From a virus (lineage: Duplodnaviria; Caudoviricetes): DNA of 60,897 nt. The DNA lies in the IMG/VR virus record IMGVR_UViG_3300037756_000054, positions 1 to 60,897 of that record. One strand, 5' to 3'. Under the pieces are notes generated by a model, which made no database searches, was not told the DNA's origin, and was given only the letters and a program-made list of their open reading frames with translations. A program made the translations under genes and the position numbers. Positions 1 through 60,897 of the stretch are shown in pieces. Every line of letters starts with the position of its first letter. The stretch's first letter is position 1.

Positions 1-491
1 GTCACGGGTTTGTCGTGAAATGTCCGGTATGGGGTGGCCCCCCTACCCCGTAGGTGTCCTGTTTGGTCGCTCGCGCGTGTCGATTGTGTTCAACGGCGTG
101 ATGTGGTGTGGTCGTGCCTAGGGCTGTGGCGTGCTGGTAGTGGATGGGTAGGTGGGGGTGGGGTACCCAGTACGGGGTGGGTCGTGGTTGTCGGTTGCAT
201 CGCTGCGTTGTTCATGATTGATGTTGGTTCACTGCATGAGTAGCTGCTGCATGGTGGGGTTGCCTACCTGCCTGGTGTCCCTGCTGGCGGGCGTGCACTG
301 GGTGACGGTGGGTGTGTGCTGCTGCTCAACGGTTACGGATTCGCGTGTTCACGATTGTGTTGACGTCCAACGGTTCGCATGTGCTGTTAGTGCTGGTGGG
401 CACAGGTGGTGGGGTGTGGCTGTGCCCTTGCCTACCCTCGATGGTGTGCCCCTCGTTGAATGCCCCGGTTCGTTGAACCCCTCTGGTATCC

Positions 492-839
492 CTAGTTGGT
501 GTGTGTCCCCTTACGGCTGTTGCACTGTCGGCACAGTATCGCGAGTGGGGCGTCTTCGTCTCCGCCTTCACTGACTGGGGTGGGGTGGTCGGCGGTCAGG
601 TCTGTGGAGTGGTGGGACTGCCGCTGCCAGCCGGGGCAGATATCGCCGTGCTGATCGCGCCAGGCTTTGACTGCTTGTGCCCTGCGTTCCAGGATCGCGC
701 GAGTGTATGGGCGGCGGCGGCGTTTCCCTCGGGTAGTGGCAGCGATGATGACTCGGGTGCATTCATTGCACCGTCCGTTGCGGTTTGGTGTGAGGATGTG
801 GTTCATGGGGTGGAGTGTCGAGCCGAGGCAGGGCCGCAT
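492..839 (-). CDS. HNH endonuclease (terminase-associated type)
   Basis: CPGW...LTADH...LAILCRQCNSRKG motif; position at the genome end. Confidence 0.85.
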   Translation of the reverse strand: MRPCLGSTLHPMNHILTPNRNGRCNECTRVIIAATTRGKRRRRPYTRAILERRAQAVKAWRDQHGDICPGWQRQSHHSTDLTADHPTPVSEGGDEDAPLAILCRQCNSRKGTHTN

Positions 840-858
840 CATGCGGTGGTCACCTCGC

Positions 859-1158
859 TTAGTTGTCGCCCTCGTTGCTGGTTTTCAGCCAGGCTGTACC
901 GAACTGGCGTGGCAAGTCGCCTGGCACCCGTTGCAGGACCAGGATTTGGGGGAGGGTTGAATCCCCGGCTGACGCGAATTGGACCGGCTGATATGTGTAC
1001 TCCGGGTCGCCGGCCAGCATGATGTTGCCGTTGCTGTCGACCCTGTTGATGTCTGAGTCTAGGAGCACCGTGGCAATACCGATCACATCATCGGCGTGGT
1101 CGACGGTGGTGTGTCCATCGTCGTGGGTGTGCAGGATTGCTGAACCGTATTCGGTCAC
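859..1158 (-). CDS. hypothetical protein
   Basis: AAGGAG SD before GTG; operon context. Confidence 0.65.
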   Translation of the reverse strand: MTEYGSAILHTHDDGHTTVDHADDVIGIATVLLDSDINRVDSNGNIMLAGDPEYTYQPVQFASAGDSTLPQILVLQRVPGDLPRQFGTAWLKTSNEGDN

Positions 1159-1183
1159 GGTCTCTCCTTGCTTCCTCCGCTGG

Positions 1184-1405
1184 TCACATCACGCCGTGGT
1201 TCTTCAGGTCCTTCATCACCGCGGTGATATCGAAGTGCAACTGATCGGCGACTACGTATCGTTCTTCGATGTTGATGCCGACTGGCCTTCTCGGGTCTAC
1301 TCGGTTGGCTGCCTGCCTGAGTAGGCGGGCGATGGTCTTGCGTGTTCTTCCTGGACCTTTAACGATGCCGCCGGTGTGGAGGTTCGCGGTTACGTGCTTG
1401 GGCAT
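1184..1405 (-). CDS. hypothetical protein
   Basis: Compact ORF in the operon. Confidence 0.55.
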   Translation of the reverse strand: MPKHVTANLHTGGIVKGPGRTRKTIARLLRQAANRVDPRRPVGINIEERYVVADQLHFDITAVMKDLKNHGVM

Positions 1406-1429
1406 GCTGGTCTCTTTCGGCCGGAAGTC

Positions 1430-1567
1430 TCAAGCGATGGTGGGTAGCGCGTACGCCAGCAGTGCGCATGCCGCGGCCAGTAGGGCCAGGTTGATCCGGG
1501 ATCCGGTGGGGAGCGCCGCAACCACGAGCAGGATGACGGCAGCGAGGTACAGGATGGTTTGCCACAT
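1430..1567 (-). CDS. 45-aa two-TM membrane peptide (not in ORF track)
   Basis: MWQTILYLAAVILLVVAALPTGSRINLALLAAACALLAYALPTIA; AAGGAAG upstream. Confidence 0.65.
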   Translation of the reverse strand: MWQTILYLAAVILLVVAALPTGSRINLALLAAACALLAYALPTIA

Positions 1568-1579
1568 GGTGTGACTTCC

Positions 1580-1828
1580 TTACGTTGCGGTGCAGGTGGC
1601 GTATGCGCGGCGGTGGGACCGGTTGGTTTTCTGGCGGGTGTCCCGCTCGGCGATCACGAGTTCGCTGAAGTAGTAGAGGCGGACGCCTTTACGGTTGTGG
1701 CCTGCGACGTTGAGTTGCTGGCGGTGCCCATCTTGGTTGGTCCAACCGCGTATATGCCAGTGCCGGATGGCTTTGGGATTGACGTGAAGTTTCTGGCTGG
1801 CTTGGCTGGCGGTGACGAGTTCCTGCAT
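1580..1828 (-). CDS. small HTH (MerR/Xis-like) DNA-binding protein
   Basis: LVTASQASQKLHVNPKAIRHWHIRG helix-turn-helix pattern. Confidence 0.65.
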   Translation of the reverse strand: MQELVTASQASQKLHVNPKAIRHWHIRGWTNQDGHRQQLNVAGHNRKGVRLYYFSELVIAERDTRQKTNRSHRRAYATCTAT

Positions 1829-1850
1829 TTCAACCCCCGAACATGACGAA

Positions 1851-1869
1851 ACCCCACCATAAGTGGGGT
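1851..1869 (-). terminator. hairpin/terminator just downstream of the promoter
   Basis: ACCCCAC-ttatg-GTGGGGT followed by TTCGT on - strand. Confidence 0.5.
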
Positions 1870-1887
1870 CGCGGATTGCCTAGCTTT

Positions 1888-1916
1888 AAACTATAGGGAC
1901 ACACGAGGATTGTCAA
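1888..1916 (-). promoter_or_regulatory. sigma70-type promoter (candidate late promoter)
   Basis: TTGACA-17 nt-TAGTTT on - strand in an intergenic gap. Confidence 0.7.
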
Positions 1917-1937
1917 GTCGTGGAGGGAAGATCACGT

Positions 1938-2282
1938 TCATAACCGCCAGTTGTCCATTTCTTCGCTGATCGGGACCCGCTCAATGATGCTGCTTGCGAT
2001 ACTGCGCCCGAGTTCGTCGAAGGCAGTCATGAATTGGTATGCGGCGGGTGATCCGGTCCAGGGGCATGGCGTGTAGGCCGGGCGTTTCGTGAAGACGCGG
2101 TGCTCTTGGACCATTGGTGTTGTCAGATCCATCGGGTCGAAGGCACCGAATCGCGGCCGGGCGATCCGAGGGAGAACATACCGATCCTGGAAATCGTTGC
2201 GAAGAAACTTGGCCAGCAGGGCGCGGTGTGTCTCGTATGCGGGGTGCCATTCCCCGGGTTGTGGTGGTTTGCTTGGTGTCAT
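1938..2282 (-). CDS. hypothetical protein
   Basis: ATGA overlap with the upstream gene. Confidence 0.6.
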   Translation of the reverse strand: MTPSKPPQPGEWHPAYETHRALLAKFLRNDFQDRYVLPRIARPRFGAFDPMDLTTPMVQEHRVFTKRPAYTPCPWTGSPAAYQFMTAFDELGRSIASSIIERVPISEEMDNWRL

Positions 2283-2539
2283 GGCCGCCGTCTCTCGTCG
2301 TTATTCGGGTGGTCGGGAAAGTAAGTGCCGCAGGATGTGTGGGTGCAGGGATCGTCAGGTGGCAGTAGCTCGTATTCGCTGGTTTTGATGTCATAGTGGC
2401 CGTGCCGGTGGTCGGCGGTCAGGAACCAATGGACGTAGCCGCCGCAGCCAGCGGCGTGAACAATGTCCAAGCCAGTTGTCTGGGCGATACGGCGGGTCGA
2501 TCGTGGTGATAGTTTTCGCCAACCCATTACGGTCTCCAT
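2279..2539 (-). CDS. hypothetical protein
   Basis: Coupled overlap; GAGGA SD. Confidence 0.55.
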   Translation of the reverse strand: METVMGWRKLSPRSTRRIAQTTGLDIVHAAGCGGYVHWFLTADHRHGHYDIKTSEYELLPPDDPCTHTSCGTYFPDHPNNDERRRP

Positions 2540-2955
2540 TCCTCGTCGTAGTCCGGGTGATCAGCGAACGGCAGCGCCAGCAGGTGCAGCGTCTGGCATG
2601 GCCAATCCCCGATCAACTGTTCGTCGAGATCTCGGTACGAACAGAGATCGCATCCTGGTCGCTCGGTTTCTACCTGGAATCGTTTGTGCAGTTTCAGGAT
2701 CGCCCGGTTGGCGGCGATGTCGGCCAGGACGTACGCCGGGTCATGCAGCGCGATGTGGGCCGAATCAGCACGGCGCTGCTGGTCCTCCCATTCCTCCGGC
2801 TCTCCGTCGGCTCTGGTGTATGCGCCGTAGTCGGTGATCTGCCCAGCCTCGGAGGAGACGCACCCGCCATCGTCGTGCCACGGCCCGGGTGATGCGGCCA
2901 GCGCGGTGGTTTCGATCTCTGTGTAACGCGCCTGGATGAACTCCACCAGCGTCAT
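2527..2955 (-). CDS. DUF6221-like actinobacterial phage protein
   Basis: LVEFIQARY...HIALHDPAYVLADIAA...LLALPFADHPDYDEEWRP signature. Confidence 0.75.
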   Translation of the reverse strand: MTLVEFIQARYTEIETTALAASPGPWHDDGGCVSSEAGQITDYGAYTRADGEPEEWEDQQRRADSAHIALHDPAYVLADIAANRAILKLHKRFQVETERPGCDLCSYRDLDEQLIGDWPCQTLHLLALPFADHPDYDEEWRP

Positions 2956-3231
2956 GGCTTGCCTCCCGTCCCTGTGGTGGTGGTCTTTACGGCCGTAACC
3001 TTCCCGGAGACTTCGACGGTGGCAACGTTGACACTGCCGCCACCCTCGGCGGGGCGGCGCAACCAAGCCTTCAAACGTTCGATGATGGTCATTTCCACAG
3101 CAACCACAGCAGGTCCCGGTTGCTGATCAAGATCGCCAAGATGGTGGCCAAGAAGCCGACAGCCACAATGGTTTTCCCCCAGAAGATGACCGAGTAGTGC
3201 CATCGCATCCGTTCCTCGCTGGTCTTCATGG

Positions 3232-3576
3232 TCACGAGTCCTCCTGAACAATCAGCTTGATCTGACCCAGCTTCGCCCGTGCAACGTGCATCTGGCGGAC
3301 AGCCTTGTCTCGTTCAGCTATCGCAGTAGCAAGGTGCTCTTTCGCTGCGTCCCTCTCGATCTTGTCTCTCTCCGGGTCAAGCTTCTTCGGGAGCATCGAG
3401 TCGAGCAGATTCACCAACTGCCAAGCCTGCGCAGCGGTCATGGCGATGCCGTTGTCTTCATCGCCGTCGAACTGGCTGATAGTGGTGCCGCCGTCCATGA
3501 TGTCCACGGAAATGTGGACGGCGGGTTCACCGGTGTCGGCTGGTATGTCTTTCGTGTTCGCGTAGGTGTTGTTCAC
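3232..3576 (-). CDS. hypothetical protein with C-terminal coiled coil
   Basis: AAGGAGG SD; GTGA overlap. Confidence 0.6.
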   Translation of the reverse strand: MNNTYANTKDIPADTGEPAVHISVDIMDGGTTISQFDGDEDNGIAMTAAQAWQLVNLLDSMLPKKLDPERDKIERDAAKEHLATAIAERDKAVRQMHVARAKLGQIKLIVQEDS

Positions 3577-3956
3577 TTCGTGTCCTCCTTGACTTCCAGT
3601 ACCAGGACGCCCGCCTTCAAAGCGCGGGCCACCATGTCGGCTGTGCCCTTCCCTCCGGAGAAGGCAATCAACACATCCAAACCGGAATCGACCATTGCCT
3701 GATTCCTTCGAGGCCCTGCGGCGTTACCGTGAATGTGCCAATGAGCGGGATGTGGTTCGGTTTCCCAGCCCATCTCAATAGCTGTGACGGTAGCCAACCG
3801 ATCAGCGCCGGATGCGTCCCCGTGTACCAGCACGGGGATTTCGGTTCTCCATGGTCGATCGAATAGCCGGAGAGCCTTTTGGACTACCGTAGGTTTGTAG
3901 TACTTCCGGCCGCCGGTTACTCCGATTCGCACTGTTCGCTCCTTCCTGTCGCCCAT
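3573..3956 (-). CDS. SLOG-family protein (DUF2493/YspA-like)
   Basis: VTGGR...[10 protein letters not shown]...AGPRRNQAM...[11 protein letters not shown]; start uncertain. Confidence 0.8.
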
Positions 3957-4519
3957 GTCTGCCAGTTCGCCCATGCCCGTGATGGTGTCGGCCCGGTCTG
4001 GCTCTGATACCTCGACCCAGCAGCCCCGGCGCCGTACGGTGCCTCAGCTGGAGAAGACAACTGGAAGACACACAACTGCCCGATCTTCATGCCCGGCCAC
4101 AGCGTGATCGGCAGGTTCGCCACATTGCTCAGTTCCAGAGTGACTTGACCGGAGAAGCCCGGGTCGATGAAACCAGCTGTGGAGTGCACGAGAAGCCCGA
4201 GTCTCCCCAGAGAGCTTTTGCCTTCAGCGCGGGCCGCCAACGACGCATCGAGGCTCACGGTCTCCAGGGTAGAGCCGAGCACGAATTCACCGGGGTGCAG
4301 GACGAACGGCTCACCGTCCCTGACTTCGACCAGCCTCGTGAGGTCGGCTTGCTCCGTCGACGGGTCGATGTGGGTGTAGGCGTGGTTGTTGAACACCCGG
4401 AACCAACGGTCCAACCTCACATCGATAGAGGCGGGCTGGATCAGGCTGAAATCGAACGGTTCAATCCACAGCCGGTGAGCGGCATGGGCCTCAGCGATAT
4501 CCCTATCAGACAACAGCAT
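3917..4519 (-). CDS. dcd: dCTP deaminase
   Basis: [37 protein letters not shown] motifs. Confidence 0.95.
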
Positions 4520-4766
4520 CAGATACCTCCGGGTTGAACCATTTCCTGCATTCGACGCACACGACTGCGTTTGGGTCGTGGTAGGTACCGTACGGGCGGG
4601 TTTCAGCGTGTGAGCAATTCTGCTGTTGTTGGTGGACTGCCACCGGGATCACCGCGAACTCAGTTGGCCCGGTGTATTCGTAGCACTCCGACCCAGCTTT
4701 GATTCCGTTGATCTCGTCGCCCTCAATGTCGGTGTACAGGTAGGTCAATCCCGCGGTGTTACTCAT
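4506..4766 (-). CDS. hypothetical protein with CxxC
   Basis: Operon context. Confidence 0.5.
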
Positions 4767-4768
4767 GG

Positions 4769-5248
4769 TTACCTGCCCAGGGCTTGTATGGCGGCCGCAA
4801 TCAGCCTGTCGCCCTTTGCCCGGGCGTCGTCGGTGAGCTCGTCGATGAACCCTTCCTCGTCGAACGTGATCGGGATCAGGTCAGCGGCGCCGAGCGCCGT
4901 GTACAGGTCGTATTCCCATCCGCTGTTGCCGAAGGGTCGTTTTCCGCTGAAACCTTCGCCTTGACTCCAGACTCCCGCGAGCAGCGCGATCAGGTAGTCC
5001 CGGACCGTGGCTGCTTCGGCGTCGTTGTTGCTGCGCATCGGTAGCCCCAGGATCGTGGGGCCTTGATCGGTGACGGGTGCCCACCGGCTTGTCGTGGTCT
5101 CGGTTTTGATGACCCGCCGGAACGCTTCGGCACCAGGGTGGCGGCGCATGATCTGTTCGGTTTCGTCCAAGTTGTCGACAAGATGGGTTCCGTCGTTCCT
5201 GGTGCGGACCTGGTATTCGGTGGCCATGGTCTCGTTGTGCTCGTTCAT
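4769..5248 (-). CDS. hypothetical protein
   Basis: GAAAGGA SD; W..GEGFSGKRPFGNSGWEYDLY segment. Confidence 0.65.
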   Translation of the reverse strand: MNEHNETMATEYQVRTRNDGTHLVDNLDETEQIMRRHPGAEAFRRVIKTETTTSRWAPVTDQGPTILGLPMRSNNDAEAATVRDYLIALLAGVWSQGEGFSGKRPFGNSGWEYDLYTALGAADLIPITFDEEGFIDELTDDARAKGDRLIAAAIQALGR

Positions 5249-5478
5249 GTTTCGGTCCTTTCCAGGTGTGCCGCCGCAGCAGTCTTGAAATCGTTGTCTT
5301 CTGTGAACACGGCAGCGGTCCCCAACGCGAGAGCGGGATGGACACCTGAGCCCATAGCGATCTTGACGACCGGTTTCAGGTACTCCCACGGGAGACCGGT
5401 CAGGAAGGCCGCCCAGTCTGCGGGGGCTCCCTGGGAGATCAGGTATTCGGTGATCTCGGTTTCGGTTGGTTCACTCAT
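5245..5478 (-). CDS. hypothetical protein
   Basis: ATGA overlaps on both sides. Confidence 0.6.
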   Translation of the reverse strand: MSEPTETEITEYLISQGAPADWAAFLTGLPWEYLKPVVKIAMGSGVHPALALGTAAVFTEDNDFKTAAAAHLERTET

Positions 5479-5777
5479 GCTGCTGTCCTTTCCTCGGGAG
5501 CAGGTTGGGCCGCGATCTCATCGAGCAACGCGGCCAGCTCACCGAGAGGGACACGGATTCCTCCAGCGATGGTCGAATTGTTGGCCAGCTTGAATTCGTC
5601 TCCGTCCCAGTGGATCTCCATGACGTGATAGCCGAGGAGGTCTGTGAGCTGGTCTGTGACAACGGAGGCGCCGCGCCCGTTGTCGAATCGATAGAGGTCC
5701 TGTGGTTCGCCGCCGATGTTGGTGTCGCGGCGAACCGGCGTATGTACTGATTCCATGTCGTGCTCCTTTTCGGTCAT
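5475..5777 (-). CDS. hypothetical protein
   Basis: Coupled overlap. Confidence 0.6.
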   Translation of the reverse strand: MTEKEHDMESVHTPVRRDTNIGGEPQDLYRFDNGRGASVVTDQLTDLLGYHVMEIHWDGDEFKLANNSTIAGGIRVPLGELAALLDEIAAQPAPEERTAA

Positions 5778-6700
5778 GCCCTGCCGCCTCTACTGTTGAT
5801 GTCCACCAAAGGATTCGTTTCCGCCGTTGGCGGTTTCCTTTGAGTGGGGATGCGTTTCCGGAACTCCGTCCCGCACGCTTTGCATTTCCAGATCGGCAAC
5901 GACGGTGTCGATACGTCCAGCAGGTCGTCGTGCCCAGCCTTCCCGCATTCCTTCTGTTGCGGCGTCAAAATAGCGTGCAGCAGGCCAACCCACCGGTAGT
6001 ATTCGCCGACGGTCAACAGTTGCCCGCATCCCCCATGCGACCGGAGGCATTCGATGTACCGATCGCCTGGCACGTCGTACAGGACCTTCAGGTCGCACCG
6101 TGAACACGGGACGGCTTCCTTGTGGTCGGGTTTCACGGTCGCATCGCCGTTGGTGATATACAGCAGGCCAACGATCTGCCGCAGCTCGGCCGTGAAATCA
6201 TCCAGAGCATTCGCGTACTGAAATGCCCAATCGAGGCGGACAGTCAACCAGCCCACGAGACGATCGACTGTCGCTCCGGGATAGTGTTCGCTCTTTTTGC
6301 GGTCGTGGATCCACAGGTCCACCCACGAAGCCAGGACCGCGGCGACCGGCAGATTCCCCATTTGGTCGCTGTTCGGGTCGACGATGGGTTTAATCCCCGT
6401 GGGAACAATCAAATCGAGGACACCCGTACGTACACCCAGAGACTGTTCGCGGCTGCCGGAGACCCTGGCGCTGTCGTTGCTGCTGCCGGGAGTCGCATCC
6501 AGGAGCCTGTACTGGGTCGGGATGTCGGCCAGGTGGGTGCGGATCCTTCCCTGGCATGACGGGCAGGCGATCCAGCCGTGTTCGGTGTGGGCGGGTTCCC
6601 TGGGTTCGCCTGGCCGGCCGTACACCCAGCAGGTGACACATTCACTCATTCTCGCCTCCAGCGTGCGAATCGCGGGTGCCTCTTCGTGCATTGTGCGCAC
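5774..6700 (-). CDS. multi-zinc-finger protein
   Basis: Several CxxC pairs across 308 aa. Confidence 0.7.
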   Translation of the reverse strand: MRTMHEEAPAIRTLEARMSECVTCWVYGRPGEPREPAHTEHGWIACPSCQGRIRTHLADIPTQYRLLDATPGSSNDSARVSGSREQSLGVRTGVLDLIVPTGIKPIVDPNSDQMGNLPVAAVLASWVDLWIHDRKKSEHYPGATVDRLVGWLTVRLDWAFQYANALDDFTAELRQIVGLLYITNGDATVKPDHKEAVPCSRCDLKVLYDVPGDRYIECLRSHGGCGQLLTVGEYYRWVGLLHAILTPQQKECGKAGHDDLLDVSTPSLPIWKCKACGTEFRKRIPTQRKPPTAETNPLVDINSRGGRA

Positions 6701-7056
6701 ACCAATTGGCGTTTCCCGTTCAGGTGGACAGAACCAGCCGCTTCGTGGCCGCCGAAGTCCTCACCGCATTGCGGGCACGGAATCCAGAAATACCCGAGCA
6801 CGGCCGCATAGCACTTGTGGAACCAGCGCCACGGGATGAGCCTGGTGAATCTGTTCCTCGGTTTCTTCTCGGTTTCGGTGACGTATATGGCAGCCGGGGG
6901 TTGCCCTGTCTGTTTGAGGAACGCTTCTTTGAGCCTGTCCACGTCTATGTCTGACTCCGAAATGAGCAGCGGCTCAATGTGCACTCGAGGCTTCAACAGC
7001 CGGTGCAGCTCGTCCAGTTTGGTTTCGATCCGGTCCAACTGTGTGGGTTCACTCAT
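6646..7056 (-). CDS. hypothetical Zn-ribbon protein
   Basis: CPQC...CAQC; GGAG SD. Confidence 0.55.
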   Translation of the reverse strand: MSEPTQLDRIETKLDELHRLLKPRVHIEPLLISESDIDVDRLKEAFLKQTGQPPAAIYVTETEKKPRNRFTRLIPWRWFHKCYAAVLGYFWIPCPQCGEDFGGHEAAGSVHLNGKRQLVCAQCTKRHPRFARWRRE

Positions 7057-7510
7057 CAGTTGATCTCCTATTTCTCCGTGTTGACCAGTAGTAGCGGAAC
7101 CCGTCGGTGACTTCCACCGGCGGATTCTGGGCTAGGTGCCCTTTCCCCTGTTCGAGATCGCGTGGACCGGTGATGCCCGGCCGCTCGCTGGTCCACGCCC
7201 CTATCGATTCACCGTCCGAGAAACACTCAGCGATCAAATACGCGTCCGGGTGCGGTTTGTCGAACGGCGGGTACTCGGGTGGCGGTCCGTAACTGTTGTG
7301 GTCGCCGGTGTGCCCCGGAACGCATCTGCACCATTTGGCCTCGTCACGGTCATGGGGGTCGACGGCCCCGCACTCGCCGGGCCCGGCGTCTCCGTGGAGC
7401 CGGTTGCCTAGCAGCATGTGGGCTATGGCCTGTTCAGCGGTCAGCCCGTACGGCCGTCCGGCTTCGGTGGCGGCGACGGTGAGGAAATCGTTCACGGCTG
7501 GATCTCCCAT
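7049..7510 (-). CDS. hypothetical protein
   Basis: Operon context. Confidence 0.5.
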   Translation of the reverse strand: MGDPAVNDFLTVAATEAGRPYGLTAEQAIAHMLLGNRLHGDAGPGECGAVDPHDRDEAKWCRCVPGHTGDHNSYGPPPEYPPFDKPHPDAYLIAECFSDGESIGAWTSERPGITGPRDLEQGKGHLAQNPPVEVTDGFRYYWSTRRNRRSTDE

Positions 7511-7728
7511 GTCTCGTATGCGGTGTCCCGGTTGTGGCGGGCGAGTTTCCGCCGTGCGACCCGTTCAGCTGCTCGTTTCGCGGATCGTTTGGTGGGCCGC
7601 CAGACGAACCAGCCCCGCTCTTTTTCGAGTCGTATCCAGTCGGGGGCATCAGGGGATCCGTGGCTGATGTTGACCTCGTAGGAGCGGGGGCCGGTCTGTT
7701 TGATTTTCGCGCGCGCGTCGATGCTCAT
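7492..7728 (-). CDS. hypothetical protein
   Basis: TGATG overlap. Confidence 0.5.
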   Translation of the reverse strand: MSIDARAKIKQTGPRSYEVNISHGSPDAPDWIRLEKERGWFVWRPTKRSAKRAAERVARRKLARHNRDTAYETWEIQP

Positions 7729-7997
7729 CAGTTCTCCCTCTCCGCGTGTTCGGTCTGCTGCTTGAACCGTGCGAGCCACCGCGCGTCCCGTTTGTTCCGG
7801 TACCGCTGCCACCTTGGGTAGATGACGTGATCCCACAGCAGTGTCCACGGGCCGAGCACGGCCATCAGCGGCCATAGACTGCCGAGTGCCAACGCCAGGC
7901 AGGTCGCGCCGTTCCCGAAGCGGGCGTCTTCAATAGCGGCTGCGGTAACGAGCAGGACCCATCCGCCCAGCCAGACCCAAAACACAATGTTGCTCAT
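7728..7997 (-). CDS. small membrane protein
   Basis: Two hydrophobic helices. Confidence 0.6.
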   Translation of the reverse strand: MSNIVFWVWLGGWVLLVTAAAIEDARFGNGATCLALALGSLWPLMAVLGPWTLLWDHVIYPRWQRYRNKRDARWLARFKQQTEHAEREN

Positions 7998-8620
7998 CGG
8001 TTTCCCCTCGGTTCGATGCTGCGTGGCGGCCGCCGCCGTTGGGTCGGGCCGGTGTTCCGGTTCCTCCGCGCCTCCAGGGCCTGTTCACGGATCTGCTGCG
8101 GTGTCCGACGAGGCGGGGCACTCGACAACTCGTCTACCCCCAGAACTTCTAGCGGAACTCCCGAAACCCGCGCGATGGACTCGACAACGCGGTTCATCTC
8201 TTCGTCCCATGCGCTGGTATTCATGCGCACTTCCATCGAGACCCGCCCGACTGGGTAGTTCGCAGACAGTACATCCATCCATCGTGTCCATTCGTACCTC
8301 AGCGGGCTGGGGCACGGCTGGCTTGCGTTTCTCCATTCGTTGAGGTGCATCCGCCTGAACCCTTCATCCGAATCGGATCCGTCTTCTGGTGCCCACCTCA
8401 TCGCCGTGGGGACCCCTGACCGGTCCTCACCGAGACTCGACGGGACATGCCCATCGGATTGGTTGCGCAACGTTGAGTATTGGCAGCCCTCCGAACAGAA
8501 CAGGTCACTCAGGCTCGTGGCTGGTACCTGTTCGCCGCAGCCCATGCACCCCGTCACCGCGTCGATCGCTGCGAGCGTGGACGCGACCTTGGCGTCACGC
8601 TTTGTTGCGTAGTCGCTCAT
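7994..8620 (-). CDS. hypothetical protein with N-terminal Zn finger
   Basis: CMGC...FCSEGC; ATGA overlap. Confidence 0.6.
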   Translation of the reverse strand: MSDYATKRDAKVASTLAAIDAVTGCMGCGEQVPATSLSDLFCSEGCQYSTLRNQSDGHVPSSLGEDRSGVPTAMRWAPEDGSDSDEGFRRMHLNEWRNASQPCPSPLRYEWTRWMDVLSANYPVGRVSMEVRMNTSAWDEEMNRVVESIARVSGVPLEVLGVDELSSAPPRRTPQQIREQALEARRNRNTGPTQRRRPPRSIEPRGNR

Positions 8621-8901
8621 GACTCGACCTCTTCCCATTCGGATTCGGGTTGGTCGGCCCTGGCGCGCAACACTTTCCCGTCCCAGTAGGACACCTTCGT
8701 GTCAGCGATGTTGTGGGCTTCTTGCCGGGTCAGCCCGGTTTCGATGACCCGTCGCCCCGGTGAACTGTTGTGCTCGACGGCGTAGACGTACAGCTCCTCC
8801 TCATGCAGCACCACGAGCGCTTTGGCGAGGTCTTGCAGGGTCACTTTCGGGTTGCCGTGAGCAGCGTCCTCGATGACGCCAGCGGCTTCGCGTCTATTCA
8901 C
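8617..8901 (-). CDS. hypothetical protein
   Basis: GGAGG SD before GTG. Confidence 0.55.
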   Translation of the reverse strand: MNRREAAGVIEDAAHGNPKVTLQDLAKALVVLHEEELYVYAVEHNSSPGRRVIETGLTRQEAHNIADTKVSYWDGKVLRARADQPESEWEEVES

Positions 8902-9229
8902 CGGGGACCTCCGTCCATTCTCCGTGCCATGCGGGGCGGGAAATGATCTGCGGTTTCCACTCCGGTTTGACCTCGCGCATCTGGGCGTCGGCAACCTCAA
9001 TGTCGCCGTACGGGCCGTAGGTGAACGTGAGACCGGTTTGGTTGGTGACCCGCACGCCGTACTCGGTTCCCTGTTCACCCAGCAGCGGGAGGGCGGCGGT
9101 TAGGACCTCCAGCGTGATCTTGCGACATTCCTCTGTCACCCACGGTTGTAGCTGGTCAGGGTGGTCGTCGTGCCCGAGTAGGAGTTTTTGCACGGCCGCG
9201 TCGATTGCGGCCTGCGGGATGGTGGTCAT
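8894..9229 (-). CDS. hypothetical protein
   Basis: Operon context. Confidence 0.55.
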   Translation of the reverse strand: MTTIPQAAIDAAVQKLLLGHDDHPDQLQPWVTEECRKITLEVLTAALPLLGEQGTEYGVRVTNQTGLTFTYGPYGDIEVADAQMREVKPEWKPQIISRPAWHGEWTEVPGE

Positions 9230-9389
9230 CACATTGCCTTCCGGTAGTTGCTGCGCTTTTGCCGCCATGTGGCGCGTTGCATCGCGGCCTCCCATGTCGG
9301 ATGTTTGTACGGGATCCTGAATTCCCACCAGTCGCCCGGCGGGAGTGCTTTCCACCAGCCTCCGAGCTTGTAGACCCGCCACTTGCTAC

Positions 9390-9629
9390 TCATCGCCGTA
9401 GGTGTCCTCTCTGGTATTTCAATTCGAGTGAGCGAAGACGGATCTGGTCAATGCGGTCCTGCTCGGACTGGCTGACCATCACGGCCATAACCATGGGCGG
9501 CTTAACATGCGTGTCTGGTTCGGCGGAGCGCCATCCCCCGCATATCGCCTCAGCCAGAGTTGGCTCTATTGCCTGAATGTGGTCGAGTTTTCCGCGCAGC
9601 CCCTGGGCCACCCGTTCGCTATCGGTCAC
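9390..9629 (-). CDS. hypothetical protein
   Basis: AAGGAGG SD. Confidence 0.5.
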   Translation of the reverse strand: MTDSERVAQGLRGKLDHIQAIEPTLAEAICGGWRSAEPDTHVKPPMVMAVMVSQSEQDRIDQIRLRSLELKYQRGHLRR

Positions 9630-9823
9630 GATTCCTCCTTGGGACAGTTGTCGCCCTTCGGCGCGTCGTGCTCTTCACCGCATGCCCAGCAGGGATTGCA
9701 GGTCTCGCAGTCGACGCAACCCGAGCACGGCGGGTCGATCTGGCAGGTGCAGTCGTGGCAGGTGATGCCCCGCCCGAACAGGTGGGTGTTGGTTTCGTCG
9801 GTGATCGTGATCTGTCGGCTCAT
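9626..9823 (-). CDS. Cys-rich small protein
   Basis: CHDCTC...CSGCVDCETCNPCWAC. Confidence 0.55.
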   Translation of the reverse strand: MSRQITITDETNTHLFGRGITCHDCTCQIDPPCSGCVDCETCNPCWACGEEHDAPKGDNCPKEES

Positions 9824-10293
9824 TCCCCTGCCTCCTTGTCGTCCAGCGCCGCGAACACGGTGGCCATGGCGTTGTTCCAGCCGAGGCCGTCGAACTGATT
9901 GATCAGTTCGTCGCCGCGCTTCACGAACGGGATCTCCCGAACCCTTGCGATGGCGGTAGCCAGGACTGCCACTTCCTGCGCCAATCTCAGAGAATCAGTT
10001 CGCTCCTTGGCCAGTTCAGTGCGGGACCGGTCGACCCACCGCAGTAGCGAAACGATCCGGGGTCCCCAGTCACGGTCTCCGCTGTCCTCCACCGTCGGGA
10101 AGATGTTCTCTGGCCAATGCTCATCCAGGAGCGACATGAGGCCGTCCCACGAGTGCAGGCGGTCGACCTCGGCCAGCAGCGCGGGAACGTCATCAGCTGA
10201 CGCGGTGAGCCCTTCGAGGCTGGCGTATGCGGCGGCCGGGCGGGACCTTTCCCGGATCTTCTCCAGATCTTCAGGGGACAGTGGGTCAGACAT
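9820..10293 (-). CDS. Ead/Ea22-like protein
   Basis: LEKIRER...DVPALLAEVDRL motif. Confidence 0.55.
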   Translation of the reverse strand: MSDPLSPEDLEKIRERSRPAAAYASLEGLTASADDVPALLAEVDRLHSWDGLMSLLDEHWPENIFPTVEDSGDRDWGPRIVSLLRWVDRSRTELAKERTDSLRLAQEVAVLATAIARVREIPFVKRGDELINQFDGLGWNNAMATVFAALDDKEAGE

Positions 10294-10768
10294 TGGTGTC
10301 TCCGTTCTCATCAAGGGCGCGGGCGGATTGGGTCAGGCATGGTTCATGCTGGTGCCCGAGCGCCGGGTCCAGGGCGGTTTCCATGTAGAGCGCCGGGCAC
10401 TCGCAGTGGTGCCGGAGCACAACCCCGGTGTCAGGGTCAATGGCTGTCCCCCGGTCCGGGTCGTCGCATTCGCAGAGTTGTCCCGCGAGTTTCAGCCCAC
10501 GATCGAGTTGGGCGGCCAGGCGGGTGTTTTCGTCCAGCAGGTACCGGAGGTCATCCGGGGCGTTGGCGATCAGTTCAGCGTCCTGGTGGGCCGTTCCACC
10601 TTCAGGGCCGTAACCGGTGGTGGCCACCTCCATGCTGGACGCCGCATCGACCCGGTGCGACACGTCACCCCAGGATTTTTCACTGCGGCGGCTCCACGGC
10701 TGGCTTGACGCGGCTTCCACGCGTTCCCGGATCTGTGCGGTGCGGTCGGTGTCAGTCACTGTGGCCAC
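10286..10768 (-). CDS. Ead/Ea22-like protein
   Basis: IRERVEAASSQPW...DAELIANAPDDLRYLLDE motif. Confidence 0.6.
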   Translation of the reverse strand: MATVTDTDRTAQIRERVEAASSQPWSRRSEKSWGDVSHRVDAASSMEVATTGYGPEGGTAHQDAELIANAPDDLRYLLDENTRLAAQLDRGLKLAGQLCECDDPDRGTAIDPDTGVVLRHHCECPALYMETALDPALGHQHEPCLTQSARALDENGDTNV

Positions 10769-10980
10769 CCTCCAGCGAATGCGGCTATTGCATCAGCGCC
10801 ACTCCCGAACGCGTAATGCAAATACCCGCCCGCCTCGTGGGGCGAACGGACCTGCCAGTAACCCTCGGGGAGCTTCCGTACCCTCCATTTGTTGTCGCAG
10901 GTGCAGGGGGGATAGACGTAATCGCCGTAGTTCCCGACCTGGTACCAGGTCCCGGCGAGGCAGCCGTTGGTGTGCTTCAT
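10756..10980 (-). CDS. hypothetical protein
   Basis: Hairpin plus AAGGA SD upstream. Confidence 0.6.
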   Translation of the reverse strand: MKHTNGCLAGTWYQVGNYGDYVYPPCTCDNKWRVRKLPEGYWQVRSPHEAGGYLHYAFGSGADAIAAFAGGWPQ

Positions 10981-11080
10981 CGTTCGGTCCTTTCCTTGCT
11001 GGGTTGCGGCCTGTCCGGTCGCAACTGTGGTGTTTTCGCTGGTCAGTGGCCAGAGATTTACTTGACGGGTACTTGCTTCG

Positions 11081-11160
11081 TGGGCTGGCTGGGAATCGAA
11101 CCCAGCTCCACCGAGCGTTCCCCGGTGTCACATCCAAGGACGGCGCGTCCGCCTCAGCCC
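11081..11160 (-). ncRNA. tRNA-like element 1 (degenerate)
   Basis: GGGCTG/CAGCCC acceptor; GCTGGG-TTCGATT-CCCAGC T-arm; CACCG/CGGTG arm; atypical D region. Confidence 0.65.
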
Positions 11161-11168
11161 GTGTGCCC

Positions 11169-11195
11169 GGTGCCGTACCGGGCGGTAGAGGTCAG
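11169..11195. repeat. intergenic hairpin repeat B
   Basis: GGTGCCGTACCGGGCGGTAGAGGTCAG is identical at 16783-16809; the core also occurs at ~16479-16503. Confidence 0.9.
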
Positions 11196-11494
11196 TCGAG
11201 GTAGCGGGAAATGGATTGCTGCTCTACCAGGACAATGCGGTGCAGGTTCCGCAGCTGCCGCAGGGCGGCCGAGAACGTCTCTTCCATGTCCCGCAAGGAC
11301 TGTGAATTCGGGTCGTAGTCGGTTCCGTGGTTCCTGTCGAGCAGGTGCCCAGGGACGCGCCTAACCATGGCCAGACAGTGCTGTGCTTGCGTCACACCTT
11401 CGGCGATTGCCTTGAGTTTTTCAAGGTTGCACTCTCCGTGCTGTCGCCAAGCTGCATCGTGTTCGGCTGTTTCGGTCTCAAGATCGTTGCTCAT
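11192..11494 (-). CDS. hypothetical early protein
   Basis: GAAGGAG SD after hairpin repeat A. Confidence 0.7.
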   Translation of the reverse strand: MSNDLETETAEHDAAWRQHGECNLEKLKAIAEGVTQAQHCLAMVRRVPGHLLDRNHGTDYDPNSQSLRDMEETFSAALRQLRNLHRIVLVEQQSISRYLD

Positions 11495-11500
11495 GTCGTG

Positions 11501-11539
11501 CTCCTTCGGTTGTGGTGGCCGGAGAGCCGGGCTCCGGCC
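11501..11539. repeat. intergenic hairpin+SD repeat A
   Basis: CTCCTTCGGTTGTGG(TGG)CCGGAGAGCCGGGCTCCGGCC; also at ~17085-17120. Confidence 0.9.
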
Positions 11540-11545
11540 GGTGGG

Positions 11546-11767
11546 TTAGGTGGCGTCCAAGCTGGTCACGAAGTCGTGGATTTCCTGGCCGATCTCAGCG
11601 AGTTCCAGAATCCGTTCCGGCTGTTCGATGTCGATGTCGCCGTCTGCGAAGAGATTCACCTGAACCCGAGTCGGGTCTTCGCTGTCGACAACGAACTGAA
11701 CGTTCCCGATAGTGAGTTTCAGGATCTGTTTGTTGATGCGTTCGATGTGGAATCGGTCGTCGCTCAT
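11546..11767 (-). CDS. hypothetical early protein
   Basis: CGGAGA SD after a hairpin. Confidence 0.7.
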   Translation of the reverse strand: MSDDRFHIERINKQILKLTIGNVQFVVDSEDPTRVQVNLFADGDIDIEQPERILELAEIGQEIHDFVTSLDAT

Positions 11768-11850
11768 GGTGTTCTCCGTTCTGGGTGGCCCGGCGGGGGC
11801 AGCGAGTCTGCGCAGGTTGCGGGTCGCATAGCCCCGCCGGGGGCTTGTGT

Positions 11851-11994
11851 GAGAACCGGGGTCCTGAGCGGGGTCGGGTGCAGGGCGGTTACTACTCCAC
11901 CGGTGCATGTCGCCAGATGCCTCTGGCGGTCCGGCGCCGATCCTGCTTCCATCGGCCTCCCCGGCACCCGGCCCCTATCAGAGCCTCGGTTCCC
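11851..11994 (-). ncRNA. candidate structured RNA (long stem with multibranch head)
   Basis: Nested pairings GGGAACCGAGG/CCCCGGTTCTC and GGGGCCGGGTGCCGGG/CCCTGCACCCGACCCC, plus internal hairpins; no convincing ORF. Confidence 0.55.
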
Positions 11995-12130
11995 TGTGTA
12001 GTTGTTGTTGCTATGTCTCTACGATACACTTAGTGTGAACAATCATCCATACTTTGGGGAGGTGAATTCTATGAATGAACAATCGTCTACCTACACTGAC
12101 CGAACGGTTGACCCAGGTACCCTGACCGAC

Positions 12131-12331
12131 ATGCCCGGCCCACGCACCGACCCCGACATTCCTGACCTCGTCAACCTCACCGACGCGGCCAAGATCCTGA
12201 ACGTCGCCAAATCGCGGGCACACGTCCTCGTTCAGGACGGGAAACTGCCCGGCCAGAAGGTCGGCGGCACGTGGGTGTTCCGGCGGGCCTTGGTCGAGGA
12301 ACTCCGCCCGAAGATCGGGAAGCGCGAATAG
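12131..12331 (+). CDS. HTH_17/excisionase-like DNA-binding protein
   Basis: LVNLTDAAKILNVAKSRAHVLVQDGKLPGQKVGGTWVF; start could be 12071. Confidence 0.8.
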   Translation: MPGPRTDPDIPDLVNLTDAAKILNVAKSRAHVLVQDGKLPGQKVGGTWVFRRALVEELRPKIGKRE

Positions 12332-12333
12332 GC

Positions 12334-13332
12334 TCATGCGGCATGCTCCAACAGCATCGCGAACGCCGCAGCGCCCTGCTGAGGGACAACACCGTTGCCC
12401 AGGGCGTGCAACTGCTGGTTACGCGACAGGCCCGGCACATCCGTGACGTGGCCAGCCGGCAGACCCATCAGGAATTCCACAAACCTGGGGGTGAGTCGCT
12501 GACCGTTCCGGCCGGCATGTGTTGCTGATGGTGCTGGCCTTCCGGTGATGTGTTCCCACCGGGCGATGGCGGCGGCGTATTTCCCCCATCGATCCGCACT
12601 GCCAGCGACGGGAGTGTCAGATCTCCGCTGGATCCGCGCTGGTTCGGGCCACCCTTGGTTCCATCGGTGGCTCTGGGCGTCGGTAGTAGCCGGATGGCTT
12701 CGTTCAGATCGGTCCCCCGAGGGTTCGGATCGCATCCCCGGCCATCCCGCGCCCTGGGTGTCGGTAGAAGAGATACCACTGTCCGCAAGTCCGGACCGCC
12801 CGTTCCATGCAGCCCGACGCCGTTCGTGTCGCTGGTTCGCGGTGTAGGCAACAATGAAGACCCGTTCGCGCTGGTGGGCGGCACCGACGGCGGATGCTCG
12901 TAGAGTCCTCCACGATCCCATGTACCCGAGCGCGGCCAGTCCGTGAACGACACTGGCCATAGCGTTCCCGCCTCCAATAGACAGCAACCTAGGGACGTTC
13001 TCGAACAGGCACAACCGGGGTCGTGTTGCCATGTTGCCAATAGCTCGCGTGATGTCATCGAATAGCCATCTGTCGTCGTGGATACCGGCACCGTGGCCGG
13101 CGGCTGAGATTGGTTGGCACGGGAACCCGGCCGTCAGGATGTCGACCGGTTCGACCTGCGACCAGTCCACGGTTCGGATGTCGCCCAGGTTGGGGACGGT
13201 CGGGTGGTGGTGGGCGAGGATCAGTGAGGCGCCAGGGTCGGGGTCGGCCACCCACGCCAGCTCAGCGGGAACAACGGATTGGACGGCCATGTCGAGCCCT
13301 CCATACCCGGAACACATTGAACCGATCCTCAC
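12334..13332 (-). CDS. C5-cytosine DNA methyltransferase
   Basis: Motif I SMCSGYGG, IV GFPCQ, VI ENV, VIII HQRERVF, X LGNGVVPQQ. Confidence 0.92.
   Translation of the reverse strand: MRIGSMCSGYGGLDMAVQSVVPAELAWVADPDPGASLILAHHHPTVPNLGDIRTVDWSQVEPVDILTAGFPCQPISAAGHGAGIHDDRWLFDDITRAIGNMATRPRLCLFENVPRLLSIGGGNAMASVVHGLAALGYMGSWRTLRASAVGAAHQRERVFIVAYTANQRHERRRAAWNGRSGLADSGISSTDTQGAGWPGMRSEPSGDRSERSHPATTDAQSHRWNQGWPEPARIQRRSDTPVAGSADRWGKYAAAIARWEHITGRPAPSATHAGRNGQRLTPRFVEFLMGLPAGHVTDVPGLSRNQQLHALGNGVVPQQGAAAFAMLLEHAA
12468..13058 (-). CDS. nested alternative-frame ORF with three LLPTP repeats (putative MTase specificity subunit)
   Basis: WPRSG and 3x LLPTPRxxD in a different frame inside the MTase gene. 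Confidence 0.6.
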   Translation of the reverse strand: MTSRELLATWQHDPGCACSRTSLGCCLLEAGTLWPVSFTDWPRSGTWDRGGLYEHPPSVPPTSANGSSLLPTPRTSDTNGVGLHGTGGPDLRTVVSLLPTPRARDGRGCDPNPRGTDLNEAIRLLPTPRATDGTKGGPNQRGSSGDLTLPSLAVRIDGGNTPPPSPGGNTSPEGQHHQQHMPAGTVSDSPPGLWNS

Positions 13333-13826
13333 GGCCGCCCGCTAATTCCCCAGCCACACAACCGGGCGGCGTCAACGATCCGCTGCGGGGTCACGTTGTC
13401 GCGTAGTTTCACCAGCGTGTGTGGTGTGGAGATTCTGACGTACCACCGCAGACCGTCGTGTCCATAACGGATAGTTTCGGCGGTTACTTCTACGATCACG
13501 CTCGGGTGGTTGGTTTCCCATGTGGTCATACCGCGAGCCCGGTAGGTGCGCCGGAATCCCAGGAGCCGTGCCCACCGGATCAGATCCCGGACCGTCACCG
13601 GCTCCGGTTCGGCGTGCCCGAGGTCGCCGTCGCAGCGCATCCCCAAAGCACCGATGTGCGGGCAGCCGCCATCAGTGGCGTGCGTGAAGTGCGTTCCGTC
13701 GGATGGCTCACGCAGTTTCGCTGTGGCGCGATTCATCATCGATTCGGCTATCTGCCGGCCACGCTCGACATCGCCGCGCCGGATCTGGATCGGGTTGGTC
13801 TGCGGTTCGGCCAGTGGGTCACGCAT
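13329..13826 (-). CDS. hypothetical protein
   Basis: AAGGAG SD. Confidence 0.55.
   Translation of the reverse strand: MRDPLAEPQTNPIQIRRGDVERGRQIAESMMNRATAKLREPSDGTHFTHATDGGCPHIGALGMRCDGDLGHAEPEPVTVRDLIRWARLLGFRRTYRARGMTTWETNHPSVIVEVTAETIRYGHDGLRWYVRISTPHTLVKLRDNVTPQRIVDAARLCGWGISGRP
13786..13817. repeat. 32-bp exact direct repeat (copy at 21169-21200)
   Basis: TGGATCGGGTTGGTCTGCGGTTCGGCCAGTGG; encodes PLAEPQTNPI at two gene starts. Confidence 0.9.
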
Positions 13827-14091
13827 CGCGCGTCTCCTTCGTTAGCTCGGCCATCGCCGGGTACAGGCTGGGTATCAATCGGCAAGCGGAGATGACCTCA
13901 GCGCGGATGTCGGCGTCCGAGGGGATCGGGTCATTGAGGTGGGCACCCCGCACGTACCCCATAACAGCGGCTTCACCGACGAGACGTTGTTCGCGTTCGG
14001 TCATCGCGGCCAGGGTCCGGGCCACGTCGTCGGCGCGGTCCTGGTCTCTGGCGGCCAGATAGGCGACCAGATCAGCGGGAATCTCAGTCAT
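13819..14091 (-). CDS. hypothetical protein
   Basis: ATGA overlap. Confidence 0.6.
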   Translation of the reverse strand: MTEIPADLVAYLAARDQDRADDVARTLAAMTEREQRLVGEAAVMGYVRGAHLNDPIPSDADIRAEVISACRLIPSLYPAMAELTKETRDA

Positions 14092-14462
14092 CGGTTTGAC
14101 CGCCGATCGATCGCTTCGGCCCATGCCACAGCCACGGCCGCGACCTGGATCAGCTCGGCGCGGATCTTGACCGGGTCCGCCTCTGCGAGAGCTTCGTAGA
14201 CCTCTTCGAGGAGCACGCCGTCCCAAGCGGTGCACGCCTCGGCAGGGTCGCGGTACTTGACCTCGCAGCCGTCCCCGGCGCGCCGGGCGTTGATCTCTTT
14301 CCAGCGGTCAGCACGGAAGGCGTACTCGTTGCGGACGACGCTGCCGATGTCGTGCGGATCGAGGTCGGGGTGGTTCTGCTCGCCCCACTTCGCGTCCTGG
14401 CGGGCGCGCTCGTCGGCGATCTCGTCGAGAACGGGCCTATTGCGGATCTTCGGGTAGGTCAT
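14088..14462 (-). CDS. MazG-like nucleotide pyrophosphohydrolase
   Basis: ERARQDAKWGEQNH...LLEEVYEA...RAELIQVAAVAVAW. Confidence 0.75.
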   Translation of the reverse strand: MTYPKIRNRPVLDEIADERARQDAKWGEQNHPDLDPHDIGSVVRNEYAFRADRWKEINARRAGDGCEVKYRDPAEACTAWDGVLLEEVYEALAEADPVKIRAELIQVAAVAVAWAEAIDRRSNR

Positions 14463-14755
14463 CGGCCCGCCTCCTCGATGGCGGCGGCGCGGGAGGCGAT
14501 ATCCGTCAACAACGCCACCTCCAGGCTCGGGTCTGCGGCCAGCAGGTGATCCACTTCGGCGCGGCCTGGCAGGATCCCGGATGCGATATCCCGCAGCACC
14601 TCGGCGGCGATGAGCGGCGCGACCTTCCGGACGATCGCTTTCGCCACCTCGATGTCGAACTCGTCCGGAGAGCTGACGTGCGGGTAGTTACCCGCGTCGC
14701 GGGCCTCCATCTCCACATCGATTACCGCCTGCTCGGCAGGAGTCAAATCATTCAT
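14459..14755 (-). CDS. hypothetical protein
   Basis: ATGA overlaps. Confidence 0.55.
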   Translation of the reverse strand: MNDLTPAEQAVIDVEMEARDAGNYPHVSSPDEFDIEVAKAIVRKVAPLIAAEVLRDIASGILPGRAEVDHLLAADPSLEVALLTDIASRAAAIEEAGR

Positions 14756-15222
14756 GGGTTCACCTTCATTGGAGGGTCATCGGTTTTCGGTGGCGAATAC
14801 TTTTCGGCCTCGGTGGCCAGGTACTCGGCAGCAGCAGGCACGGTTTCCGCGAGCCTGGCCAGCGCCTCGAAACGGTCGAGGGCGATGTTCATCCACCCCT
14901 CCGCCCGCTGCCGGTCCCGTTCCCGCGACAGCGCCATCTCGTGCAGCGGCGACGGGTACGACCCGAACGACCGGTCAATGTGTTTGACCGCCCACGCTTC
15001 GGCTTCGATCTGTTCGGGTGTCCCGTTGGAGAACATCCAACCGGCGTCACGGTCGATGTCGTATGACCCGCAATCAGGTCCCCGGCAGTCGCCGTGTGCC
15101 GTCCAGTACTCGGGGTCCGGCAGTGGTACGGAGTAGAACCGGATGCCACAGGTGGCGCACCTAGACACCAGAACAGGGACACCCAGGTGGTTGATTGTCG
15201 CGTACTGCGGAGTGCTGGTCAT
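14752..15222 (-). CDS. hypothetical protein with Zn ribbon
   Basis: CATC...CRGPDC; GGAGG SD. Confidence 0.55.
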   Translation of the reverse strand: MTSTPQYATINHLGVPVLVSRCATCGIRFYSVPLPDPEYWTAHGDCRGPDCGSYDIDRDAGWMFSNGTPEQIEAEAWAVKHIDRSFGSYPSPLHEMALSRERDRQRAEGWMNIALDRFEALARLAETVPAAAEYLATEAEKYSPPKTDDPPMKVNP

Positions 15223-15290
15223 TCGTCGTCCTCCGTGCACGGCTGGTCGGGGAAGCAGTTCGTACCCGGGTCACAGCCGTCCCCGTGGTC
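15223..15290. repeat. 68-bp exact direct repeat (copy at 21448-21515)
   Basis: Identical sequence encoding DHGDGCDPGTNCFPDQPCTEDD. Confidence 0.92.
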
Positions 15291-15316
15291 ACAGACGAGG
15301 ATCGGGACCGTGCTTT

Positions 15317-15748
15317 TCATGACGTGGCCTCCGGCAGCTTGATCGTGATGTCAGCGCGGGACGCGAGGTCGGCGACGAGTTCGGCCATGGTTTCGGCTTC
15401 CTCGTCGGTCATTTCTTCGCATTCCTCGACGTGCTGCACCTCGTAGGCCAGGCTGTAGCAGTCCAGCCGGGCGGCGTTCAGCATCAGCTCGGTGGTGACG
15501 TGGGGTGCGAGTTTCCGCATCGCGTCAGTAGCCGGTGCGTACAGATGTTGCGGCACCAGCACGTCACGCGCGCAGGTGGTGCCGTCGTCAAACTCGACAA
15601 CTACCTGGACCCACCGCCTGGTGTATGCGGTAGCGGGGATGGCCTTGAGTGCCACTGTCGTAACGGTGATGATGGATCCACGCCAGCGGATCTGGTCGCC
15701 GGGTTCAAGGTCACCCCAGCGGGTCACTTTGCGGTCGGTGTCAGGCAT
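15317..15748 (-). CDS. hypothetical protein (SH3-like N-terminus)
   Basis: DLEPGDQI motif. Confidence 0.55.
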   Translation of the reverse strand: MPDTDRKVTRWGDLEPGDQIRWRGSIITVTTVALKAIPATAYTRRWVQVVVEFDDGTTCARDVLVPQHLYAPATDAMRKLAPHVTTELMLNAARLDCYSLAYEVQHVEECEEMTDEEAETMAELVADLASRADITIKLPEATS

Positions 15749-15820
15749 CGGAACCCCCGAAAGCGACCGCGACGACGAATACAACGGCGACAACAACACC
15801 GAGGCAGATCTGTGCGGCGG

Positions 15821-15967
15821 TCATCGTCCAGCCCTTTCCTTGGTGCGCATGAATTCCTCAACCGGCGCGTACCCACGGGGGTCCGCAGCCACCAGCTGTT
15901 CCTGTCGCTCGAGCGCTTCCCAATACCGTTCATCGCGGCGCGCCTTGCTGTTGTTCTTGCGGCTCAT
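15821..15967 (-). CDS. small hypothetical protein
   Basis: AAAGGAG SD directly after tRNA-like element 3. Confidence 0.55.
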   Translation of the reverse strand: MSRKNNSKARRDERYWEALERQEQLVAADPRGYAPVEEFMRTKERAGR

Positions 15968-15991
15968 GGTGAGCTCCTTTCGTTGTTCTAG

Positions 15992-16076
15992 CGCCCTTGC
16001 GAGGTATCGAGCCTCGCCTCCCACCGGGTGTGGTGGACTCCCCGCGACCTATCCGGGTCGCACTCCATGGAGGGCG
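15992..16076 (-). ncRNA. tRNA-like element 3 (degenerate)
   Basis: CGCCCT/AGGGCG acceptor; GCGAGG-CTCGATA-CCTCGC T-like arm; CCACC-ACACCC-GGTGG arm; GCGACC/GGTCGC arm. Confidence 0.55.
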
Positions 16077-16106
16077 TGTGCCCGGGGTGCGGCCCGGGCA
16101 GGATGG

Positions 16107-16376
16107 TCAGGTGGTGCGCCTGTACTTGGTCACGACCGTCTCGAAAGGCTCCACCTCTACGGCTTCAACCTCGCTGTCCCAGGTGTCCTGTTCCTGTTCC
16201 TCGGTCGAACCGACTTTGTAGGCGACGCTCCACAGCTTGTCGTCGTACTTGAATACGGCCTCGTGCACGTCGTACCAGCGGCGTTGGTCGATCAGCTCGG
16301 TGTGGACTACTGAGTCGCCTCCGGCATCGATTTCGAGCTCTTCCAGTTGCTCGCGGGTGAATGTGCGTTTGGTCAT
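16107..16376 (-). CDS. acidic hypothetical early protein
   Basis: AGGAG SD after tRNA-like element 2. Confidence 0.7.
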   Translation of the reverse strand: MTKRTFTREQLEELEIDAGGDSVVHTELIDQRRWYDVHEAVFKYDDKLWSVAYKVGSTEEQEQDTWDSEVEAVEVEPFETVVTKYRRTT

Positions 16377-16403
16377 TTTGTGCTCCTATTCGGTTGTCTC
16401 TTG

Positions 16404-16477
16404 TGGGCTGGCGGGAATCGAACCCGCGTCTCCGGCGTACATTCCGGCCGACTTATTCCAATTGGTCGATCAGCCCA
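16404..16477 (-). ncRNA. tRNA-like element 2 (cloverleaf with 8-nt anticodon loop; possibly pseudo-tRNA-Tyr GTA)
   Basis: 7-bp acceptor TGGGCTG/CAGCCCA; CGAC/GTCG D stem with GG loop; CCGG-AATGTACG-CCGG; GCGGG-TTCGATT-CCCGC. Confidence 0.75.
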
Positions 16478-16507
16478 TGTGTGCCCGGTGCCGTACCGGG
16501 CGGGTGG

Positions 16508-16762
16508 CTACTTGAACGGCTCGATCTTGGCTTGCTCGTTCTCCACAATGCGGCGGATATCCCGCAAGTGACGATGAGCCTCTTCCACGTGGTGCCGCAT
16601 GTCAGCGACCGCTTCGGGGGACACTTCCCCGTCAACAGCGATCATGTCGGCGGTGAGCCATCCCAGGGCGGGTGGCATATCCATCAGGTTGAGTTCGGCG
16701 CCAAGCACGGCAGTGGACAGGGTGCTCAGGTGTTTCAAACTGGCTTCTGCGATGTCGTACAT
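16508..16762 (-). CDS. hypothetical early protein
   Basis: AAGGAG SD. Confidence 0.7.
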   Translation of the reverse strand: MYDIAEASLKHLSTLSTAVLGAELNLMDMPPALGWLTADMIAVDGEVSPEAVADMRHHVEEAHRHLRDIRRIVENEQAKIEPFK

Positions 16763-16805
16763 TTCGTTCTCCTTGGATTGGTGGTGCCGTACCGGGCGGT
16801 AGAGG

Positions 16806-17078
16806 TCAGGTTTGCTTGTTGCGGTTCGCGGCCAAAGCGGCGTCGTAGAGACGGTCGTACTCGTTCACGTGCTCCGCGTTCGCGGACTTCCGCATTGATG
16901 CGGCGTGAGCACTAGCAGCCTGCTTATCCAGCGCGGTCAACGCGGGGTGGTCGAAATATCTGGCCGGGTAATGCTCCACGGCATACTCGGCGCCTTCCCA
17001 GTCGCGTTTGTGCTGGTGCAGGATGGCCGCGCCTTTATCCAGGTCGGACATTTCGCTCCACGTTGGCAAAGCGGTCAT
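16806..17078 (-). CDS. hypothetical early protein
   Basis: GAAGGAG SD after repeat A. Confidence 0.7.
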   Translation of the reverse strand: MTALPTWSEMSDLDKGAAILHQHKRDWEGAEYAVEHYPARYFDHPALTALDKQAASAHAASMRKSANAEHVNEYDRLYDAALAANRNKQT

Positions 17079-17130
17079 TTCGTTCTCCTTCGGTTGTGGC
17101 CGGAGAGCCGGGCTCCGGCCAGGTGGGTGG

Positions 17131-17325
17131 TTATTCCGGGCCTCTCGGGTCCCATTCGCTGCCGTTGAGGTCATGCGCCTCCACGTAATCGACGAGTTCG
17201 TCCAGCGCCCGCTGTTCCTCTTCCACTGTCTCGACGATGACGGCGTCATACGCCACAGCTGCGTCGGCGTAGGCGCTGCGGAGCCGACGCAGCTGGGTCA
17301 CATTCGGTTTGTCGCTGGCGGTCAT
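17131..17325 (-). CDS. hypothetical early protein
   Basis: CGGAGA SD after a hairpin. Confidence 0.7.
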   Translation of the reverse strand: MTASDKPNVTQLRRLRSAYADAAVAYDAVIVETVEEEQRALDELVDYVEAHDLNGSEWDPRGPE

Positions 17326-17387
17326 TTCCGTCTCCGTTCTGGGTGGCCCGGCTCCTCCGTGCGGAGCCGGGCGGGTTGGTTACTTAC

Positions 17388-17651
17388 TCAGCCGTCGTAT
17401 GCCTCGCCGTCGCCGCCATACAGCGGCTCACGCTCGTCGTCGTCCTCTGTGGCGGGCATGTTCAGGGCGGTGATCGCGGTACGTACCCGCTCCCGGCACG
17501 CCTCCACCTCGCCGGGCGTCGCAGCCAAGTTGGATTCCTCGACACCCAGGTAGCCCAGAGCCATCACCAATTCGATGCGGACCTCTTTGGGGGCGTGCTC
17601 CTCGGCGTACTGGACGACCCTCCACATGTCCTCGCGGTTGAGGTCATTCAT
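17388..17651 (-). CDS. acidic hypothetical early protein
   Basis: Hairpin plus AAAGG upstream. Confidence 0.65.
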   Translation of the reverse strand: MNDLNREDMWRVVQYAEEHAPKEVRIELVMALGYLGVEESNLAATPGEVEACRERVRTAITALNMPATEDDDEREPLYGGDGEAYDG

Positions 17652-17700
17652 TTCGGGGCCCTTTCTGGGTAGCGGCGGGGGTGCGGCCCCGCCGGGCGGT

Positions 17701-17907
17701 TTAGGTGTAGATCTCGACGCGCTTGTTGCCAGGTGTGGCGATGGGGAAGTCATAGCTGTCCAGGTATTTGATGTGAACCCATCCGTGTCGGTCGGGAGTG
17801 GATACGGATTCGACAGTGGATTCTCCGTCGATGGCGCCGTTTGCGTGGCGGGAAATGATCGTGTTGCCGGTCGTCAGCTGGTCGGCGGTGGTTTTCTTGG
17901 TGTTCAT
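17701..17907 (-). CDS. hypothetical early protein
   Basis: First gene after the 17954-17982 promoter. Confidence 0.6.
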   Translation of the reverse strand: MNTKKTTADQLTTGNTIISRHANGAIDGESTVESVSTPDRHGWVHIKYLDSYDFPIATPGNKRVEIYT

Positions 17908-17953
17908 GGGGGACCCAATTCCGGTAGTCAGTTTCGATTCTCTGTTACGATAC

Positions 17954-17982
17954 ATAGTAGCGGAACTATTCAAGTTCCGCAA
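17954..17982 (-). promoter_or_regulatory. promoter with overlapping palindromic operator
   Basis: TTGCGG-17-TACTAT; palindrome GCGGAACT-N5-AGTTCCGC at 17960-17980. Confidence 0.65.
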
Positions 17983-18013
17983 CCCCGTATCGATACGCCG
18001 GTACAATCCGGCC

Positions 18014-18253
18014 ATGACCGAGGAGATGAACGTGCTGACCGCAGCAACCAAGAAATACGAGCGGGCGAAGGAGCGCGCCGAAACCGCCAAACAAGAGGTC
18101 ATTGAGGCCGTTCTGGTCGCGTTGCGTGCCGGGGAGCGCCCTACGGACGTAGCCGAGCAGTCCCCATTCACTCCGGCGTACATCCGGCGAATCGCACGAG
18201 ACCACGGCATCGAACCAGCAGCGCCCGGGCCGAAGCCAAGCCGGGGGGCGTGA
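18014..18253 (+). CDS. small HTH regulator (probably leaderless)
   Basis: GERPTDVAEQSPFTPAYIRRIAR; TACAAT 6 nt before ATG. Confidence 0.75.
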   Translation: MTEEMNVLTAATKKYERAKERAETAKQEVIEAVLVALRAGERPTDVAEQSPFTPAYIRRIARDHGIEPAAPGPKPSRGA

Positions 18254-18726
18254 TGGAGCGAACTGCCCTTTACCGGTTCTTCGACGACTCGGACACCCTG
18301 CTCTATATCGGAATCACGAACGACACCGGAGTGCGATGGCTCTACCATGCGCGCCACAAAGCGTGGTGGAACGAAGTCGCCACCAAGACAGTGAGCTGGT
18401 ATGACACTCGTCTTGAAGCGGCGCACGCGGAGGCAACGGCGATCGTTGCGGAGTCGCCGAAGTACAACATCGTGATCCCAGACCCCGAGGGTCGCTACCC
18501 GTTCGCAGCTGGAGCAACGAGGAAGACCAGAGGTGAGACGCCAATTCGTAGCGTTGGAATTCCAGATGACATTTGGGATGGTCTCGCGGCGGCAGCGAAG
18601 ATCGGCAATACGACACGAGGAAAACTCGTCAACGAACTGGTGCGCTGGTACCTCGACGAATACGGGCCGACCCCGCCCATGCCGACCGTCCCGCATCTGC
18701 CGGTTCCGCCGCGCCCCAGCGAGTAG
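18250..18726 (+). CDS. GIY-YIG domain protein with C-terminal ribbon-helix-helix-like segment
   Basis: ALYRFFD...LLYIGIT...R...H...E; TPIRSVGIPDDIW...VNELVRWYL. Confidence 0.75.
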   Translation: MMERTALYRFFDDSDTLLYIGITNDTGVRWLYHARHKAWWNEVATKTVSWYDTRLEAAHAEATAIVAESPKYNIVIPDPEGRYPFAAGATRKTRGETPIRSVGIPDDIWDGLAAAAKIGNTTRGKLVNELVRWYLDEYGPTPPMPTVPHLPVPPRPSE

Positions 18727-18731
18727 CCCAG

Positions 18732-18806
18732 TACCGCTCCCGGGATTCGAACCCGGACTGAACTGACTTTTAAGGTCAGCGCTTCTACCTGTTGAGCGAC
18801 AGCGGT
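18732..18806 (-). tRNA. tRNA-Leu(UAA), short variable arm, no encoded CCA
   Basis: Cloverleaf: CTGAC-CTTAAAA-GTCAG anticodon arm; CCGGG-TTCGAAT-CCCGG; A73; one G:G mismatch in the acceptor. Confidence 0.85.
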
Positions 18807-18809
18807 TCA

Positions 18810-19616
18810 TCATTTCGAGGCCACCGCCGGTGCAGGACGAACGACGCCACGCAAGTGCTTCGAGAGAGCCGATATTGAATAGCCGTAGTCTTCTGCGATT
18901 ACTTTGAGCGTTTCTCCGGCGTATCTTCGGTCGCGGATCTCTTCGAGGTCGGCTTCGGTGAGTCGCCTCTTACCTCTGCACGTCGCAGTACCTACCGGTC
19001 GGTCGCCGCACCACACTCGTGATGGCTGTTCGCCCTCGTGCCATAGCGTGAGAAACCTGGCACGAGCCCGGTTCACAGCCTCCTTGAACGTGTTAAAGGG
19101 AATCCCTAGTGCCTGTGCGGCGGTGTGGCGATCACCCCATGTGGCAAGCGCCAGGAAGGCGCGTCTGTCGGTATCAAGGAGTTGCGGCCAGATTTGCCAT
19201 AGTGCTGTCCGCTCGACCACGCGCCGCTCGGGTGAGGGTGCCGCGCGAGCAGCATCATGGCCATACACCGAGAATTGTTTGGCGTTACCCCCTTCACGGG
19301 CGCATCCGTGCTGGCGCATATTGTCCTGCATAGCCTTGGTGACCTGCTGCCCCCCGGCGGCGATCAGGTCACTCATGTCCGGCCGTGTGACGGCAGAGTA
19401 GACGGCCTCTACTACACCAGACCACGCCGTTTCGTACCGCTGTAGGCGGTCCAGGTTTCGCCCCCCGAATGCTCTGGACGCTCCGATCCGGGCCGCCTTT
19501 TCAATGTCGGCGATGTTGTACCCCCATTTGATGGTGTGAACATCGGTGATGATTTCCACCGGTTCGATCTCGGGTGGCGCCTCATTGGGCAGGGCGTAGA
19601 ACGTTCGCCGAACCAT
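18810..19616 (-). CDS. sigma-factor-like/HTH transcription regulator
   Basis: Region-4-like HTAAQALGIPFNTFKEAVNRAR plus a second HTH TLKVIAEDYGYSISALSKHL; AAGGAG SD. Confidence 0.65.
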   Translation of the reverse strand: MVRRTFYALPNEAPPEIEPVEIITDVHTIKWGYNIADIEKAARIGASRAFGGRNLDRLQRYETAWSGVVEAVYSAVTRPDMSDLIAAGGQQVTKAMQDNMRQHGCAREGGNAKQFSVYGHDAARAAPSPERRVVERTALWQIWPQLLDTDRRAFLALATWGDRHTAAQALGIPFNTFKEAVNRARARFLTLWHEGEQPSRVWCGDRPVGTATCRGKRRLTEADLEEIRDRRYAGETLKVIAEDYGYSISALSKHLRGVVRPAPAVASK

Positions 19617-19620
19617 CGGT

Positions 19621-20787
19621 TTACTCCTTACCGATCGGGAAAACACCGGGGAATTCCAGGCACCAGTGCAGGGGTGGAATCTTTTCGGCGTTTTCGGGGC
19701 GGCCGGAGTACAACCACTCCCGGGTTTGGGTCTCGACTCTGGCGCGTTCGTCGGGTTGCGCGCACAGTTTGCGGGCCAGCTCGACAGCGTGGGTGCGGAT
19801 CTGCGCTTTGCCCAGCTTGGATTTGATCCCGGCTTGGACCATGCCTGCGGCTACCGCCAGGTCGGCGAGTGTGTGGGCCATCCAACTCTGATCGGTGTCC
19901 AGTTTCCAGGCGGCATAAATCTGGTACATCTCCGCTCCGGTAAACACCGGCGTCAGACCCTCGAACTCCTCTTTCCGATTGTGGGAGGCCAGGTAGCGGA
20001 TGGATTCCCAGTTGGTGATCCCGATCAGGGAATCCCTCACTTTCAACCGTTGACGCACGTCCGTGACGGCAGTGGGCGCCAGCAGGCTCAACGCGAGGTG
20101 ACACAGTTCAATCGCCCACGCGTTGATGTCGGCGCCGTGCACGCATCTCAATGCGAGGGTGGCGGCGTGGAGACGTTGCGCCGGGGTGACGGGTTGGGTG
20201 TCCCCGGATTCGTGTGCCCACGCCTCGGTGAGCTTGCCGGCCAGGTAGTTGACACTCGACAGTAGGAACACTCCGGACCCGACCGCGATGTCAGCGGTCT
20301 TCAACGCGGCGATGTCGGCGCTGGGTTTGAGCCGCCATATCGTTTTGTCGCCGGTCTGCAACGGACCCGGCTCGTACACCAACGGTTCTAGTGCACCCTC
20401 GGTGACTTGGTTGGCCAGGGACATTGGTGTGTAGAACGCCCCGGTACCGCCCTGGTCACCGCTGGGGGTGTCCCACAGTTCACCGGGTTCACAGCCGCCG
20501 TGAGGCTCTGCACACCAGTGGCGGCCAGCGAAATCGATACCTCCGGGGCGGTGAGCCAGGATCGCGATACCTTCGGCTATTGCTGACGCAATGTCGGTAG
20601 TGGTGGGGCGGTCGTCTTTGCGTTGAGCCCGATCGAATTTCGGGTTGGGCCACATGATCGCGTCACCACCGGGTGCGATGATCTCGGCCAGCACGGTGCC
20701 GCGGGCGACGCGTTGCGCGGTGGTGAGGTCGCATGCGGTGACATCGACTTGTTTGATGGCGTCGGCGATGGTTGCGGGGTCAGTCAT
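19621..20787 (-). CDS. truncated Eco57I/type IIG-like N6-adenine methyltransferase
   Basis: GAFYTP, DIAVGSGVFL, GADIN, DSL, HWCLEFPGVF, then stop; no NPPF/Y. Confidence 0.75.
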   Translation of the reverse strand: MTDPATIADAIKQVDVTACDLTTAQRVARGTVLAEIIAPGGDAIMWPNPKFDRAQRKDDRPTTTDIASAIAEGIAILAHRPGGIDFAGRHWCAEPHGGCEPGELWDTPSGDQGGTGAFYTPMSLANQVTEGALEPLVYEPGPLQTGDKTIWRLKPSADIAALKTADIAVGSGVFLLSSVNYLAGKLTEAWAHESGDTQPVTPAQRLHAATLALRCVHGADINAWAIELCHLALSLLAPTAVTDVRQRLKVRDSLIGITNWESIRYLASHNRKEEFEGLTPVFTGAEMYQIYAAWKLDTDQSWMAHTLADLAVAAGMVQAGIKSKLGKAQIRTHAVELARKLCAQPDERARVETQTREWLYSGRPENAEKIPPLHWCLEFPGVFPIGKE

Positions 20788-20959
20788 TGGAGACCTGCCC
20801 GGTCTTGTACGCGGCCTTGCAGCCGTTGCAGGAGTAGATCTCCATCCCGCGAACCGGAGGGCATTCGTTGAACAGATTCGCCCCGCAGCGGCAGTGGAAG
20901 GTTTCTCCGTTGACGGTGATGTTGGTCAGGATGCGGGGTTGCCGCGTTTGGTTACTCAC
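20780..20959 (-). CDS. small Zn-ribbon protein
   Basis: FHCRCGANLF...YSCNGC; GGAGG SD. Confidence 0.55.
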   Translation of the reverse strand: MSNQTRQPRILTNITVNGETFHCRCGANLFNECPPVRGMEIYSCNGCKAAYKTGQVSND

Positions 20960-21209
20960 TGGTTTCCTCCCTGATGTCCCAGCCGCACGCCTTGGCAACG
21001 GTCGGATAAATCTCGCCGATCCGGTCTGTCGGTACGCCATCGGCGAGCAGCGCTGCCACCTCCGCGACGGGCACCCTGGTGCCGGTGATGCACGGTTCCC
21101 CGCCCCGGATGTCAGGATCGACCGTGGTGTGTGCGGCCAGCTCGCTGGCATCTCGGCGGGGCACTAGGTGGATCGGGTTGGTCTGCGGTTCGGCCAGTGG
21201 TTTATGCAT
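20952..21209 (-). CDS. DUF433 domain protein
   Basis: DPDIRGGEPCITGTRVPV...LADG...I...YP. Confidence 0.8.
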   Translation of the reverse strand: MHKPLAEPQTNPIHLVPRRDASELAAHTTVDPDIRGGEPCITGTRVPVAEVAALLADGVPTDRIGEIYPTVAKACGWDIREETSE

Positions 21210-21399
21210 TGGTGTCCTCCCAGTTGATCGGCGCGGACCGCTGCACCTCGGCCTCGAAACCGTGCTGGCGCCACTTGGCGGCCATGACCTTCGCGCTCTC
21301 CAGGGTGAGGTACCGGCGGCGGTTCATCGGTGGCCCTCCGTCCAGGTGGTAGTCCGGGGCGTCGGTCACGTGGACTCGGTAGATGCGTTCAGTTCTCAT
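21202..21399 (-). CDS. hypothetical protein
   Basis: AAGGAG SD. Confidence 0.55.
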   Translation of the reverse strand: MRTERIYRVHVTDAPDYHLDGGPPMNRRRYLTLESAKVMAAKWRQHGFEAEVQRSAPINWEDTNA

Positions 21400-21440
21400 T
21401 GGTTTGCTCCTTGGTTATCGCGGTCATCACGGGGTACAGG

Positions 21441-21680
21441 TCAGACATCGTCGTCCTCCGTGCACGGCTGGTCGGGGAAGCAGTTCGTACCCGGGTCACA
21501 GCCGTCCCCGTGGTCCGGCGGGTCCACCTCGGCCTTGAGGTCATCGATCTCGGCTTGCAGCTCTTCGATCTTGTTGATAGCGGCGGTAACGGCCCCTTGC
21601 CTGAGGACGTTCGGCGCAAATGTGTTCTCGGTCAGCCAGTCAGCCAGCCGCTTGATCTGTTGCTCAGCAGTCTCAGTCAT
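21441..21680 (-). CDS. hypothetical protein ending in the duplicated Cys motif
   Basis: AGGAG SD. Confidence 0.6.
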   Translation of the reverse strand: MTETAEQQIKRLADWLTENTFAPNVLRQGAVTAAINKIEELQAEIDDLKAEVDPPDHGDGCDPGTNCFPDQPCTEDDDV

Positions 21681-21842
21681 TGGTTTCTCCTGTGGTGGTG
21701 GCCAGGGTTGGCCGTAGATGGTCGGGTGGCAGTGGCTGCCCGGTGGTGGTGCGGTGTTCGCACATGCGTTCCCATATGTCGGCCAGCACTAGATCGCAGA
21801 CCTGCGGCCAGGCGGCGGGGCCTCGGTGGTCGCGCCAGGTCG

Positions 21843-23153
21843 TCACTGGTCCTCGATTCCGATATCGACGATCCGACTGAACTGCAGTTGCGCGGCAGCG
21901 GTGACGGTCTCGATGGGGCCGTTACGGTTTTTGGCCACGATCAGATCGATCTCGCCGGCCCGCATGTGCTCAGGTTCGTGATAGTCGGGGCGGTGCAGCA
22001 GGATCACGACGTCACTGTCCTGCTCGATCGACCCGCTCTCACGAAGGTCGGCCAGTTGAGGCCTGCGGTCGGAGCGTTGCTCGGCCATCCGGTTCAACTG
22101 GGCTGCAGCCACCACGGGCACCTGCAGCTCCCGGGCGAGGATTTTCAGGCCACGGGAGATCGCGCCGACTTCCAGGGTCCGGTTGTCGGTGTTGCCCGCT
22201 GACCGCATCAGCTGCAGGTAGTCCACAACGATCAGGCCCAGCCCGATGTCCTGCTGGAGCTTGCGGGCGGTGGCACGGATCTGCGCCAGGTCGATGGACG
22301 CGGTGTCGTCAATGTGGATGTACACGCCGCGCAGTTTCTCGGCGGCCTCCCGCAGACGCGGGATCTCATAGTCCCGCAACGGGCCGTCGATGATCCGCTT
22401 CAAACTGACCCCAGCTTCAGCTGCCAACATCCGGCACTGAACTTCCCTGGACGACATCTCCAGGTTGAACAGCAAACTGGGTTCCAGTTGCCGGATCGAC
22501 GTGGCCCGGATGAAATCGTTGACCAGGACCGACTTGCCCATCCCCGGCCGCCCGGCGATCACGATCAGTTGCCCGGGTTTCAGGCCACCGATCACGTCAT
22601 CCAGAGACCCGACCCCGGTGGACAATCCCCGGTCGGGGCCATCGGGGGCGAACACTCCCTCCAGGGTCGAATCCAGAATCTCGGTAAACGAGACCATCGA
22701 GGACGCTTTGCGGGTTGTCGCGCCGTGGACTATCGACTGCACGTGATCGACAACCTCGGGCAGCTCGGTGCCAACGTTCCGTGCGGCTTGGATCGCTTTG
22801 GTGCAAACCTCGACAATGTTGCGGCGGGTCGACAACTCGGTGACCCGCTCGGCATACCAGCCGGCACTTGCGGCCACCGGCACCGAGGCGATCAGAGTGT
22901 GCAGGTATGGGGCGCCGATTTTGGGCAGGTCCCCGTCGGCGGCCAGCCTGTAGGCGATCGTCTGCGGGTCGACTGGTTCGCCCCGCCCAGCCTGGTCCCG
23001 GATCGCGGCGAACACGGTGGCGTGCTTGGGTGAGTAGAAATCCTGTGCCTGCAACACCTCCAGGCATTGCGTCGCCGCCGCCGGGGACAGGATCATGGCG
23101 CCCAGGACGATCTGTTCGATCTGCTCATCAGCCAGGGGGACGTATTCGTTCAC
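21843..23153 (-). CDS. dnaB: replicative DNA helicase
   Basis: AGRPGMGKS Walker A, VVDYLQL, AQLNR, DLRESGSIEQDSD, KNRNG. Confidence 0.96.
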   Translation of the reverse strand: MNEYVPLADEQIEQIVLGAMILSPAAATQCLEVLQAQDFYSPKHATVFAAIRDQAGRGEPVDPQTIAYRLAADGDLPKIGAPYLHTLIASVPVAASAGWYAERVTELSTRRNIVEVCTKAIQAARNVGTELPEVVDHVQSIVHGATTRKASSMVSFTEILDSTLEGVFAPDGPDRGLSTGVGSLDDVIGGLKPGQLIVIAGRPGMGKSVLVNDFIRATSIRQLEPSLLFNLEMSSREVQCRMLAAEAGVSLKRIIDGPLRDYEIPRLREAAEKLRGVYIHIDDTASIDLAQIRATARKLQQDIGLGLIVVDYLQLMRSAGNTDNRTLEVGAISRGLKILARELQVPVVAAAQLNRMAEQRSDRRPQLADLRESGSIEQDSDVVILLHRPDYHEPEHMRAGEIDLIVAKNRNGPIETVTAAAQLQFSRIVDIGIEDQ

Positions 23154-24016
23154 GGGGTGGCTCCTTCAAATTTGCATAGTCCGCACGTGGTCCGGCGTTT
23201 CCGGTGTTCGCATTTCTCGGCAGCCGGGATCAGATCCGGGGCATTCGAGGCGGGGGAGTCTGCTCGTCCTGTGGTGGTGCGTTGCGCGGCCAGCCGCAGC
23301 TGGTCGTACTTGGTGCGCAGCGTCGGCATCGACATGACGTTGCCGCGCCAGAAGTCGCTGGCCTGGCACCAGTCGATGGCTTTGAGGATCTGCTCCTCGG
23401 TCCGACCATCGGCGTCGATCATCAGCCGGGCGGCATCCCGCCACCGTTTCCCGATCACTGGGCGTTTGGAACCGTTGGCTGCGATCTTGTCTGCCAAATG
23501 TGTACAGACGCTTTCAACGTCGTCGCGAATCTCATTCGCGGACGAAGGTTCTTCTATAGGCTGGGTAGGGCTGGGTAGGGCTGGGGTAGAGCGAACAGAT
23601 TGCGAACTTCGCGCGAACTTCGCGGTAGGTTCGTCCGAAGTTCGCGTTTCGTTCGCGCGAACAGATTGCGAACGTTTTGCCTTGATCTCGCGGACCTTTT
23701 TCATCCGGTCGCGAGCCTCGGCGCGCTTCTCCAGCACCTCCGAACGTGACCGCTGGATCTGGTCCCATTCGTGGAACGACCAGCCCTTTTCTCCGTCCTG
23801 CTCGTCCTCCACCCACAGGCCGGCCCGCACCAGCGCTGCAGCGCTTTCACTGAAATTGGGGTCCATTTTGGCGGCGATGTAGTCCGGCACCCATCCATCT
23901 GAGAGGTGCTGTGCCGCCCATGAGCCCGCCAGAACCCACAAACCGAGGGCTGCAGCACCGGCGCGCGCGGCCTTCTTGTGGCTGTGGAAGCTGTCATCGA
24001 CCATGAACCACGGCAT
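23150..24016 (-). CDS. phage replication initiator
   Basis: MPWFMVDD...GLW...SDG N-terminus; FWRGNVMSMPTLRTKYDQL C-terminus; next to dnaB. Confidence 0.8.
   Translation of the reverse strand: MPWFMVDDSFHSHKKAARAGAAALGLWVLAGSWAAQHLSDGWVPDYIAAKMDPNFSESAAALVRAGLWVEDEQDGEKGWSFHEWDQIQRSRSEVLEKRAEARDRMKKVREIKAKRSQSVRANETRTSDEPTAKFARSSQSVRSTPALPSPTQPIEEPSSANEIRDDVESVCTHLADKIAANGSKRPVIGKRWRDAARLMIDADGRTEEQILKAIDWCQASDFWRGNVMSMPTLRTKYDQLRLAAQRTTTGRADSPASNAPDLIPAAEKCEHRKRRTTCGLCKFEGATP
23591..23673. repeat. iteron-like repeats (candidate origin)
   Basis: GCGAACAGATTGCGAAC x2 and GAACTTCGCG direct/inverted copies inside the initiator gene. Confidence 0.65.
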
Positions 24017-24468
24017 CAGTCGATCTCCCCGGACAGGTCGGTGATCTTTACGGTGACCACACACTCCGGGCCATAGACGTTCTTCGGCAAGACCTTGCCG
24101 ATGGTCACGTGCGGGCCGTCCAGGTACTGCGGGGTGTCGTCGGCGATCAGCCCATACCCGGGGGCATACACGAGCTCTCGGCGTCCGGAACGGTTCCGCC
24201 AGTACTTGATCTCCGGACCGAGTGCGTCCACGATCGGCTTAGCCGTGTCGTGGTAATTAGCCTCGTCACGGTGCCGATTGGTGGAGAACCTCAACGCCAC
24301 GTCGATTCGGACCCTGGCCAAGCCCTTCGGCAACCTGGCCGTCCGTGCGCATTGGAATGTCGTGCCCCGCCAGGCTTTGACGATCTGCGCCCGCCGGAAC
24401 CGGCTAGGCCCAGAGTTTTTCGACAACGGAACGGTCGGCGCCGGGATGTGCAGCACGTAGTCAGGCAC
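24016..24468 (-). CDS. RusA-like Holliday junction resolvase
   Basis: RDEANY...KPIVDAL...GLIADD. Confidence 0.75.
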   Translation of the reverse strand: MPDYVLHIPAPTVPLSKNSGPSRFRRAQIVKAWRGTTFQCARTARLPKGLARVRIDVALRFSTNRHRDEANYHDTAKPIVDALGPEIKYWRNRSGRRELVYAPGYGLIADDTPQYLDGPHVTIGKVLPKNVYGPECVVTVKITDLSGEID

Positions 24469-24617
24469 GGGTGGCCCCCGTGATCGGGTCGACGGCGGCC
24501 AGCGAGTCCAAGTACTCCCGCAGGTTCGCCAAGCGTTTCTCGGCCTGCTCGGCGTCGAACAGTCGGTTGTACAGCGCCGTCAATTCGTCATCAGTCAACT
24601 GGGAAACGGTTTTCCGG

Positions 24618-24815
24618 TCAGCCATGGCGCACTCCTTTGTGTCCTACATACCAGTACCGGCAGAAACCGCAGCGGTATTTACCCCAGCTGGAGCGCGGCT
24701 GCCCGTGGTGGTCGGCCGAATCGCGCGCCGCTTGTTTCGCGTCCTGCCGCGAGCGGTGCCGGACTTTCCCGTCGCACGACCGTGCCCGCGTCCAGTCGCT
24801 ATAGGTCTGAGTCAT
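24618..24815 (-). CDS. small Zn-finger protein
   Basis: CDGKVRH...YRCGFC..WYVGH. Confidence 0.6.
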   Translation of the reverse strand: MTQTYSDWTRARSCDGKVRHRSRQDAKQAARDSADHHGQPRSSWGKYRCGFCRYWYVGHKGVRHG

Positions 24816-25231
24816 GCCGCCACCTCCAGGTCGTGGACCTCATCGGTGGTGCCGTCGTTGTTCAACATGAGCCATTCCCCATCCGGGTATCTCTCATTGC
24901 AGATCCACACGGGATGTTCAGCGGGGAGCTGCACTCCATGTTTGACGAGTAGACCGAGCTCTATGGCCTCGGTGCGGTTGTCCTCTACCCAGCCATGGCA
25001 ACCCGTATCGCCACGCCCACACAGGACAACAAGGTTCCCGGGCGCGTTGATGTATTCGGCCCGGGAACCGCCAGCCCCACGCGGCAACCGGTGGTGGATA
25101 GACCAACGTTCGCCCCGGCCCTCCCACAGGTCCCGGTCGGTCACCTCTGAGCCGCAGCGGACACAGCAGCACCGGTCCCGGTCAATGACGAGCTGGACGG
25201 TGGCGTCGGTGGGGTCTGTTTTGCGGGTCAT
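24812..25231 (-). CDS. HNH endonuclease
   Basis: RDRCCCVRCG...IHHR...GG...NLVVLCG...CH. Confidence 0.85.
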   Translation of the reverse strand: MTRKTDPTDATVQLVIDRDRCCCVRCGSEVTDRDLWEGRGERWSIHHRLPRGAGGSRAEYINAPGNLVVLCGRGDTGCHGWVEDNRTEAIELGLLVKHGVQLPAEHPVWICNERYPDGEWLMLNNDGTTDEVHDLEVAA

Positions 25232-25587
25232 GCGCCAACCCCCGTCCCGGCGACCGAGTACATCGCGCGGACGCTGGCGCCCACCGATTGCAGTGCGCGG
25301 AGTTCGTTCTCCAGCGCTCGCGCGGTGCGGTCGGCGTATCGGTAGGACGCATCGGCAACATCACGCTTGGTGCGCTCGTCGGCCGTGGCCACCTCGGCGG
25401 CGTACCGCTTTTCGTGTGCGGGGCCGGAGTGCTTCAGGTATGCGTTGGCGTAGGCCAGCGCGTGAGCGTGATCGGCGGCCAGGAACGCCCGGTACCGCTT
25501 ATCGCACACCTTCACGCCGTCGCCGATCCGGTTGGACACCTCACGGATTCCGGACTCAACCTCAACCGGGTTCATCGGGTCATTCAT
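25228..25587 (-). CDS. hypothetical coiled-coil protein of the recombination module
   Basis: Helical; between ERF and HNH. Confidence 0.7.
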   Translation of the reverse strand: MNDPMNPVEVESGIREVSNRIGDGVKVCDKRYRAFLAADHAHALAYANAYLKHSGPAHEKRYAAEVATADERTKRDVADASYRYADRTARALENELRALQSVGASVRAMYSVAGTGVGA

Positions 25588-26281
25588 CGCGGTCTCCAGC
25601 CAGTTCCGGTTCCGGTGTAGCCGTCGCGATCAGCGCCCGACGCCGAGCGGTCTGTTTGGGGAGCTTGGCGGCGGCCTCACCCAAGCGGGTCACCATGGCG
25701 CCCAACGGCTCCTCGGCCCCGTCTTCGTTGACCACCAAGTCGTCCAGCAGGTCGTTCTGCTTGGCCAGGTTGTACGTGTTCAGCAGCCGTTCACGGTTCC
25801 GCTTGTGCCCGATCGCTTTCTTCGCCAGCTCCGGTGCGGTCCACGGCTCGGACCGGCGGTAGTCCTGCGCGGCCGGGTCCGGTTCTCCGGTGGGGATGCG
25901 CAGCAGCTGCAACAAAGCGGTCCGGTACGCCACACTCATGGCCTTGGGGGTCGCCTTGTCGCCGGAGTCCATCGCTTCGGCGGCGACACTGGCGAAGATT
26001 GAATCACCGCGCGGCCCGTAGACCCGATACCCGACTTGGACTTGCGCGATCCGGGTGGGAGTCCTTTTCGCTCCGATCTCCGTGGACTCGTAGGCGACCG
26101 CCTGCAACTCAGGGATCGGACCGATCACGCCGTGGTTTTTGAGCGCCACATCGGCGGCGATCGTGATCTCATCGACCCCGCGATACTTGTACCCCTGCTG
26201 GTGCGAAGTGTTCTTTCCAACAGGTTCAACGTCGGCGATGACGCTGGTCATCAACTCGAAAATGGTGGGTTGATCGTTCAC
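25580..26281 (-). CDS. ERF-family ssDNA annealing protein
   Basis: GYKYRGVD...GPRGD...AEAMDSGDKATPKAMSVAYRTALLQ. Confidence 0.85.
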   Translation of the reverse strand: MNDQPTIFELMTSVIADVEPVGKNTSHQQGYKYRGVDEITIAADVALKNHGVIGPIPELQAVAYESTEIGAKRTPTRIAQVQVGYRVYGPRGDSIFASVAAEAMDSGDKATPKAMSVAYRTALLQLLRIPTGEPDPAAQDYRRSEPWTAPELAKKAIGHKRNRERLLNTYNLAKQNDLLDDLVVNEDGAEEPLGAMVTRLGEAAAKLPKQTARRRALIATATPEPELAGDRDE

Positions 26282-27063
26282 AGCAGAACCTCCGTTGGGG
26301 CAGGCTCGGCAGCGCCCAGCCATGGCTTCATGGCGTCGCCCATGCGACGCGACAACCAGATGAGGTGCTGGTACACCTTCCACACGTCCTCGCTGGTATC
26401 CAGTGGACGAACGTCATACCCATCGGCCCGGACATGCACCACATACGAGGCATTGACACCCAGGGCAGACAACGACTGTTCGTTGCCATCGCCGTCCAAA
26501 TAGATCTCGCACCACCGGTAGGCGGCACATTGCAAGGCCGTTTCCGGGTAGACACCCTTGGACGTTTTCAGGTCCATCAGGGCGCGCTCACCGTTCGGCA
26601 GATCCGCGACCAGATCCAAGGTCCCGGCCAGCGTCCATTTCCGGGACGCCACTACCGCCTCCACCAAGACCGGTTTGGGCTGCCACTCGTCCAGGAACTT
26701 GACATACGACTCGACGTAACCGGACAGTTCTTCAGGTACGGCTACTTCTTCGCCCTTGACCAGACGCTCAGCCAGCGCATGCACCTCGGTTCCCCGGTTG
26801 CCAGCGGCGTCGCGCTGTTCCCAGGGCTTTCCCTTCAGTTCGTTGACAACCTTGTCGCGGTTCCAGTCGGCCATGGCGGCGATCTCTTCGGGATGGTCGG
26901 CGACCCATTCAGCGACGACCTTCGGCGCCCAGTTGATCAACGCCGGTTTCGGGACCGTGTTCTTCAGGACAGTGGTTACGCCATCGGCTTTGCGGCCATC
27001 GATCTGGTACCAGTGTGTCGGTTTCCCGTACCGCGTTTTGGAATCAATCCGTTTGATAGCCAC
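26278..27063 (-). CDS. PD-(D/E)XK exonuclease (Cas4/RecE-like)
   Basis: GVTTVL...RGTEVH...E...AGTLD...DLKT...LQCAAY. Confidence 0.85.
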   Translation of the reverse strand: MAIKRIDSKTRYGKPTHWYQIDGRKADGVTTVLKNTVPKPALINWAPKVVAEWVADHPEEIAAMADWNRDKVVNELKGKPWEQRDAAGNRGTEVHALAERLVKGEEVAVPEELSGYVESYVKFLDEWQPKPVLVEAVVASRKWTLAGTLDLVADLPNGERALMDLKTSKGVYPETALQCAAYRWCEIYLDGDGNEQSLSALGVNASYVVHVRADGYDVRPLDTSEDVWKVYQHLIWLSRRMGDAMKPWLGAAEPAPTEVLL

Positions 27064-27236
27064 TACGCCGCCTCCACCGTGTACACACCGCTGTTGCAAA
27101 CCACGGTCGGGCCGGCCATCGCCCGCTCGGCGGCGATCTCGGCGCGGATCTGCTCCACCCAGGACGCCATCCGGTCCTCGAAAACGGCCATCATGTCCAC
27201 CTCGGGAGGCTGTGTCACCGGCATCTGTTTCTTCAT
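27063..27236 (-). CDS. hypothetical protein
   Basis: GAAGGA SD. Confidence 0.5.
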   Translation of the reverse strand: MKKQMPVTQPPEVDMMAVFEDRMASWVEQIRAEIAAERAMAGPTVVCNSGVYTVEAA

Positions 27237-27292
27237 TTCGTGTCCTTCGTGGTAGGTGGGGCGGTCCCGCCCAGGGCCGCCCCGGAATGTGG

Positions 27293-27514
27293 TCATTGAG
27301 TGAGCCGCTTCGCGAGGTCTTCCAATGAGGCGCGCTCACTGTCGGACAGGGGCGATCCGTACCGTTTCGCGTAGTCGTACAGGTCGTATCCCAGGAGGTC
27401 CCGGTCGTATTCGGCTTGAGCGAGTTGGGCGTTGAGGACCCGGATACGGCGGGCCTGCACCAGGACCATTGCTGCCAGCAGGAACACGGCCAGGATCAAC
27501 ACCGGGACAGTCAT
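27293..27514 (-). CDS. membrane-anchored coiled-coil protein
   Basis: N-terminal TM; GGAGG SD. Confidence 0.6.
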   Translation of the reverse strand: MTVPVLILAVFLLAAMVLVQARRIRVLNAQLAQAEYDRDLLGYDLYDYAKRYGSPLSDSERASLEDLAKRLTQ

Positions 27515-27763
27515 GACTGGTCCTCCCGATCTGCCTTGAGGGCCGTTGAGAAGCAGGCGATCGAGAGCACGGCGTAGAACACCAGGGCGAGAGTGCAACC
27601 GACACTCAAAACGATCTCTAGTGGAGTCATGACGGGAACCCCTCCCAGAAACCGGCGTCCGGGCATTCCTCATCCGGGATATACGTCCAAGCGACACCCA
27701 GGACGGCGCCAGCCAGACAAAGCGCCACGGCACCCATGACCATCAGGTAGACAGCGAAGGCGG

Positions 27764-28063
27764 TCATGATTCGACCTCCACCATGTTCGGGCCGGGCGGG
27801 TCAGCATCAGGATCGATCCCGGCGTCCGTGATCGCCTCCAGCTGCTGCGGGGCGTCGATCCCGTCCAGCAGCTCAGGCGCCCACTCCAAGGGCCGCATGT
27901 GCAGATCGATCGCGGCGAACAGGACGCCCCGGCAGGGTGCGCACATGTCGATGATTCGCGCCGTCCCGCCAGCCAAAAGGTCCAGACAGTAGGTGTCCGT
28001 TACGTCCAGTGTGCACACTGCGCAGTCGAGCGGCGGGGCTGTAGCGTCATCCATATTGATCAT
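27764..28063 (-). CDS. hypothetical Zn-binding protein
   Basis: CAVC...CAPC. Confidence 0.55.
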   Translation of the reverse strand: MINMDDATAPPLDCAVCTLDVTDTYCLDLLAGGTARIIDMCAPCRGVLFAAIDLHMRPLEWAPELLDGIDAPQQLEAITDAGIDPDADPPGPNMVEVES

Positions 28064-28341
28064 GACCGCACCACGTCCGGCGCTTTGTAGCCGACCAGCA
28101 GGTCCGCGACTTCCGTCGGTTCCGGCCACCGCTTGGTTTTGGTGGCGGACGGGCTGGTAACCCGCCAGTACCCGGCATCGGGTCCCCTCCCGACAACCAC
28201 ACGCCAACCGGTCGGGTGCCAGTGGGTAGCGAAATTCCCGAGGTGCTCGCCGTGGACCCAATCGCCACCCAACGCCAGCCGGGTCGCGTCCGCCAGAGCG
28301 GCGACAGACCTATCAGTGTCAACTTGAACGATGGTGGTCAT
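28060..28341 (-). CDS. hypothetical protein
   Basis: ATGA overlaps. Confidence 0.55.
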   Translation of the reverse strand: MTTIVQVDTDRSVAALADATRLALGGDWVHGEHLGNFATHWHPTGWRVVVGRGPDAGYWRVTSPSATKTKRWPEPTEVADLLVGYKAPDVVRS

Positions 28342-28450
28342 GATCGCCCCCAATTGGTGATCAGTAGGACGGCGCTGATGGTCAGACCAATCAGGAGCAT
28401 GGCCGCGCCGACAATGAATTGCGGATTGACGGTGGTGTTTTCGATGAGGG

Positions 28451-28759
28451 TCACGAGATTTCCCCCGTCTTGGTGTTCACTCGCGGGCCGGAATATGGGA
28501 CCGGTGCCGCTGGCAGGGAACCCGCCGGGGCGGTCAGGTCGTGCGAGGCCAGCAGAACGTGAGACTCGTCGGGGATGATGGTCCCGGTGACCGCCATGGC
28601 GGTACCGTCCACAACCACATCCACAGTGAACGCCGACAGTGCCAGCCAGGCCCGCACCGCAGCCCGCGCAATGTTTTCGTTCTCTCCGTGGAACTCGATC
28701 CGGTCGCGGCGTTGCGTCTGGATCGTCCAGGTGTTGATGGTGCCGTCGGGGACATTCAC
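28451..28759 (-). CDS. hypothetical protein
   Basis: GTGA overlaps. Confidence 0.55.
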   Translation of the reverse strand: MNVPDGTINTWTIQTQRRDRIEFHGENENIARAAVRAWLALSAFTVDVVVDGTAMAVTGTIIPDESHVLLASHDLTAPAGSLPAAPVPYSGPRVNTKTGEIS

Positions 28760-28995
28760 GACGCACCGCCCTTGTAGACGGTGTATGTGACCGGGTAGCG
28801 GGTCGGGAGCTCCCGCAGCAGACCTACGGCCGAATCAACGTCGATGGCGCCGGAGGCCAGTTCCAGCGCCCACACTCGGGTAGCGATCGTGCGGGTCCGC
28901 AGCAGGTCACGGTCGGCCTGCGGGTTGCCGTCGGCTATTGGCACATCCAGTGCAAGCGCCACAGCGGCAGCCAGCTTCTGCGCTTGCGTTGTCAT
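28756..28995 (-). CDS. hypothetical protein
   Basis: ATGA overlap. Confidence 0.55.
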   Translation of the reverse strand: MTTQAQKLAAAVALALDVPIADGNPQADRDLLRTRTIATRVWALELASGAIDVDSAVGLLRELPTRYPVTYTVYKGGAS

Positions 28996-29315
28996 GACGC
29001 CACCGCCGGGATCCACTCGAAAGCGCGGTCGATCGCGGTCAGCTGGCGGGACTCGTCCAAGGGCGCACCCAGGATCCGCAGTACCGCCACAACCTCGTCC
29101 GGGCCGACCCAGCGGAGGCCAGCGTGGCCACCGTTCGGCATCCAAATGTCGACCTGCGGGCGAACATCGCTGGCAGTCACCTGCCAGCCATCGGATTCCC
29201 ACTTGTGGGCATCCTGGTCGTACCGCCAGCCATACAGGGCATCGATCAAACCTGTGATGACGCCGACGGCCTTATCGTGTAGCTCGAACCTGTTCGGGTT
29301 CGGGTAAGTTTTCAT
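28992..29315 (-). CDS. hypothetical protein
   Basis: AAAGGA SD after a hairpin. Confidence 0.65.
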   Translation of the reverse strand: MKTYPNPNRFELHDKAVGVITGLIDALYGWRYDQDAHKWESDGWQVTASDVRPQVDIWMPNGGHAGLRWVGPDEVVAVLRILGAPLDESRQLTAIDRAFEWIPAVAS

Positions 29316-29386
29316 TGCTCGGCACTTCCTTTCTAGATCTGCCTTGCGTGGCCGTCAGGCGTTCGCGCGCCTGGCGGCCCTTGTCG

Positions 29387-29459
29387 TTCCTCAGGGAGGT
29401 TTCGGGCCTCCGTCTCCCGCCGGGTGTGGCGGGCGCTCTACCTGTTGAGCTACTGGGGA
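29387..29459 (-). ncRNA. tRNA-like element 4 (canonical D arm, non-canonical anticodon and T loops)
   Basis: TCCCCAG/CTGAGGA; TA-GCTC-AACAGGTA-GAGC; CCCGCC-ACACCC-GGCGGG; GGAGG-CCCGAAA-CCTCC. Confidence 0.7.
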
Positions 29460-29646
29460 TTAGTCCCGGTCCGACAATTCATCGGGGGAGAGTGGGTCGG
29501 AATGACCAACCGGACCGGGAGTTTTAGGTGGGTCGCCCGCCAGCACCCCAGCCATACGGGCGACCCAAGCAGGAGACGTATGCGACTGCGATGCCTCCTG
29601 CGTCCGTCCACTACGGTCACCCCTCAGCACCGGGGACGGAGACTCA

Positions 29647-29823
29647 CTATGCAGTTATGGATTCGTGTGCTTCGGCGGCGGCGATCAGGTGGGGCCGGAT
29701 CATTGCCGCCAGTCGCCGCAGCACGTCCGGGGGGAGCGGCGGGGGAGATTCGTTCGGCGGCCGGGGGTCGGGGGGTTTGGGGCCCCCAGGTTTCGGTCCG
29801 CCTGGTCGGGTTCCACGGGTCAT
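29647..29823 (-). CDS. Pro-rich small protein
   Basis: ATGA overlap with the cro-like gene. Confidence 0.5.
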   Translation of the reverse strand: MTRGTRPGGPKPGGPKPPDPRPPNESPPPLPPDVLRRLAAMIRPHLIAAAEAHESITA

Positions 29824-30044
29824 GATTCGGCCGCCTGTCGGGTGAGGTAGTCCTCCACGGCGCTGGCGTCGACGCATGTCACAACCTGGTCGATGCGCTG
29901 GACGCTGAACGCGCCTTTCCTGGCCAGTCGCCACACTTGGCGTTTGCTGCAATTCAGCAGTCGGGCTACTTCGGCTATCGGGTAGACGACTCGCTCTCGT
30001 GTCCCTTCGGTCGGGCCACAGATGATGTGAAGTGTCTCTCGCAT
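29820..30044 (-). CDS. Cro/excisionase-like HTH protein (leaderless)
   Basis: YPIAEVARLLNCSKRQVWRLARKG; divergent from the repressor. Confidence 0.8.
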   Translation of the reverse strand: MRETLHIICGPTEGTRERVVYPIAEVARLLNCSKRQVWRLARKGAFSVQRIDQVVTCVDASAVEDYLTRQAAES

Positions 30045-30050
30045 AGGACC

Positions 30051-30079
30051 ATCATAGGGTGTCCCGCACGTCGGACCAA
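30051..30079 (-). promoter_or_regulatory. early lytic promoter
   Basis: TTGGTC-17-TATGAT, 6 nt before ATG at 30044. Confidence 0.7.
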
Positions 30080-30201
30080 TAGGCCGAACGGATGATGTTG
30101 CGTCCTGCCTGCGGGACATAGACTTTAGGGTATGGCAACCCTAATCAAAACTCCCCGGGCAACGCGGTTCCGAAGGCGGTTTGTGTCCCGCAGGCGGGAC
30201 A
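30060..30201. promoter_or_regulatory. three 18-bp operators (30060-77, 30101-18, 30184-201)
   Basis: Perfect TGTCCCGC-AG-GCGGGACA plus two variants. Confidence 0.8.
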
Positions 30202-30251
30202 AATTGCCGACCAGGAGCAGGAGGAAGCACCGCGGGCCCTATGTTTGTCTC

Positions 30252-30776
30252 ATGGACAGGACACCAGATGTCCCAGACGCGTCACCACAGCAACAGTTCG
30301 CGGACTGGGTGGATCGCGTCATAAAACACTTCAAGGCGACGCAGGGCTGGAGTGTTCGTCGCGTGGTGGCCGCATCCGGTGTGTCACGGTCGAACGTGTA
30401 TCGCTGGCTGGATGCCGACGCGCCTAAGGGACCCGACAAGGCCACCGTCATGAGATTCTGTCTCAATCTCGAGCTGGATCTGGATGAGCCATTCGCCTTC
30501 TTTGGGTGGGACCCAGCAGGTCCAGGGGTGCCGGCTAAACCTGACCCGCTCCCAATCCCGCCGATGGGGGAGGGCTTCCGCGAGCTCGTGTCGATCCGTT
30601 ATGAGACACCGGATCTGACCGATGAGGAGGCGGCCGATCTGGACGATCAGATTTATCTGTGGGTCCAGATTTATCGGAGGCGCAGGCAGCGGCGGCGTGG
30701 GGAAACCAACTCTGACGGCAAGCGCGTAACAGGATTATTTAGTCTAAACCGGACGGACTACGCTACGTTAGTCTGA
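30252..30776 (+). CDS. immunity repressor (XRE-type HTH)
   Basis: GWSVRRVVAASGVSRSNVYRWL; divergent from cro and upstream of the integrase; start chosen from TATGTT-6-ATG. Confidence 0.8.
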   Translation: MDRTPDVPDASPQQQFADWVDRVIKHFKATQGWSVRRVVAASGVSRSNVYRWLDADAPKGPDKATVMRFCLNLELDLDEPFAFFGWDPAGPGVPAKPDPLPIPPMGEGFRELVSIRYETPDLTDEEAADLDDQIYLWVQIYRRRRQRRRGETNSDGKRVTGLFSLNRTDYATLV

Positions 30777-30851
30777 ATGGGCATACGATAAATGATCTCG
30801 GCGGGGCCAGCGTCAGACATCCCAATCATCTATTGTCCAATGGGGTACCAG

Positions 30852-31289
30852 ATGACACATTTCGATCCCCCCACCACCTATGAGCCCCGCGAGCGTGCCG
30901 CCGCCACCGCCGCTGCTGTCATTGTAGGCTCAGTTCTACTGTGGGTAATCTATCTATTTGTTTTCGCCATCCAACTACCAATCAGTGCATTCGCCCTCGG
31001 TATAGCGGTATCGGGCACCACCAGTTCGGTGATCATCACCTGCTGGTATCTGATGCGCCGCGCCAATGCCGCCGAGCATCGACAGATCATGACCGTCATA
31101 GCCGAACTGCACACCGACCATACGCAAATGATCGCTGAGGTTCAGCGCCTAAAGTCCACGATGGATAGCCAGACTCGCGAGAGTCTGCTGGAGATCGCCA
31201 ACGATATGGACACCATGGACGACACCGTGGTTCCCATTAATCGCCATCGGCCCACCAGACCTATCAGGCCGGATCAGTTCGACAACTAA
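30852..31289 (+). CDS. two-TM membrane protein with coiled coil (lysogeny operon)
   Basis: Two hydrophobic helices. Confidence 0.65.
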   Translation: MTHFDPPTTYEPRERAAATAAAVIVGSVLLWVIYLFVFAIQLPISAFALGIAVSGTTSSVIITCWYLMRRANAAEHRQIMTVIAELHTDHTQMIAEVQRLKSTMDSQTRESLLEIANDMDTMDDTVVPINRHRPTRPIRPDQFDN

Positions 31290-31419
31290 CCAGGTAGCCC
31301 TCGCCCGGTACGCGAGGGCTGTTCTGTGTCTATGATTCCGCCTATGACCACGTACGACCCTACTGGCGGGTATCGACCCGATATGGATGCGTCCGGTCGG
31401 TAACCTGTAACATGAGCGC

Positions 31420-32877
31420 ATGGGTCCTCTACCACGTGATTTTACCGCCACATGCCGGACAGCCATCTACCTACGCGTCAGCATCGACAGACGTAAACGC
31501 AGGTCAGTCACCCAACAAGGCAACGAATGCGCCACCGAACTGACCAAATTGGGGATCGACCCCGACACTGCGACGGTCTACGACGACAACGACAAGTCAG
31601 CCTCCGGGTACTCCCGGAAACTCCGGGACGCCTGGGCTGCCCTCGTCGCCGACCTGGATCAGATCAACCTGATCATCATGTGGGAGTCATCCCGAGGCGG
31701 ACGCGAAGACCTCGAATGGACGCAGTTTCTGCGGAACTGCCGTTCACGCGGCGTCCTGATCCACGTCGTCAAGGACCACCGGACCTACGATGTCCGCAAC
31801 CGCCTGGACTACAAGGATCTGGCGAAGCAGGGAATCGACAACGCCGACTATTCAGCCGAACTGTCGGAGCGCATCCAGCGGGACAAGCAGTGGATCCGAG
31901 ACGAGGGCCTGCCGGACGGCCAGGCGGCATTCGGGTGGACCCGCGACTACGACCCGAAAACGCGGGAGCTGATCGCGCAACGCCCCGTACCCGAACAGAT
32001 CCCGGTGGTAAAAAGCGTCCTGCACCGGATCGTGGAGGGCTTCGCCATCACGCAGATCTCCCGAGAGCTCGGATTGACCCGGAACATGGTCCGCCGGATC
32101 GCCCTCAACCCCATTCACATCGGGCGCCGGTACAAACCCGGCACCACCGAACTAGATTCGCGCCCAGGCAACTGGGGTGTCCTATATCCCGGCGTGGAGG
32201 ACATGTGGTGGCAGGCCAGGAGGATCTTGACCGACCCGGCCAGGAAAACCACCAAACCCGGGAAGGGCAAACATCTAGCGTCCTATATTGCGATCTCAGG
32301 CTGCGGTCACCCATTGGGGGTCATGACCCGCCAAGGAAGCCCTTACTACATCTGCTCGGCCGACCAATGCGTTGGCGTGAAACGGGACTGGCTGGACGCC
32401 TACCTCAAAAAATTGATGGTGGACCGGTTCACCGAACCGGACCTGTGGAATGAGGCAATCAAACACGATGATGCCGACGTGCTCGCCGCCCACGCCGAGG
32501 CCGCCGAACTGCGAGAACTCCTGGACGGAATGTGGCGGCAGGTGAAGGCCGGCAAGCTCCCGCTGGCGCGGTACACCGACGCCGACGCCGAACTGACGTC
32601 GCAGATTGAGGCCGCCGACCAACGCGGCAAAGAAGCCGGGTTGCCGCCCCAGCTGCGGACGCTGGCGCGCATCGTCCTAGACCACGAACAGCGCGTGGCT
32701 AAGAAGCTGATATCGGAGGCTCTGGAGTCAATGCCGGTATCGGGGTTGCGGGATGTACTGCGGTTGCTGTTCGCGGAGATCCGAGTGGACCCGAGCCGGG
32801 AGGGGCCGCGCGGCGGCAGGCAAGCCAAGCTGGATAAGTCGCGCATCCACTACGTCTGGCGCACCGATTGGACGTAA
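31420..32877 (+). CDS. large serine integrase
   Basis: AIYLRVS catalytic Ser; WESSRGGR; recombinase, Zn-ribbon and coiled-coil regions. Confidence 0.93.
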   Translation: MGPLPRDFTATCRTAIYLRVSIDRRKRRSVTQQGNECATELTKLGIDPDTATVYDDNDKSASGYSRKLRDAWAALVADLDQINLIIMWESSRGGREDLEWTQFLRNCRSRGVLIHVVKDHRTYDVRNRLDYKDLAKQGIDNADYSAELSERIQRDKQWIRDEGLPDGQAAFGWTRDYDPKTRELIAQRPVPEQIPVVKSVLHRIVEGFAITQISRELGLTRNMVRRIALNPIHIGRRYKPGTTELDSRPGNWGVLYPGVEDMWWQARRILTDPARKTTKPGKGKHLASYIAISGCGHPLGVMTRQGSPYYICSADQCVGVKRDWLDAYLKKLMVDRFTEPDLWNEAIKHDDADVLAAHAEAAELRELLDGMWRQVKAGKLPLARYTDADAELTSQIEAADQRGKEAGLPPQLRTLARIVLDHEQRVAKKLISEALESMPVSGLRDVLRLLFAEIRVDPSREGPRGGRQAKLDKSRIHYVWRTDWT

Positions 32878-33242
32878 TGTTAAGAGACCCTGACGGTGGA
32901 CAGGACCAGTGCCGCACCGCCAGGGCCGCGTAGGGACCGGCAACTCCTGCCCGGGCGCCGGTCCGGGCTATTCATATAACGGACAACGAGTGCGGCGCAA
33001 TGCGAGATGCGCCCTGTACAGTTTCATGTTTTCAAATAGTGATAGATCAAGGTGTTGCAAGTACCCATAGGACGTACGCAGCCCATAGGGCGCCAACAAC
33101 GATCCCAGCGCCAGCACAGTAGTGGGAGAGCCTCACGGTTCCTCCTCGAATTGGGGGACGGCCGCCGTCGGGCGTGAGACGGCCGTCCCAGTGATGCGGA
33201 TAAAGTTCCTGCCCGGCCCCTCCGTGCGGGGCCGGGCCAGCT

Positions 33243-33419
33243 TCAAAGGCCGACAGCGGTGAGGATGCCGGGATACACCGCGATCACGGCCACAGCGAGG
33301 ATGCCGAGTGCCCACAGTCCGGCTTTGGCTTGCCACCGCCAGTTGGGGCTGACCTTCCACAAGATGACGGCGACCCCGGCGATGACTAGGACGGTGATGG
33401 TCCACGATTTCTCATCCAT
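33243..33419 (-). CDS. small two-TM membrane protein
   Basis: MDEKSWTITVLVIAGVAVILW...WALGILAVAVIAVY. Confidence 0.6.
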   Translation of the reverse strand: MDEKSWTITVLVIAGVAVILWKVSPNWRWQAKAGLWALGILAVAVIAVYPGILTAVGL

Positions 33420-33627
33420 GGCACGGCCCGGGAGCCTTGCAGTCCGGGCATGGCTCGGTTGCTGGCCGAGGTCGACCGCCGCAGCGGCAGCGCGTCCAGG
33501 AGGCAGCGATCCGGTCAGGCCGGGCGATGGTTGCCACCGAGGCGACTGCGGCTTTCGGTGTTGGTGGGACATGCAGGCCGCCCAGGAACCGGCGGACCAG
33601 CTCCCGGTAAGCCGGATGGTTCTTCAT
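33412..33627 (-). CDS. small Cys-containing protein
   Basis: CRC...CPDC; AGGAGG SD. Confidence 0.5.
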   Translation of the reverse strand: MKNHPAYRELVRRFLGGLHVPPTPKAAVASVATIARPDRIAASWTRCRCGGRPRPATEPCPDCKAPGPCHG

Positions 33628-33788
33628 GACGCCGCCTCCTGAGACAGGATCGAGTCAGCCAGTTTCCGTCGCGGGCAGGGATGCGGGACGCGATACGGAT
33701 AATGCTTCGTGCACCAGACGCAGCAGCCGAAAGCGTCTGGTACGTGGATCAACAGGAACCACCGGCACTGGTCCTCCATGGCGGTCAT
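33624..33788 (-). CDS. small Cys/His protein
   Basis: HVPD..GCCVWC...HPC. Confidence 0.5.
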   Translation of the reverse strand: MTAMEDQCRWFLLIHVPDAFGCCVWCTKHYPYRVPHPCPRRKLADSILSQEAAS

Positions 33789-33937
33789 GACCGGCTCACC
33801 CGCTCCACAGCGGGGCATGGCCATCTGACCCGCCGCTCCTGATTGCGGGAGCAGAGGGCGCAGAACTCGCCAGTCCAGCCGTCCGGAGAGTGCCCGCCAT
33901 CGTTTGAGACCACCTGCTTGCGCATTCGCTTGATCAT
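33785..33937 (-). CDS. small Cys/His protein
   Basis: H...FCALC...WPC. Confidence 0.5.
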   Translation of the reverse strand: MIKRMRKQVVSNDGGHSPDGWTGEFCALCSRNQERRVRWPCPAVERVSRS

Positions 33938-34257
33938 TGGTCGCACTCCCCCTCGATGGCGCGGTAAACCTCCACGCCCCTCTCCCGGAGCCGCTGCGGC
34001 ACCTCCGGGGGAACCGACGACAGGAACGAGATATCGAATCGCGCGTGAGGCCATGGCAGCCGCAGCTCCCCAGCAGTGATATAGCCGAAGTCGACCCCGT
34101 TCTCCCGGAAAGTGACCGGCCAGCGCCCGGTGGTGGAGATTTCGTACGTGCGGCCGTCGATCTCCACAGTGTTCTTGCCGGTATCTGAAAGTCCCGGTGG
34201 CGGCTGGGCGGGCTCCCGGAGGTGGTATCCGGTTATCCTGAGTCTCGAGTCATTCAT
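33934..34257 (-). CDS. hypothetical protein divergent from XRE
   Basis: GAGG SD. Confidence 0.55.
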   Translation of the reverse strand: MNDSRLRITGYHLREPAQPPPGLSDTGKNTVEIDGRTYEISTTGRWPVTFRENGVDFGYITAGELRLPWPHARFDISFLSSVPPEVPQRLRERGVEVYRAIEGECDQ

Positions 34258-34455
34258 GACGACCTCTATTCGTCTGGGTGACGGGGCGGCCCGGTAGAGC
34301 GGGCCGCCCCTTTTCGTGGGCAACGTCCTGCCCACACCTCGACCGTAGGTGACCAGCCACACATGCGATAGGGGAAACACGCTCCTCGTTGCGTGGCACT
34401 CGTGGCGTGTGATCCGTGCCGTGTCGCGCGTCACGAGGGGCGTATGGTGTGCTGT

Positions 34456-35274
34456 ATGTCCAGCGAAACGACACCAACCCTGGCCCGCCGATACATCGGT
34501 GAAACCCTAGAACGGCAACGCATCGAAGCAGGGCTCTCGCGCGGGCGAGTCGCCACCGAGTTGGGGAAATCCGCTGAAACTATCCGCCGCTGGGAAAACG
34601 GGGAAGCTCCCGTCTCCGTGTCGTTCATTCGCGATATGGGGCGCATGTATGAAGCACCTCTAGCCGTGATTAGTAGATTGTGCGCACTGGCGTTGGAAAC
34701 CAAACAAAGCGGGCTGTTTGAAGGACGGCACGTTCCCACCGAAGCGAGAGTCCTTTGGGAGTCCGAAACCACGGCTCAGCTGATTCGATCGGTGGAGCTG
34801 GAGAACATTCCAGGGCTGCTGCAAACACCGGAGTACCACCGCACGGTCCAAGCCGCGCAACTGCCGGTCGACGCTGAGACCGCCGAGCGTAGCCGGGAAT
34901 TCCGCACCCGAAGGCAGCGCAATCTGTTCGGCCGCAAGGAACTACCTCGCATGGAGTTCATGATCGGCCGCGCAGCCATTGACTACACTAGCCGCCACCC
35001 GGGTGTATATGCCGATCAGCTTGCCCGTTTGCGGGAGGTGGCGAATATGCCGGAGGCGGAAATTCGGGTGATAGCTGACTTCCATGCTGGCATGCTGGGG
35101 TCTTTCACTTTGATTACCCCGCGTCAAGGCGCGCTGGGAGCTCGTCCCTTTGTTTATATCGAGGCAGCGGACGGAGTTCGCTATGAGGAATCCAGCGACG
35201 TAGTGTCCCTGTACGAGCAGGTCTACCCTGCCGTCAATGAAACCGCGATTCTACTGGAGGAATATCTGAAATGA
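34456..35274 (+). CDS. XRE-family regulator with DUF5753 domain (WhiJ/Scr1-like)
   Basis: N-terminal HTH; E..A..I..IPGLLQTPEY...RRQ; YIE C-terminus. Confidence 0.9.
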   Translation: MSSETTPTLARRYIGETLERQRIEAGLSRGRVATELGKSAETIRRWENGEAPVSVSFIRDMGRMYEAPLAVISRLCALALETKQSGLFEGRHVPTEARVLWESETTAQLIRSVELENIPGLLQTPEYHRTVQAAQLPVDAETAERSREFRTRRQRNLFGRKELPRMEFMIGRAAIDYTSRHPGVYADQLARLREVANMPEAEIRVIADFHAGMLGSFTLITPRQGALGARPFVYIEAADGVRYEESSDVVSLYEQVYPAVNETAILLEEYLK

Positions 35275-35537
35275 CGCCCGGACAATGGCGTAAGTCCTCG
35301 CGCAGTGGCGGGAACAGCCCCAACTGTGTGGAGATCCGATACGCCGGGCCGGTGGAGGTCCGGGATAGCAAGGCCCCGTCCATAGGAAGCCTCGCTATTA
35401 CCCGAACCGAATTCGCCGCCCTGTTGGACAGCGTGAAGTTATCTAGACACAAATATAGCGGCCCGGACCGACGTGGTCCGGGCCGTTTGCTACGCCTGTC
35501 GGAAGCAGACACCACAAACCGCTCCTGCTGGCCGTAG
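35271..35537 (+). CDS. DUF397 protein (BldB/Scr2-like)
   Basis: WRKSSRSGG..NCVE...VRDSK. Confidence 0.9.
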   Translation: MTPGQWRKSSRSGGNSPNCVEIRYAGPVEVRDSKAPSIGSLAITRTEFAALLDSVKLSRHKYSGPDRRGPGRLLRLSEADTTNRSCWP

Positions 35538-35561
35538 CCAGACAGGGGCGGGAGTGTTTGT

Positions 35562-36434
35562 TTAGGCCGCTTCCACCTGGAACAAAGCTGGCTGCCCGGT
35601 TTCAGCAATGACAGCCTCGTGCAGCCGTTTCCTGAGATACCGCAATCCTTCGGCGGTAACTCGCACTTGATCGCTGGCGCGGTCAAACCCCAGATTCCGG
35701 TCAGTCCACTTGGTAGCCCGGAGACAAACATGGTGCGCGTGGCGCGCATATGGAACATTGCCAGCGTCCAACAGCCCCATGTCTCGCAGCAGCTTGAACA
35801 GCCGTTTCTGGCCAGTGGAAATATCAGGGTCGCGGTTGAGAATGTTCGCGGCTTCTCGCACCGAGTAGTCGCCCTTTGCTGAGGCCAGCACATCCCAGGC
35901 GTCGGCCTTGGGCTCAGCGGATGCCAGAGCGACCTTGACGGCCTCGCACTCTTCGACGGTCGCCGCCAGCTCCCGAAGCGCTTGAGCGTAGGAGGCAGGC
36001 AACTCGTGCTGTACCTGTGAAACCTCAGCCTCGCGGGCCTTGACGGCGAAGTAGATCCTGGCCTGCGCGACGGCTTCCTTGGTGTCGTCTCCGGCCATTG
36101 CCGTGAGGTAAGCACCGAATCGAGTCAACCGGTAATCGATGAGTTGCTGGTTTCCCCATCGACCGCCATCGGTGTGTTGGATGACAAAGTGATGCTGGGC
36201 CTGCTCGTTTCCCTCGACCAGCGCCAGCGAAGCCTTCGCCTTCTCGATGACTTCCGTGAACTCATGCCAGCGGCCGTACTGCATAAGTGGCATCAACATG
36301 CGGCCACTCCAGTACTCGCCCTGCGCGTCGACGCGCTTGATCGCATCGAACGGAGAGATGGAATCTTCGGCCATTCGGGGGATGGGGACAGGGAGTGAGC
36401 TGGTGTTACGGTTACGCGTTTCGTGCATTATCAT
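35562..36434 (-). CDS. phage antirepressor (DinD/Bro-like N-terminus plus KilAC-type C-terminus)
   Basis: SPFDAIK...EYWSGR; PASYAQALRELA...EPKADAWD; start may be 36374. Confidence 0.85.
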   Translation of the reverse strand: MIMHETRNRNTSSLPVPIPRMAEDSISPFDAIKRVDAQGEYWSGRMLMPLMQYGRWHEFTEVIEKAKASLALVEGNEQAQHHFVIQHTDGGRWGNQQLIDYRLTRFGAYLTAMAGDDTKEAVAQARIYFAVKAREAEVSQVQHELPASYAQALRELAATVEECEAVKVALASAEPKADAWDVLASAKGDYSVREAANILNRDPDISTGQKRLFKLLRDMGLLDAGNVPYARHAHHVCLRATKWTDRNLGFDRASDQVRVTAEGLRYLRKRLHEAVIAETGQPALFQVEAA

Positions 36435-36744
36435 TCCTTATACGAAGCATTCAGCCCGTTCCTGCGCCTAACAGGGGCGGGCATTTTCATGTCCGCGTAA
36501 CGGGAGTCGACCGGGGGGATCAACTGGGCGACACTTTACTCCTGGGGTGTGACAGGTGATGCAAGTGGCCGGTTGTGTCCTATAGTCAGGACAATTGCGT
36601 GCATGCAAGCGTGCCAGGCATTTCATACTCGGAAGATTCACGGTCATGTCACATAGGAGTGACATTTCAGCCTCCACCAAACGGCCAATATCCGATACGA
36701 ACCGAACGGATGAGACCAGACACGCCAGGGCACGCACAGACACG

Positions 36745-36771
36745 AAAAGACCCCCGGCCGAAGCCGGGGGT
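36745..36771 (-). terminator. intrinsic terminator of the Ro60 operon
   Basis: GACCCCCGGC-TTCG-GCCGGGGGTC-TTTT. Confidence 0.85.
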
Positions 36772-36780
36772 CGAGGATAG

Positions 36781-38355
36781 TTAGAACGGCCAGTCGCCCG
36801 ACCGGCCCGACTCCAGCAGCGGAATCATTTTGAAACCAGCGTCAGTCAGTCCACCGAACGTATGCCGCGTCCCAGTCCCAGACGGGGCATGCCCGTGCCG
36901 GTACCCGGCGAGGTTCCACGTAAACACCATGCGGTCCTTCGGGACCGACCCGGTGACATCGCCATAAACTGCCTGCTCATCAGTCAAAATCAGTACCCGG
37001 TCGTGGTTGGCGTAGTGCCGCTGGACAGCTCCAGCAGTGTCGGTGCCACCGCCGATGAAATACCCATCGTTCTTCCACCGGTCCAGGCCCTTAAGGACAG
37101 ACTCGCCCTTGATGCGCGGGAACACCTTCGACGCCTCGCCACCCCAATACCCATTGGAGAACGACACCACGTCAGCGTCCTCGCAGCGCGACGCCAGAGC
37201 GATCCCGAACAGCGCCGCAGCATCCCAACGCATCAAGGTCCCGTCCTTGGAGAACTCCGAGTTCATCGACCCGGACGTGTCCACCAGAACCAGAGTCCTA
37301 CCCGGAAGGGCTGGGACGTTGGCCAGCGACGCATTCAGTGCCTTGTCGAGGGCGTAACCCCACCGCAGTGACGGCGCCGCCTTGTACGCCGACAGGAACC
37401 GCATCGGTAGCTGCCGCGACTTCGCTACCTGCTCAGGGTCGGCGAGCTTGTTCGTGACGGTCTGGGCTACCTCGTCGGAGACCCCCGCCTGGTCGAAGTT
37501 GCGGAGGTTCCGCAGCAACGCTGCGTACCCCATCGAGGGGATCAACGCTTCCCACAGCTTCGCCTTGTCGAGCTTGTCCCCGGCAAGGGAAAGGGCGTCC
37601 TCCCACGTCATTCCGGCGTTGCGAAGCTTCTCAGCATCCAGCAGCACCTCAGGTTCACGCTCGGCGAACTGACGCAGCATCTTGTTGTTGAGCAGCATGT
37701 TCAACGACATGGGGACATCCTCATCGCGGTTGTGCCGCCGATCGAGGGCATGCGCAAACAGGATTCCCTGCCACTCGGCAGAAGGGGAAGCGTGCACCAG
37801 ATCCAGCACGTCACCGAACCGGAACCCCTTCGAGCTGGTGTCGTACTTGAGCAGGTTCCGCTCTGAATACAAGCGCGCGACAGCATCAGCCACACCGCGC
37901 TTGACCGGCTTCGGGATGGAACGTCCGTAGGTGCTGGTCCAGTATGCGAGAGCCTCGCCTGGCTCATCAGCACGCATCAGAACAGAATCGACGATCTGCC
38001 GGCCACCGGCAACACCGGCATCCTTCAGAGCTTTCGCGGCCTCCAGGGCACCCACCAGTGAAGCGGACCGCATGTTCGCGCCAGTCCGCAGCCAACCCAG
38101 GAACCGGGAAGTCCAATCGGTGTCTTCGACAGCGACCGTGTGAACCAGCTGCGCAAACCGGTTATCCCGATCCGTAGCGTTCTCGTAGAACGTCTGCTCG
38201 CCCACCATGTTCGATACCGCCAAAAGGAACAGTTCCGACTTGGCGTCACGGGCATAACCCGCCCCGCCCTCGAACGTCCGGCCAGACGGGGTCTTCTCGG
38301 TGACCACCGGGGAATTCACGGCGGGCCGAGTCGCGGTCTTGTTGAATTTGGTCAT
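36781..38355 (-). CDS. rsr: Ro60/TROVE domain RNA-binding protein
   Basis: TFEGGAGY, ELFLLAV, LLKYD, MTWE, ALLRNLRN, PMRFLSAY, vWA LVDTSGSM...GGGTD...LTDEQ; GGAGG SD. Confidence 0.95.
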   Translation of the reverse strand: MTKFNKTATRPAVNSPVVTEKTPSGRTFEGGAGYARDAKSELFLLAVSNMVGEQTFYENATDRDNRFAQLVHTVAVEDTDWTSRFLGWLRTGANMRSASLVGALEAAKALKDAGVAGGRQIVDSVLMRADEPGEALAYWTSTYGRSIPKPVKRGVADAVARLYSERNLLKYDTSSKGFRFGDVLDLVHASPSAEWQGILFAHALDRRHNRDEDVPMSLNMLLNNKMLRQFAEREPEVLLDAEKLRNAGMTWEDALSLAGDKLDKAKLWEALIPSMGYAALLRNLRNFDQAGVSDEVAQTVTNKLADPEQVAKSRQLPMRFLSAYKAAPSLRWGYALDKALNASLANVPALPGRTLVLVDTSGSMNSEFSKDGTLMRWDAAALFGIALASRCEDADVVSFSNGYWGGEASKVFPRIKGESVLKGLDRWKNDGYFIGGGTDTAGAVQRHYANHDRVLILTDEQAVYGDVTGSVPKDRMVFTWNLAGYRHGHAPSGTGTRHTFGGLTDAGFKMIPLLESGRSGDWPF

Positions 38356-38391
38356 GGAAAAACCTCCTCGCGTTGGGGAGGAGGTCAGAGG

Positions 38392-38534
38392 TGAGATGCC
38401 CGAGATCAAAAGCGACACCGGTGCTAATGCTGTTGCTCTGCCAATTGAGCTACATCCCCGAAAGGACGGCGGGACTCGAACCCGCAACCCACAGTTTGAA
38501 GGAAGTATCCGACGTCTTCGCACCGAGCATCTCA
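38392..38534 (-). ncRNA. yrlA: Y RNA, YrlA type with tRNA-like domain
   Basis: Terminal stem GGTGCGA.../...TTGATCTC; T-arm GCGGGTTCGAGTCCCGC followed by D-arm TAGCTCAATTGGCAGAGC (permuted order); next to Ro60. Confidence 0.88.
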
Positions 38535-38537
38535 AGT

Positions 38538-38621
38538 CTGCAATCCTCCCGAGATCAAAAACGCCAGCGGATGGGATTCTTTGAAAGAGAAGGAACCGCC
38601 AGCTTCGCACCGGGAGTGCAG
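38538..38621 (-). ncRNA. Y RNA 2 (no tRNA-like domain)
   Basis: Same CGGTGCGA/TTTTGATCTCGGG stem and GGTTCCTTC motif. Confidence 0.8.
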
Positions 38622-38640
38622 TAAGTCTGTTTAAGTTGTA

Positions 38641-38717
38641 GCGCCCCGAGATCAAAAGTTCAACGGTGTAGAAATCAATGCCTTTGAAGTAACCATCGAC
38701 GCGTCGCACCGGGGTGC
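38641..38717 (-). ncRNA. Y RNA 3 (no tRNA-like domain)
   Basis: Same terminal stem and GGTTACTTCAAA motif. Confidence 0.8.
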
Positions 38718-38792
38718 ACGCCGAGCGTATACCCCATCCCCGACATCCGCCACAACATATCGACACGTCTAATAAGGAACCTTTGGCGCACG

Positions 38793-38822
38793 AAACAACC
38801 CCGCCCTCCGAAGAGAGCGGGG
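38793..38822 (-). terminator. terminator of the lysis operon
   Basis: CCCCGC..TTCG..GCGGGG-TTGTTT. Confidence 0.7.
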
Positions 38823-38867
38823 CGGCGACCCTACCGGGTCACTTCTACTGGCACGTAGGCATAGAGC

Positions 38868-39083
38868 CTACTCGGTGCGGTTGTCCTGGATATACACCGG
38901 AGGGTCAGCGCGCTTCCGCCAGGTCTTGACCGCAGCCATCAGCATGACTACCGTCGCCAGGATCTGCGCGCCAGTCTCGGTATACGCGGCCTGCTCGTCG
39001 GCGTTCACCAAGCCCAGGACAGCCAGCAGCCCCAGCACGGCAGTGAAAACACTGTAAATCGCAGCTCGCACATTGTCAGACAC
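38868..39083 (-). CDS. holin
   Basis: RAAIY plus two TM helices; in the lysis cassette. Confidence 0.75.
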   Translation of the reverse strand: MSDNVRAAIYSVFTAVLGLLAVLGLVNADEQAAYTETGAQILATVVMLMAAVKTWRKRADPPVYIQDNRTE

Positions 39084-39085
39084 TT

Positions 39086-39748
39086 CTAATCTCCTTCAGG
39101 TTCTTCGGATTCGGTAACAGTGCAGATCACGGCCTGGATTGGCCCGTCAGTCGTCAACACGGTTTCCGCGGACGCCTCGTACCCCTCCGGGCACATCGGC
39201 AGCGGATGGTCAGTCAGGTAGTCCTCGACAGCTGCGGCGACATCCTCAGGCGACGGGGGTGGACCCCGCTCACCCTGCGGCCCGGGCGGACCCGAGGCGG
39301 GAGGATTCTCGGTCAGATAATCGGCGACAGCCGTGGAAATCTGCTCGGCAGTTGGGGGTGGCCCGGGTTCGCCCGGCGCCGGCGGGTGCTCCGTCAGATA
39401 GTTGGAGACGGCCGCGGCGATCGCGGTAGGCGTAGGTTCCACAGATTCGACCGGGTTGGCCCGGAAATACGACTCCACCGCCGCGAACACCTGGGCGTCA
39501 GTCGGCGGCGGGCCGGGTTCTCCTTGCGGGCCACGGTAATCCGGGTCCTCCAGTAGATCCTTCGGGTCCGGGGCTACAGGTGTTTCCCCGCGGCCCTCAG
39601 CGGCCGACTGTTCATCACCCAGCGCCTCCGCGAGCGCGTCCACACGATTGGCTTGGATATTGACCTTGTACAGGATCAATCCGATCAACACCAGCGCGAC
39701 AACAATGACGGCCCACTGGATTATGCCTCGCCTGCTAGGCATTTTCAT
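39086..39748 (-). CDS. membrane-anchored collagen-like repeat protein (lysis cassette)
   Basis: N-terminal TM; G-x-P repeats alternating with AVxxYLxxxP repeats. Confidence 0.75.
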   Translation of the reverse strand: MKMPSRRGIIQWAVIVVALVLIGLILYKVNIQANRVDALAEALGDEQSAAEGRGETPVAPDPKDLLEDPDYRGPQGEPGPPPTDAQVFAAVESYFRANPVESVEPTPTAIAAAVSNYLTEHPPAPGEPGPPPTAEQISTAVADYLTENPPASGPPGPQGERGPPPSPEDVAAAVEDYLTDHPLPMCPEGYEASAETVLTTDGPIQAVICTVTESEEPEGD

Positions 39749-40056
39749 CACATCGCGCCAGTGGAGAACAAGATCTGAACGATGATCCCCAACCCGGCGG
39801 CCAGCAGCGCGCCGATGACCATACGTCGATCCTGGCTGCGTCGCTCGGACGCCGACTTGCGATCCGACTCGATCGCATTAACCAGCCGTTCCAAGTCTTT
39901 CTCCACGTTGGATACTCGGTCAATGACGCGACCCAGGTGGGCATCGTGAACATCCTTAGACACCAGGGCACCCAAACCGGCGCGGATTTCAGCAAAGTCC
40001 TCTTTGAAGTCTTGCCGCAGCTGCTTGAGCTCGCGAGCAATCGCTTCATCGGACAC
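39748..40056 (-). CDS. coiled-coil protein with C-terminal TM (lysis cassette)
   Basis: C-terminal hydrophobic helix. Confidence 0.7.
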   Translation of the reverse strand: MSDEAIARELKQLRQDFKEDFAEIRAGLGALVSKDVHDAHLGRVIDRVSNVEKDLERLVNAIESDRKSASERRSQDRRMVIGALLAAGLGIIVQILFSTGAM

Positions 40057-40061
40057 GTCGC

Positions 40062-40940
40062 CTACTGCCCGTCTAGGGCGTCGCCGGCAGCAGCCATGCG
40101 CGCCAAAAGTTCGTTACCGGGGACTGCGGCGGCTGTCGATACCGCGTCCAGCAGCTCCTGGAACTGCTCAGGGGTTAGATCTGCCGGGGGCGCGCTGGCC
40201 AGCTGGCGCACCATCTCGGTCAAACCGGCGATCTCGCCGCGCATGGTCGCCTGACCCGCCAGCGCCTCAGCGGTGTCCTCCATGGCCGCGCGGCCGGTCG
40301 TGTATCCACCCAGCAGGTAGGACGCGACCGTGTACCCGTCCTCGCGCATGTTCCACCGGTCGATGGGCCACTGATTGGGTGCGATCCGCCGTTTCAGCAG
40401 CTCGTCGACAACTTCTTTAGCGGTCGGCATGTCGTCTTCTCCTGTAAGGATTGATACTATTCCGGCTAGTGCGGTCCATGAGGCAGCAAACTGCCTGGTC
40501 AGGGATTTATGGATGTGCCACAAGTGACTGTTATCTCGTGCGGTTTCCACGAACGTGTAGCAGTCCAGGCCCCGCGCGCGACCATCGATATTCCCGATCA
40601 CCTCACGCAACACCGGGACACCGTTTATCCACAGGCGAGAATCTCGGGCACGTATCGCCTCGAATAGACGTTTCGTGTAGAGGTTGATCCGGCTGTAGTT
40701 CCCTTGATGCGCCTCAGGGAACGTGATGTCCAAAGCACTTGCTTTGTCGCCGGGGCCTTTCTTGTCGGCCGTTTTGGTGACGGAGTAGTCGCCGGACCAG
40801 TTCGCCCAGCGGGTGTTGTGGTAGCCGCTCTTGTTGGCGTAAATCCCGCTCAACTGGACGTTGCCGATCGCTCGGGATACTTCCTCCCACAACCGCCAGT
40901 TCGCGTCAGTTATCAAAGCTGGACTCGGATTAGATGCCAT
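40062..40940 (-). CDS. endolysin (Zn-peptidase-like)
   Basis: GIYANKSGYHN...ALD...SHLWHIH; position before the holin-like genes. Confidence 0.7.
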   Translation of the reverse strand: MASNPSPALITDANWRLWEEVSRAIGNVQLSGIYANKSGYHNTRWANWSGDYSVTKTADKKGPGDKASALDITFPEAHQGNYSRINLYTKRLFEAIRARDSRLWINGVPVLREVIGNIDGRARGLDCYTFVETARDNSHLWHIHKSLTRQFAASWTALAGIVSILTGEDDMPTAKEVVDELLKRRIAPNQWPIDRWNMREDGYTVASYLLGGYTTGRAAMEDTAEALAGQATMRGEIAGLTEMVRQLASAPPADLTPEQFQELLDAVSTAAAVPGNELLARMAAAGDALDGQ

Positions 40941-41279
40941 TTATGCCTCCAGCGCGGCTACTCGTGCTTCGAGCGCGTCAAACTCTGCCTGTGTCGGCAC
41001 TGGTTCAGGCCCAACTGCTAGTTGAGCAGCAGGCCATACCCCGTTGAGGAACCAAGCCTCTGCGACAGTCCATTTCGTCATTCCGTCCCCTACAGACATC
41101 GCCAACTGATAAGACGGAGAACTGGATGAGAACGCCTGGATGGTCAGGACCCCGTCTTCCTCGGAGGCGATCTGGTAGGTCATTTCGGGTGCCCCGCAGG
41201 GTTCCAGGAATTCCACGATGTCATTGCTGTTGTTACCGTCGTAAGCGATCACGTGGATCGGGGTGACGTTAACTGGCAT
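40941..41279 (-). CDS. hypothetical tail-associated protein
   Basis: GGAGG SD; LEARVAALE coil. Confidence 0.6.
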   Translation of the reverse strand: MPVNVTPIHVIAYDGNNSNDIVEFLEPCGAPEMTYQIASEEDGVLTIQAFSSSSPSYQLAMSVGDGMTKWTVAEAWFLNGVWPAAQLAVGPEPVPTQAEFDALEARVAALEA

Positions 41280-42204
41280 TGGTGGCCTCCAAGGCGTCAA
41301 GTCGAGCAGACAGGGTTTCGAGTTGCAGTTGCTGCTGTTTTAGGACAGGGATTACTGCTGCGGTCAGCCGGTCATAGTGGATCGAATCCGGGCGGCCTTG
41401 ATCGTCATAGCCGAGGAACTCACCCAACCCGAGCTCATGCAGTTCCTCGGCGATGAACCCGATGTACCTTGATTGGGTATTCGGTTCCTTCTCGGCTTCG
41501 CCGCGGTCTCGCCATGTTCGGGGCCGCATCTGAAGCACCGCGCCAGGATCGAGCTCGGCGTCTTGAATTTCTTGTTTGTAGCGTCGGCTGGAGACGTTGC
41601 TGCGCTGGATCAGCCCATCGGTGCCGATAACACAGTTGGCGCTGGACCCGGTCGTGGTGTGGGAGATGAACGTTCCGCCGGTCGATGTTAGATTGATCGG
41701 CCCGTCCCTAGCCTCCACCAGGACACCGAACGTGCCCTCACTGATCAGTGAGACACTGAAATCCCCGAACATTCCCGCGTGCAGCGAATACACGGTGAAT
41801 TGCGTCACAGGGGTGGGTAGATTCCCGAAACGCACTCGCGTGCCGGATGCCCGTTCGGTGGCCGCGAAAACATCCGTGGCGTCTTCTCGCTGTACCAGGA
41901 ACCCATAGCCCGGTTCCCCATCATCGACAAACGATCCAGCCCACGTGGAGGCGATCCCGTTGGGGTGCCGGGTAATAACCTGCCCGCCGTCGCGAACATT
42001 GACCTGCCCGCCGTCGTTGACGTGAATGTTCCCGCCATCATCAACGGTCAAATTGCCTTTATCGAATATCCGAAGGCCGTCTTTACCGATCGACGTGTGT
42101 TCGGCGGTGCGGGCGGTCTGCTGCGACTGAATCGCGGTCTCCAGCTCCCGCTGGCGCCGCATCGTGTCGCCTTTGGAGAACGCGATGTGCGCGTATTTGC
42201 CCAT
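41269..42204 (-). CDS. tail fibre/spike with S74 intramolecular chaperone
   Basis: SSRRYKQEI...GFIAEE...YDRL...coiled coil. Confidence 0.85.
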   Translation of the reverse strand: MGKYAHIAFSKGDTMRRQRELETAIQSQQTARTAEHTSIGKDGLRIFDKGNLTVDDGGNIHVNDGGQVNVRDGGQVITRHPNGIASTWAGSFVDDGEPGYGFLVQREDATDVFAATERASGTRVRFGNLPTPVTQFTVYSLHAGMFGDFSVSLISEGTFGVLVEARDGPINLTSTGGTFISHTTTGSSANCVIGTDGLIQRSNVSSRRYKQEIQDAELDPGAVLQMRPRTWRDRGEAEKEPNTQSRYIGFIAEELHELGLGEFLGYDDQGRPDSIHYDRLTAAVIPVLKQQQLQLETLSARLDALEATNAS

Positions 42205-44604
42205 TTATTCCTCCGCGAGAATCAAGTCGACAGTCCCGGCCTGAAGATCCAGCTGGTAGCCGACGACCCGGCCTTGACCCGTAACCCCAAGGGGGTGGCC
42301 GTGGCCGATCAACTCCCACGCCACGTCGTCACCGATGTTCCAATCCACGCCCAACATGGGGTAGACGTCCCACCTGGCGGTGATCTTCCACGTCCTGGTC
42401 CCCAACCTCAAACGCGCGAGTTCAGCGGCAGCATGGTCGTTCAGGACCTCGGGGTCAACGATTGAGGAGGACGGCTGGAAATGCCGTTCCCAGATCATCC
42501 AACCCGCATCGAACAGACCTTGGTCGAAAGCAGGATCAGATTCGGGCTGGTCGACGCCCTGCCCGGAACCATAAGCTTGGATCCAGTTAGCACCTTTACC
42601 GTCCGAATAGTCTGTTAGGTATTTGTAGGTGGCGTCCGATCCGCCCTGCGAAGCGAATATCGAGTTCGCGGTCACCTCAAACACCACCGGGGTGGACGCG
42701 GCGACCCCGATACGTTTCCGGACCCGCGCGATTTTCGCGACCGTCGTTTGTGAGGCGTCCGCCCACTCCAGATCGATCGTCCACTCCGGGCCATCCAGGA
42801 TCGCCATGAGCTCTTCCAACTGCGAGAACACGCTTTTGCGGTCCTTGCGGACATAGGAGCGGTCCCGTGGTGTCCCGGTAGGAGGGGCGTCAATGAGTAG
42901 TCCAAGGCCGCGGCCTACCCCGTCGATAGCCTCAGCGTCAGCAAACAACGCCGACGCGATAACGGAGGCTTCGTCTTGCTGGACGAATTCGTGATCCCCG
43001 GCGACCCGCCGACCTAGATACCCCTCCAGGGACGAACACCCCAGAGTGTTGTCGGTGTCGGTCCCGACCTGTGTCGGCAGGACCAGGCCACCCCACGGGA
43101 GGATGTCGTTAACCACTGGGACGATCATGACCCGCCCGCCCTCAGTGGCCGCATCCAAACCCTGACGGGCTGCCGGACCTGACAGGACCCTGGGTAGGGA
43201 CAGAGACGCTGACGTGATCTCACCCAACACGCGGGACGGGACGCCCCGTAGATCAGGGAGCTCGTCAATGATTTTCCCCGAAGCGGCGTCACACGACAGC
43301 CACGTCACCGACGTCCTGTGAACGGCCTCAGTGGGTGGAGGCAGGACCGGCCCGGGTTCGGGTGGCTCGTCTTGGACCTCAATGGTGTACGTGTAGGTCT
43401 GGAAAACGGTGGTCATGATCCAGCCAGTCATCGTGACCTGAATCTGTGATCCACTGTCTACAAAATCGAGGGTCCCGTATTGGCCGCGTTGATCACTCTC
43501 AGGTCCCAGATCGTACCGGTCCAACACTGCCGTGGAAGGAGTCGAATCCAAGGCCGCGAACTGTCCGATAGGGAATCCGCCGGGAATGGTGGTACCAGTG
43601 TCCATGCCTAGGGCGTGCCGGTCACCCCACACCATGACCATCCGGTCAATCCACCCAGTATCACTGAATAGCTGAATCAACTCCTCGCGCTCGTTCTGGA
43701 ATGAGAACCAAGTGTCGGCTCCATCCGGGTGGGACCATACGGACGGGTTGAACACCACCAGGAACTTCGCGGTCGATGTCGCCAGCAGGCTGCCCAGCCA
43801 GGCTTTCTGGTCTGTGCCGAGCATCGTTTTCGACGGGGTATCAGGATCAGAGTTGGGGTCCCTGAATGTTCGCGAATCCAGGGTGACAAACAGGACGCGT
43901 CCTATTTGGTAGGAATGGTAGATTCCCGACTCACCCAACGGGTAGTGAGGGATCCTCTCCCGGTACACCTGGTTGGCGTTGCCGTTGCCCACGTGGGTGC
44001 GGTCGGAGTTGTTCGGGCCGAAATCGTGGTCATCCCACACATAGTCAAGCGGGACCTGCCGGTACAGGGCGTGCTGCTCGGACTGGGCAAACACATCATC
44101 GTAGGCGGTCCGGTACGTCGCCACCGAACTGTCCGGCGTGTAGGTTCCACTGCCTATGTCCAGGTAGTGGACATCACCCATGTGCTGGAACAGCAGCGGC
44201 TTTTTCTCGCGGATCACCCCGAAGACCGGCGAATTCGAGTACCTATTGGAATCGAAGGTAGTGCCCGACCCCGGGTAGACCGGAGCCAATCCCGCACACG
44301 AGGCAGCAGCGACCGTGAAGTTGGCCGGCACCCCCACAGGCGGGTAAGTCACAAATTCTCCGGGAAATGCCACGTCGACAACGGAGTCGTCCTCGACAGC
44401 CCAGAAATACCTGGTATCCGCCTCAAGGCCCGACAGGTCGAACCGCGCCACACCGCCTGCCGGGGTCACTGGTCCCTCATAGGACGGCGACGACAGGTCC
44501 TGACTGGTGGAGTACACCAACCTCGTGGACGACCCGGTGACACGGGCGATCACCCTCGCCGACGCGGGCGTGACCGCCCCCTGGATCGCCGAAACGACCG
44601 TCAC
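42205..44604 (-). CDS. PhoD-like metallophosphoesterase fused to baseplate hub-like minor tail protein
   Basis: ASC, GDVHY, WDDHD, LDSR, LGxxQxxWL, GDRH in the N-terminal half; tail-type C-terminal half. Confidence 0.85.
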   Translation of the reverse strand: MTVVSAIQGAVTPASARVIARVTGSSTRLVYSTSQDLSSPSYEGPVTPAGGVARFDLSGLEADTRYFWAVEDDSVVDVAFPGEFVTYPPVGVPANFTVAAASCAGLAPVYPGSGTTFDSNRYSNSPVFGVIREKKPLLFQHMGDVHYLDIGSGTYTPDSSVATYRTAYDDVFAQSEQHALYRQVPLDYVWDDHDFGPNNSDRTHVGNGNANQVYRERIPHYPLGESGIYHSYQIGRVLFVTLDSRTFRDPNSDPDTPSKTMLGTDQKAWLGSLLATSTAKFLVVFNPSVWSHPDGADTWFSFQNEREELIQLFSDTGWIDRMVMVWGDRHALGMDTGTTIPGGFPIGQFAALDSTPSTAVLDRYDLGPESDQRGQYGTLDFVDSGSQIQVTMTGWIMTTVFQTYTYTIEVQDEPPEPGPVLPPPTEAVHRTSVTWLSCDAASGKIIDELPDLRGVPSRVLGEITSASLSLPRVLSGPAARQGLDAATEGGRVMIVPVVNDILPWGGLVLPTQVGTDTDNTLGCSSLEGYLGRRVAGDHEFVQQDEASVIASALFADAEAIDGVGRGLGLLIDAPPTGTPRDRSYVRKDRKSVFSQLEELMAILDGPEWTIDLEWADASQTTVAKIARVRKRIGVAASTPVVFEVTANSIFASQGGSDATYKYLTDYSDGKGANWIQAYGSGQGVDQPESDPAFDQGLFDAGWMIWERHFQPSSSIVDPEVLNDHAAAELARLRLGTRTWKITARWDVYPMLGVDWNIGDDVAWELIGHGHPLGVTGQGRVVGYQLDLQAGTVDLILAEE

Positions 44605-45923
44605 GTCACAGGCTCCACGCTGACTCGCCGGTCCGATGTGTTACCCGTCCCGGACGACACCATGTGCAGCAACTGCGTATTGTAGACACTGCCGGGGGTT
44701 AGGCCACTGAGGATGTGAGACTTACCGAAATCGAATCGCGCATCGAAACCTGTATCGCCGGTGCGCAGGTTACGGTCGAAACTAGCGTCCTCGATGATTG
44801 TGCCGGACCCGACCGTCGAGCCGGTACGCGTCCGCGGCGAGATACGCGCATTACCGGCACCGCCACCAGTGGTTTTGCGCAGCAGCGCCCCTGCGTAGCT
44901 GATACGGACCTGGCCGGACAGTGGAGCCGTCCACACCACCGAACACGATGCGTACGTGCCTGAGGTGAACGTCGTCCCAAACGACGTGTTGGTGAAGTCG
45001 TAATCGCCGTCCTGCCAGTTCTCCACAGTGGGAGTGTTCAGTGGGTTCAGGATTACCCAGCCAGAGCCGTCGAATATCTCAACAGCCCCAGTGTCCATAT
45101 TGTAGATGGTGAGGCCCGGGTACCGCCCGCCAGCCGCCGGATAGCTAGACGAATTCCTGACCGGAATAATCCCGCCCCGCGTTGCAGTAAACCGGGGGCC
45201 TGTCTGGATAGACGGTGCCGGGGAGCCACCGGCAGGTACCAGGATCGCCGCCAAACGCTCAGAATTCAACGTCAGTGTTGGGGCAGAAGGGGAACCAGCA
45301 GGAGTACCGGTCACATAGACGACACGGCCGCGCTTTTCAGTCGAAGCGTCCTCGTCGTCGTCTTGGACTTGAAGATCCAAAGCATCGATACGTGGGTTCG
45401 TCCCATCAGCAGGAACAAGGTTCCCCGTCTCAGCTTCATGAGCTACTGGGTACGGACCGGCAGCATGCCCGACCACGGCAACGAGGTCGATGACTGTCCA
45501 CTGGGTTGCCGTGACCGTGACATGGTCGTTCGCACCGGCTTGCGGGAACACGCCAGGCCGTGCAGAAAACCCACCGGTGACATCGCCGCGCCCCAACAAG
45601 CCAGAGAACGCCTGCCGCAGACCTTTAGCCGGATATAGGGGGACGGGCAGATAGACGTCGGCTCCACCATCGGCAGTGAAATCCATGACGACCCCGCCAG
45701 GCGACGCCGACACCTGGAACGTATCGACTGTCGAGTTCCGCACGAAATACGGTGCACCCTCCACCAGGATCGCCCCGCCACCGGTCAACGCCTGGACCCG
45801 CACCTCCGTCAGATCAGATAGACCATGACCGACAGCGGTGAGTTCGTCAGTCGCCGCGGCGATCGTCGCAGTATCGACGAGAGTCTGCGCCCCCGCGTTC
45901 GTCCACAAAACAGTGTTCGCCAT
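44601..45923 (-). CDS. minor tail protein
   Basis: PADGTNPRID...YVTGTP motif; synteny. Confidence 0.8.
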   Translation of the reverse strand: MANTVLWTNAGAQTLVDTATIAAATDELTAVGHGLSDLTEVRVQALTGGGAILVEGAPYFVRNSTVDTFQVSASPGGVVMDFTADGGADVYLPVPLYPAKGLRQAFSGLLGRGDVTGGFSARPGVFPQAGANDHVTVTATQWTVIDLVAVVGHAAGPYPVAHEAETGNLVPADGTNPRIDALDLQVQDDDEDASTEKRGRVVYVTGTPAGSPSAPTLTLNSERLAAILVPAGGSPAPSIQTGPRFTATRGGIIPVRNSSSYPAAGGRYPGLTIYNMDTGAVEIFDGSGWVILNPLNTPTVENWQDGDYDFTNTSFGTTFTSGTYASCSVVWTAPLSGQVRISYAGALLRKTTGGGAGNARISPRTRTGSTVGSGTIIEDASFDRNLRTGDTGFDARFDFGKSHILSGLTPGSVYNTQLLHMVSSGTGNTSDRRVSVEPVT

Positions 45924-45924
45924 G

Positions 45925-46788
45925 TCAGTACCAGACCGATCTGTGTCGGATAGTCAAAGAACCGTCCCCGAAATACCGGAGCCGGGTAGTCGATTTAGGA
46001 GGCAGCAGTGGCCACGGCCCGCCATCACTGGAGGTGTCACCCCGTACGGACGAAACCCCGTTGAGGAAGACTTTCTTGGCGGCTGTGTCCACGTCGAGCC
46101 ACTGCCCGGCCGCGATCGCGATGTTGAACCGCAACACCCTCAGCCCGTCAGCCCGTTGCAGGGCAACCCACGGGTTCGAGTCAGGCCCGTCGATGCGGAG
46201 CCGCAGCGGCGCATCAGCAGTACCCTCATTAACCAGGTCAGCGAACCCGCCGACCAGCCGAGCGTTGATACCCGTAGGCAGGCTGAACGACAGCGATAGC
46301 CCGCCAGTGGAGACGGGCCCCGTGATCGGGCCCGTAACGGTTTCCTCGGCGGAGTATTTGAACGGATCCAATGCCACGAAACCCAGCTGCACGAAACCCG
46401 TCCCGCCAGGAGCGGTGGACAGTTCAGGCTCACCCATCCTCGGCCGCCCAAACAGGACCCGTTCACGGCCGCCACGGTGATACCGCAGCTCGACCTCTTG
46501 AATGTCTTCACCGATCGGGCGGAACGCCGCAGCCAGTTCGTCGACGGCATCCCAAAATTCGGCCTCCGAGGGAGTGTCGATCATCAACCTGATCGGCACG
46601 ATCCGCTCGGCCAGCCATTCGGCACCCGAATAGGAGCCGTGCCCCCACGCCCTGGGGGCAGTACCAGTGGACCTGACATTCCACATGAGCGGGTTGAACT
46701 CGTGCGTCACCCGGTATACGGTCCCTGGCCTAGGAATACAGTCCATTACCACATCGCGGACTTGAATCTGCCCGTCCAGGAGCGCCAT
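45925..46788 (-). CDS. distal tail protein
   Basis: Follows the tape measure gene; FVALDPFKY, NEGTADAP motifs. Confidence 0.8.
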   Translation of the reverse strand: MALLDGQIQVRDVVMDCIPRPGTVYRVTHEFNPLMWNVRSTGTAPRAWGHGSYSGAEWLAERIVPIRLMIDTPSEAEFWDAVDELAAAFRPIGEDIQEVELRYHRGGRERVLFGRPRMGEPELSTAPGGTGFVQLGFVALDPFKYSAEETVTGPITGPVSTGGLSLSFSLPTGINARLVGGFADLVNEGTADAPLRLRIDGPDSNPWVALQRADGLRVLRFNIAIAAGQWLDVDTAAKKVFLNGVSSVRGDTSSDGGPWPLLPPKSTTRLRYFGDGSLTIRHRSVWY

Positions 46789-49415
46789 TACGTGGCCCCA
46801 CTGAACACGGCGTGCCACATCAGATCGTCCTCGACCTGCCGCATCGAGAACTGGTCACTGAACGCCGAAATGTTGAGGTTCTCGATGTTGAACGACCGCC
46901 CGCCCCCACCGTCGAGTGTGGGGTTTGCTCCGGCGTTGATCGCCTGCAACAACGGCAAATGCCGCCGTGCAGCGGACTCGCGGACAACGAACTCGTTGTT
47001 GGTCAACCGGGACAAAACAGTGTCGACACCCGGTGGGCCACCAGTCACCAAACCACCGGTCTGGTTCCGCGATAGATCGTTCCATCCAGGACCGGACTGT
47101 GAGCCCCGGGTCGTATACGTCGTCACGATATCCACCGGGTACGTCCCCTTAAGATCGTTCAGGACATCGATGTAGGCTTCGACCTCTTCGGCGGTCAACC
47201 CCAGTTGTTCGGCGTTGTCTTGCAGGAACGCGATCTGCTCATCAATGACATCAGTCGCAGCCTCGTTGCTGAGCGTGGCCGCGTACGTCTCGGACGCCAT
47301 ATCGGCTATCGAGCCGGTCAAGTCCTCCATGTTGCGGCGGTTCTCACGCGCCGCCTCAGAGTTCCCAGTCAACGCGCCACCGTTCTCCAACGCCGCGTCC
47401 GTGGTCGCCTTGATCTGCTCCTGTAGAGCGTCCTCAGCCTGCGTCAACCCGAAAGCACGGTCAAGAACCGCGCTAACCGCCTGATCCAGTTCGTTCAGCG
47501 CTTCGGAGCCGTCACGGGCCTGCTCGCTAGTCAAACCCAGCGAATCAGCCAAAGCTGATTCGGCGCCAGTCAGCTCGATCGCTTCAGCCTTGGTTTCCCC
47601 CATCGCTTCTTTCTCGCGGTCGAACGCGGCGGCTCCGGCTTCTGCTGTATCGCCGACGACGCCAAGAGCTGCCTCAAGCCGGGTTGCCGCTTCCGCAAGC
47701 TCGAGCTGCTCCTCGGTCATGTCCCCGGTCTCAAGGCCGTCGTAGGCGCTCTTGGCGTCGTTGACGGCGGCCTGTATCTCCTCCATCGCGGCCTCGTTTC
47801 CCAAAGCCGCGTCGGTCAACTGTTCCAAGCCGATACCGAGCTTCTGCGCGTTCTCCAGCGCGCCCTTCTCTTCCAGAGTGTGAGCCACCAGAGCTCGGGT
47901 GTTGGTGGTGATAGCGCCCGTCTGGTCGTCCAGAGTGTCAGCGAACTCTTTCGCCGCCGCAGCAGCTGTCGCCTGCTGGGTCGCCCAAATACCGAGTCCG
48001 ACGGCGGCGATCCCCAACGCCGCACCGACAGGTCCCATAAGGATTGACGACATTTTGGACAAGGCCCCACGGGCTGCGCCAGCAACAGGGCCCGAAATTT
48101 GTGCCAACGCGGTATTGAACGCGGCGATTTTCGGGACCGCTATCAACGCGGCCCCACCCACGACACCAACAACAACAGCAAGCGACGCCAACACCACCAG
48201 GAGCGTTTGGACCGGCCCCGGCAGCGACCCCAGGACATCAGCCAAGCCACCCAGGAACGCCGCGACCTCACCAACAATCGGGAGTAGCACTTCGCCCATG
48301 GAGATCGCCAAATCGACGACCCTGTTCTTCGCGATCGCCATTTGCGCTTCAGTCGTCTGGTACCGTTTCTCGGCTTCCTCCATGAGGGCCTTGTTCTCGT
48401 CCCACGCTTTATTCCCGGTATGCAGGGACGACGTGAGGAGGTCCCCGGCGCCAGCCAGACGCAGCAGGGCATCCCGGACCCGGATCTCGCTCAAACCGAG
48501 ATCCTCCAGGGTGGCGAACACGTCCTGGCCGCCAGATTGCATCCGCCCCAACCCAGTCACGAACATGTTGATCGCACCGGCAGCGTCATCCCGGTACGCG
48601 GTAGCGAAATCTTCAGCGGTCACACCCGCAACCGCGGCGAACTTGTCGAGTTCCTCACCGCCACCACGGACAGCCTGTTCAATGTCGACAAACACTTTCG
48701 AGATCGCCGACCCGCCGGCCTCGGCCTCCACACCAGCACTCGACAAGGCTGCGGCGTAGGCCAGTACTTGATCTTCGGACAGGCCAATGGTTTTCCCGGC
48801 ACCGGCGATCCGCATCGCCATCTCCAGGATCTCCGCCTCAGTGGTGGCAGAGTTGTTACCCAAGCCCACCAGGGCCGACCCCAGGCGGGACACTTGAGCC
48901 GGGGCGGTGCCCATAATGTTCATGAACCTTGCTAGTGCGGTCGCGGCGTCCCCAGCGGACAGGTTCGTGGTCGCGCCAAGATCAAGCATTGTTCTGGTGA
49001 ACGCGGTAATGTCTTGCCGTTTGATACCCAACTGGCCAGCGGCTTCGGCGACCCCGGCGATCTCTTCGTGAGTCGCTGGGAGAACCCCCGTCAAATCGCG
49101 TAGGGACTGCTCCAGGGCGGCCATCTGTTCGGGTGACCCGTCGACAGTTTTAGTGACCCCGGTCCACGCTGATTCCCAATCGATGGCGGCTTTCACCGCC
49201 AAGCCCAGCCCGACACCGATAGCGGCACCAGCAGCCAACATGCCAGTACCTACAGAGGTCATCGCGGAATCGACGCGGGCCTGCTGGGCCTCCAGTTTCC
49301 GTAGCTCACGGTCGAAACCCCTTGTGGATTTCCCGGCCTCTTCCAGGCCCCGCTTGAACCCAGCAGGGTCGGCATTCATCCGGTAGATCAAATCGCGGCG
49401 AGACTCACCAGGCAT
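46788..49415 (-). CDS. tape measure protein
   Basis: 875 aa, Ala-rich; WESAWTGVTKTV and AAGQLG TP901-type core. Confidence 0.93.
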   Translation of the reverse strand: MPGESRRDLIYRMNADPAGFKRGLEEAGKSTRGFDRELRKLEAQQARVDSAMTSVGTGMLAAGAAIGVGLGLAVKAAIDWESAWTGVTKTVDGSPEQMAALEQSLRDLTGVLPATHEEIAGVAEAAGQLGIKRQDITAFTRTMLDLGATTNLSAGDAATALARFMNIMGTAPAQVSRLGSALVGLGNNSATTEAEILEMAMRIAGAGKTIGLSEDQVLAYAAALSSAGVEAEAGGSAISKVFVDIEQAVRGGGEELDKFAAVAGVTAEDFATAYRDDAAGAINMFVTGLGRMQSGGQDVFATLEDLGLSEIRVRDALLRLAGAGDLLTSSLHTGNKAWDENKALMEEAEKRYQTTEAQMAIAKNRVVDLAISMGEVLLPIVGEVAAFLGGLADVLGSLPGPVQTLLVVLASLAVVVGVVGGAALIAVPKIAAFNTALAQISGPVAGAARGALSKMSSILMGPVGAALGIAAVGLGIWATQQATAAAAAKEFADTLDDQTGAITTNTRALVAHTLEEKGALENAQKLGIGLEQLTDAALGNEAAMEEIQAAVNDAKSAYDGLETGDMTEEQLELAEAATRLEAALGVVGDTAEAGAAAFDREKEAMGETKAEAIELTGAESALADSLGLTSEQARDGSEALNELDQAVSAVLDRAFGLTQAEDALQEQIKATTDAALENGGALTGNSEAARENRRNMEDLTGSIADMASETYAATLSNEAATDVIDEQIAFLQDNAEQLGLTAEEVEAYIDVLNDLKGTYPVDIVTTYTTRGSQSGPGWNDLSRNQTGGLVTGGPPGVDTVLSRLTNNEFVVRESAARRHLPLLQAINAGANPTLDGGGGRSFNIENLNISAFSDQFSMRQVEDDLMWHAVFSGAT

Positions 49416-49418
49416 GGC

Positions 49419-49739
49419 TCACCCCCGTCGAAGCGTGATGAACGTGCCCGGCATCGGATGCGTAGATTCGGAGTGTTTCTTTTGCGCCATCTGAATTTCG
49501 GCGCACCCCTGGCAGTGCCCCAGTTCGGCTTTATACGCGTCCCGGGAACCGCCCTTTTCGGGATCCCACTCCTCCGGCCGGGTTCCACATTTACAGACCC
49601 GTTTAGACCGCACATATTGGACGATCGCTTTATCGCGATCCGATTTAGACCACGCCAAGAATTGGGAGTGTGGTATCCGGTAGTGGTCTGCTACTTCAAG
49701 TTCTGTAGCAAAGACAGGATCTGCGTCGAGTCTTTTGGG
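49419..49739 (-). CDS. -1 frameshift extension of the tail assembly chaperone
   Basis: Slippery C CCA AAA at 49733-49739; the -1 frame is open to 49419. Confidence 0.8.
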   Translation of the reverse strand, partial: PKRLDADPVFATELEVADHYRIPHSQFLAWSKSDRDKAIVQYVRSKRVCKCGTRPEEWDPEKGGSRDAYKAELGHCQGCAEIQMAQKKHSESTHPMPGTFITLRRG

Positions 49740-50221
49740 AGCACCATCGGGTCGACCGACCTCGACTGTTCGTTGATCCGTACGGCTTCAACGAACAGTT
49801 CTTGCCGCTCGCCACTAGACATGTTGTTTAGAGCGTCCCGCCAATCGTCTGCGGTCATATCATCGTTGACGCACTCGGCTAGGAGGGCGGGCCGGAACGT
49901 GGCCGTGTTCCACACCGGAGGTGCTTCTTTTTTGGCTTGCGCTTCAGCGATTTCTTTCGCCTCCGGGCGGTGTGCCTCGATCAGCGCCTCATAGTCATCC
50001 GCCAGCAGAGCCGTCAGGACGATCTCCTCGTAACAGGCTTCCAGAACCCGTTGAGCGGTCTTGACTTTCTTGTCAGCCGTTTTCTGTTTATCGCCGCTGG
50101 CACGGCGGGCCGCACGCTCAGCGGCCTGAAGTTTTCCCCGCGCCTCAGCGGGATCGGTGATCTGCAACCGGTACGTCGCTTGTGCCCGCTGGCGCTTCGC
50201 CAGGCGGTCCTTCAGGCTCAT
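49691..50221 (-). CDS. tail assembly chaperone
   Basis: Between major tail and tape measure genes; carries the slippery site. Confidence 0.85.
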   Translation of the reverse strand: MSLKDRLAKRQRAQATYRLQITDPAEARGKLQAAERAARRASGDKQKTADKKVKTAQRVLEACYEEIVLTALLADDYEALIEAHRPEAKEIAEAQAKKEAPPVWNTATFRPALLAECVNDDMTADDWRDALNNMSSGERQELFVEAVRINEQSRSVDPMVLPKDSTQILSLLQNLK

Positions 50222-50706
50222 GCGGCCGGGATCGTGACGTTCTCGGCAGGAACCCGAGTGATCGAAAACTGGATAGTCACCATCGTCGCATTGCTGCCCG
50301 TGTAGTCGATCGGTTTGGAGACAGACCGGACCCGGACAGGGAACACATCCATCAACTGGCCAGGAATGTTGCCGCCGTGGAAAACCACGACATACGCGGC
50401 GTCGCCGCGTTCAATCACGGTCCGGACATCATCGGTGTCACGGGACGCGTAGAACGCGATCGACGCGTCACCTGGGTTGATGCGGCCGGGGATTTGCGCG
50501 GTGTACAAAGTCCCGCCGTCAGGGACCGCCACGTTGTCTGCGGCGACCTCGAACCCTTCCGCGGTGGACACTTCGGAGGTGATATCGACGCCAGCGTCCA
50601 GCTCAGCGAACAGCGGAGCCGTATAGTCGGTCATGGACACGACCCAGTAGTGCTTCGCCGTTTCGGGCGCGACATACCGGTCCGTTGTGTTCAGTGTGGT
50701 CACCAT
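50218..50706 (-). CDS. major tail protein
   Basis: Synteny; ELDAGVDIT...DVFPV. Confidence 0.85.
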   Translation of the reverse strand: MVTTLNTTDRYVAPETAKHYWVVSMTDYTAPLFAELDAGVDITSEVSTAEGFEVAADNVAVPDGGTLYTAQIPGRINPGDASIAFYASRDTDDVRTVIERGDAAYVVVFHGGNIPGQLMDVFPVRVRSVSKPIDYTGSNATMVTIQFSITRVPAENVTIPAA

Positions 50707-50873
50707 CAGTGGGTCTCCTCAGACGGGCGGCGTCGCCGCTTAATCGGTTTCTTGGGTTCCGGTTCGACATCGCTGGGACGCCAACCGGCGGCGATCCACG
50801 TCGCCATAGCCCGGCGCCGGACCGTCATGGTCCGGCCGGGAAGATTCGGGTTCTCCAAAGTCACGGTGTTCAT
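50706..50873 (-). CDS. 55-aa virion-region protein (not in ORF track)
   Basis: Overlaps both neighbours; WIAAGW motif. Confidence 0.55.
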   Translation of the reverse strand: MNTVTLENPNLPGRTMTVRRRAMATWIAAGWRPSDVEPEPKKPIKRRRRPSEETH

Positions 50874-51187
50874 GCCACGACCTCGAACGTCACGGTCGTG
50901 ACCGCCGACCAGGTCATGTGGACCAGGTTGTCGGTTTTGTCGCGGTAGATTTCGGTCGCCGCGACGTACTTGGTCGCGGCATTAGCGATCGTGACGACCC
51001 GGTCCGCAACAGCCAGATCACCATCCACGGTTTGCGGGGTGACCAGCGTCAACGTGATCGGGGAGGCACTACCGTTGCTGACCCGCAGGATCGCGCCGGG
51101 GCGTACCTGGTCTCCACCGGCCGCCGCATTGTTTACGGTAGCGGTGATACCACTCGATGTGACACGTTCAATGTCTACAATAGCCAT
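50870..51187 (-). CDS. putative virion protein
   Basis: Beta-rich; AGGAG SD. Confidence 0.7.
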   Translation of the reverse strand: MAIVDIERVTSSGITATVNNAAAGGDQVRPGAILRVSNGSASPITLTLVTPQTVDGDLAVADRVVTIANAATKYVAATEIYRDKTDNLVHMTWSAVTTVTFEVVA

Positions 51188-51199
51188 ACTGTGTTCTCC

Positions 51200-51622
51200 T
51201 TATCGGAATCCCGCTGCCTCAGCAGCTATACGAACCGCCTCATCGCACGCCTTGGCGAACGTTTCTTGGTGCTGCCTGACAGCCGGGCGAATGAACGGGC
51301 GGGTCTGCTCGACCACCCACCCGCCCCGGCCAAAAACGGGGTGCCGGAACGTTTTCCCGTTCACCCCGAACTCGTAGAGCCGCGCATGGGGCACAGATTT
51401 CGATACCCGAATCACGACACCAGGGCGGCGTAGGGACCTACTGGACTGGGCTTTGATCGCCTGCGGGATACGAGACGACCACGACGCATTACGTTTCGCG
51501 GATTCGACAATGGGGCGAGCTGCCTGCCGCATCTCGCGGTTCATGTGGCGAGGAATATCGCCCTTCAGTTTGTTGATGTCGTTGATGAGTTTCCGTACGT
51601 CAGCCGAACCAGTCCCCGCCAC
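51200..51622 (-). CDS. HK97 gp10-like neck protein
   Basis: PHARLYEFG...RHPVFG...RPFIRPA. Confidence 0.8.
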   Translation of the reverse strand: MAGTGSADVRKLINDINKLKGDIPRHMNREMRQAARPIVESAKRNASWSSRIPQAIKAQSSRSLRRPGVVIRVSKSVPHARLYEFGVNGKTFRHPVFGRGGWVVEQTRPFIRPAVRQHQETFAKACDEAVRIAAEAAGFR

Positions 51623-51722
51623 GACTCACCCCCCGTACATGCCCCGGACGAAAGCGGTATCGTGGAGTCACCTTTCAGCGACACATCAACCGGCAGGTGT
51701 GGCCATCCCTACGGAGACACCA

Positions 51723-52037
51723 ATGCCCGAAACCCCCGACGAACCTCTGACCGGCACCTGGATGCATCGAGCTGGCACTCGCGTTGAAGTCTCGAAGGAC
51801 AACGGAACCTGGTATTCACAAGCGTTCATGTCTCGCCACGGCGGGACAGGCAGCGAACGCACAGTCCACACTGATCCTGTCGAGCTACGGCAGCGACTGG
51901 CCAACCTGGAAACTCAGGGATACGTCAAACAAGTCATTGGACAACCGGAACCCGGACCGTTGCCGGGCCAAACCATTGGCGTGATCATGATTGCTATCGC
52001 GATCCTGGTGGTGTTCGTGCTGATCGCGGCCAGCTAA
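51723..52037 (+). CDS. opposite-strand moron membrane protein
   Basis: GGAG SD; C-terminal TM; fills the gap between neck genes. Confidence 0.65.
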   Translation: MPETPDEPLTGTWMHRAGTRVEVSKDNGTWYSQAFMSRHGGTGSERTVHTDPVELRQRLANLETQGYVKQVIGQPEPGPLPGQTIGVIMIAIAILVVFVLIAAS

Positions 52038-52483
52038 CGGTCGAACGCGTTAACGAACACCCCGAACCGCAGCGACGCGGCCATCCCCGTCTCAGTGGGA
52101 TACGCCGAATAATCAATAATGTCCATGTAGGCGCGCATGACGCCTAGCGAGATCGGGTGCTCGGCTTTCAACTGGTCCACCAACGTTTTATATGTAGCGA
52201 ACACCAACACACGGAGGGTCTTCGTGTCACTGTCGCCAGAGCTGGCGGCCAGCAGACAATTCACGCGGTACGTTTCCCGCCGGTCACCGACCCCACCTTC
52301 AAGATCGATATCGGCTTCAACAACAGCCCCAGTCTCGGACCATCCAACAATGATCCCCAGGTCTGTCCCGTTCTCGGCGACCTCAATAAGACCCGATACG
52401 GGTCCGTCATCAACGCGGGCATCCGGCGCAGCGGTGCCAAAAATCGTGACCAGCCGATCCAGGACTGCGGGGATAGTGCTCAT
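52034..52483 (-). CDS. tail terminator-like protein
   Basis: Synteny and size. Confidence 0.65.
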   Translation of the reverse strand: MSTIPAVLDRLVTIFGTAAPDARVDDGPVSGLIEVAENGTDLGIIVGWSETGAVVEADIDLEGGVGDRRETYRVNCLLAASSGDSDTKTLRVLVFATYKTLVDQLKAEHPISLGVMRAYMDIIDYSAYPTETGMAASLRFGVFVNAFDR

Positions 52484-53286
52484 CCGACCACCGGCACCAT
52501 GTCGGACTCCAACAATTCCACAGCCCGCCGAGGGATCGAATAGAACCGGCCTTTATGGTCTGCAACACTCATCGTGTCCTCCGCGTACGCTGTCGCTGGC
52601 CTCCGGGAATCCTGAGGCCGTTGGGTGTCCCACATGTGCTGGACAATGATTTTCGCGGCCTGCACCCACGCCGACGGGATCTCGATATGCCCCGCCGTAT
52701 ACGTGATCGACAAACGCCCCCGGAACCAACCCGAGCCCATCCGGACGATCCCCACCTCATCGACATCCACTGAACCCACATCGATCGAACCACCCGCCGT
52801 GTACTCGATAGACGTGATCTCTTGGACCGGGTAATGCCGCAGCGGGATCATCGGGCCACGCACGTCATGCGTCTCGGTGTGACTCCTGGATACGACCGTG
52901 CGAACCCGGTACTCGATCACCGAAGTCGCGGCCTCAATGAAACTCCTGAGCTGCTCGTCGGAACCAGTGTTGGTGATCCGCAAATGAGTTTTCGTGTCAG
53001 CCAAAGAGATGATCTGATGCAGCTCCGACGTACGGACATCGAACACATCCCTATATGCCGTCTGCGGATCCGTCGTCGACAGGACAAACGAATGCCGGCC
53101 CGCCTGCGTCGTCGGGAAATCGACAACCATGACACCGGCCACTTCCGGCGGCAACGTGACTGCGGGTGTCTCGGTGGTGCCGTCCGGGAGCGTCACCGTC
53201 AACACGGCAGCACCCGGGTCGGTCAAAACCCCGTCAAGGGTTTTGACCTCCACCCGGATCCTGAAAACGTCACCCAGGTCGATCAT
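52480..53286 (-). CDS. head-tail adaptor with N-terminal beta domain
   Basis: ISLADTKTHL...FIEAAT...TYTAG...WDTQR. Confidence 0.8.
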   Translation of the reverse strand: MIDLGDVFRIRVEVKTLDGVLTDPGAAVLTVTLPDGTTETPAVTLPPEVAGVMVVDFPTTQAGRHSFVLSTTDPQTAYRDVFDVRTSELHQIISLADTKTHLRITNTGSDEQLRSFIEAATSVIEYRVRTVVSRSHTETHDVRGPMIPLRHYPVQEITSIEYTAGGSIDVGSVDVDEVGIVRMGSGWFRGRLSITYTAGHIEIPSAWVQAAKIIVQHMWDTQRPQDSRRPATAYAEDTMSVADHKGRFYSIPRRAVELLESDMVPVVG

Positions 53287-53699
53287 TAGCTGCGCGGAAT
53301 CGGGGTACGGCGGGCACCAGACAACACCAGGACAGCGCCATAAACGCCACCGGTGGCAGGCGCACCCGTCACGGTGACGACCGCCCGCAGATACCGTTGA
53401 TGACCGGTATACCCGAGCTCGAACAGCGCCTCATCGTTGGCTGAAGTGACACTGATCGCCGACCCCTGAAGGAACCCGGCGGCAACGTCAGTCCAATCCG
53501 AATTGTTCGGAGAGTCCTGAAGTTTAAACGCATGCGTCCCATCAGTGACCGTCCCGACGTTGACAGCCAGCATCGCCGACCGGAACGCCGACAGTTCATT
53601 GGACATCCGGTCGACGGTTGTTCCGTTGGCGGTTGCCGCACGCAACGCCGGCGCGAGTGTCGCCTTGGCGATACTGGAATTGTAGACAGACGTTCTCAC
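53286..53699 (-). CDS. putative head decoration protein
   Basis: LQDS...WTDV...YTG..RYLR; near the capsid gene. Confidence 0.6.
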   Translation of the reverse strand: MRTSVYNSSIAKATLAPALRAATANGTTVDRMSNELSAFRSAMLAVNVGTVTDGTHAFKLQDSPNNSDWTDVAAGFLQGSAISVTSANDEALFELGYTGHQRYLRAVVTVTGAPATGGVYGAVLVLSGARRTPIPRS

Positions 53700-53977
53700 T
53701 GCGACACCTCAGTTTCGACGGGCTCCACCTTGCGGGTGGGTTTGCGTTTCTTCGGTTCCGGCAGTGCACGTTTCTCGCCCGGAACCGCGGTGGCTTCCTC
53801 AATAGTCCGGTCGATGTAGTCCTGCGCGGGCTCGAAGTACTTCTCGTTGCGGAGCAGATCTTGATGGTTTTTCACTCGCGGGTCGTTACCGGAGATCAGT
53901 TCGCCAGTGCGCACCACCCGGTTGGTTCCCGCAACACCAACCACGAACGACAGTTTGCACCGGTAGGTCTTAGCCAT
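53696..53977 (-). CDS. head-region hypothetical protein
   Basis: EEATAVPGEKR motif; AAGGA SD. Confidence 0.65.
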   Translation of the reverse strand: MAKTYRCKLSFVVGVAGTNRVVRTGELISGNDPRVKNHQDLLRNEKYFEPAQDYIDRTIEEATAVPGEKRALPEPKKRKPTRKVEPVETEVSQ

Positions 53978-54029
53978 TGGTTTTTCCTTCGGTGGCGGCC
54001 GGAGGCATAAAGCCTCCGGCCTAAATGGA

Positions 54030-55529
54030 TCAGGTAACGTTGAGCATCCTGAAAGCACCGTCCGAAACTGAATCGGCGCCTGTCCTGTACGACGCGAACC
54101 AGCCGCGCTGGCCAGAGGGCCGGTTGTTAGACGTGTGGAACAGGTGCGGAATGAACTCCACAGTCATACCAACACGGTCGGCGATGACGTAGTTGTTGAA
54201 GTTCCCGAACACGATGGTCCTGTTGTCCTGAGTGGCATTGATGACACCATCCATCGCCTCGGCCTCCAAAACCCGGCGGCCGATCAGACCATCAGGCAGA
54301 TCATTGCCGAGGGTTGTCCACAGCGCAGCACCACCGGCAGTATCGAACTGGCGGGTCGCGTTGTAGGTCTGGATGTTCGCCAGCCAGGTACCGCGGCGGC
54401 GGTGCTTGGCGGGAAGCCCACCATGCAGCGCATACATGTCCTCCAGAGCGAACACGTCGGTAGTAGCAGACGGGATCTCCGAGGCTGTTCCCGTCAGCGC
54501 GGTGACGATACCGGTGGGCTGGCCGGAGCCAGAACCAGTAATGAACGCCTCAGCTTCAAGGTCTTCTCGTCCCTCAGACAGCAGCTCAGCCACAGTCGCG
54601 GTGACGTTGGCTTCGTCCTGCATCGCCTGCATAGAGATCGGCACGAACCCGCGAGCAGTGTGGATCGGGATTGAAGGCTGAGCGAAGGCCGTCGAATCGT
54701 CCGACACCTCCGAACCCTCAGCGTCCCAGCTCCACGACACGGCACCCGAAGAAACACCGTTCCACACATCACCGGTAGCCACGACCATCCGAGCGACCTG
54801 CCGGATCTCCGACAGCATCCCATCAGAGGTAACGATGACGGTCGGATCCAGCTGGAACGGCACCAGGTAGCCGCCCTCGGAGTCGGTCAGCGACATGGCA
54901 CGGAACGCCTCCGCGGCCTGCCACGCGTTGCGCTCGTCGGGAGTGAACTCTGCGCCCTGAGGGTCGCGGGCTTTCTTCACCCACGCCCGCATGTACGCGG
55001 GGCTGGACGTGTGCAGGATCAACCGCGCGATGTACGAGTTGCGGTCGTCCCACCGCTCCAGGATCCGGGTACCGCCGGCGCGCACCGCGTCGTTGCAGCC
55101 AGGCATCTTCTCGATGGCCGACAGGGCACGGGCACGCAGCTCGCCGCCCACGTCTTCGGGGTCTCGCCCGAACGTACGCACTTCGGACAGGTTCCACGGG
55201 TCCCGGAACCGGCAGTCCTCAACCGAGTCAGGGTTGAGGATCGGGTCCAGGTCGTAGCCTTGGCCGCCGCTGACAGAGGCGCCGCGTTCCACCCGCAAAG
55301 CCAGCGATGCTGGCCCGCGTTCGGTGGTTTTGGTGGCCGACCGGACCCGCTCCAGCGCGGAGGTGCGCTCCAGCTGGCGACGGTGACCGTCGATTTGCGC
55401 GAATTCGCGAGTCAGCTCGTCGAACTGCTGCTCGTCCTCGGCGGTGAGGTCTTCCTTTTCGCCGAGCCGTTCCAGTTCAGCTTTAATATCCTTCAGGCGG
55501 ATAACAGCCTGAGGGTGCGAAAGTTCCAT
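54030..55529 (-). CDS. HK97-fold major capsid protein
   Basis: GGYLVP, W.AEG, G.G..QPTGI, FGNF..YVIADR. Confidence 0.95.
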   Translation of the reverse strand: MELSHPQAVIRLKDIKAELERLGEKEDLTAEDEQQFDELTREFAQIDGHRRQLERTSALERVRSATKTTERGPASLALRVERGASVSGGQGYDLDPILNPDSVEDCRFRDPWNLSEVRTFGRDPEDVGGELRARALSAIEKMPGCNDAVRAGGTRILERWDDRNSYIARLILHTSSPAYMRAWVKKARDPQGAEFTPDERNAWQAAEAFRAMSLTDSEGGYLVPFQLDPTVIVTSDGMLSEIRQVARMVVATGDVWNGVSSGAVSWSWDAEGSEVSDDSTAFAQPSIPIHTARGFVPISMQAMQDEANVTATVAELLSEGREDLEAEAFITGSGSGQPTGIVTALTGTASEIPSATTDVFALEDMYALHGGLPAKHRRRGTWLANIQTYNATRQFDTAGGAALWTTLGNDLPDGLIGRRVLEAEAMDGVINATQDNRTIVFGNFNNYVIADRVGMTVEFIPHLFHTSNNRPSGQRGWFASYRTGADSVSDGAFRMLNVT

Positions 55530-56474
55530 TTAAATGTCCTTTGTGATGGACGCAAGCTTTGTACCCATCAGCCCCGTGACTTCACGGATGTTGCTGCGGA
55601 GTTGCTTCACGTCGTCGGTATCGGTCATCGACGGGTGCCCATCACTAGGCGGCGCGTCGTCATCGTCCAACGAGTGCCCTGAAGGCGGCGCGTCATCAGA
55701 TGTCCTTGCGGGTTCAGGCGAGTGCTGTTGCAGCGGCTCGCCGGAAGTTTTAGTGCCAACCAGTGCGCACGCCACCTCGGCGCGCAGCTTCGGGTCGGCG
55801 AGGTCGTCAGCACCAGGCGGGACATCCATGGCTAGGGAACGTCGAATGTCGCGGCGTAGTTCAACGTCGCCGCGGATCGTCGACGCGAGGTCGCGTGCCC
55901 GCACACTCACCGAGGTTTCCTCGTAGGCGGGCCACACCACGGGCCCGGCTTCAGCGATCTTGACTTCCTTCAACGTCCGCTCCAAAGGTCCCCGGTCCCC
56001 GGCGTCCCACAGGAGGCGAGGAAGTTCTTCGGCTTTGATGAGCTTCCCGGCGTTGTCGCGCCACTCCTCACGCACCACAGAAAACCGGAAAGACATACCG
56101 TCGATGGCGCCTTCAGCGATCGCGTCGCGGATCGGCTGCACCAGCCAGTTATCCGTCAAACGGGCTTCAACATACAAGCCACGCGCGTCCTCTTTAATGG
56201 ACGTGAACCGGCCAATCGGGACAGACCCGATCAACGGATGCCTACCGTGATCAAACTGGAGCCGGGGTGTCCGTTCCCGAACCGATTTCCGGAAAGCACC
56301 TGGAGCGATCTTCTCGGAGAACGTTCCCTCCCACGAATCGATCTCGGTGGCGGCGTTGAACACCGCCGCATACCCCTCCAACGTCAACCCGTCAGAGCCT
56401 TCATCGGCGCGCACCAGATCGAAAGCGACACTGCGCTCCAGGTCGTCACGCGGTGGCGCGGTCAACATCGTCAT
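55530..56474 (-). CDS. HK97-family prohead protease
   Basis: LEGYAAVFN, FDHG, GMSFRF, E.GPVVWPAY. Confidence 0.93.
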   Translation of the reverse strand: MTMLTAPPRDDLERSVAFDLVRADEGSDGLTLEGYAAVFNAATEIDSWEGTFSEKIAPGAFRKSVRERTPRLQFDHGRHPLIGSVPIGRFTSIKEDARGLYVEARLTDNWLVQPIRDAIAEGAIDGMSFRFSVVREEWRDNAGKLIKAEELPRLLWDAGDRGPLERTLKEVKIAEAGPVVWPAYEETSVSVRARDLASTIRGDVELRRDIRRSLAMDVPPGADDLADPKLRAEVACALVGTKTSGEPLQQHSPEPARTSDDAPPSGHSLDDDDAPPSDGHPSMTDTDDVKQLRSNIREVTGLMGTKLASITKDI

Positions 56475-57910
56475 GCCGTTATCTCCTGTAGTTTCGGGCT
56501 CGCCTCGATAGGGATCCACCCCTTGGTCATCAGCTCGGCGGCCAACCGGACATCCGTCACCGTCATGGCCCGGATCGGTGTGGAATCGCCGGTGGTGCCG
56601 GGGGGCTGCAACTGCACCGACAACAGGCCGGTGTGCCGCAGCAGCGACCAGTCGTTGGCTTGAACCGAATCGGTAACCGACTGGGGTTCAAACCCGCCGT
56701 CGATGAGCTGCCGGATAGACGCGACTTCGCGGGCCTGAATCTCGGCGCGGTCTTTCTCGTCCTCGCGAAGGAACGGGATACCGCGGGTGTCCACAACAAG
56801 TTCGGCACCAGACGGTGCCCCTACGAGCCATTCCAGGGCCGCCGAGGCGAGCTCCCACAGCGGGTGGAGTGTCCGGTCGGCGAAGTTCCGGCGGGCCGCC
56901 GAATAGTTGCCCTGATTCAACGACGACCCATTCAAGCCTTCGGAGAATCCGACGATCACGGGCGGAACCCCTGCGGCACTAGCGATGCGGGTCTCTCCAG
57001 CGCCCTGGACTGCTTTGAAGTCGAGCTTTTTCAAATCGGAGCCGACGACCGTCGCGTCGGCGCCAGCACCCAAGTACAAGCGCTTGCCCGCGTTTTGAGG
57101 ACCAGAGTGGTTCGCGTCCAAAACGGACTTGAACCGTTTCATCTTGTCCTCTGACATTTCCGGGACTTTGATGATCATGTTGGGTGTCGCGCCGTGCTCC
57201 AAGTAAGACAGTTTGTGTGTCGTGAAAGCCTTGTCCGCGATGATCTCCCGAAGAACCGGGGTCAGCCACGTCATGCCCCGCCACTCGGCTGTCGGATCCG
57301 GGTTCGGCGCCCAATGGGCGATCTCGTCCAGCAGAAAAGGGACACCCTCACGGTCCCGGTTGCCGCCCTCGAAATAGAGGTACCCGATTTTCCGCCAACC
57401 GACCTGCCCAGCCGGTCCACGGTCAGTGACGATCCGGGGTTCCAGGACGATATCTACCCAGTCCGGGCGGAGACGAATAGTTTCGCCCTCGGTTTTCCAG
57501 CCATACCAGTTGCCGCACAAGTCGGCGTCATCGATCATCCGAGACAACAGGTTCGCTGTCACACCACCCGGGTACGGTTTCTCGATGGGGCGCAGACTCG
57601 TCGACCCGAACAGGCGCCCAACACCAATATCGCTGAAGTTGCGGTACTTGAATTTCGCCTGCATGAACACGGCCCGCCGGGCCTGCATACACGCGAACAC
57701 GATCCCGTTGGTTTTATAGATCGAGTTGACGTAACCCTCGAACGTATTCGGGGCTCTCTCCACATTGTTGTGAATGGTCTGCTGGACACCAGAAGTCGAA
57801 TAGCCGATCCCCTGAAACGTGAACTGTTCGACCATCGCCGCGTAGTCATCGATCGTCAGAATCTGACGTTCAGATTCACCGCTACCGAACAGATTGGACC
57901 AAAAACCCAC
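56471..57910 (-). CDS. portal protein
   Basis: HK97-type: LRPDWV, GATP, IASAAGVPPVIVG. Confidence 0.93.
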   Translation of the reverse strand: MGFWSNLFGSGESERQILTIDDYAAMVEQFTFQGIGYSTSGVQQTIHNNVERAPNTFEGYVNSIYKTNGIVFACMQARRAVFMQAKFKYRNFSDIGVGRLFGSTSLRPIEKPYPGGVTANLLSRMIDDADLCGNWYGWKTEGETIRLRPDWVDIVLEPRIVTDRGPAGQVGWRKIGYLYFEGGNRDREGVPFLLDEIAHWAPNPDPTAEWRGMTWLTPVLREIIADKAFTTHKLSYLEHGATPNMIIKVPEMSEDKMKRFKSVLDANHSGPQNAGKRLYLGAGADATVVGSDLKKLDFKAVQGAGETRIASAAGVPPVIVGFSEGLNGSSLNQGNYSAARRNFADRTLHPLWELASAALEWLVGAPSGAELVVDTRGIPFLREDEKDRAEIQAREVASIRQLIDGGFEPQSVTDSVQANDWSLLRHTGLLSVQLQPPGTTGDSTPIRAMTVTDVRLAAELMTKGWIPIEASPKLQEITA

Positions 57911-57919
57911 GGGAACCCC

Positions 57920-59545
57920 TCACATGTACAGAGCCCACGGCTCGGATTCCTCTTCAGGTATAAGTCCATTCTCGATAGCGAATGCCCTTGCCTCATGCGC
58001 AAGAACTGCCGCCACGGCACTGTCAATCAACATGCCGTCACCGCGTTTCGCCATTTTCATGTAGTGAGTCGCGATCTCGGATTCCTCGCCAGGCCGGAAC
58101 TTTTTCCGGTTGCCCTTCACCAAGACCGCGTTCTTCACATGCCTGGTAAGGACTTCCGACCCGTCGTGAGTAATCTCCCCAGACCCGAACGCCGTCGTAA
58201 ACCGTTCGATCGCTTTATCCATGCGCTGTTCAGTGTTGGTAGCGAACTCGACTACTTTGGTTTCACCGAACTCGCCAGACCATTTGTCTAGATAGTCCTG
58301 CCACCGCCAAGGGTCTGCGAACATTGTCGCTACCTTGTAGGCGCCGAATACGTCCCGGATTTTCCGGTCGACTTCTTTGGAGGGGACTCGCCATTCCTCG
58401 CTCGCGTTCTCAGGCCGCAGCCACACACCCAACTGGAACAGGCACCCATCGGACATGCGCGACGCAATCAGGGCAGTACCGTCCCGGTATTTCGCGCCGT
58501 CAAACCCCAGGGCGATAGCCTCTCCGGCCTCCAGGGGTTTCCAATCCTCGTCGCTGTCGGCCGGGCGAGCTTGCAGGTCCCATTGGGTCGGGTCCGCGAA
58601 AACGGACTCACCGACAACGATCTCGTTCAAAAAGAACCGGCGGCGGTCAGCCTCCAAATGCCGATGCGTTTGGACCTCGTGGAGGATGCGGCCTTTAACG
58701 TTCACCCAGCCGCCGCGTTCGCGGGCACTGTCACCATACTGGCGCAACAATTCCGGGTACAGTTCATCGACGTTTGTCAGGTCGGCGACACGCCTCGGTT
58801 CGATCGTGTCTACATAGATTCGCTCGTCACCAGCGTCAGCAGTGATCTGCGCTTCGGAGCCTTCCGACGGGTCCCACCCGTTCGTCAACTCCAGCCACCG
58901 GCCGTCCATACCGGCGACGTTGCGTTTCACCGCGCCGGCGACTTTCCGGTATCCGCCCTGCAACGTGAACAAATGAGATTCGGTCATCGTCAGGAACGTC
59001 ATCGGCGCGCCCAGCCGGGCCTTCGCTGATGTGGTGACCGGTTCGATCCGGCCACCGCGCGGTAGTTCGATCCGGGTCTGCCCGGCATCTACGCCAGGGA
59101 AGTCAACGATCGGGCCGCGGCGGATCATTTCCAGCAGGGGCCGCCACGTGTTGTCGGTCTGGTCCTCCGAGGTACCCAAGCACACAATCAGTGGTGTCGG
59201 GTACGGGGCACCCACCGGGTCACCGAACGAATCCCAACCATCAAACCGGGTCGGCCCGGACGCCTCGGCGCAAATCATTGCCGCACCAAACGGGTCCTTA
59301 CCCCATTTTTGGACCCTGCGTAGCTGCCCACCGGTATACCGAAGTGCGTCGGGGGCCGGCCACGCCGCAGCATGCGGGTACAACCGGTAATAGTGGACCA
59401 GGAACGTCCACATTTCGTCAGTCAACAGGTACGGGTGGCCCTGCCGGTACCCGTCAGGGATTACACAATGCTGTTCAATCCATTCACCGACCTGGTAACC
59501 CAAGGTCGGGAATTCATTCTCATAATCGGGGCCACGCCAAGGCAT
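57920..59545 (-). CDS. terL: terminase large subunit
   Basis: QKWGKDP Walker-A-like; LGFDG...DGTAL; IDSAVAAVLA. Confidence 0.93.
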   Translation of the reverse strand: MPWRGPDYENEFPTLGYQVGEWIEQHCVIPDGYRQGHPYLLTDEMWTFLVHYYRLYPHAAAWPAPDALRYTGGQLRRVQKWGKDPFGAAMICAEASGPTRFDGWDSFGDPVGAPYPTPLIVCLGTSEDQTDNTWRPLLEMIRRGPIVDFPGVDAGQTRIELPRGGRIEPVTTSAKARLGAPMTFLTMTESHLFTLQGGYRKVAGAVKRNVAGMDGRWLELTNGWDPSEGSEAQITADAGDERIYVDTIEPRRVADLTNVDELYPELLRQYGDSARERGGWVNVKGRILHEVQTHRHLEADRRRFFLNEIVVGESVFADPTQWDLQARPADSDEDWKPLEAGEAIALGFDGAKYRDGTALIASRMSDGCLFQLGVWLRPENASEEWRVPSKEVDRKIRDVFGAYKVATMFADPWRWQDYLDKWSGEFGETKVVEFATNTEQRMDKAIERFTTAFGSGEITHDGSEVLTRHVKNAVLVKGNRKKFRPGEESEIATHYMKMAKRGDGMLIDSAVAAVLAHEARAFAIENGLIPEEESEPWALYM

Positions 59546-59554
59546 ACCGCCTCC

Positions 59555-59968
59555 TCAGCCGACCGCGCGAATACGCTTCCGGACATCGTTGGCGTCACGT
59601 GCAGCCCTACGCTCCGCCAGTTCGTCCGGGGCGATCTCCCACAACAGGAGACGCATCGCCTTGGGTGTCAAACCGAGCCGGTCTTCCATCGCGGTCACTT
59701 GAGCGAGCAACGGCGGCGCCGCTTCGGGGTGTTCAGCCGCGACCATCCACCGGCAATACCGGGCGACAGTGCGGGTCCACCCCATGCGTTCCCAGATAGT
59801 CGCCTGTGGAATCGCCCAGAGTTCTTTCCAGGCTTTTTTCTCGTCAGCTGTAGCTGGTTGCGGCAGTGGCCACTTCGGTGCCGGACCGGTGCGCCCTTCG
59901 GAAGGAAGCTTCGTCATCCCGCGTCCACGGGAACCCCTCACGGGGTCAAGCTTCGGAGGATTCGGCAC
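59555..59968 (-). CDS. terS: terminase small subunit
   Basis: W.ELW..PQA..W; EDRLGLTPKAMRLL; upstream of terL. Confidence 0.85.
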   Translation of the reverse strand: MPNPPKLDPVRGSRGRGMTKLPSEGRTGPAPKWPLPQPATADEKKAWKELWAIPQATIWERMGWTRTVARYCRWMVAAEHPEAAPPLLAQVTAMEDRLGLTPKAMRLLLWEIAPDELAERRAARDANDVRKRIRAVG

Positions 59969-59971
59969 GCT

Positions 59972-60886
59972 TCACACCCCGCAATACCCGGAGCATTCGT
60001 TGCCCCACAAGTCAGTCTCAGCTGGGGTTTTCAACACCAGCGGCAAAGGTTTCCGCGAATGATGCACATACAGCGGATCTTCACGGTCACGAAGCTGCGC
60101 ATCGAATTCGACCGCATCAGCCCATTCAGCCGGAGCGTTATCCGCCATCTGCTGCCATTCGGAGGCCGACTTAAACGGACAGCCAATACAGCTCGACCTG
60201 GGAACATCATGCAATCCGCGTTCGGTCAGAAACTTCAGACAATCAGCCCGAGTCCACCGCATATCGATCAACGGATAAACGTGCTCGATATACTTCAAAG
60301 GAGACGGTTTCATTCGATACGTTTCCTCGAACGAAATCCCCAGCCACATTTCCACATTCAAACCATGCAAAGGTCCCGCGAGTTTCCGGACCGTCCGACG
60401 GATCGGATGGATCTTCCAATTCACGGTGCAGGACTGCCGCATCACCACAGGTTTACCGTCGTGATAACCAAAAACCGGCATCGGCACGAAATCACCAACA
60501 GCGTCATCCCGCAGAGCCCCAACAGTGACCCGCTCAAAACGAATACCAGCAGCAACCGCCAGTTTCTCCAGCCGGTCCACGTTGTCGTAGACGACCTGGC
60601 GTTCCCACTGAGTATCAGCGAAAACCACCACATCCAGTTTCGGCAGGAGGCCATGAATTGACATCAACAACAAAGCAGTCGACTGCTGGCCAGCGCCCAG
60701 CGAAAGAACCCGGAACGTACGTTCATCTATCGGTTTGCGGCGGATCGCCCGTGAATGCTCGCTGCGGCAACCAGGACATCGGGGAGGCAACGGGCCACGG
60801 GAAGCTTCAACATCGAATCCGGTTTCACAGTCGCAACAAACAGCTCGGCGGGACACGGCCACCCCCAATGTGGGAACTGACGACAT
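59972..60886 (-). CDS. PAPS-reductase-like (adenine nucleotide alpha hydrolase) protein with N-terminal Zn ribbon
   Basis: VLSLGAGQQS, FADTQWE, CT..WK, GIS.EE, YPL, SSCIGCPF, C-terminal ECSGYC. Confidence 0.8.
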   Translation of the reverse strand: MSSVPTLGVAVSRRAVCCDCETGFDVEASRGPLPPRCPGCRSEHSRAIRRKPIDERTFRVLSLGAGQQSTALLLMSIHGLLPKLDVVVFADTQWERQVVYDNVDRLEKLAVAAGIRFERVTVGALRDDAVGDFVPMPVFGYHDGKPVVMRQSCTVNWKIHPIRRTVRKLAGPLHGLNVEMWLGISFEETYRMKPSPLKYIEHVYPLIDMRWTRADCLKFLTERGLHDVPRSSCIGCPFKSASEWQQMADNAPAEWADAVEFDAQLRDREDPLYVHHSRKPLPLVLKTPAETDLWGNECSGYCGV

Positions 60887-60897
60887 TGCGAGTTCCA

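Follow-up and report, generated by a model that had tools for sequence, protein, structure and literature searches.

Four tRNA-like elements between the genes of a phage contig as candidate processing and boundary marks in polycistronic mRNA

What is the role of four tRNA-shaped elements that lie between the early genes of an uncultured, actinophage-like virus? The window analyzed here spans an entire viral contig of 60,897 bp. By an approximate gene call based on GC3, almost all of its genes are on the minus strand, and most of them overlap by 4–8 nt. The elements, El1 to El4 (Table 1), are all intergenic and appear tRNA-like when read on the minus strand; since this is the gene strand, they are sense to the genes, which confirms the four tRNA-like elements sense to the operons reported in the first-pass annotation. 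Each is located between a stop codon, with or without a hairpin, and the next Shine–Dalgarno (SD) sequence and start codon. No promoter-like site and no U-tailed terminator-like site is found at El1–El4 on the gene strand. Our best reading, to which we assign a probability of roughly 45%, is that the elements mark gene boundaries and processing sites of the RNase P/Z type in polycistronic mRNA.

Table 1. Coordinates of the tRNA-like elements, hairpins and reference features in the window
Feature	Coordinates	Strand	Basis or remark
El1, tRNA-shaped	11081..11160	-	ARAGORN at 97% thresholds; 12-bp stack scanner
Hairpin A1, GCCCGGU/ACCGGGC, 5-nt loop, tail ACAC	11161..11183	-	Directly 5' of El1
El3, cloverleaf-like	15992..16076	-	Folding and likeness to El4 only
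Hairpin A3, 8-bp stem, 6-nt loop; stem and tail end ...CCGGGCACAC	16077..16100	-	
El2, tRNA-shaped	16404..16477	-	ARAGORN at 97% thresholds; 12-bp stack scanner
Hairpin A2, same sequence as A1, tail ACACA	16478..16501	-	Directly 5' of El2
Truncated third copy, hairpin-A left half and 5' flank	16783..16809	-	27 nt identical to El1 flank
tRNA-Leu(taa), ordinary	18731..18806	-	Sole canonical tRNA in the window; internal comparison
El4, near-canonical tRNA shape	29387..29459	-	Rfam tRNA 44.4 bits; ARAGORN at 92%
Ro60 orthologue, TROVE and VWA domains	36781..38370	-	
YrlA-like Y RNA	38412..38515	-	Directly upstream of the Ro60 gene; Rfam YrlA 44.5 bits, gathering score 69

Minimum free energy folds show a four-way junction in all four elements, each of which contains a 12-bp acceptor and T-arm stack split 6+6 or 7+5. 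El1 (6+6 bp, no mismatch) has a canonical T-loop, TTCGATT, a long variable arm, a 3-bp D stem without the D-loop GG, an 8-nt anticodon loop, and the tail A-CG. The acceptor and T-loop of El2 (7+5 bp, no mismatch) are near-identical to those of El1; its T-loop is likewise canonical, its D loop has the GG, and its anticodon loop comprises 6 nt, or 8 nt if the stem is 4 bp. El3 (6+6 bp, one mismatch) is a paralogue of El4, with the T-loop CTCGATA, a 7-bp D-like arm, and the 6-nt loop ACACCC. El4 (7+5 bp, one C.A mismatch) starts directly after the upstream TAA and has a canonical D arm, the T-loop CCCGAAA, an 8-nt anticodon loop (alternatively 6 bp and ACACCC), and the tail A-CG. The stack of about 12 bp described in the first pass is thus present in 4/4 elements, with one mismatch each in El3 and El4, and the loops of 8, 6, 6, and 8 nt in El1–El4 agree with the non-canonical anticodon loops of 6–9 nt noted there. 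A 7-nt anticodon loop cannot form in any of the four, El1 has no D-loop GG, and El3 and El4 have C at T-loop position 54; these features support the earlier view that these are not decoding tRNAs.

With default settings, ARAGORN calls only tRNA-Leu(taa) in the window and leaves El1–El4 uncalled, as had been expected. Lowering the thresholds to 97% adds c[11080,11160] (El1) and c[16403,16477] (El2), which fall just under default, and 92% adds c[29386,29459] (El4, 8-nt loop); El3 is never called at thresholds down to 87%. The chance level was estimated from 25 dinucleotide-preserving shuffles of the genome, which gave a mean of 0.12 calls (maximum 1) at 97% and of 1.32 calls (maximum 5) at 92%. 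Because shuffled genomes average 0.12 calls at 97%, the calls of El1 and El2 are beyond chance; the ARAGORN call of El4, taken alone, is not. In a 351-nt scan, El4 scores 44.4 bits against the Rfam tRNA model (gathering score 29), and it is missed by Rfam scans of the whole window and of 21 kb. El1 and El3 have no Rfam tRNA match at E<=10. The fold z-scores of El1–El4 (-1.72, -2.35, -1.39, and -1.93) are weak singly, which counts against our reading.

Comparison of the paralogues reveals compensatory changes. Two occur in the T stem between El1 and El2 (U-A to C-G and C-G to G-C); El3 and El4 also differ by two, split between the T stem and the anticodon stem; in both pairs the loops and acceptor strands are unchanged. 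No close relative with homologous elements was found, so the covariation comes from two paralogue pairs only. A relative contig covers the El4 region at ~80% identity. Three further details count against the processing reading: El3 passes no tRNA detector, a C occupies T-loop position 54 of El3 and El4 in place of U54, and the one El3 variant listed for the relative contig, at position 16044, would break a pair of the D-like stem.

Hairpin A1 comes after the TGA of gene 11192-11494, A2 after the TAG of gene 16508-16762, and A3 after the TGA of gene 16107-16376. The exact sequence CCGGGCACAC is present in three copies, one directly 5' of each of El1, El2, and El3, and so bears out the shared hairpin end previously seen before three elements. 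With one mismatch allowed, nine copies are found against 11.5 expected, which is not above chance; the signal is the placement of the sequence, not its count. Two of the exact copies lie within a 25–27-nt identical repeat (families D11, D20). On the downstream side, AGGAG precedes ATG 16376, which lies 26 nt beyond the end of El2, and AAAGGAG precedes ATG 15967, which lies 25 nt beyond the end of El3. Two elements had been described in the first pass as sitting directly before an SD sequence.

Bacterial RNase P, RNase Z, and the CCA-adding enzyme all act on acceptor/T-arm minihelices. We propose that El1–El4 may be mimics of the tRNA top half built into polycistronic early transcripts. They would keep what these enzymes measure, a 12-bp coaxial acceptor and T-arm stack capped by the T-loop, and would have lost the 7-nt anticodon loop required for decoding. 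Transcription would run through the elements, and RNase P would cleave at the 5' end of each. At El1–El3, the upstream mRNA would then end in a stable GC hairpin with a 4–5-nt tail, probably too short for 3' exonucleases to grip, and may in this way be protected. RNase Z or a similar activity could cut after the discriminator base and free the downstream mRNA with a short leader containing the SD sequence. The operon would thereby be split at four junctions into separately stable messages, a small tRNA-like RNA being released at each, and the repeated junction sequences could double as recombination points for the gain or loss of gene cassettes. The presence of elements at only four of the many gene junctions in the window counts against this proposal.

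A related design occurs in other phages. Gordonia phage VanLee contains 16 minihelices of about 41–50 nt, each built of the same 12-bp stack, a T-loop, and a short linker with GG. All 16 are sense to the genes that flank them. One array of small genes accounts for 15, of which 14 occupy successive intergenic gaps, and the sixteenth lies between another gene pair. The stack split ranges from 4+8 to 7+5 and stack positions 3–8 show two to four pair types at each, with GG in the linker and CG after the discriminator in 16/16. The same design is found in Mycobacterium phage HINdeR and in three complete IMG/VR contigs. Where the layout is readable in HINdeR and the contigs G001 and G002, the minihelices are ~5–40 nt after a stop and ~35–55 nt before the next start. 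Linkers of 31–64 nt occur in some forms in G002 and HINdeR, and these forms bridge the minihelices and the full-size elements of the window. This family is under clear structural selection; what links the window elements to it is design and position rather than demonstrated homology. The minihelices between stops and starts in VanLee, HINdeR, and the three contigs support the punctuation role put forward in the first-pass interpretation, whereas its other two proposals, a Ro60 partner and a toxin decoy, fare worse, as discussed below. The minihelix design has no Rfam family and a literature search of limited coverage returned no description of it, in line with the earlier remark that the arrangement is undescribed. 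Together with El1–El4, these minihelices point to a mode of gene-boundary marking in phage transcripts that is as yet undescribed.

Several other explanations deserve consideration. El1–El4 might be decaying phage tRNA genes of the ordinary kind, pseudogenes that no longer function: El4 is a near-normal tRNA but for one extra loop base, El1 and El3 look degenerate, the phage keeps a single canonical tRNA, and the 89-aa gene has homologues in other contigs that lack such neighbors. At seven loci of these homologues no tRNA-like call lies beside the gene, which also counts against the processing reading; at the one locus that was read, the gene abuts its neighbors with no element between. We nevertheless regard decay as very unlikely, because in each paralogue pair the stems stay paired through compensatory changes, the stack is retained in all four elements, the flanking hairpin is common to elements, stop/SD placement is consistent, and four dead genes would be improbable in so compact a genome; the structural selection on the minihelices of other phages points the same way. 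That the elements are instead working non-canonical tRNAs, such as +1 frameshift (quadruplet) decoders, is extremely improbable. Known frameshift suppressors have 8-nt anticodon loops, as do El1 and El4, and El4 is above the Rfam tRNA threshold; against this, the loops of El2 and El3 have 6 nt, El4 lacks U33 and El1 the D-loop GG, and the tail-chaperone shift, the sole recoding site examined, is an ordinary -1 shift that needs no such tRNA. Excised elements could also act as free small RNAs, decoys or sponges for host factors that recognize the tRNA acceptor end or elbow, for example MenT/AbiEii-like nucleotidyltransferase toxins, which act by modifying the 3' ends of tRNAs. The conserved half is indeed the acceptor/T-arm half, and for this reason decoys for anticodon-targeting toxins fit poorly. 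The many copies in VanLee would mean a high dose, and the elements sit in small early-gene arrays, presumably the usual place of counter-defence genes. However, the analysis identified neither a toxin of this type nor a target, there are just four copies in the window, and a decoy needs no strict post-stop, pre-SD placement, which makes this role unlikely.

Alternatively, the primary role could be at the DNA level, with hairpin/tRNA-like junctions serving as recombination boundaries that shuffle small cassettes and the tRNA shape as inherited baggage. In the relative contig mentioned above, precisely El2, the 89-aa gene, and one hairpin are missing, and the joint falls inside a repeated 10-nt motif; identical flanks of 25–27 nt occur at El1, El2, and 16783-16809, and the truncated hairpin copy at the last site is joined straight to an SD sequence and start codon without a tRNA-like element (families D20, D11, D16). 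A parallel exists in the PeSL cassettes of T4-type phages, repeated composite motifs that flank small early genes and mark indel boundaries between related phages (PMC2839356, PMC4122927). PeSLs consist of a promoter and a stem-loop, in contrast to the tRNA-shaped window elements. Recombination, however, needs sequence identity and not a maintained 12-bp stack, yet the stems covary with pairing kept; all copies are on the gene strand, and the motif has no promoter. We consider it quite unlikely as the primary role, although it is compatible with, and does not exclude, boundary marking. Finally, the elements could be Ro60 substrates or extra Y-like RNAs that tether Ro60 to other proteins or mark transcripts for Ro60/PNPase decay. 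The phage encodes Ro60, VanLee has Ro60 and minihelices together, the YrlA model gives a weak match of 15.5 bits over El4 and its upstream flank, and bacteria often have more than one Y RNA, these being tRNA mimics (PMC4201824, in part). A YrlA-like RNA already adjoins the Ro60 gene, however, and is likely the cognate Ro60 partner. El1–El4 have normal, unpermuted tRNA topology without the long Ro60-binding 5'/3' terminal stem; a TROVE protein is encoded in only one of the five minihelix-bearing records, three of which are rated 100% complete; and in the Ro60-positive phages Neville, GiJojo, and BRock the tRNA arrays are ordinary and elements of this type are absent between genes. The suggestion that the elements are partners of the phage Ro60 is accordingly disfavored and highly improbable.

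Boundary marking by tRNA-like structures has precedents outside phages. Animal mitochondrial transcripts are polycistronic RNAs that are cut at tRNA-shaped units separating the genes; these units are working tRNAs, whereas El1–El4 cannot decode. Excision of the small tRNA-like mascRNA and menRNA from MALAT1 and NEAT1 by RNase P and RNase Z makes a structure-protected upstream 3' end. This family (RF01684), which is vertebrate and nuclear, gives the best sub-threshold likeness both for El1 (15.4 bits) and for the VanLee minihelices (26.8 bits against a threshold of 42.5); because all scores are below threshold, we make no claim of homology. Plant mitochondrial t-elements, as described in passages of PMC1920247, are likewise non-canonical tRNA-like cloverleaves with a conserved T-arm inside mRNA precursors. 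They define mRNA ends: t-element ends coincide with the 5' and 3' ends of mRNAs, RNase P and RNase Z are considered to make the cuts, and the released element can be stable and gain a non-encoded C or CCA (PMC1920247). In contrast to the phage elements, which are known from sequence, t-elements are organellar with ends mapped by experiment, and as far as those passages describe them they lack both a GC hairpin module on the upstream side and a minihelix form. YrlA Y RNAs (RF02553) share tRNA mimicry and the T and D arms with the elements and occur in Ro60 phages; in M. smegmatis, YrlA is cleaved by RNase P and acquires CCA (PMC4201824, in part). YrlA differs in being a circularly permuted form of tRNA with a terminal stem that binds Ro60, and in its location next to the Ro60 gene; none of this holds for El1–El4. 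El2 also resembles the tRNA-like domain of tmRNA (RF00023): its GGGCUGA...UCGA...T-arm...CAGCCCA aligns to both ends of the model, only in that domain, with 30.6 and 20.7 bits, below the gathering score of 47. Unlike tmRNA, El2 has no mRNA-like domain (35 nt between the ends) and no G3:U70. tmRNA and the minihelices are alike in combining a reduced D region with an intact acceptor/T stack.

All four elements (El1 to El4, tRNA-shaped elements located between early genes) can be read as tRNA-like structures on the minus strand, sense to the genes, as the first-pass annotation had proposed. Each contains a 12-bp acceptor plus T stack with a T-loop. The stack is perfect in El1 (6+6) and El2 (7+5) and has one mismatch each in El3 (6+6) and El4 (7+5). 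El1 and El2 have a canonical T-loop; that of El3 and El4 carries C54. The earlier claim that these RNAs do not decode is supported by their anticodon loops of 8, 6, 6 and 8 nt, respectively, for which no register yields a 5-bp stem with a 7-nt loop. In El4, an A precedes the anticodon, where decoding requires U33.

With default settings, ARAGORN calls only tRNA-Leu(taa) in the window and none of the four elements, in line with the expectation of a pseudo-tRNA call or no call. Lowering the thresholds to 97% adds El1 (c[11080,11160], with an 8-nt loop, a long variable arm and a 3-bp D stem without GG) and El2 (c[16403,16477], 6-nt loop), and at 92% El4 is added (c[29386,29459], 8-nt loop); down to this level nothing further is called in the window. 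Across 25 dinucleotide-preserving shuffled genomes, ARAGORN averaged 0.12 calls at 97% and 1.32 at 92%. The calls of El1 and El2 thus exceed chance, and that of El4 alone does not. El4 scores 44.4 bits against the Rfam tRNA model (RF00005; gathering score 29) in a scan of a short stretch, a match that is lost in larger scans through speed filters. It is the only one of the four elements to reach the gathering score: El1 and El3 have no match to this model at E≤10, and the match listed for El2 is tmRNA, with lower clan matches omitted.

A strict scanner, which accepts only T-loops with a closing G-C pair and acceptor plus T stacks of 12 bp without interruption, returned El1, El2, tRNA-Leu and one likely chance site in the window, against 0.65 in shuffles. 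A relaxed version with a looser T-loop and one mismatch permitted gave 10 matches, including El3, El4 and the T-arm of a YrlA-like RNA, against 4.15 in shuffles. The identification of El3 is based on its four-way-junction fold and on its likeness to El4, with which it shares ~38 nt over the anticodon-like arm and T-arm with few differing positions, as well as the loop ACACCC.

Features of the window and of minihelix-bearing or Ro60-bearing phages (positions in the window or in the record or locus named)
Sequence	Feature	Positions	Strand	Remark
Window	El1	11081-11160	-	paralogue of El2
Window	El2	16404-16477	-
Window	El3	15992-16076	-	paralogue of El4
Window	El4	29387-29459	-
Window	dCTP deaminase	3917-4519
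Window	C5 methylase	12334-13332
Window	DnaB	21843-23153
Window	replication initiator	23150-24064
Window	ERF	25580-26383
Window	serine integrase	31420-32877	+
Window	Ro60 orthologue	36781-38370		TROVE + VWA
Window	longest Ro60 ORF call	36781-38766	-	661-685 aa
Window	YrlA-like Y RNA	38412-38515	-
Window	tail assembly chaperone pair	49415-50221	-
Window	major capsid protein	54030-55529		59% identity to Che9c, Brujita and Gordonia phage proteins
Window	two-gene cassette	18014-18726	+
Window	divergent intergenic region	17907-18014		adjoins the cassette
Window	68-nt direct repeat	15223-15290, 21448-21515		perfect
Window	41-nt repeat	13786-13826, 21169-21209		93% identity
Window	start-region leader, 5 copies	11487-11517, 16755-16785, 17071-17101, 17318-17348, 21673-21703	-
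Window	second repeated hairpin	11512-11539, 17093-17120
Window	truncated copy of hairpin left half	16783-16809		27 nt
VanLee (NC_073474.1, record 45739-84560, L039)	minihelices, n=16	16402-16442 and 26432-35714	-
HINdeR (cluster A Mycobacterium phage; L184)	one minihelix and one 31-nt-linker form	1516-1556 and 515-576
G001	4 minihelices	630-2601
G002	4 minihelices and two forms with 34- and 64-nt linkers	33465-38048
G003	3 minihelices	9-2347
GiJojo	77-nt RNA	17025-17101 (L173 826-902)
GiJojo	8+4 tRNA-like element	17267-17344
BRock	77-nt RNA	97144-97220

The hairpin reported in front of three of the elements was recovered: exact CCGGGCACAC has three copies, located directly 5' of El1, El2 and El3. 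With one mismatch allowed, nine sites are found and 11.5 are expected; there is no over-representation, and the signal therefore lies in the placement of the copies. Each copy makes up the 3' arm and tail of a GC hairpin located after the preceding gene's stop codon, and the hairpins of El1 and El2 are identical across 25 nt. The proximity of two elements to a Shine–Dalgarno sequence also holds: the start codons that follow El2 and El3 have strong SDs and lie 26 and 25 nt beyond the ends of these elements. These two elements flank a single gene of 89 aa. El4 begins at the base after a TAA and has a 13-bp hairpin 3' of it. No promoter-like or U-tailed terminator-like site was seen on the gene strand at El1 to El4.

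El1 and El2 have the hairpin, acceptor strands and T-loop in common and differ throughout the middle. Their T stems show two double changes that retain pairing (U-A to C-G and C-G to G-C). For El3 and El4, the T stem and the anticodon-like stem show one such change each. These compensatory changes, thin since they come from two pairs only, argue against free decay. The anticodon-like arm of El2 (16437-16456, minus strand) has an 18-19-nt near-identity, with one base indel, to positions 18170-18190 on the same strand. The latter site falls within the plus-strand gene 18014-18253, whose mRNA would be complementary to El2 RNA; the likeness could reflect chance, a recombination scar or an antisense target.

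Examination of Ro60-bearing phages revealed a parallel, more compact family, the minihelices, each an acceptor/T-arm element of ~41-50 nt with a 12-bp stack, first found in Gordonia phage VanLee. The small-gene array of this phage is on the minus strand, with gaps of ~80-185 nt, most of ~100 nt, between nearly all of its genes, and most of these gaps hold a gene-strand minihelix. All 16 minihelices are unannotated and lie on the strand of the flanking genes; 15 belong to this array, where 14 occupy successive intergenic gaps, and the remaining one is located between another gene pair. The 5' acceptor strand is usually GCCC(C/T)G and leads into a 10-20-nt linker (40 nt in one copy) in which GG is always present and which replaces the D and anticodon arms. 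After the T stem come a T-loop of TTCGAYT, TTCAACT or TTCAAGT and the 3' strands, and then a discriminator (A in 13 copies, G in 3) followed by CG. Further 3', a small hairpin is often found, and then a conserved leader with an SD.

The VanLee stack always has 12 bp, split 4+8, 5+7, 6+6 or 7+5, and stack positions 3-8 show two to four pair types apiece. Pairs were counted by script, as MAFFT misaligned the 5' strands; the counted copies had been pre-picked by the scanner for perfect pairing, so that the pairing percentage is circular and the information lies solely in the variety of pair types. In a non-circular check of VanLee, all 16 occurrences of the plain T-loop motif are in the reverse direction and none forward, against 0 and 0 for a reversed control pattern. 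Among the 15 motif sites at 62-81 kb, 14 have an uninterrupted 12-bp stack, and the 15th, judged by eye, has 12 bp and a one-base bulge. No Rfam family covers the VanLee minihelices, the best match being mascRNA at 26.8 bits against 42.5.

Further minihelices are present in phage HINdeR and in three IMG/VR contigs rated 100% complete (G001 to G003), where they cluster in small-gene arrays near one genome end. The HINdeR minihelix lies between gp83 and gp82, and its 31-nt-linker form upstream of gp84. In G001 and G002, minihelices start ~10-40 nt past the stop of a same-strand ORF, and in G002 they end ~45 nt before the next ORF. Minihelix-like sequences, by similarity only, occur in Gordonia phages Cafasso, Aleemily, ObLaDi, Morgana and MakoManhole, Streptomyces phage Dagobah and Mycobacterium phage SWU2. 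According to the available part of PMC5712189, cluster A phages produce abundant stable small non-coding RNAs, with no function assigned, from the right end and one intergenic region. In D29, a scan of the last 10 kb yielded no element with the 12-bp stack, and HINdeR has one in the corresponding leader.

El1 to El4 share with the minihelices the 12-bp stack, the T-loop, the gene strand and the stop-to-start position. They differ in the short GG linker that replaces the arms and in the CG after the discriminator. Because their linkers are of 41-52 nt with full arms, and an A-CG tail is present only in El1 and El4, we file them as a full-size variant of the minihelix design and not as proven family members. 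Intermediate linkers of 31-64 nt occur in G002 and HINdeR.

The window is a single whole viral contig of 60,897 bp with a G+C content of 61.7%. In a rough GC3-based gene call, the minus strand holds nearly all genes, many of which overlap by 4-8 nt. Apart from Ro60, Pfam and PHROGs searches with 38 window proteins identified no RNA-processing enzyme. In DNA-level searches of the phage collection, the query 10500-17500 gave only short matches within a methylase gene, the El2-El3 query matched nothing but the 3' ends of cluster M phage tmRNAs (over 33 nt), and the El1 query had no match. DnaB-based locus searches in viral and genome contigs returned distant relatives only. From its gene set and these searches, the virus looks like a temperate actinophage without a close sequenced relative.

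Neither pattern nor protein searches recovered homologous elements. The El3/El4 core pattern has 0 matches in viral and genome contigs, and the hairpin followed by GGGCTGA has 15 in viral contigs, none with a following T-arm, which were taken as chance. No relatives of the 100-aa upstream protein were found. At seven viral loci with relatives of the 89-aa protein, there is no tRNA-like call beside the gene; at the one locus read directly, the gene abuts its neighbours with no element between. The sole ARAGORN call at 95% among these loci (L032:869-940) was rejected: it is ~2 kb away from the gene, and on reading it shows no T-arm. Ten metagenome loci with relatives of the replication initiator gave 0 ARAGORN calls even at 92%.

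Three DNA runs, two of them sediment metagenomes, hold the window in whole or in part, and no RNA runs are listed. Contigs from two of the runs show no listed difference from the window at the elements, and these runs may be its source. The third (X3) contains a 26.3-kb mosaic relative, with pieces 77-94% identical scattered over window 11.8-29.6 kb and the El4 region covered at ~80% identity. Among its listed differences, this relative joins position 16075 directly to 16479 and so is without El2, the 89-aa gene and one hairpin, and its joint falls inside the repeated 10-nt motif. The window also holds a third, truncated copy of the hairpin left half, identical over 27 nt to the El1 flank and fused directly to a start region. 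Together, this joint and the truncated copy argue that the junction sequences are sites of cassette gain and loss.

RNase P, RNase Z and the CCA-adding enzyme recognise the acceptor/T-arm part that is conserved in El1 to El4 and the minihelices. Among described systems, plant mitochondrial t-elements and mascRNA come closest. El1 to El4 resemble a t-element-like class in their tRNA-like fold, conserved T-arm, sense strand and location between genes, and in the available part of PMC1920247 plant mitochondrial t-elements set mRNA ends via RNase P/Z. Given this recognition and these closest systems, we favour a role of El1 to El4 and the minihelices as processing and boundary marks in polycistronic early RNA. 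Transcription would run through the elements, RNase P cleavage at an element would turn the hairpin before El1 to El3 into a protective 3' end, and the cleavages would raise message stability. The El units also mark cassette breakpoints, like the PeSL motifs of T4-type phages, which the portions available of PMC2839356 and PMC4122927 present as a repeated boundary motif at indel breakpoints, with a promoter. Here, one breakpoint lies at the motif (in the X3 relative), the window has one truncated copy, and no promoter-like site was found.

A partnership with the phage Ro60, also raised in the first-pass annotation, would draw on the presence of a Ro60 orthologue in the same genome and on the structured nature of the elements. 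A YrlA-like Y RNA is located directly upstream of that gene (44.5 bits; gathering score 69), so that Ro60 already has its likely partner. The available part of PMC4201824 describes Y RNAs adjoining Ro60, some in mycobacteriophages, and reports that M. smegmatis YrlA is cleaved by RNase P and receives CCA. The longest Ro60 ORF call runs through the Y RNA, and automatic annotation would probably introduce a false N-terminal extension and miss the RNA. YrlA (RF02553) carries a permuted tRNA-like domain on a Ro60-binding terminal stem beside Ro60, an arrangement absent from El1 to El4, which are 7-27 kb from Ro60; the RNA next to the gene fits YrlA better. The YrlA model gives 15.5 bits over El4 (against 69), a 17-nt T-arm piece in El2 and no match in El1 or El3. 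TROVE was found in one of five minihelix-bearing records. In the Ro60-positive phages Neville, GiJojo and BRock there are no minihelix arrays; ordinary tRNA arrays adjoin Ro60, and odd-loop ARAGORN calls at 95% number 1, 0 and 0. Of the tmRNA model (RF00023), El2 matches the two ends only (30.6/20.7 bits against 47); the 35 nt between them hold no mRNA-like domain with its tag frame, and the El2 acceptor, entirely Watson–Crick, lacks G3:U70. Quadruplet decoding found no support at the one recoding site examined, the tail chaperone pair, whose shift is -1.

The most far-reaching reading, to which we give roughly one chance in three, builds on processing and boundary marks. El1 to El4 and the minihelices would belong to an undescribed class of tRNA top-half mimics in actinophages and other phages known only from metagenome contigs, ranging from 41-nt minihelices to dead-loop cloverleaves, with El1 to El4 as the full-size form. 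One unit would follow the stop of each small early gene, host tRNA-maturation enzymes would cut the operon into separately stable messages and free many small tRNA-like RNAs, and the same units would serve as joints for cassette swaps.

If so, phages set mRNA boundaries with host tRNA-maturation enzymes, a strategy known in mitochondria and for a few eukaryotic long non-coding RNAs and not known to have been described for phage or bacterial operons; in the literature searched, we found no description of tRNA-like units between phage genes. This would explain the regular gaps between small early genes, as in VanLee, and flag RNA features that pipelines miss or that are hidden under spurious reading frames. 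It would also offer a handle on the expression and exchange of early-gene cassettes, which often carry counter-defence genes. VanLee on Gordonia rubripertincta and HINdeR on M. smegmatis are cultivable systems for the question.

Several other features were observed. The plus-strand two-gene cassette of the window sits between tRNA-Leu and minus-strand genes, and the protein of its second gene weakly matches GIY-YIG (21.2 bits; cut-off 22.6). Upstream of the tape measure gene, the two tail assembly chaperone reading frames are linked by a -1 shift from frame 1 to frame 0, an ordinary arrangement. The 68-nt and 41-nt repeats lie within or at the starts of early genes and suggest duplicated gene segments of the early region. 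The five copies of the start-region leader read ...CCACAACCGAAGGAGAACGAAATG on the minus strand, two of them are preceded by the second repeated hairpin, and the leader resembles that found 3' of VanLee and HINdeR minihelices (CCCAAC..GAAAGGAG..ATG). GiJojo and BRock share a conserved 77-nt RNA that has a G3:U70 pair and resembles the tmRNA tRNA-like domain; the two copies differ by compensatory changes in both the acceptor and the T stem. The GiJojo copy underlies the annotated hypothetical CDS gp44 and is followed by an 8+4 tRNA-like element.
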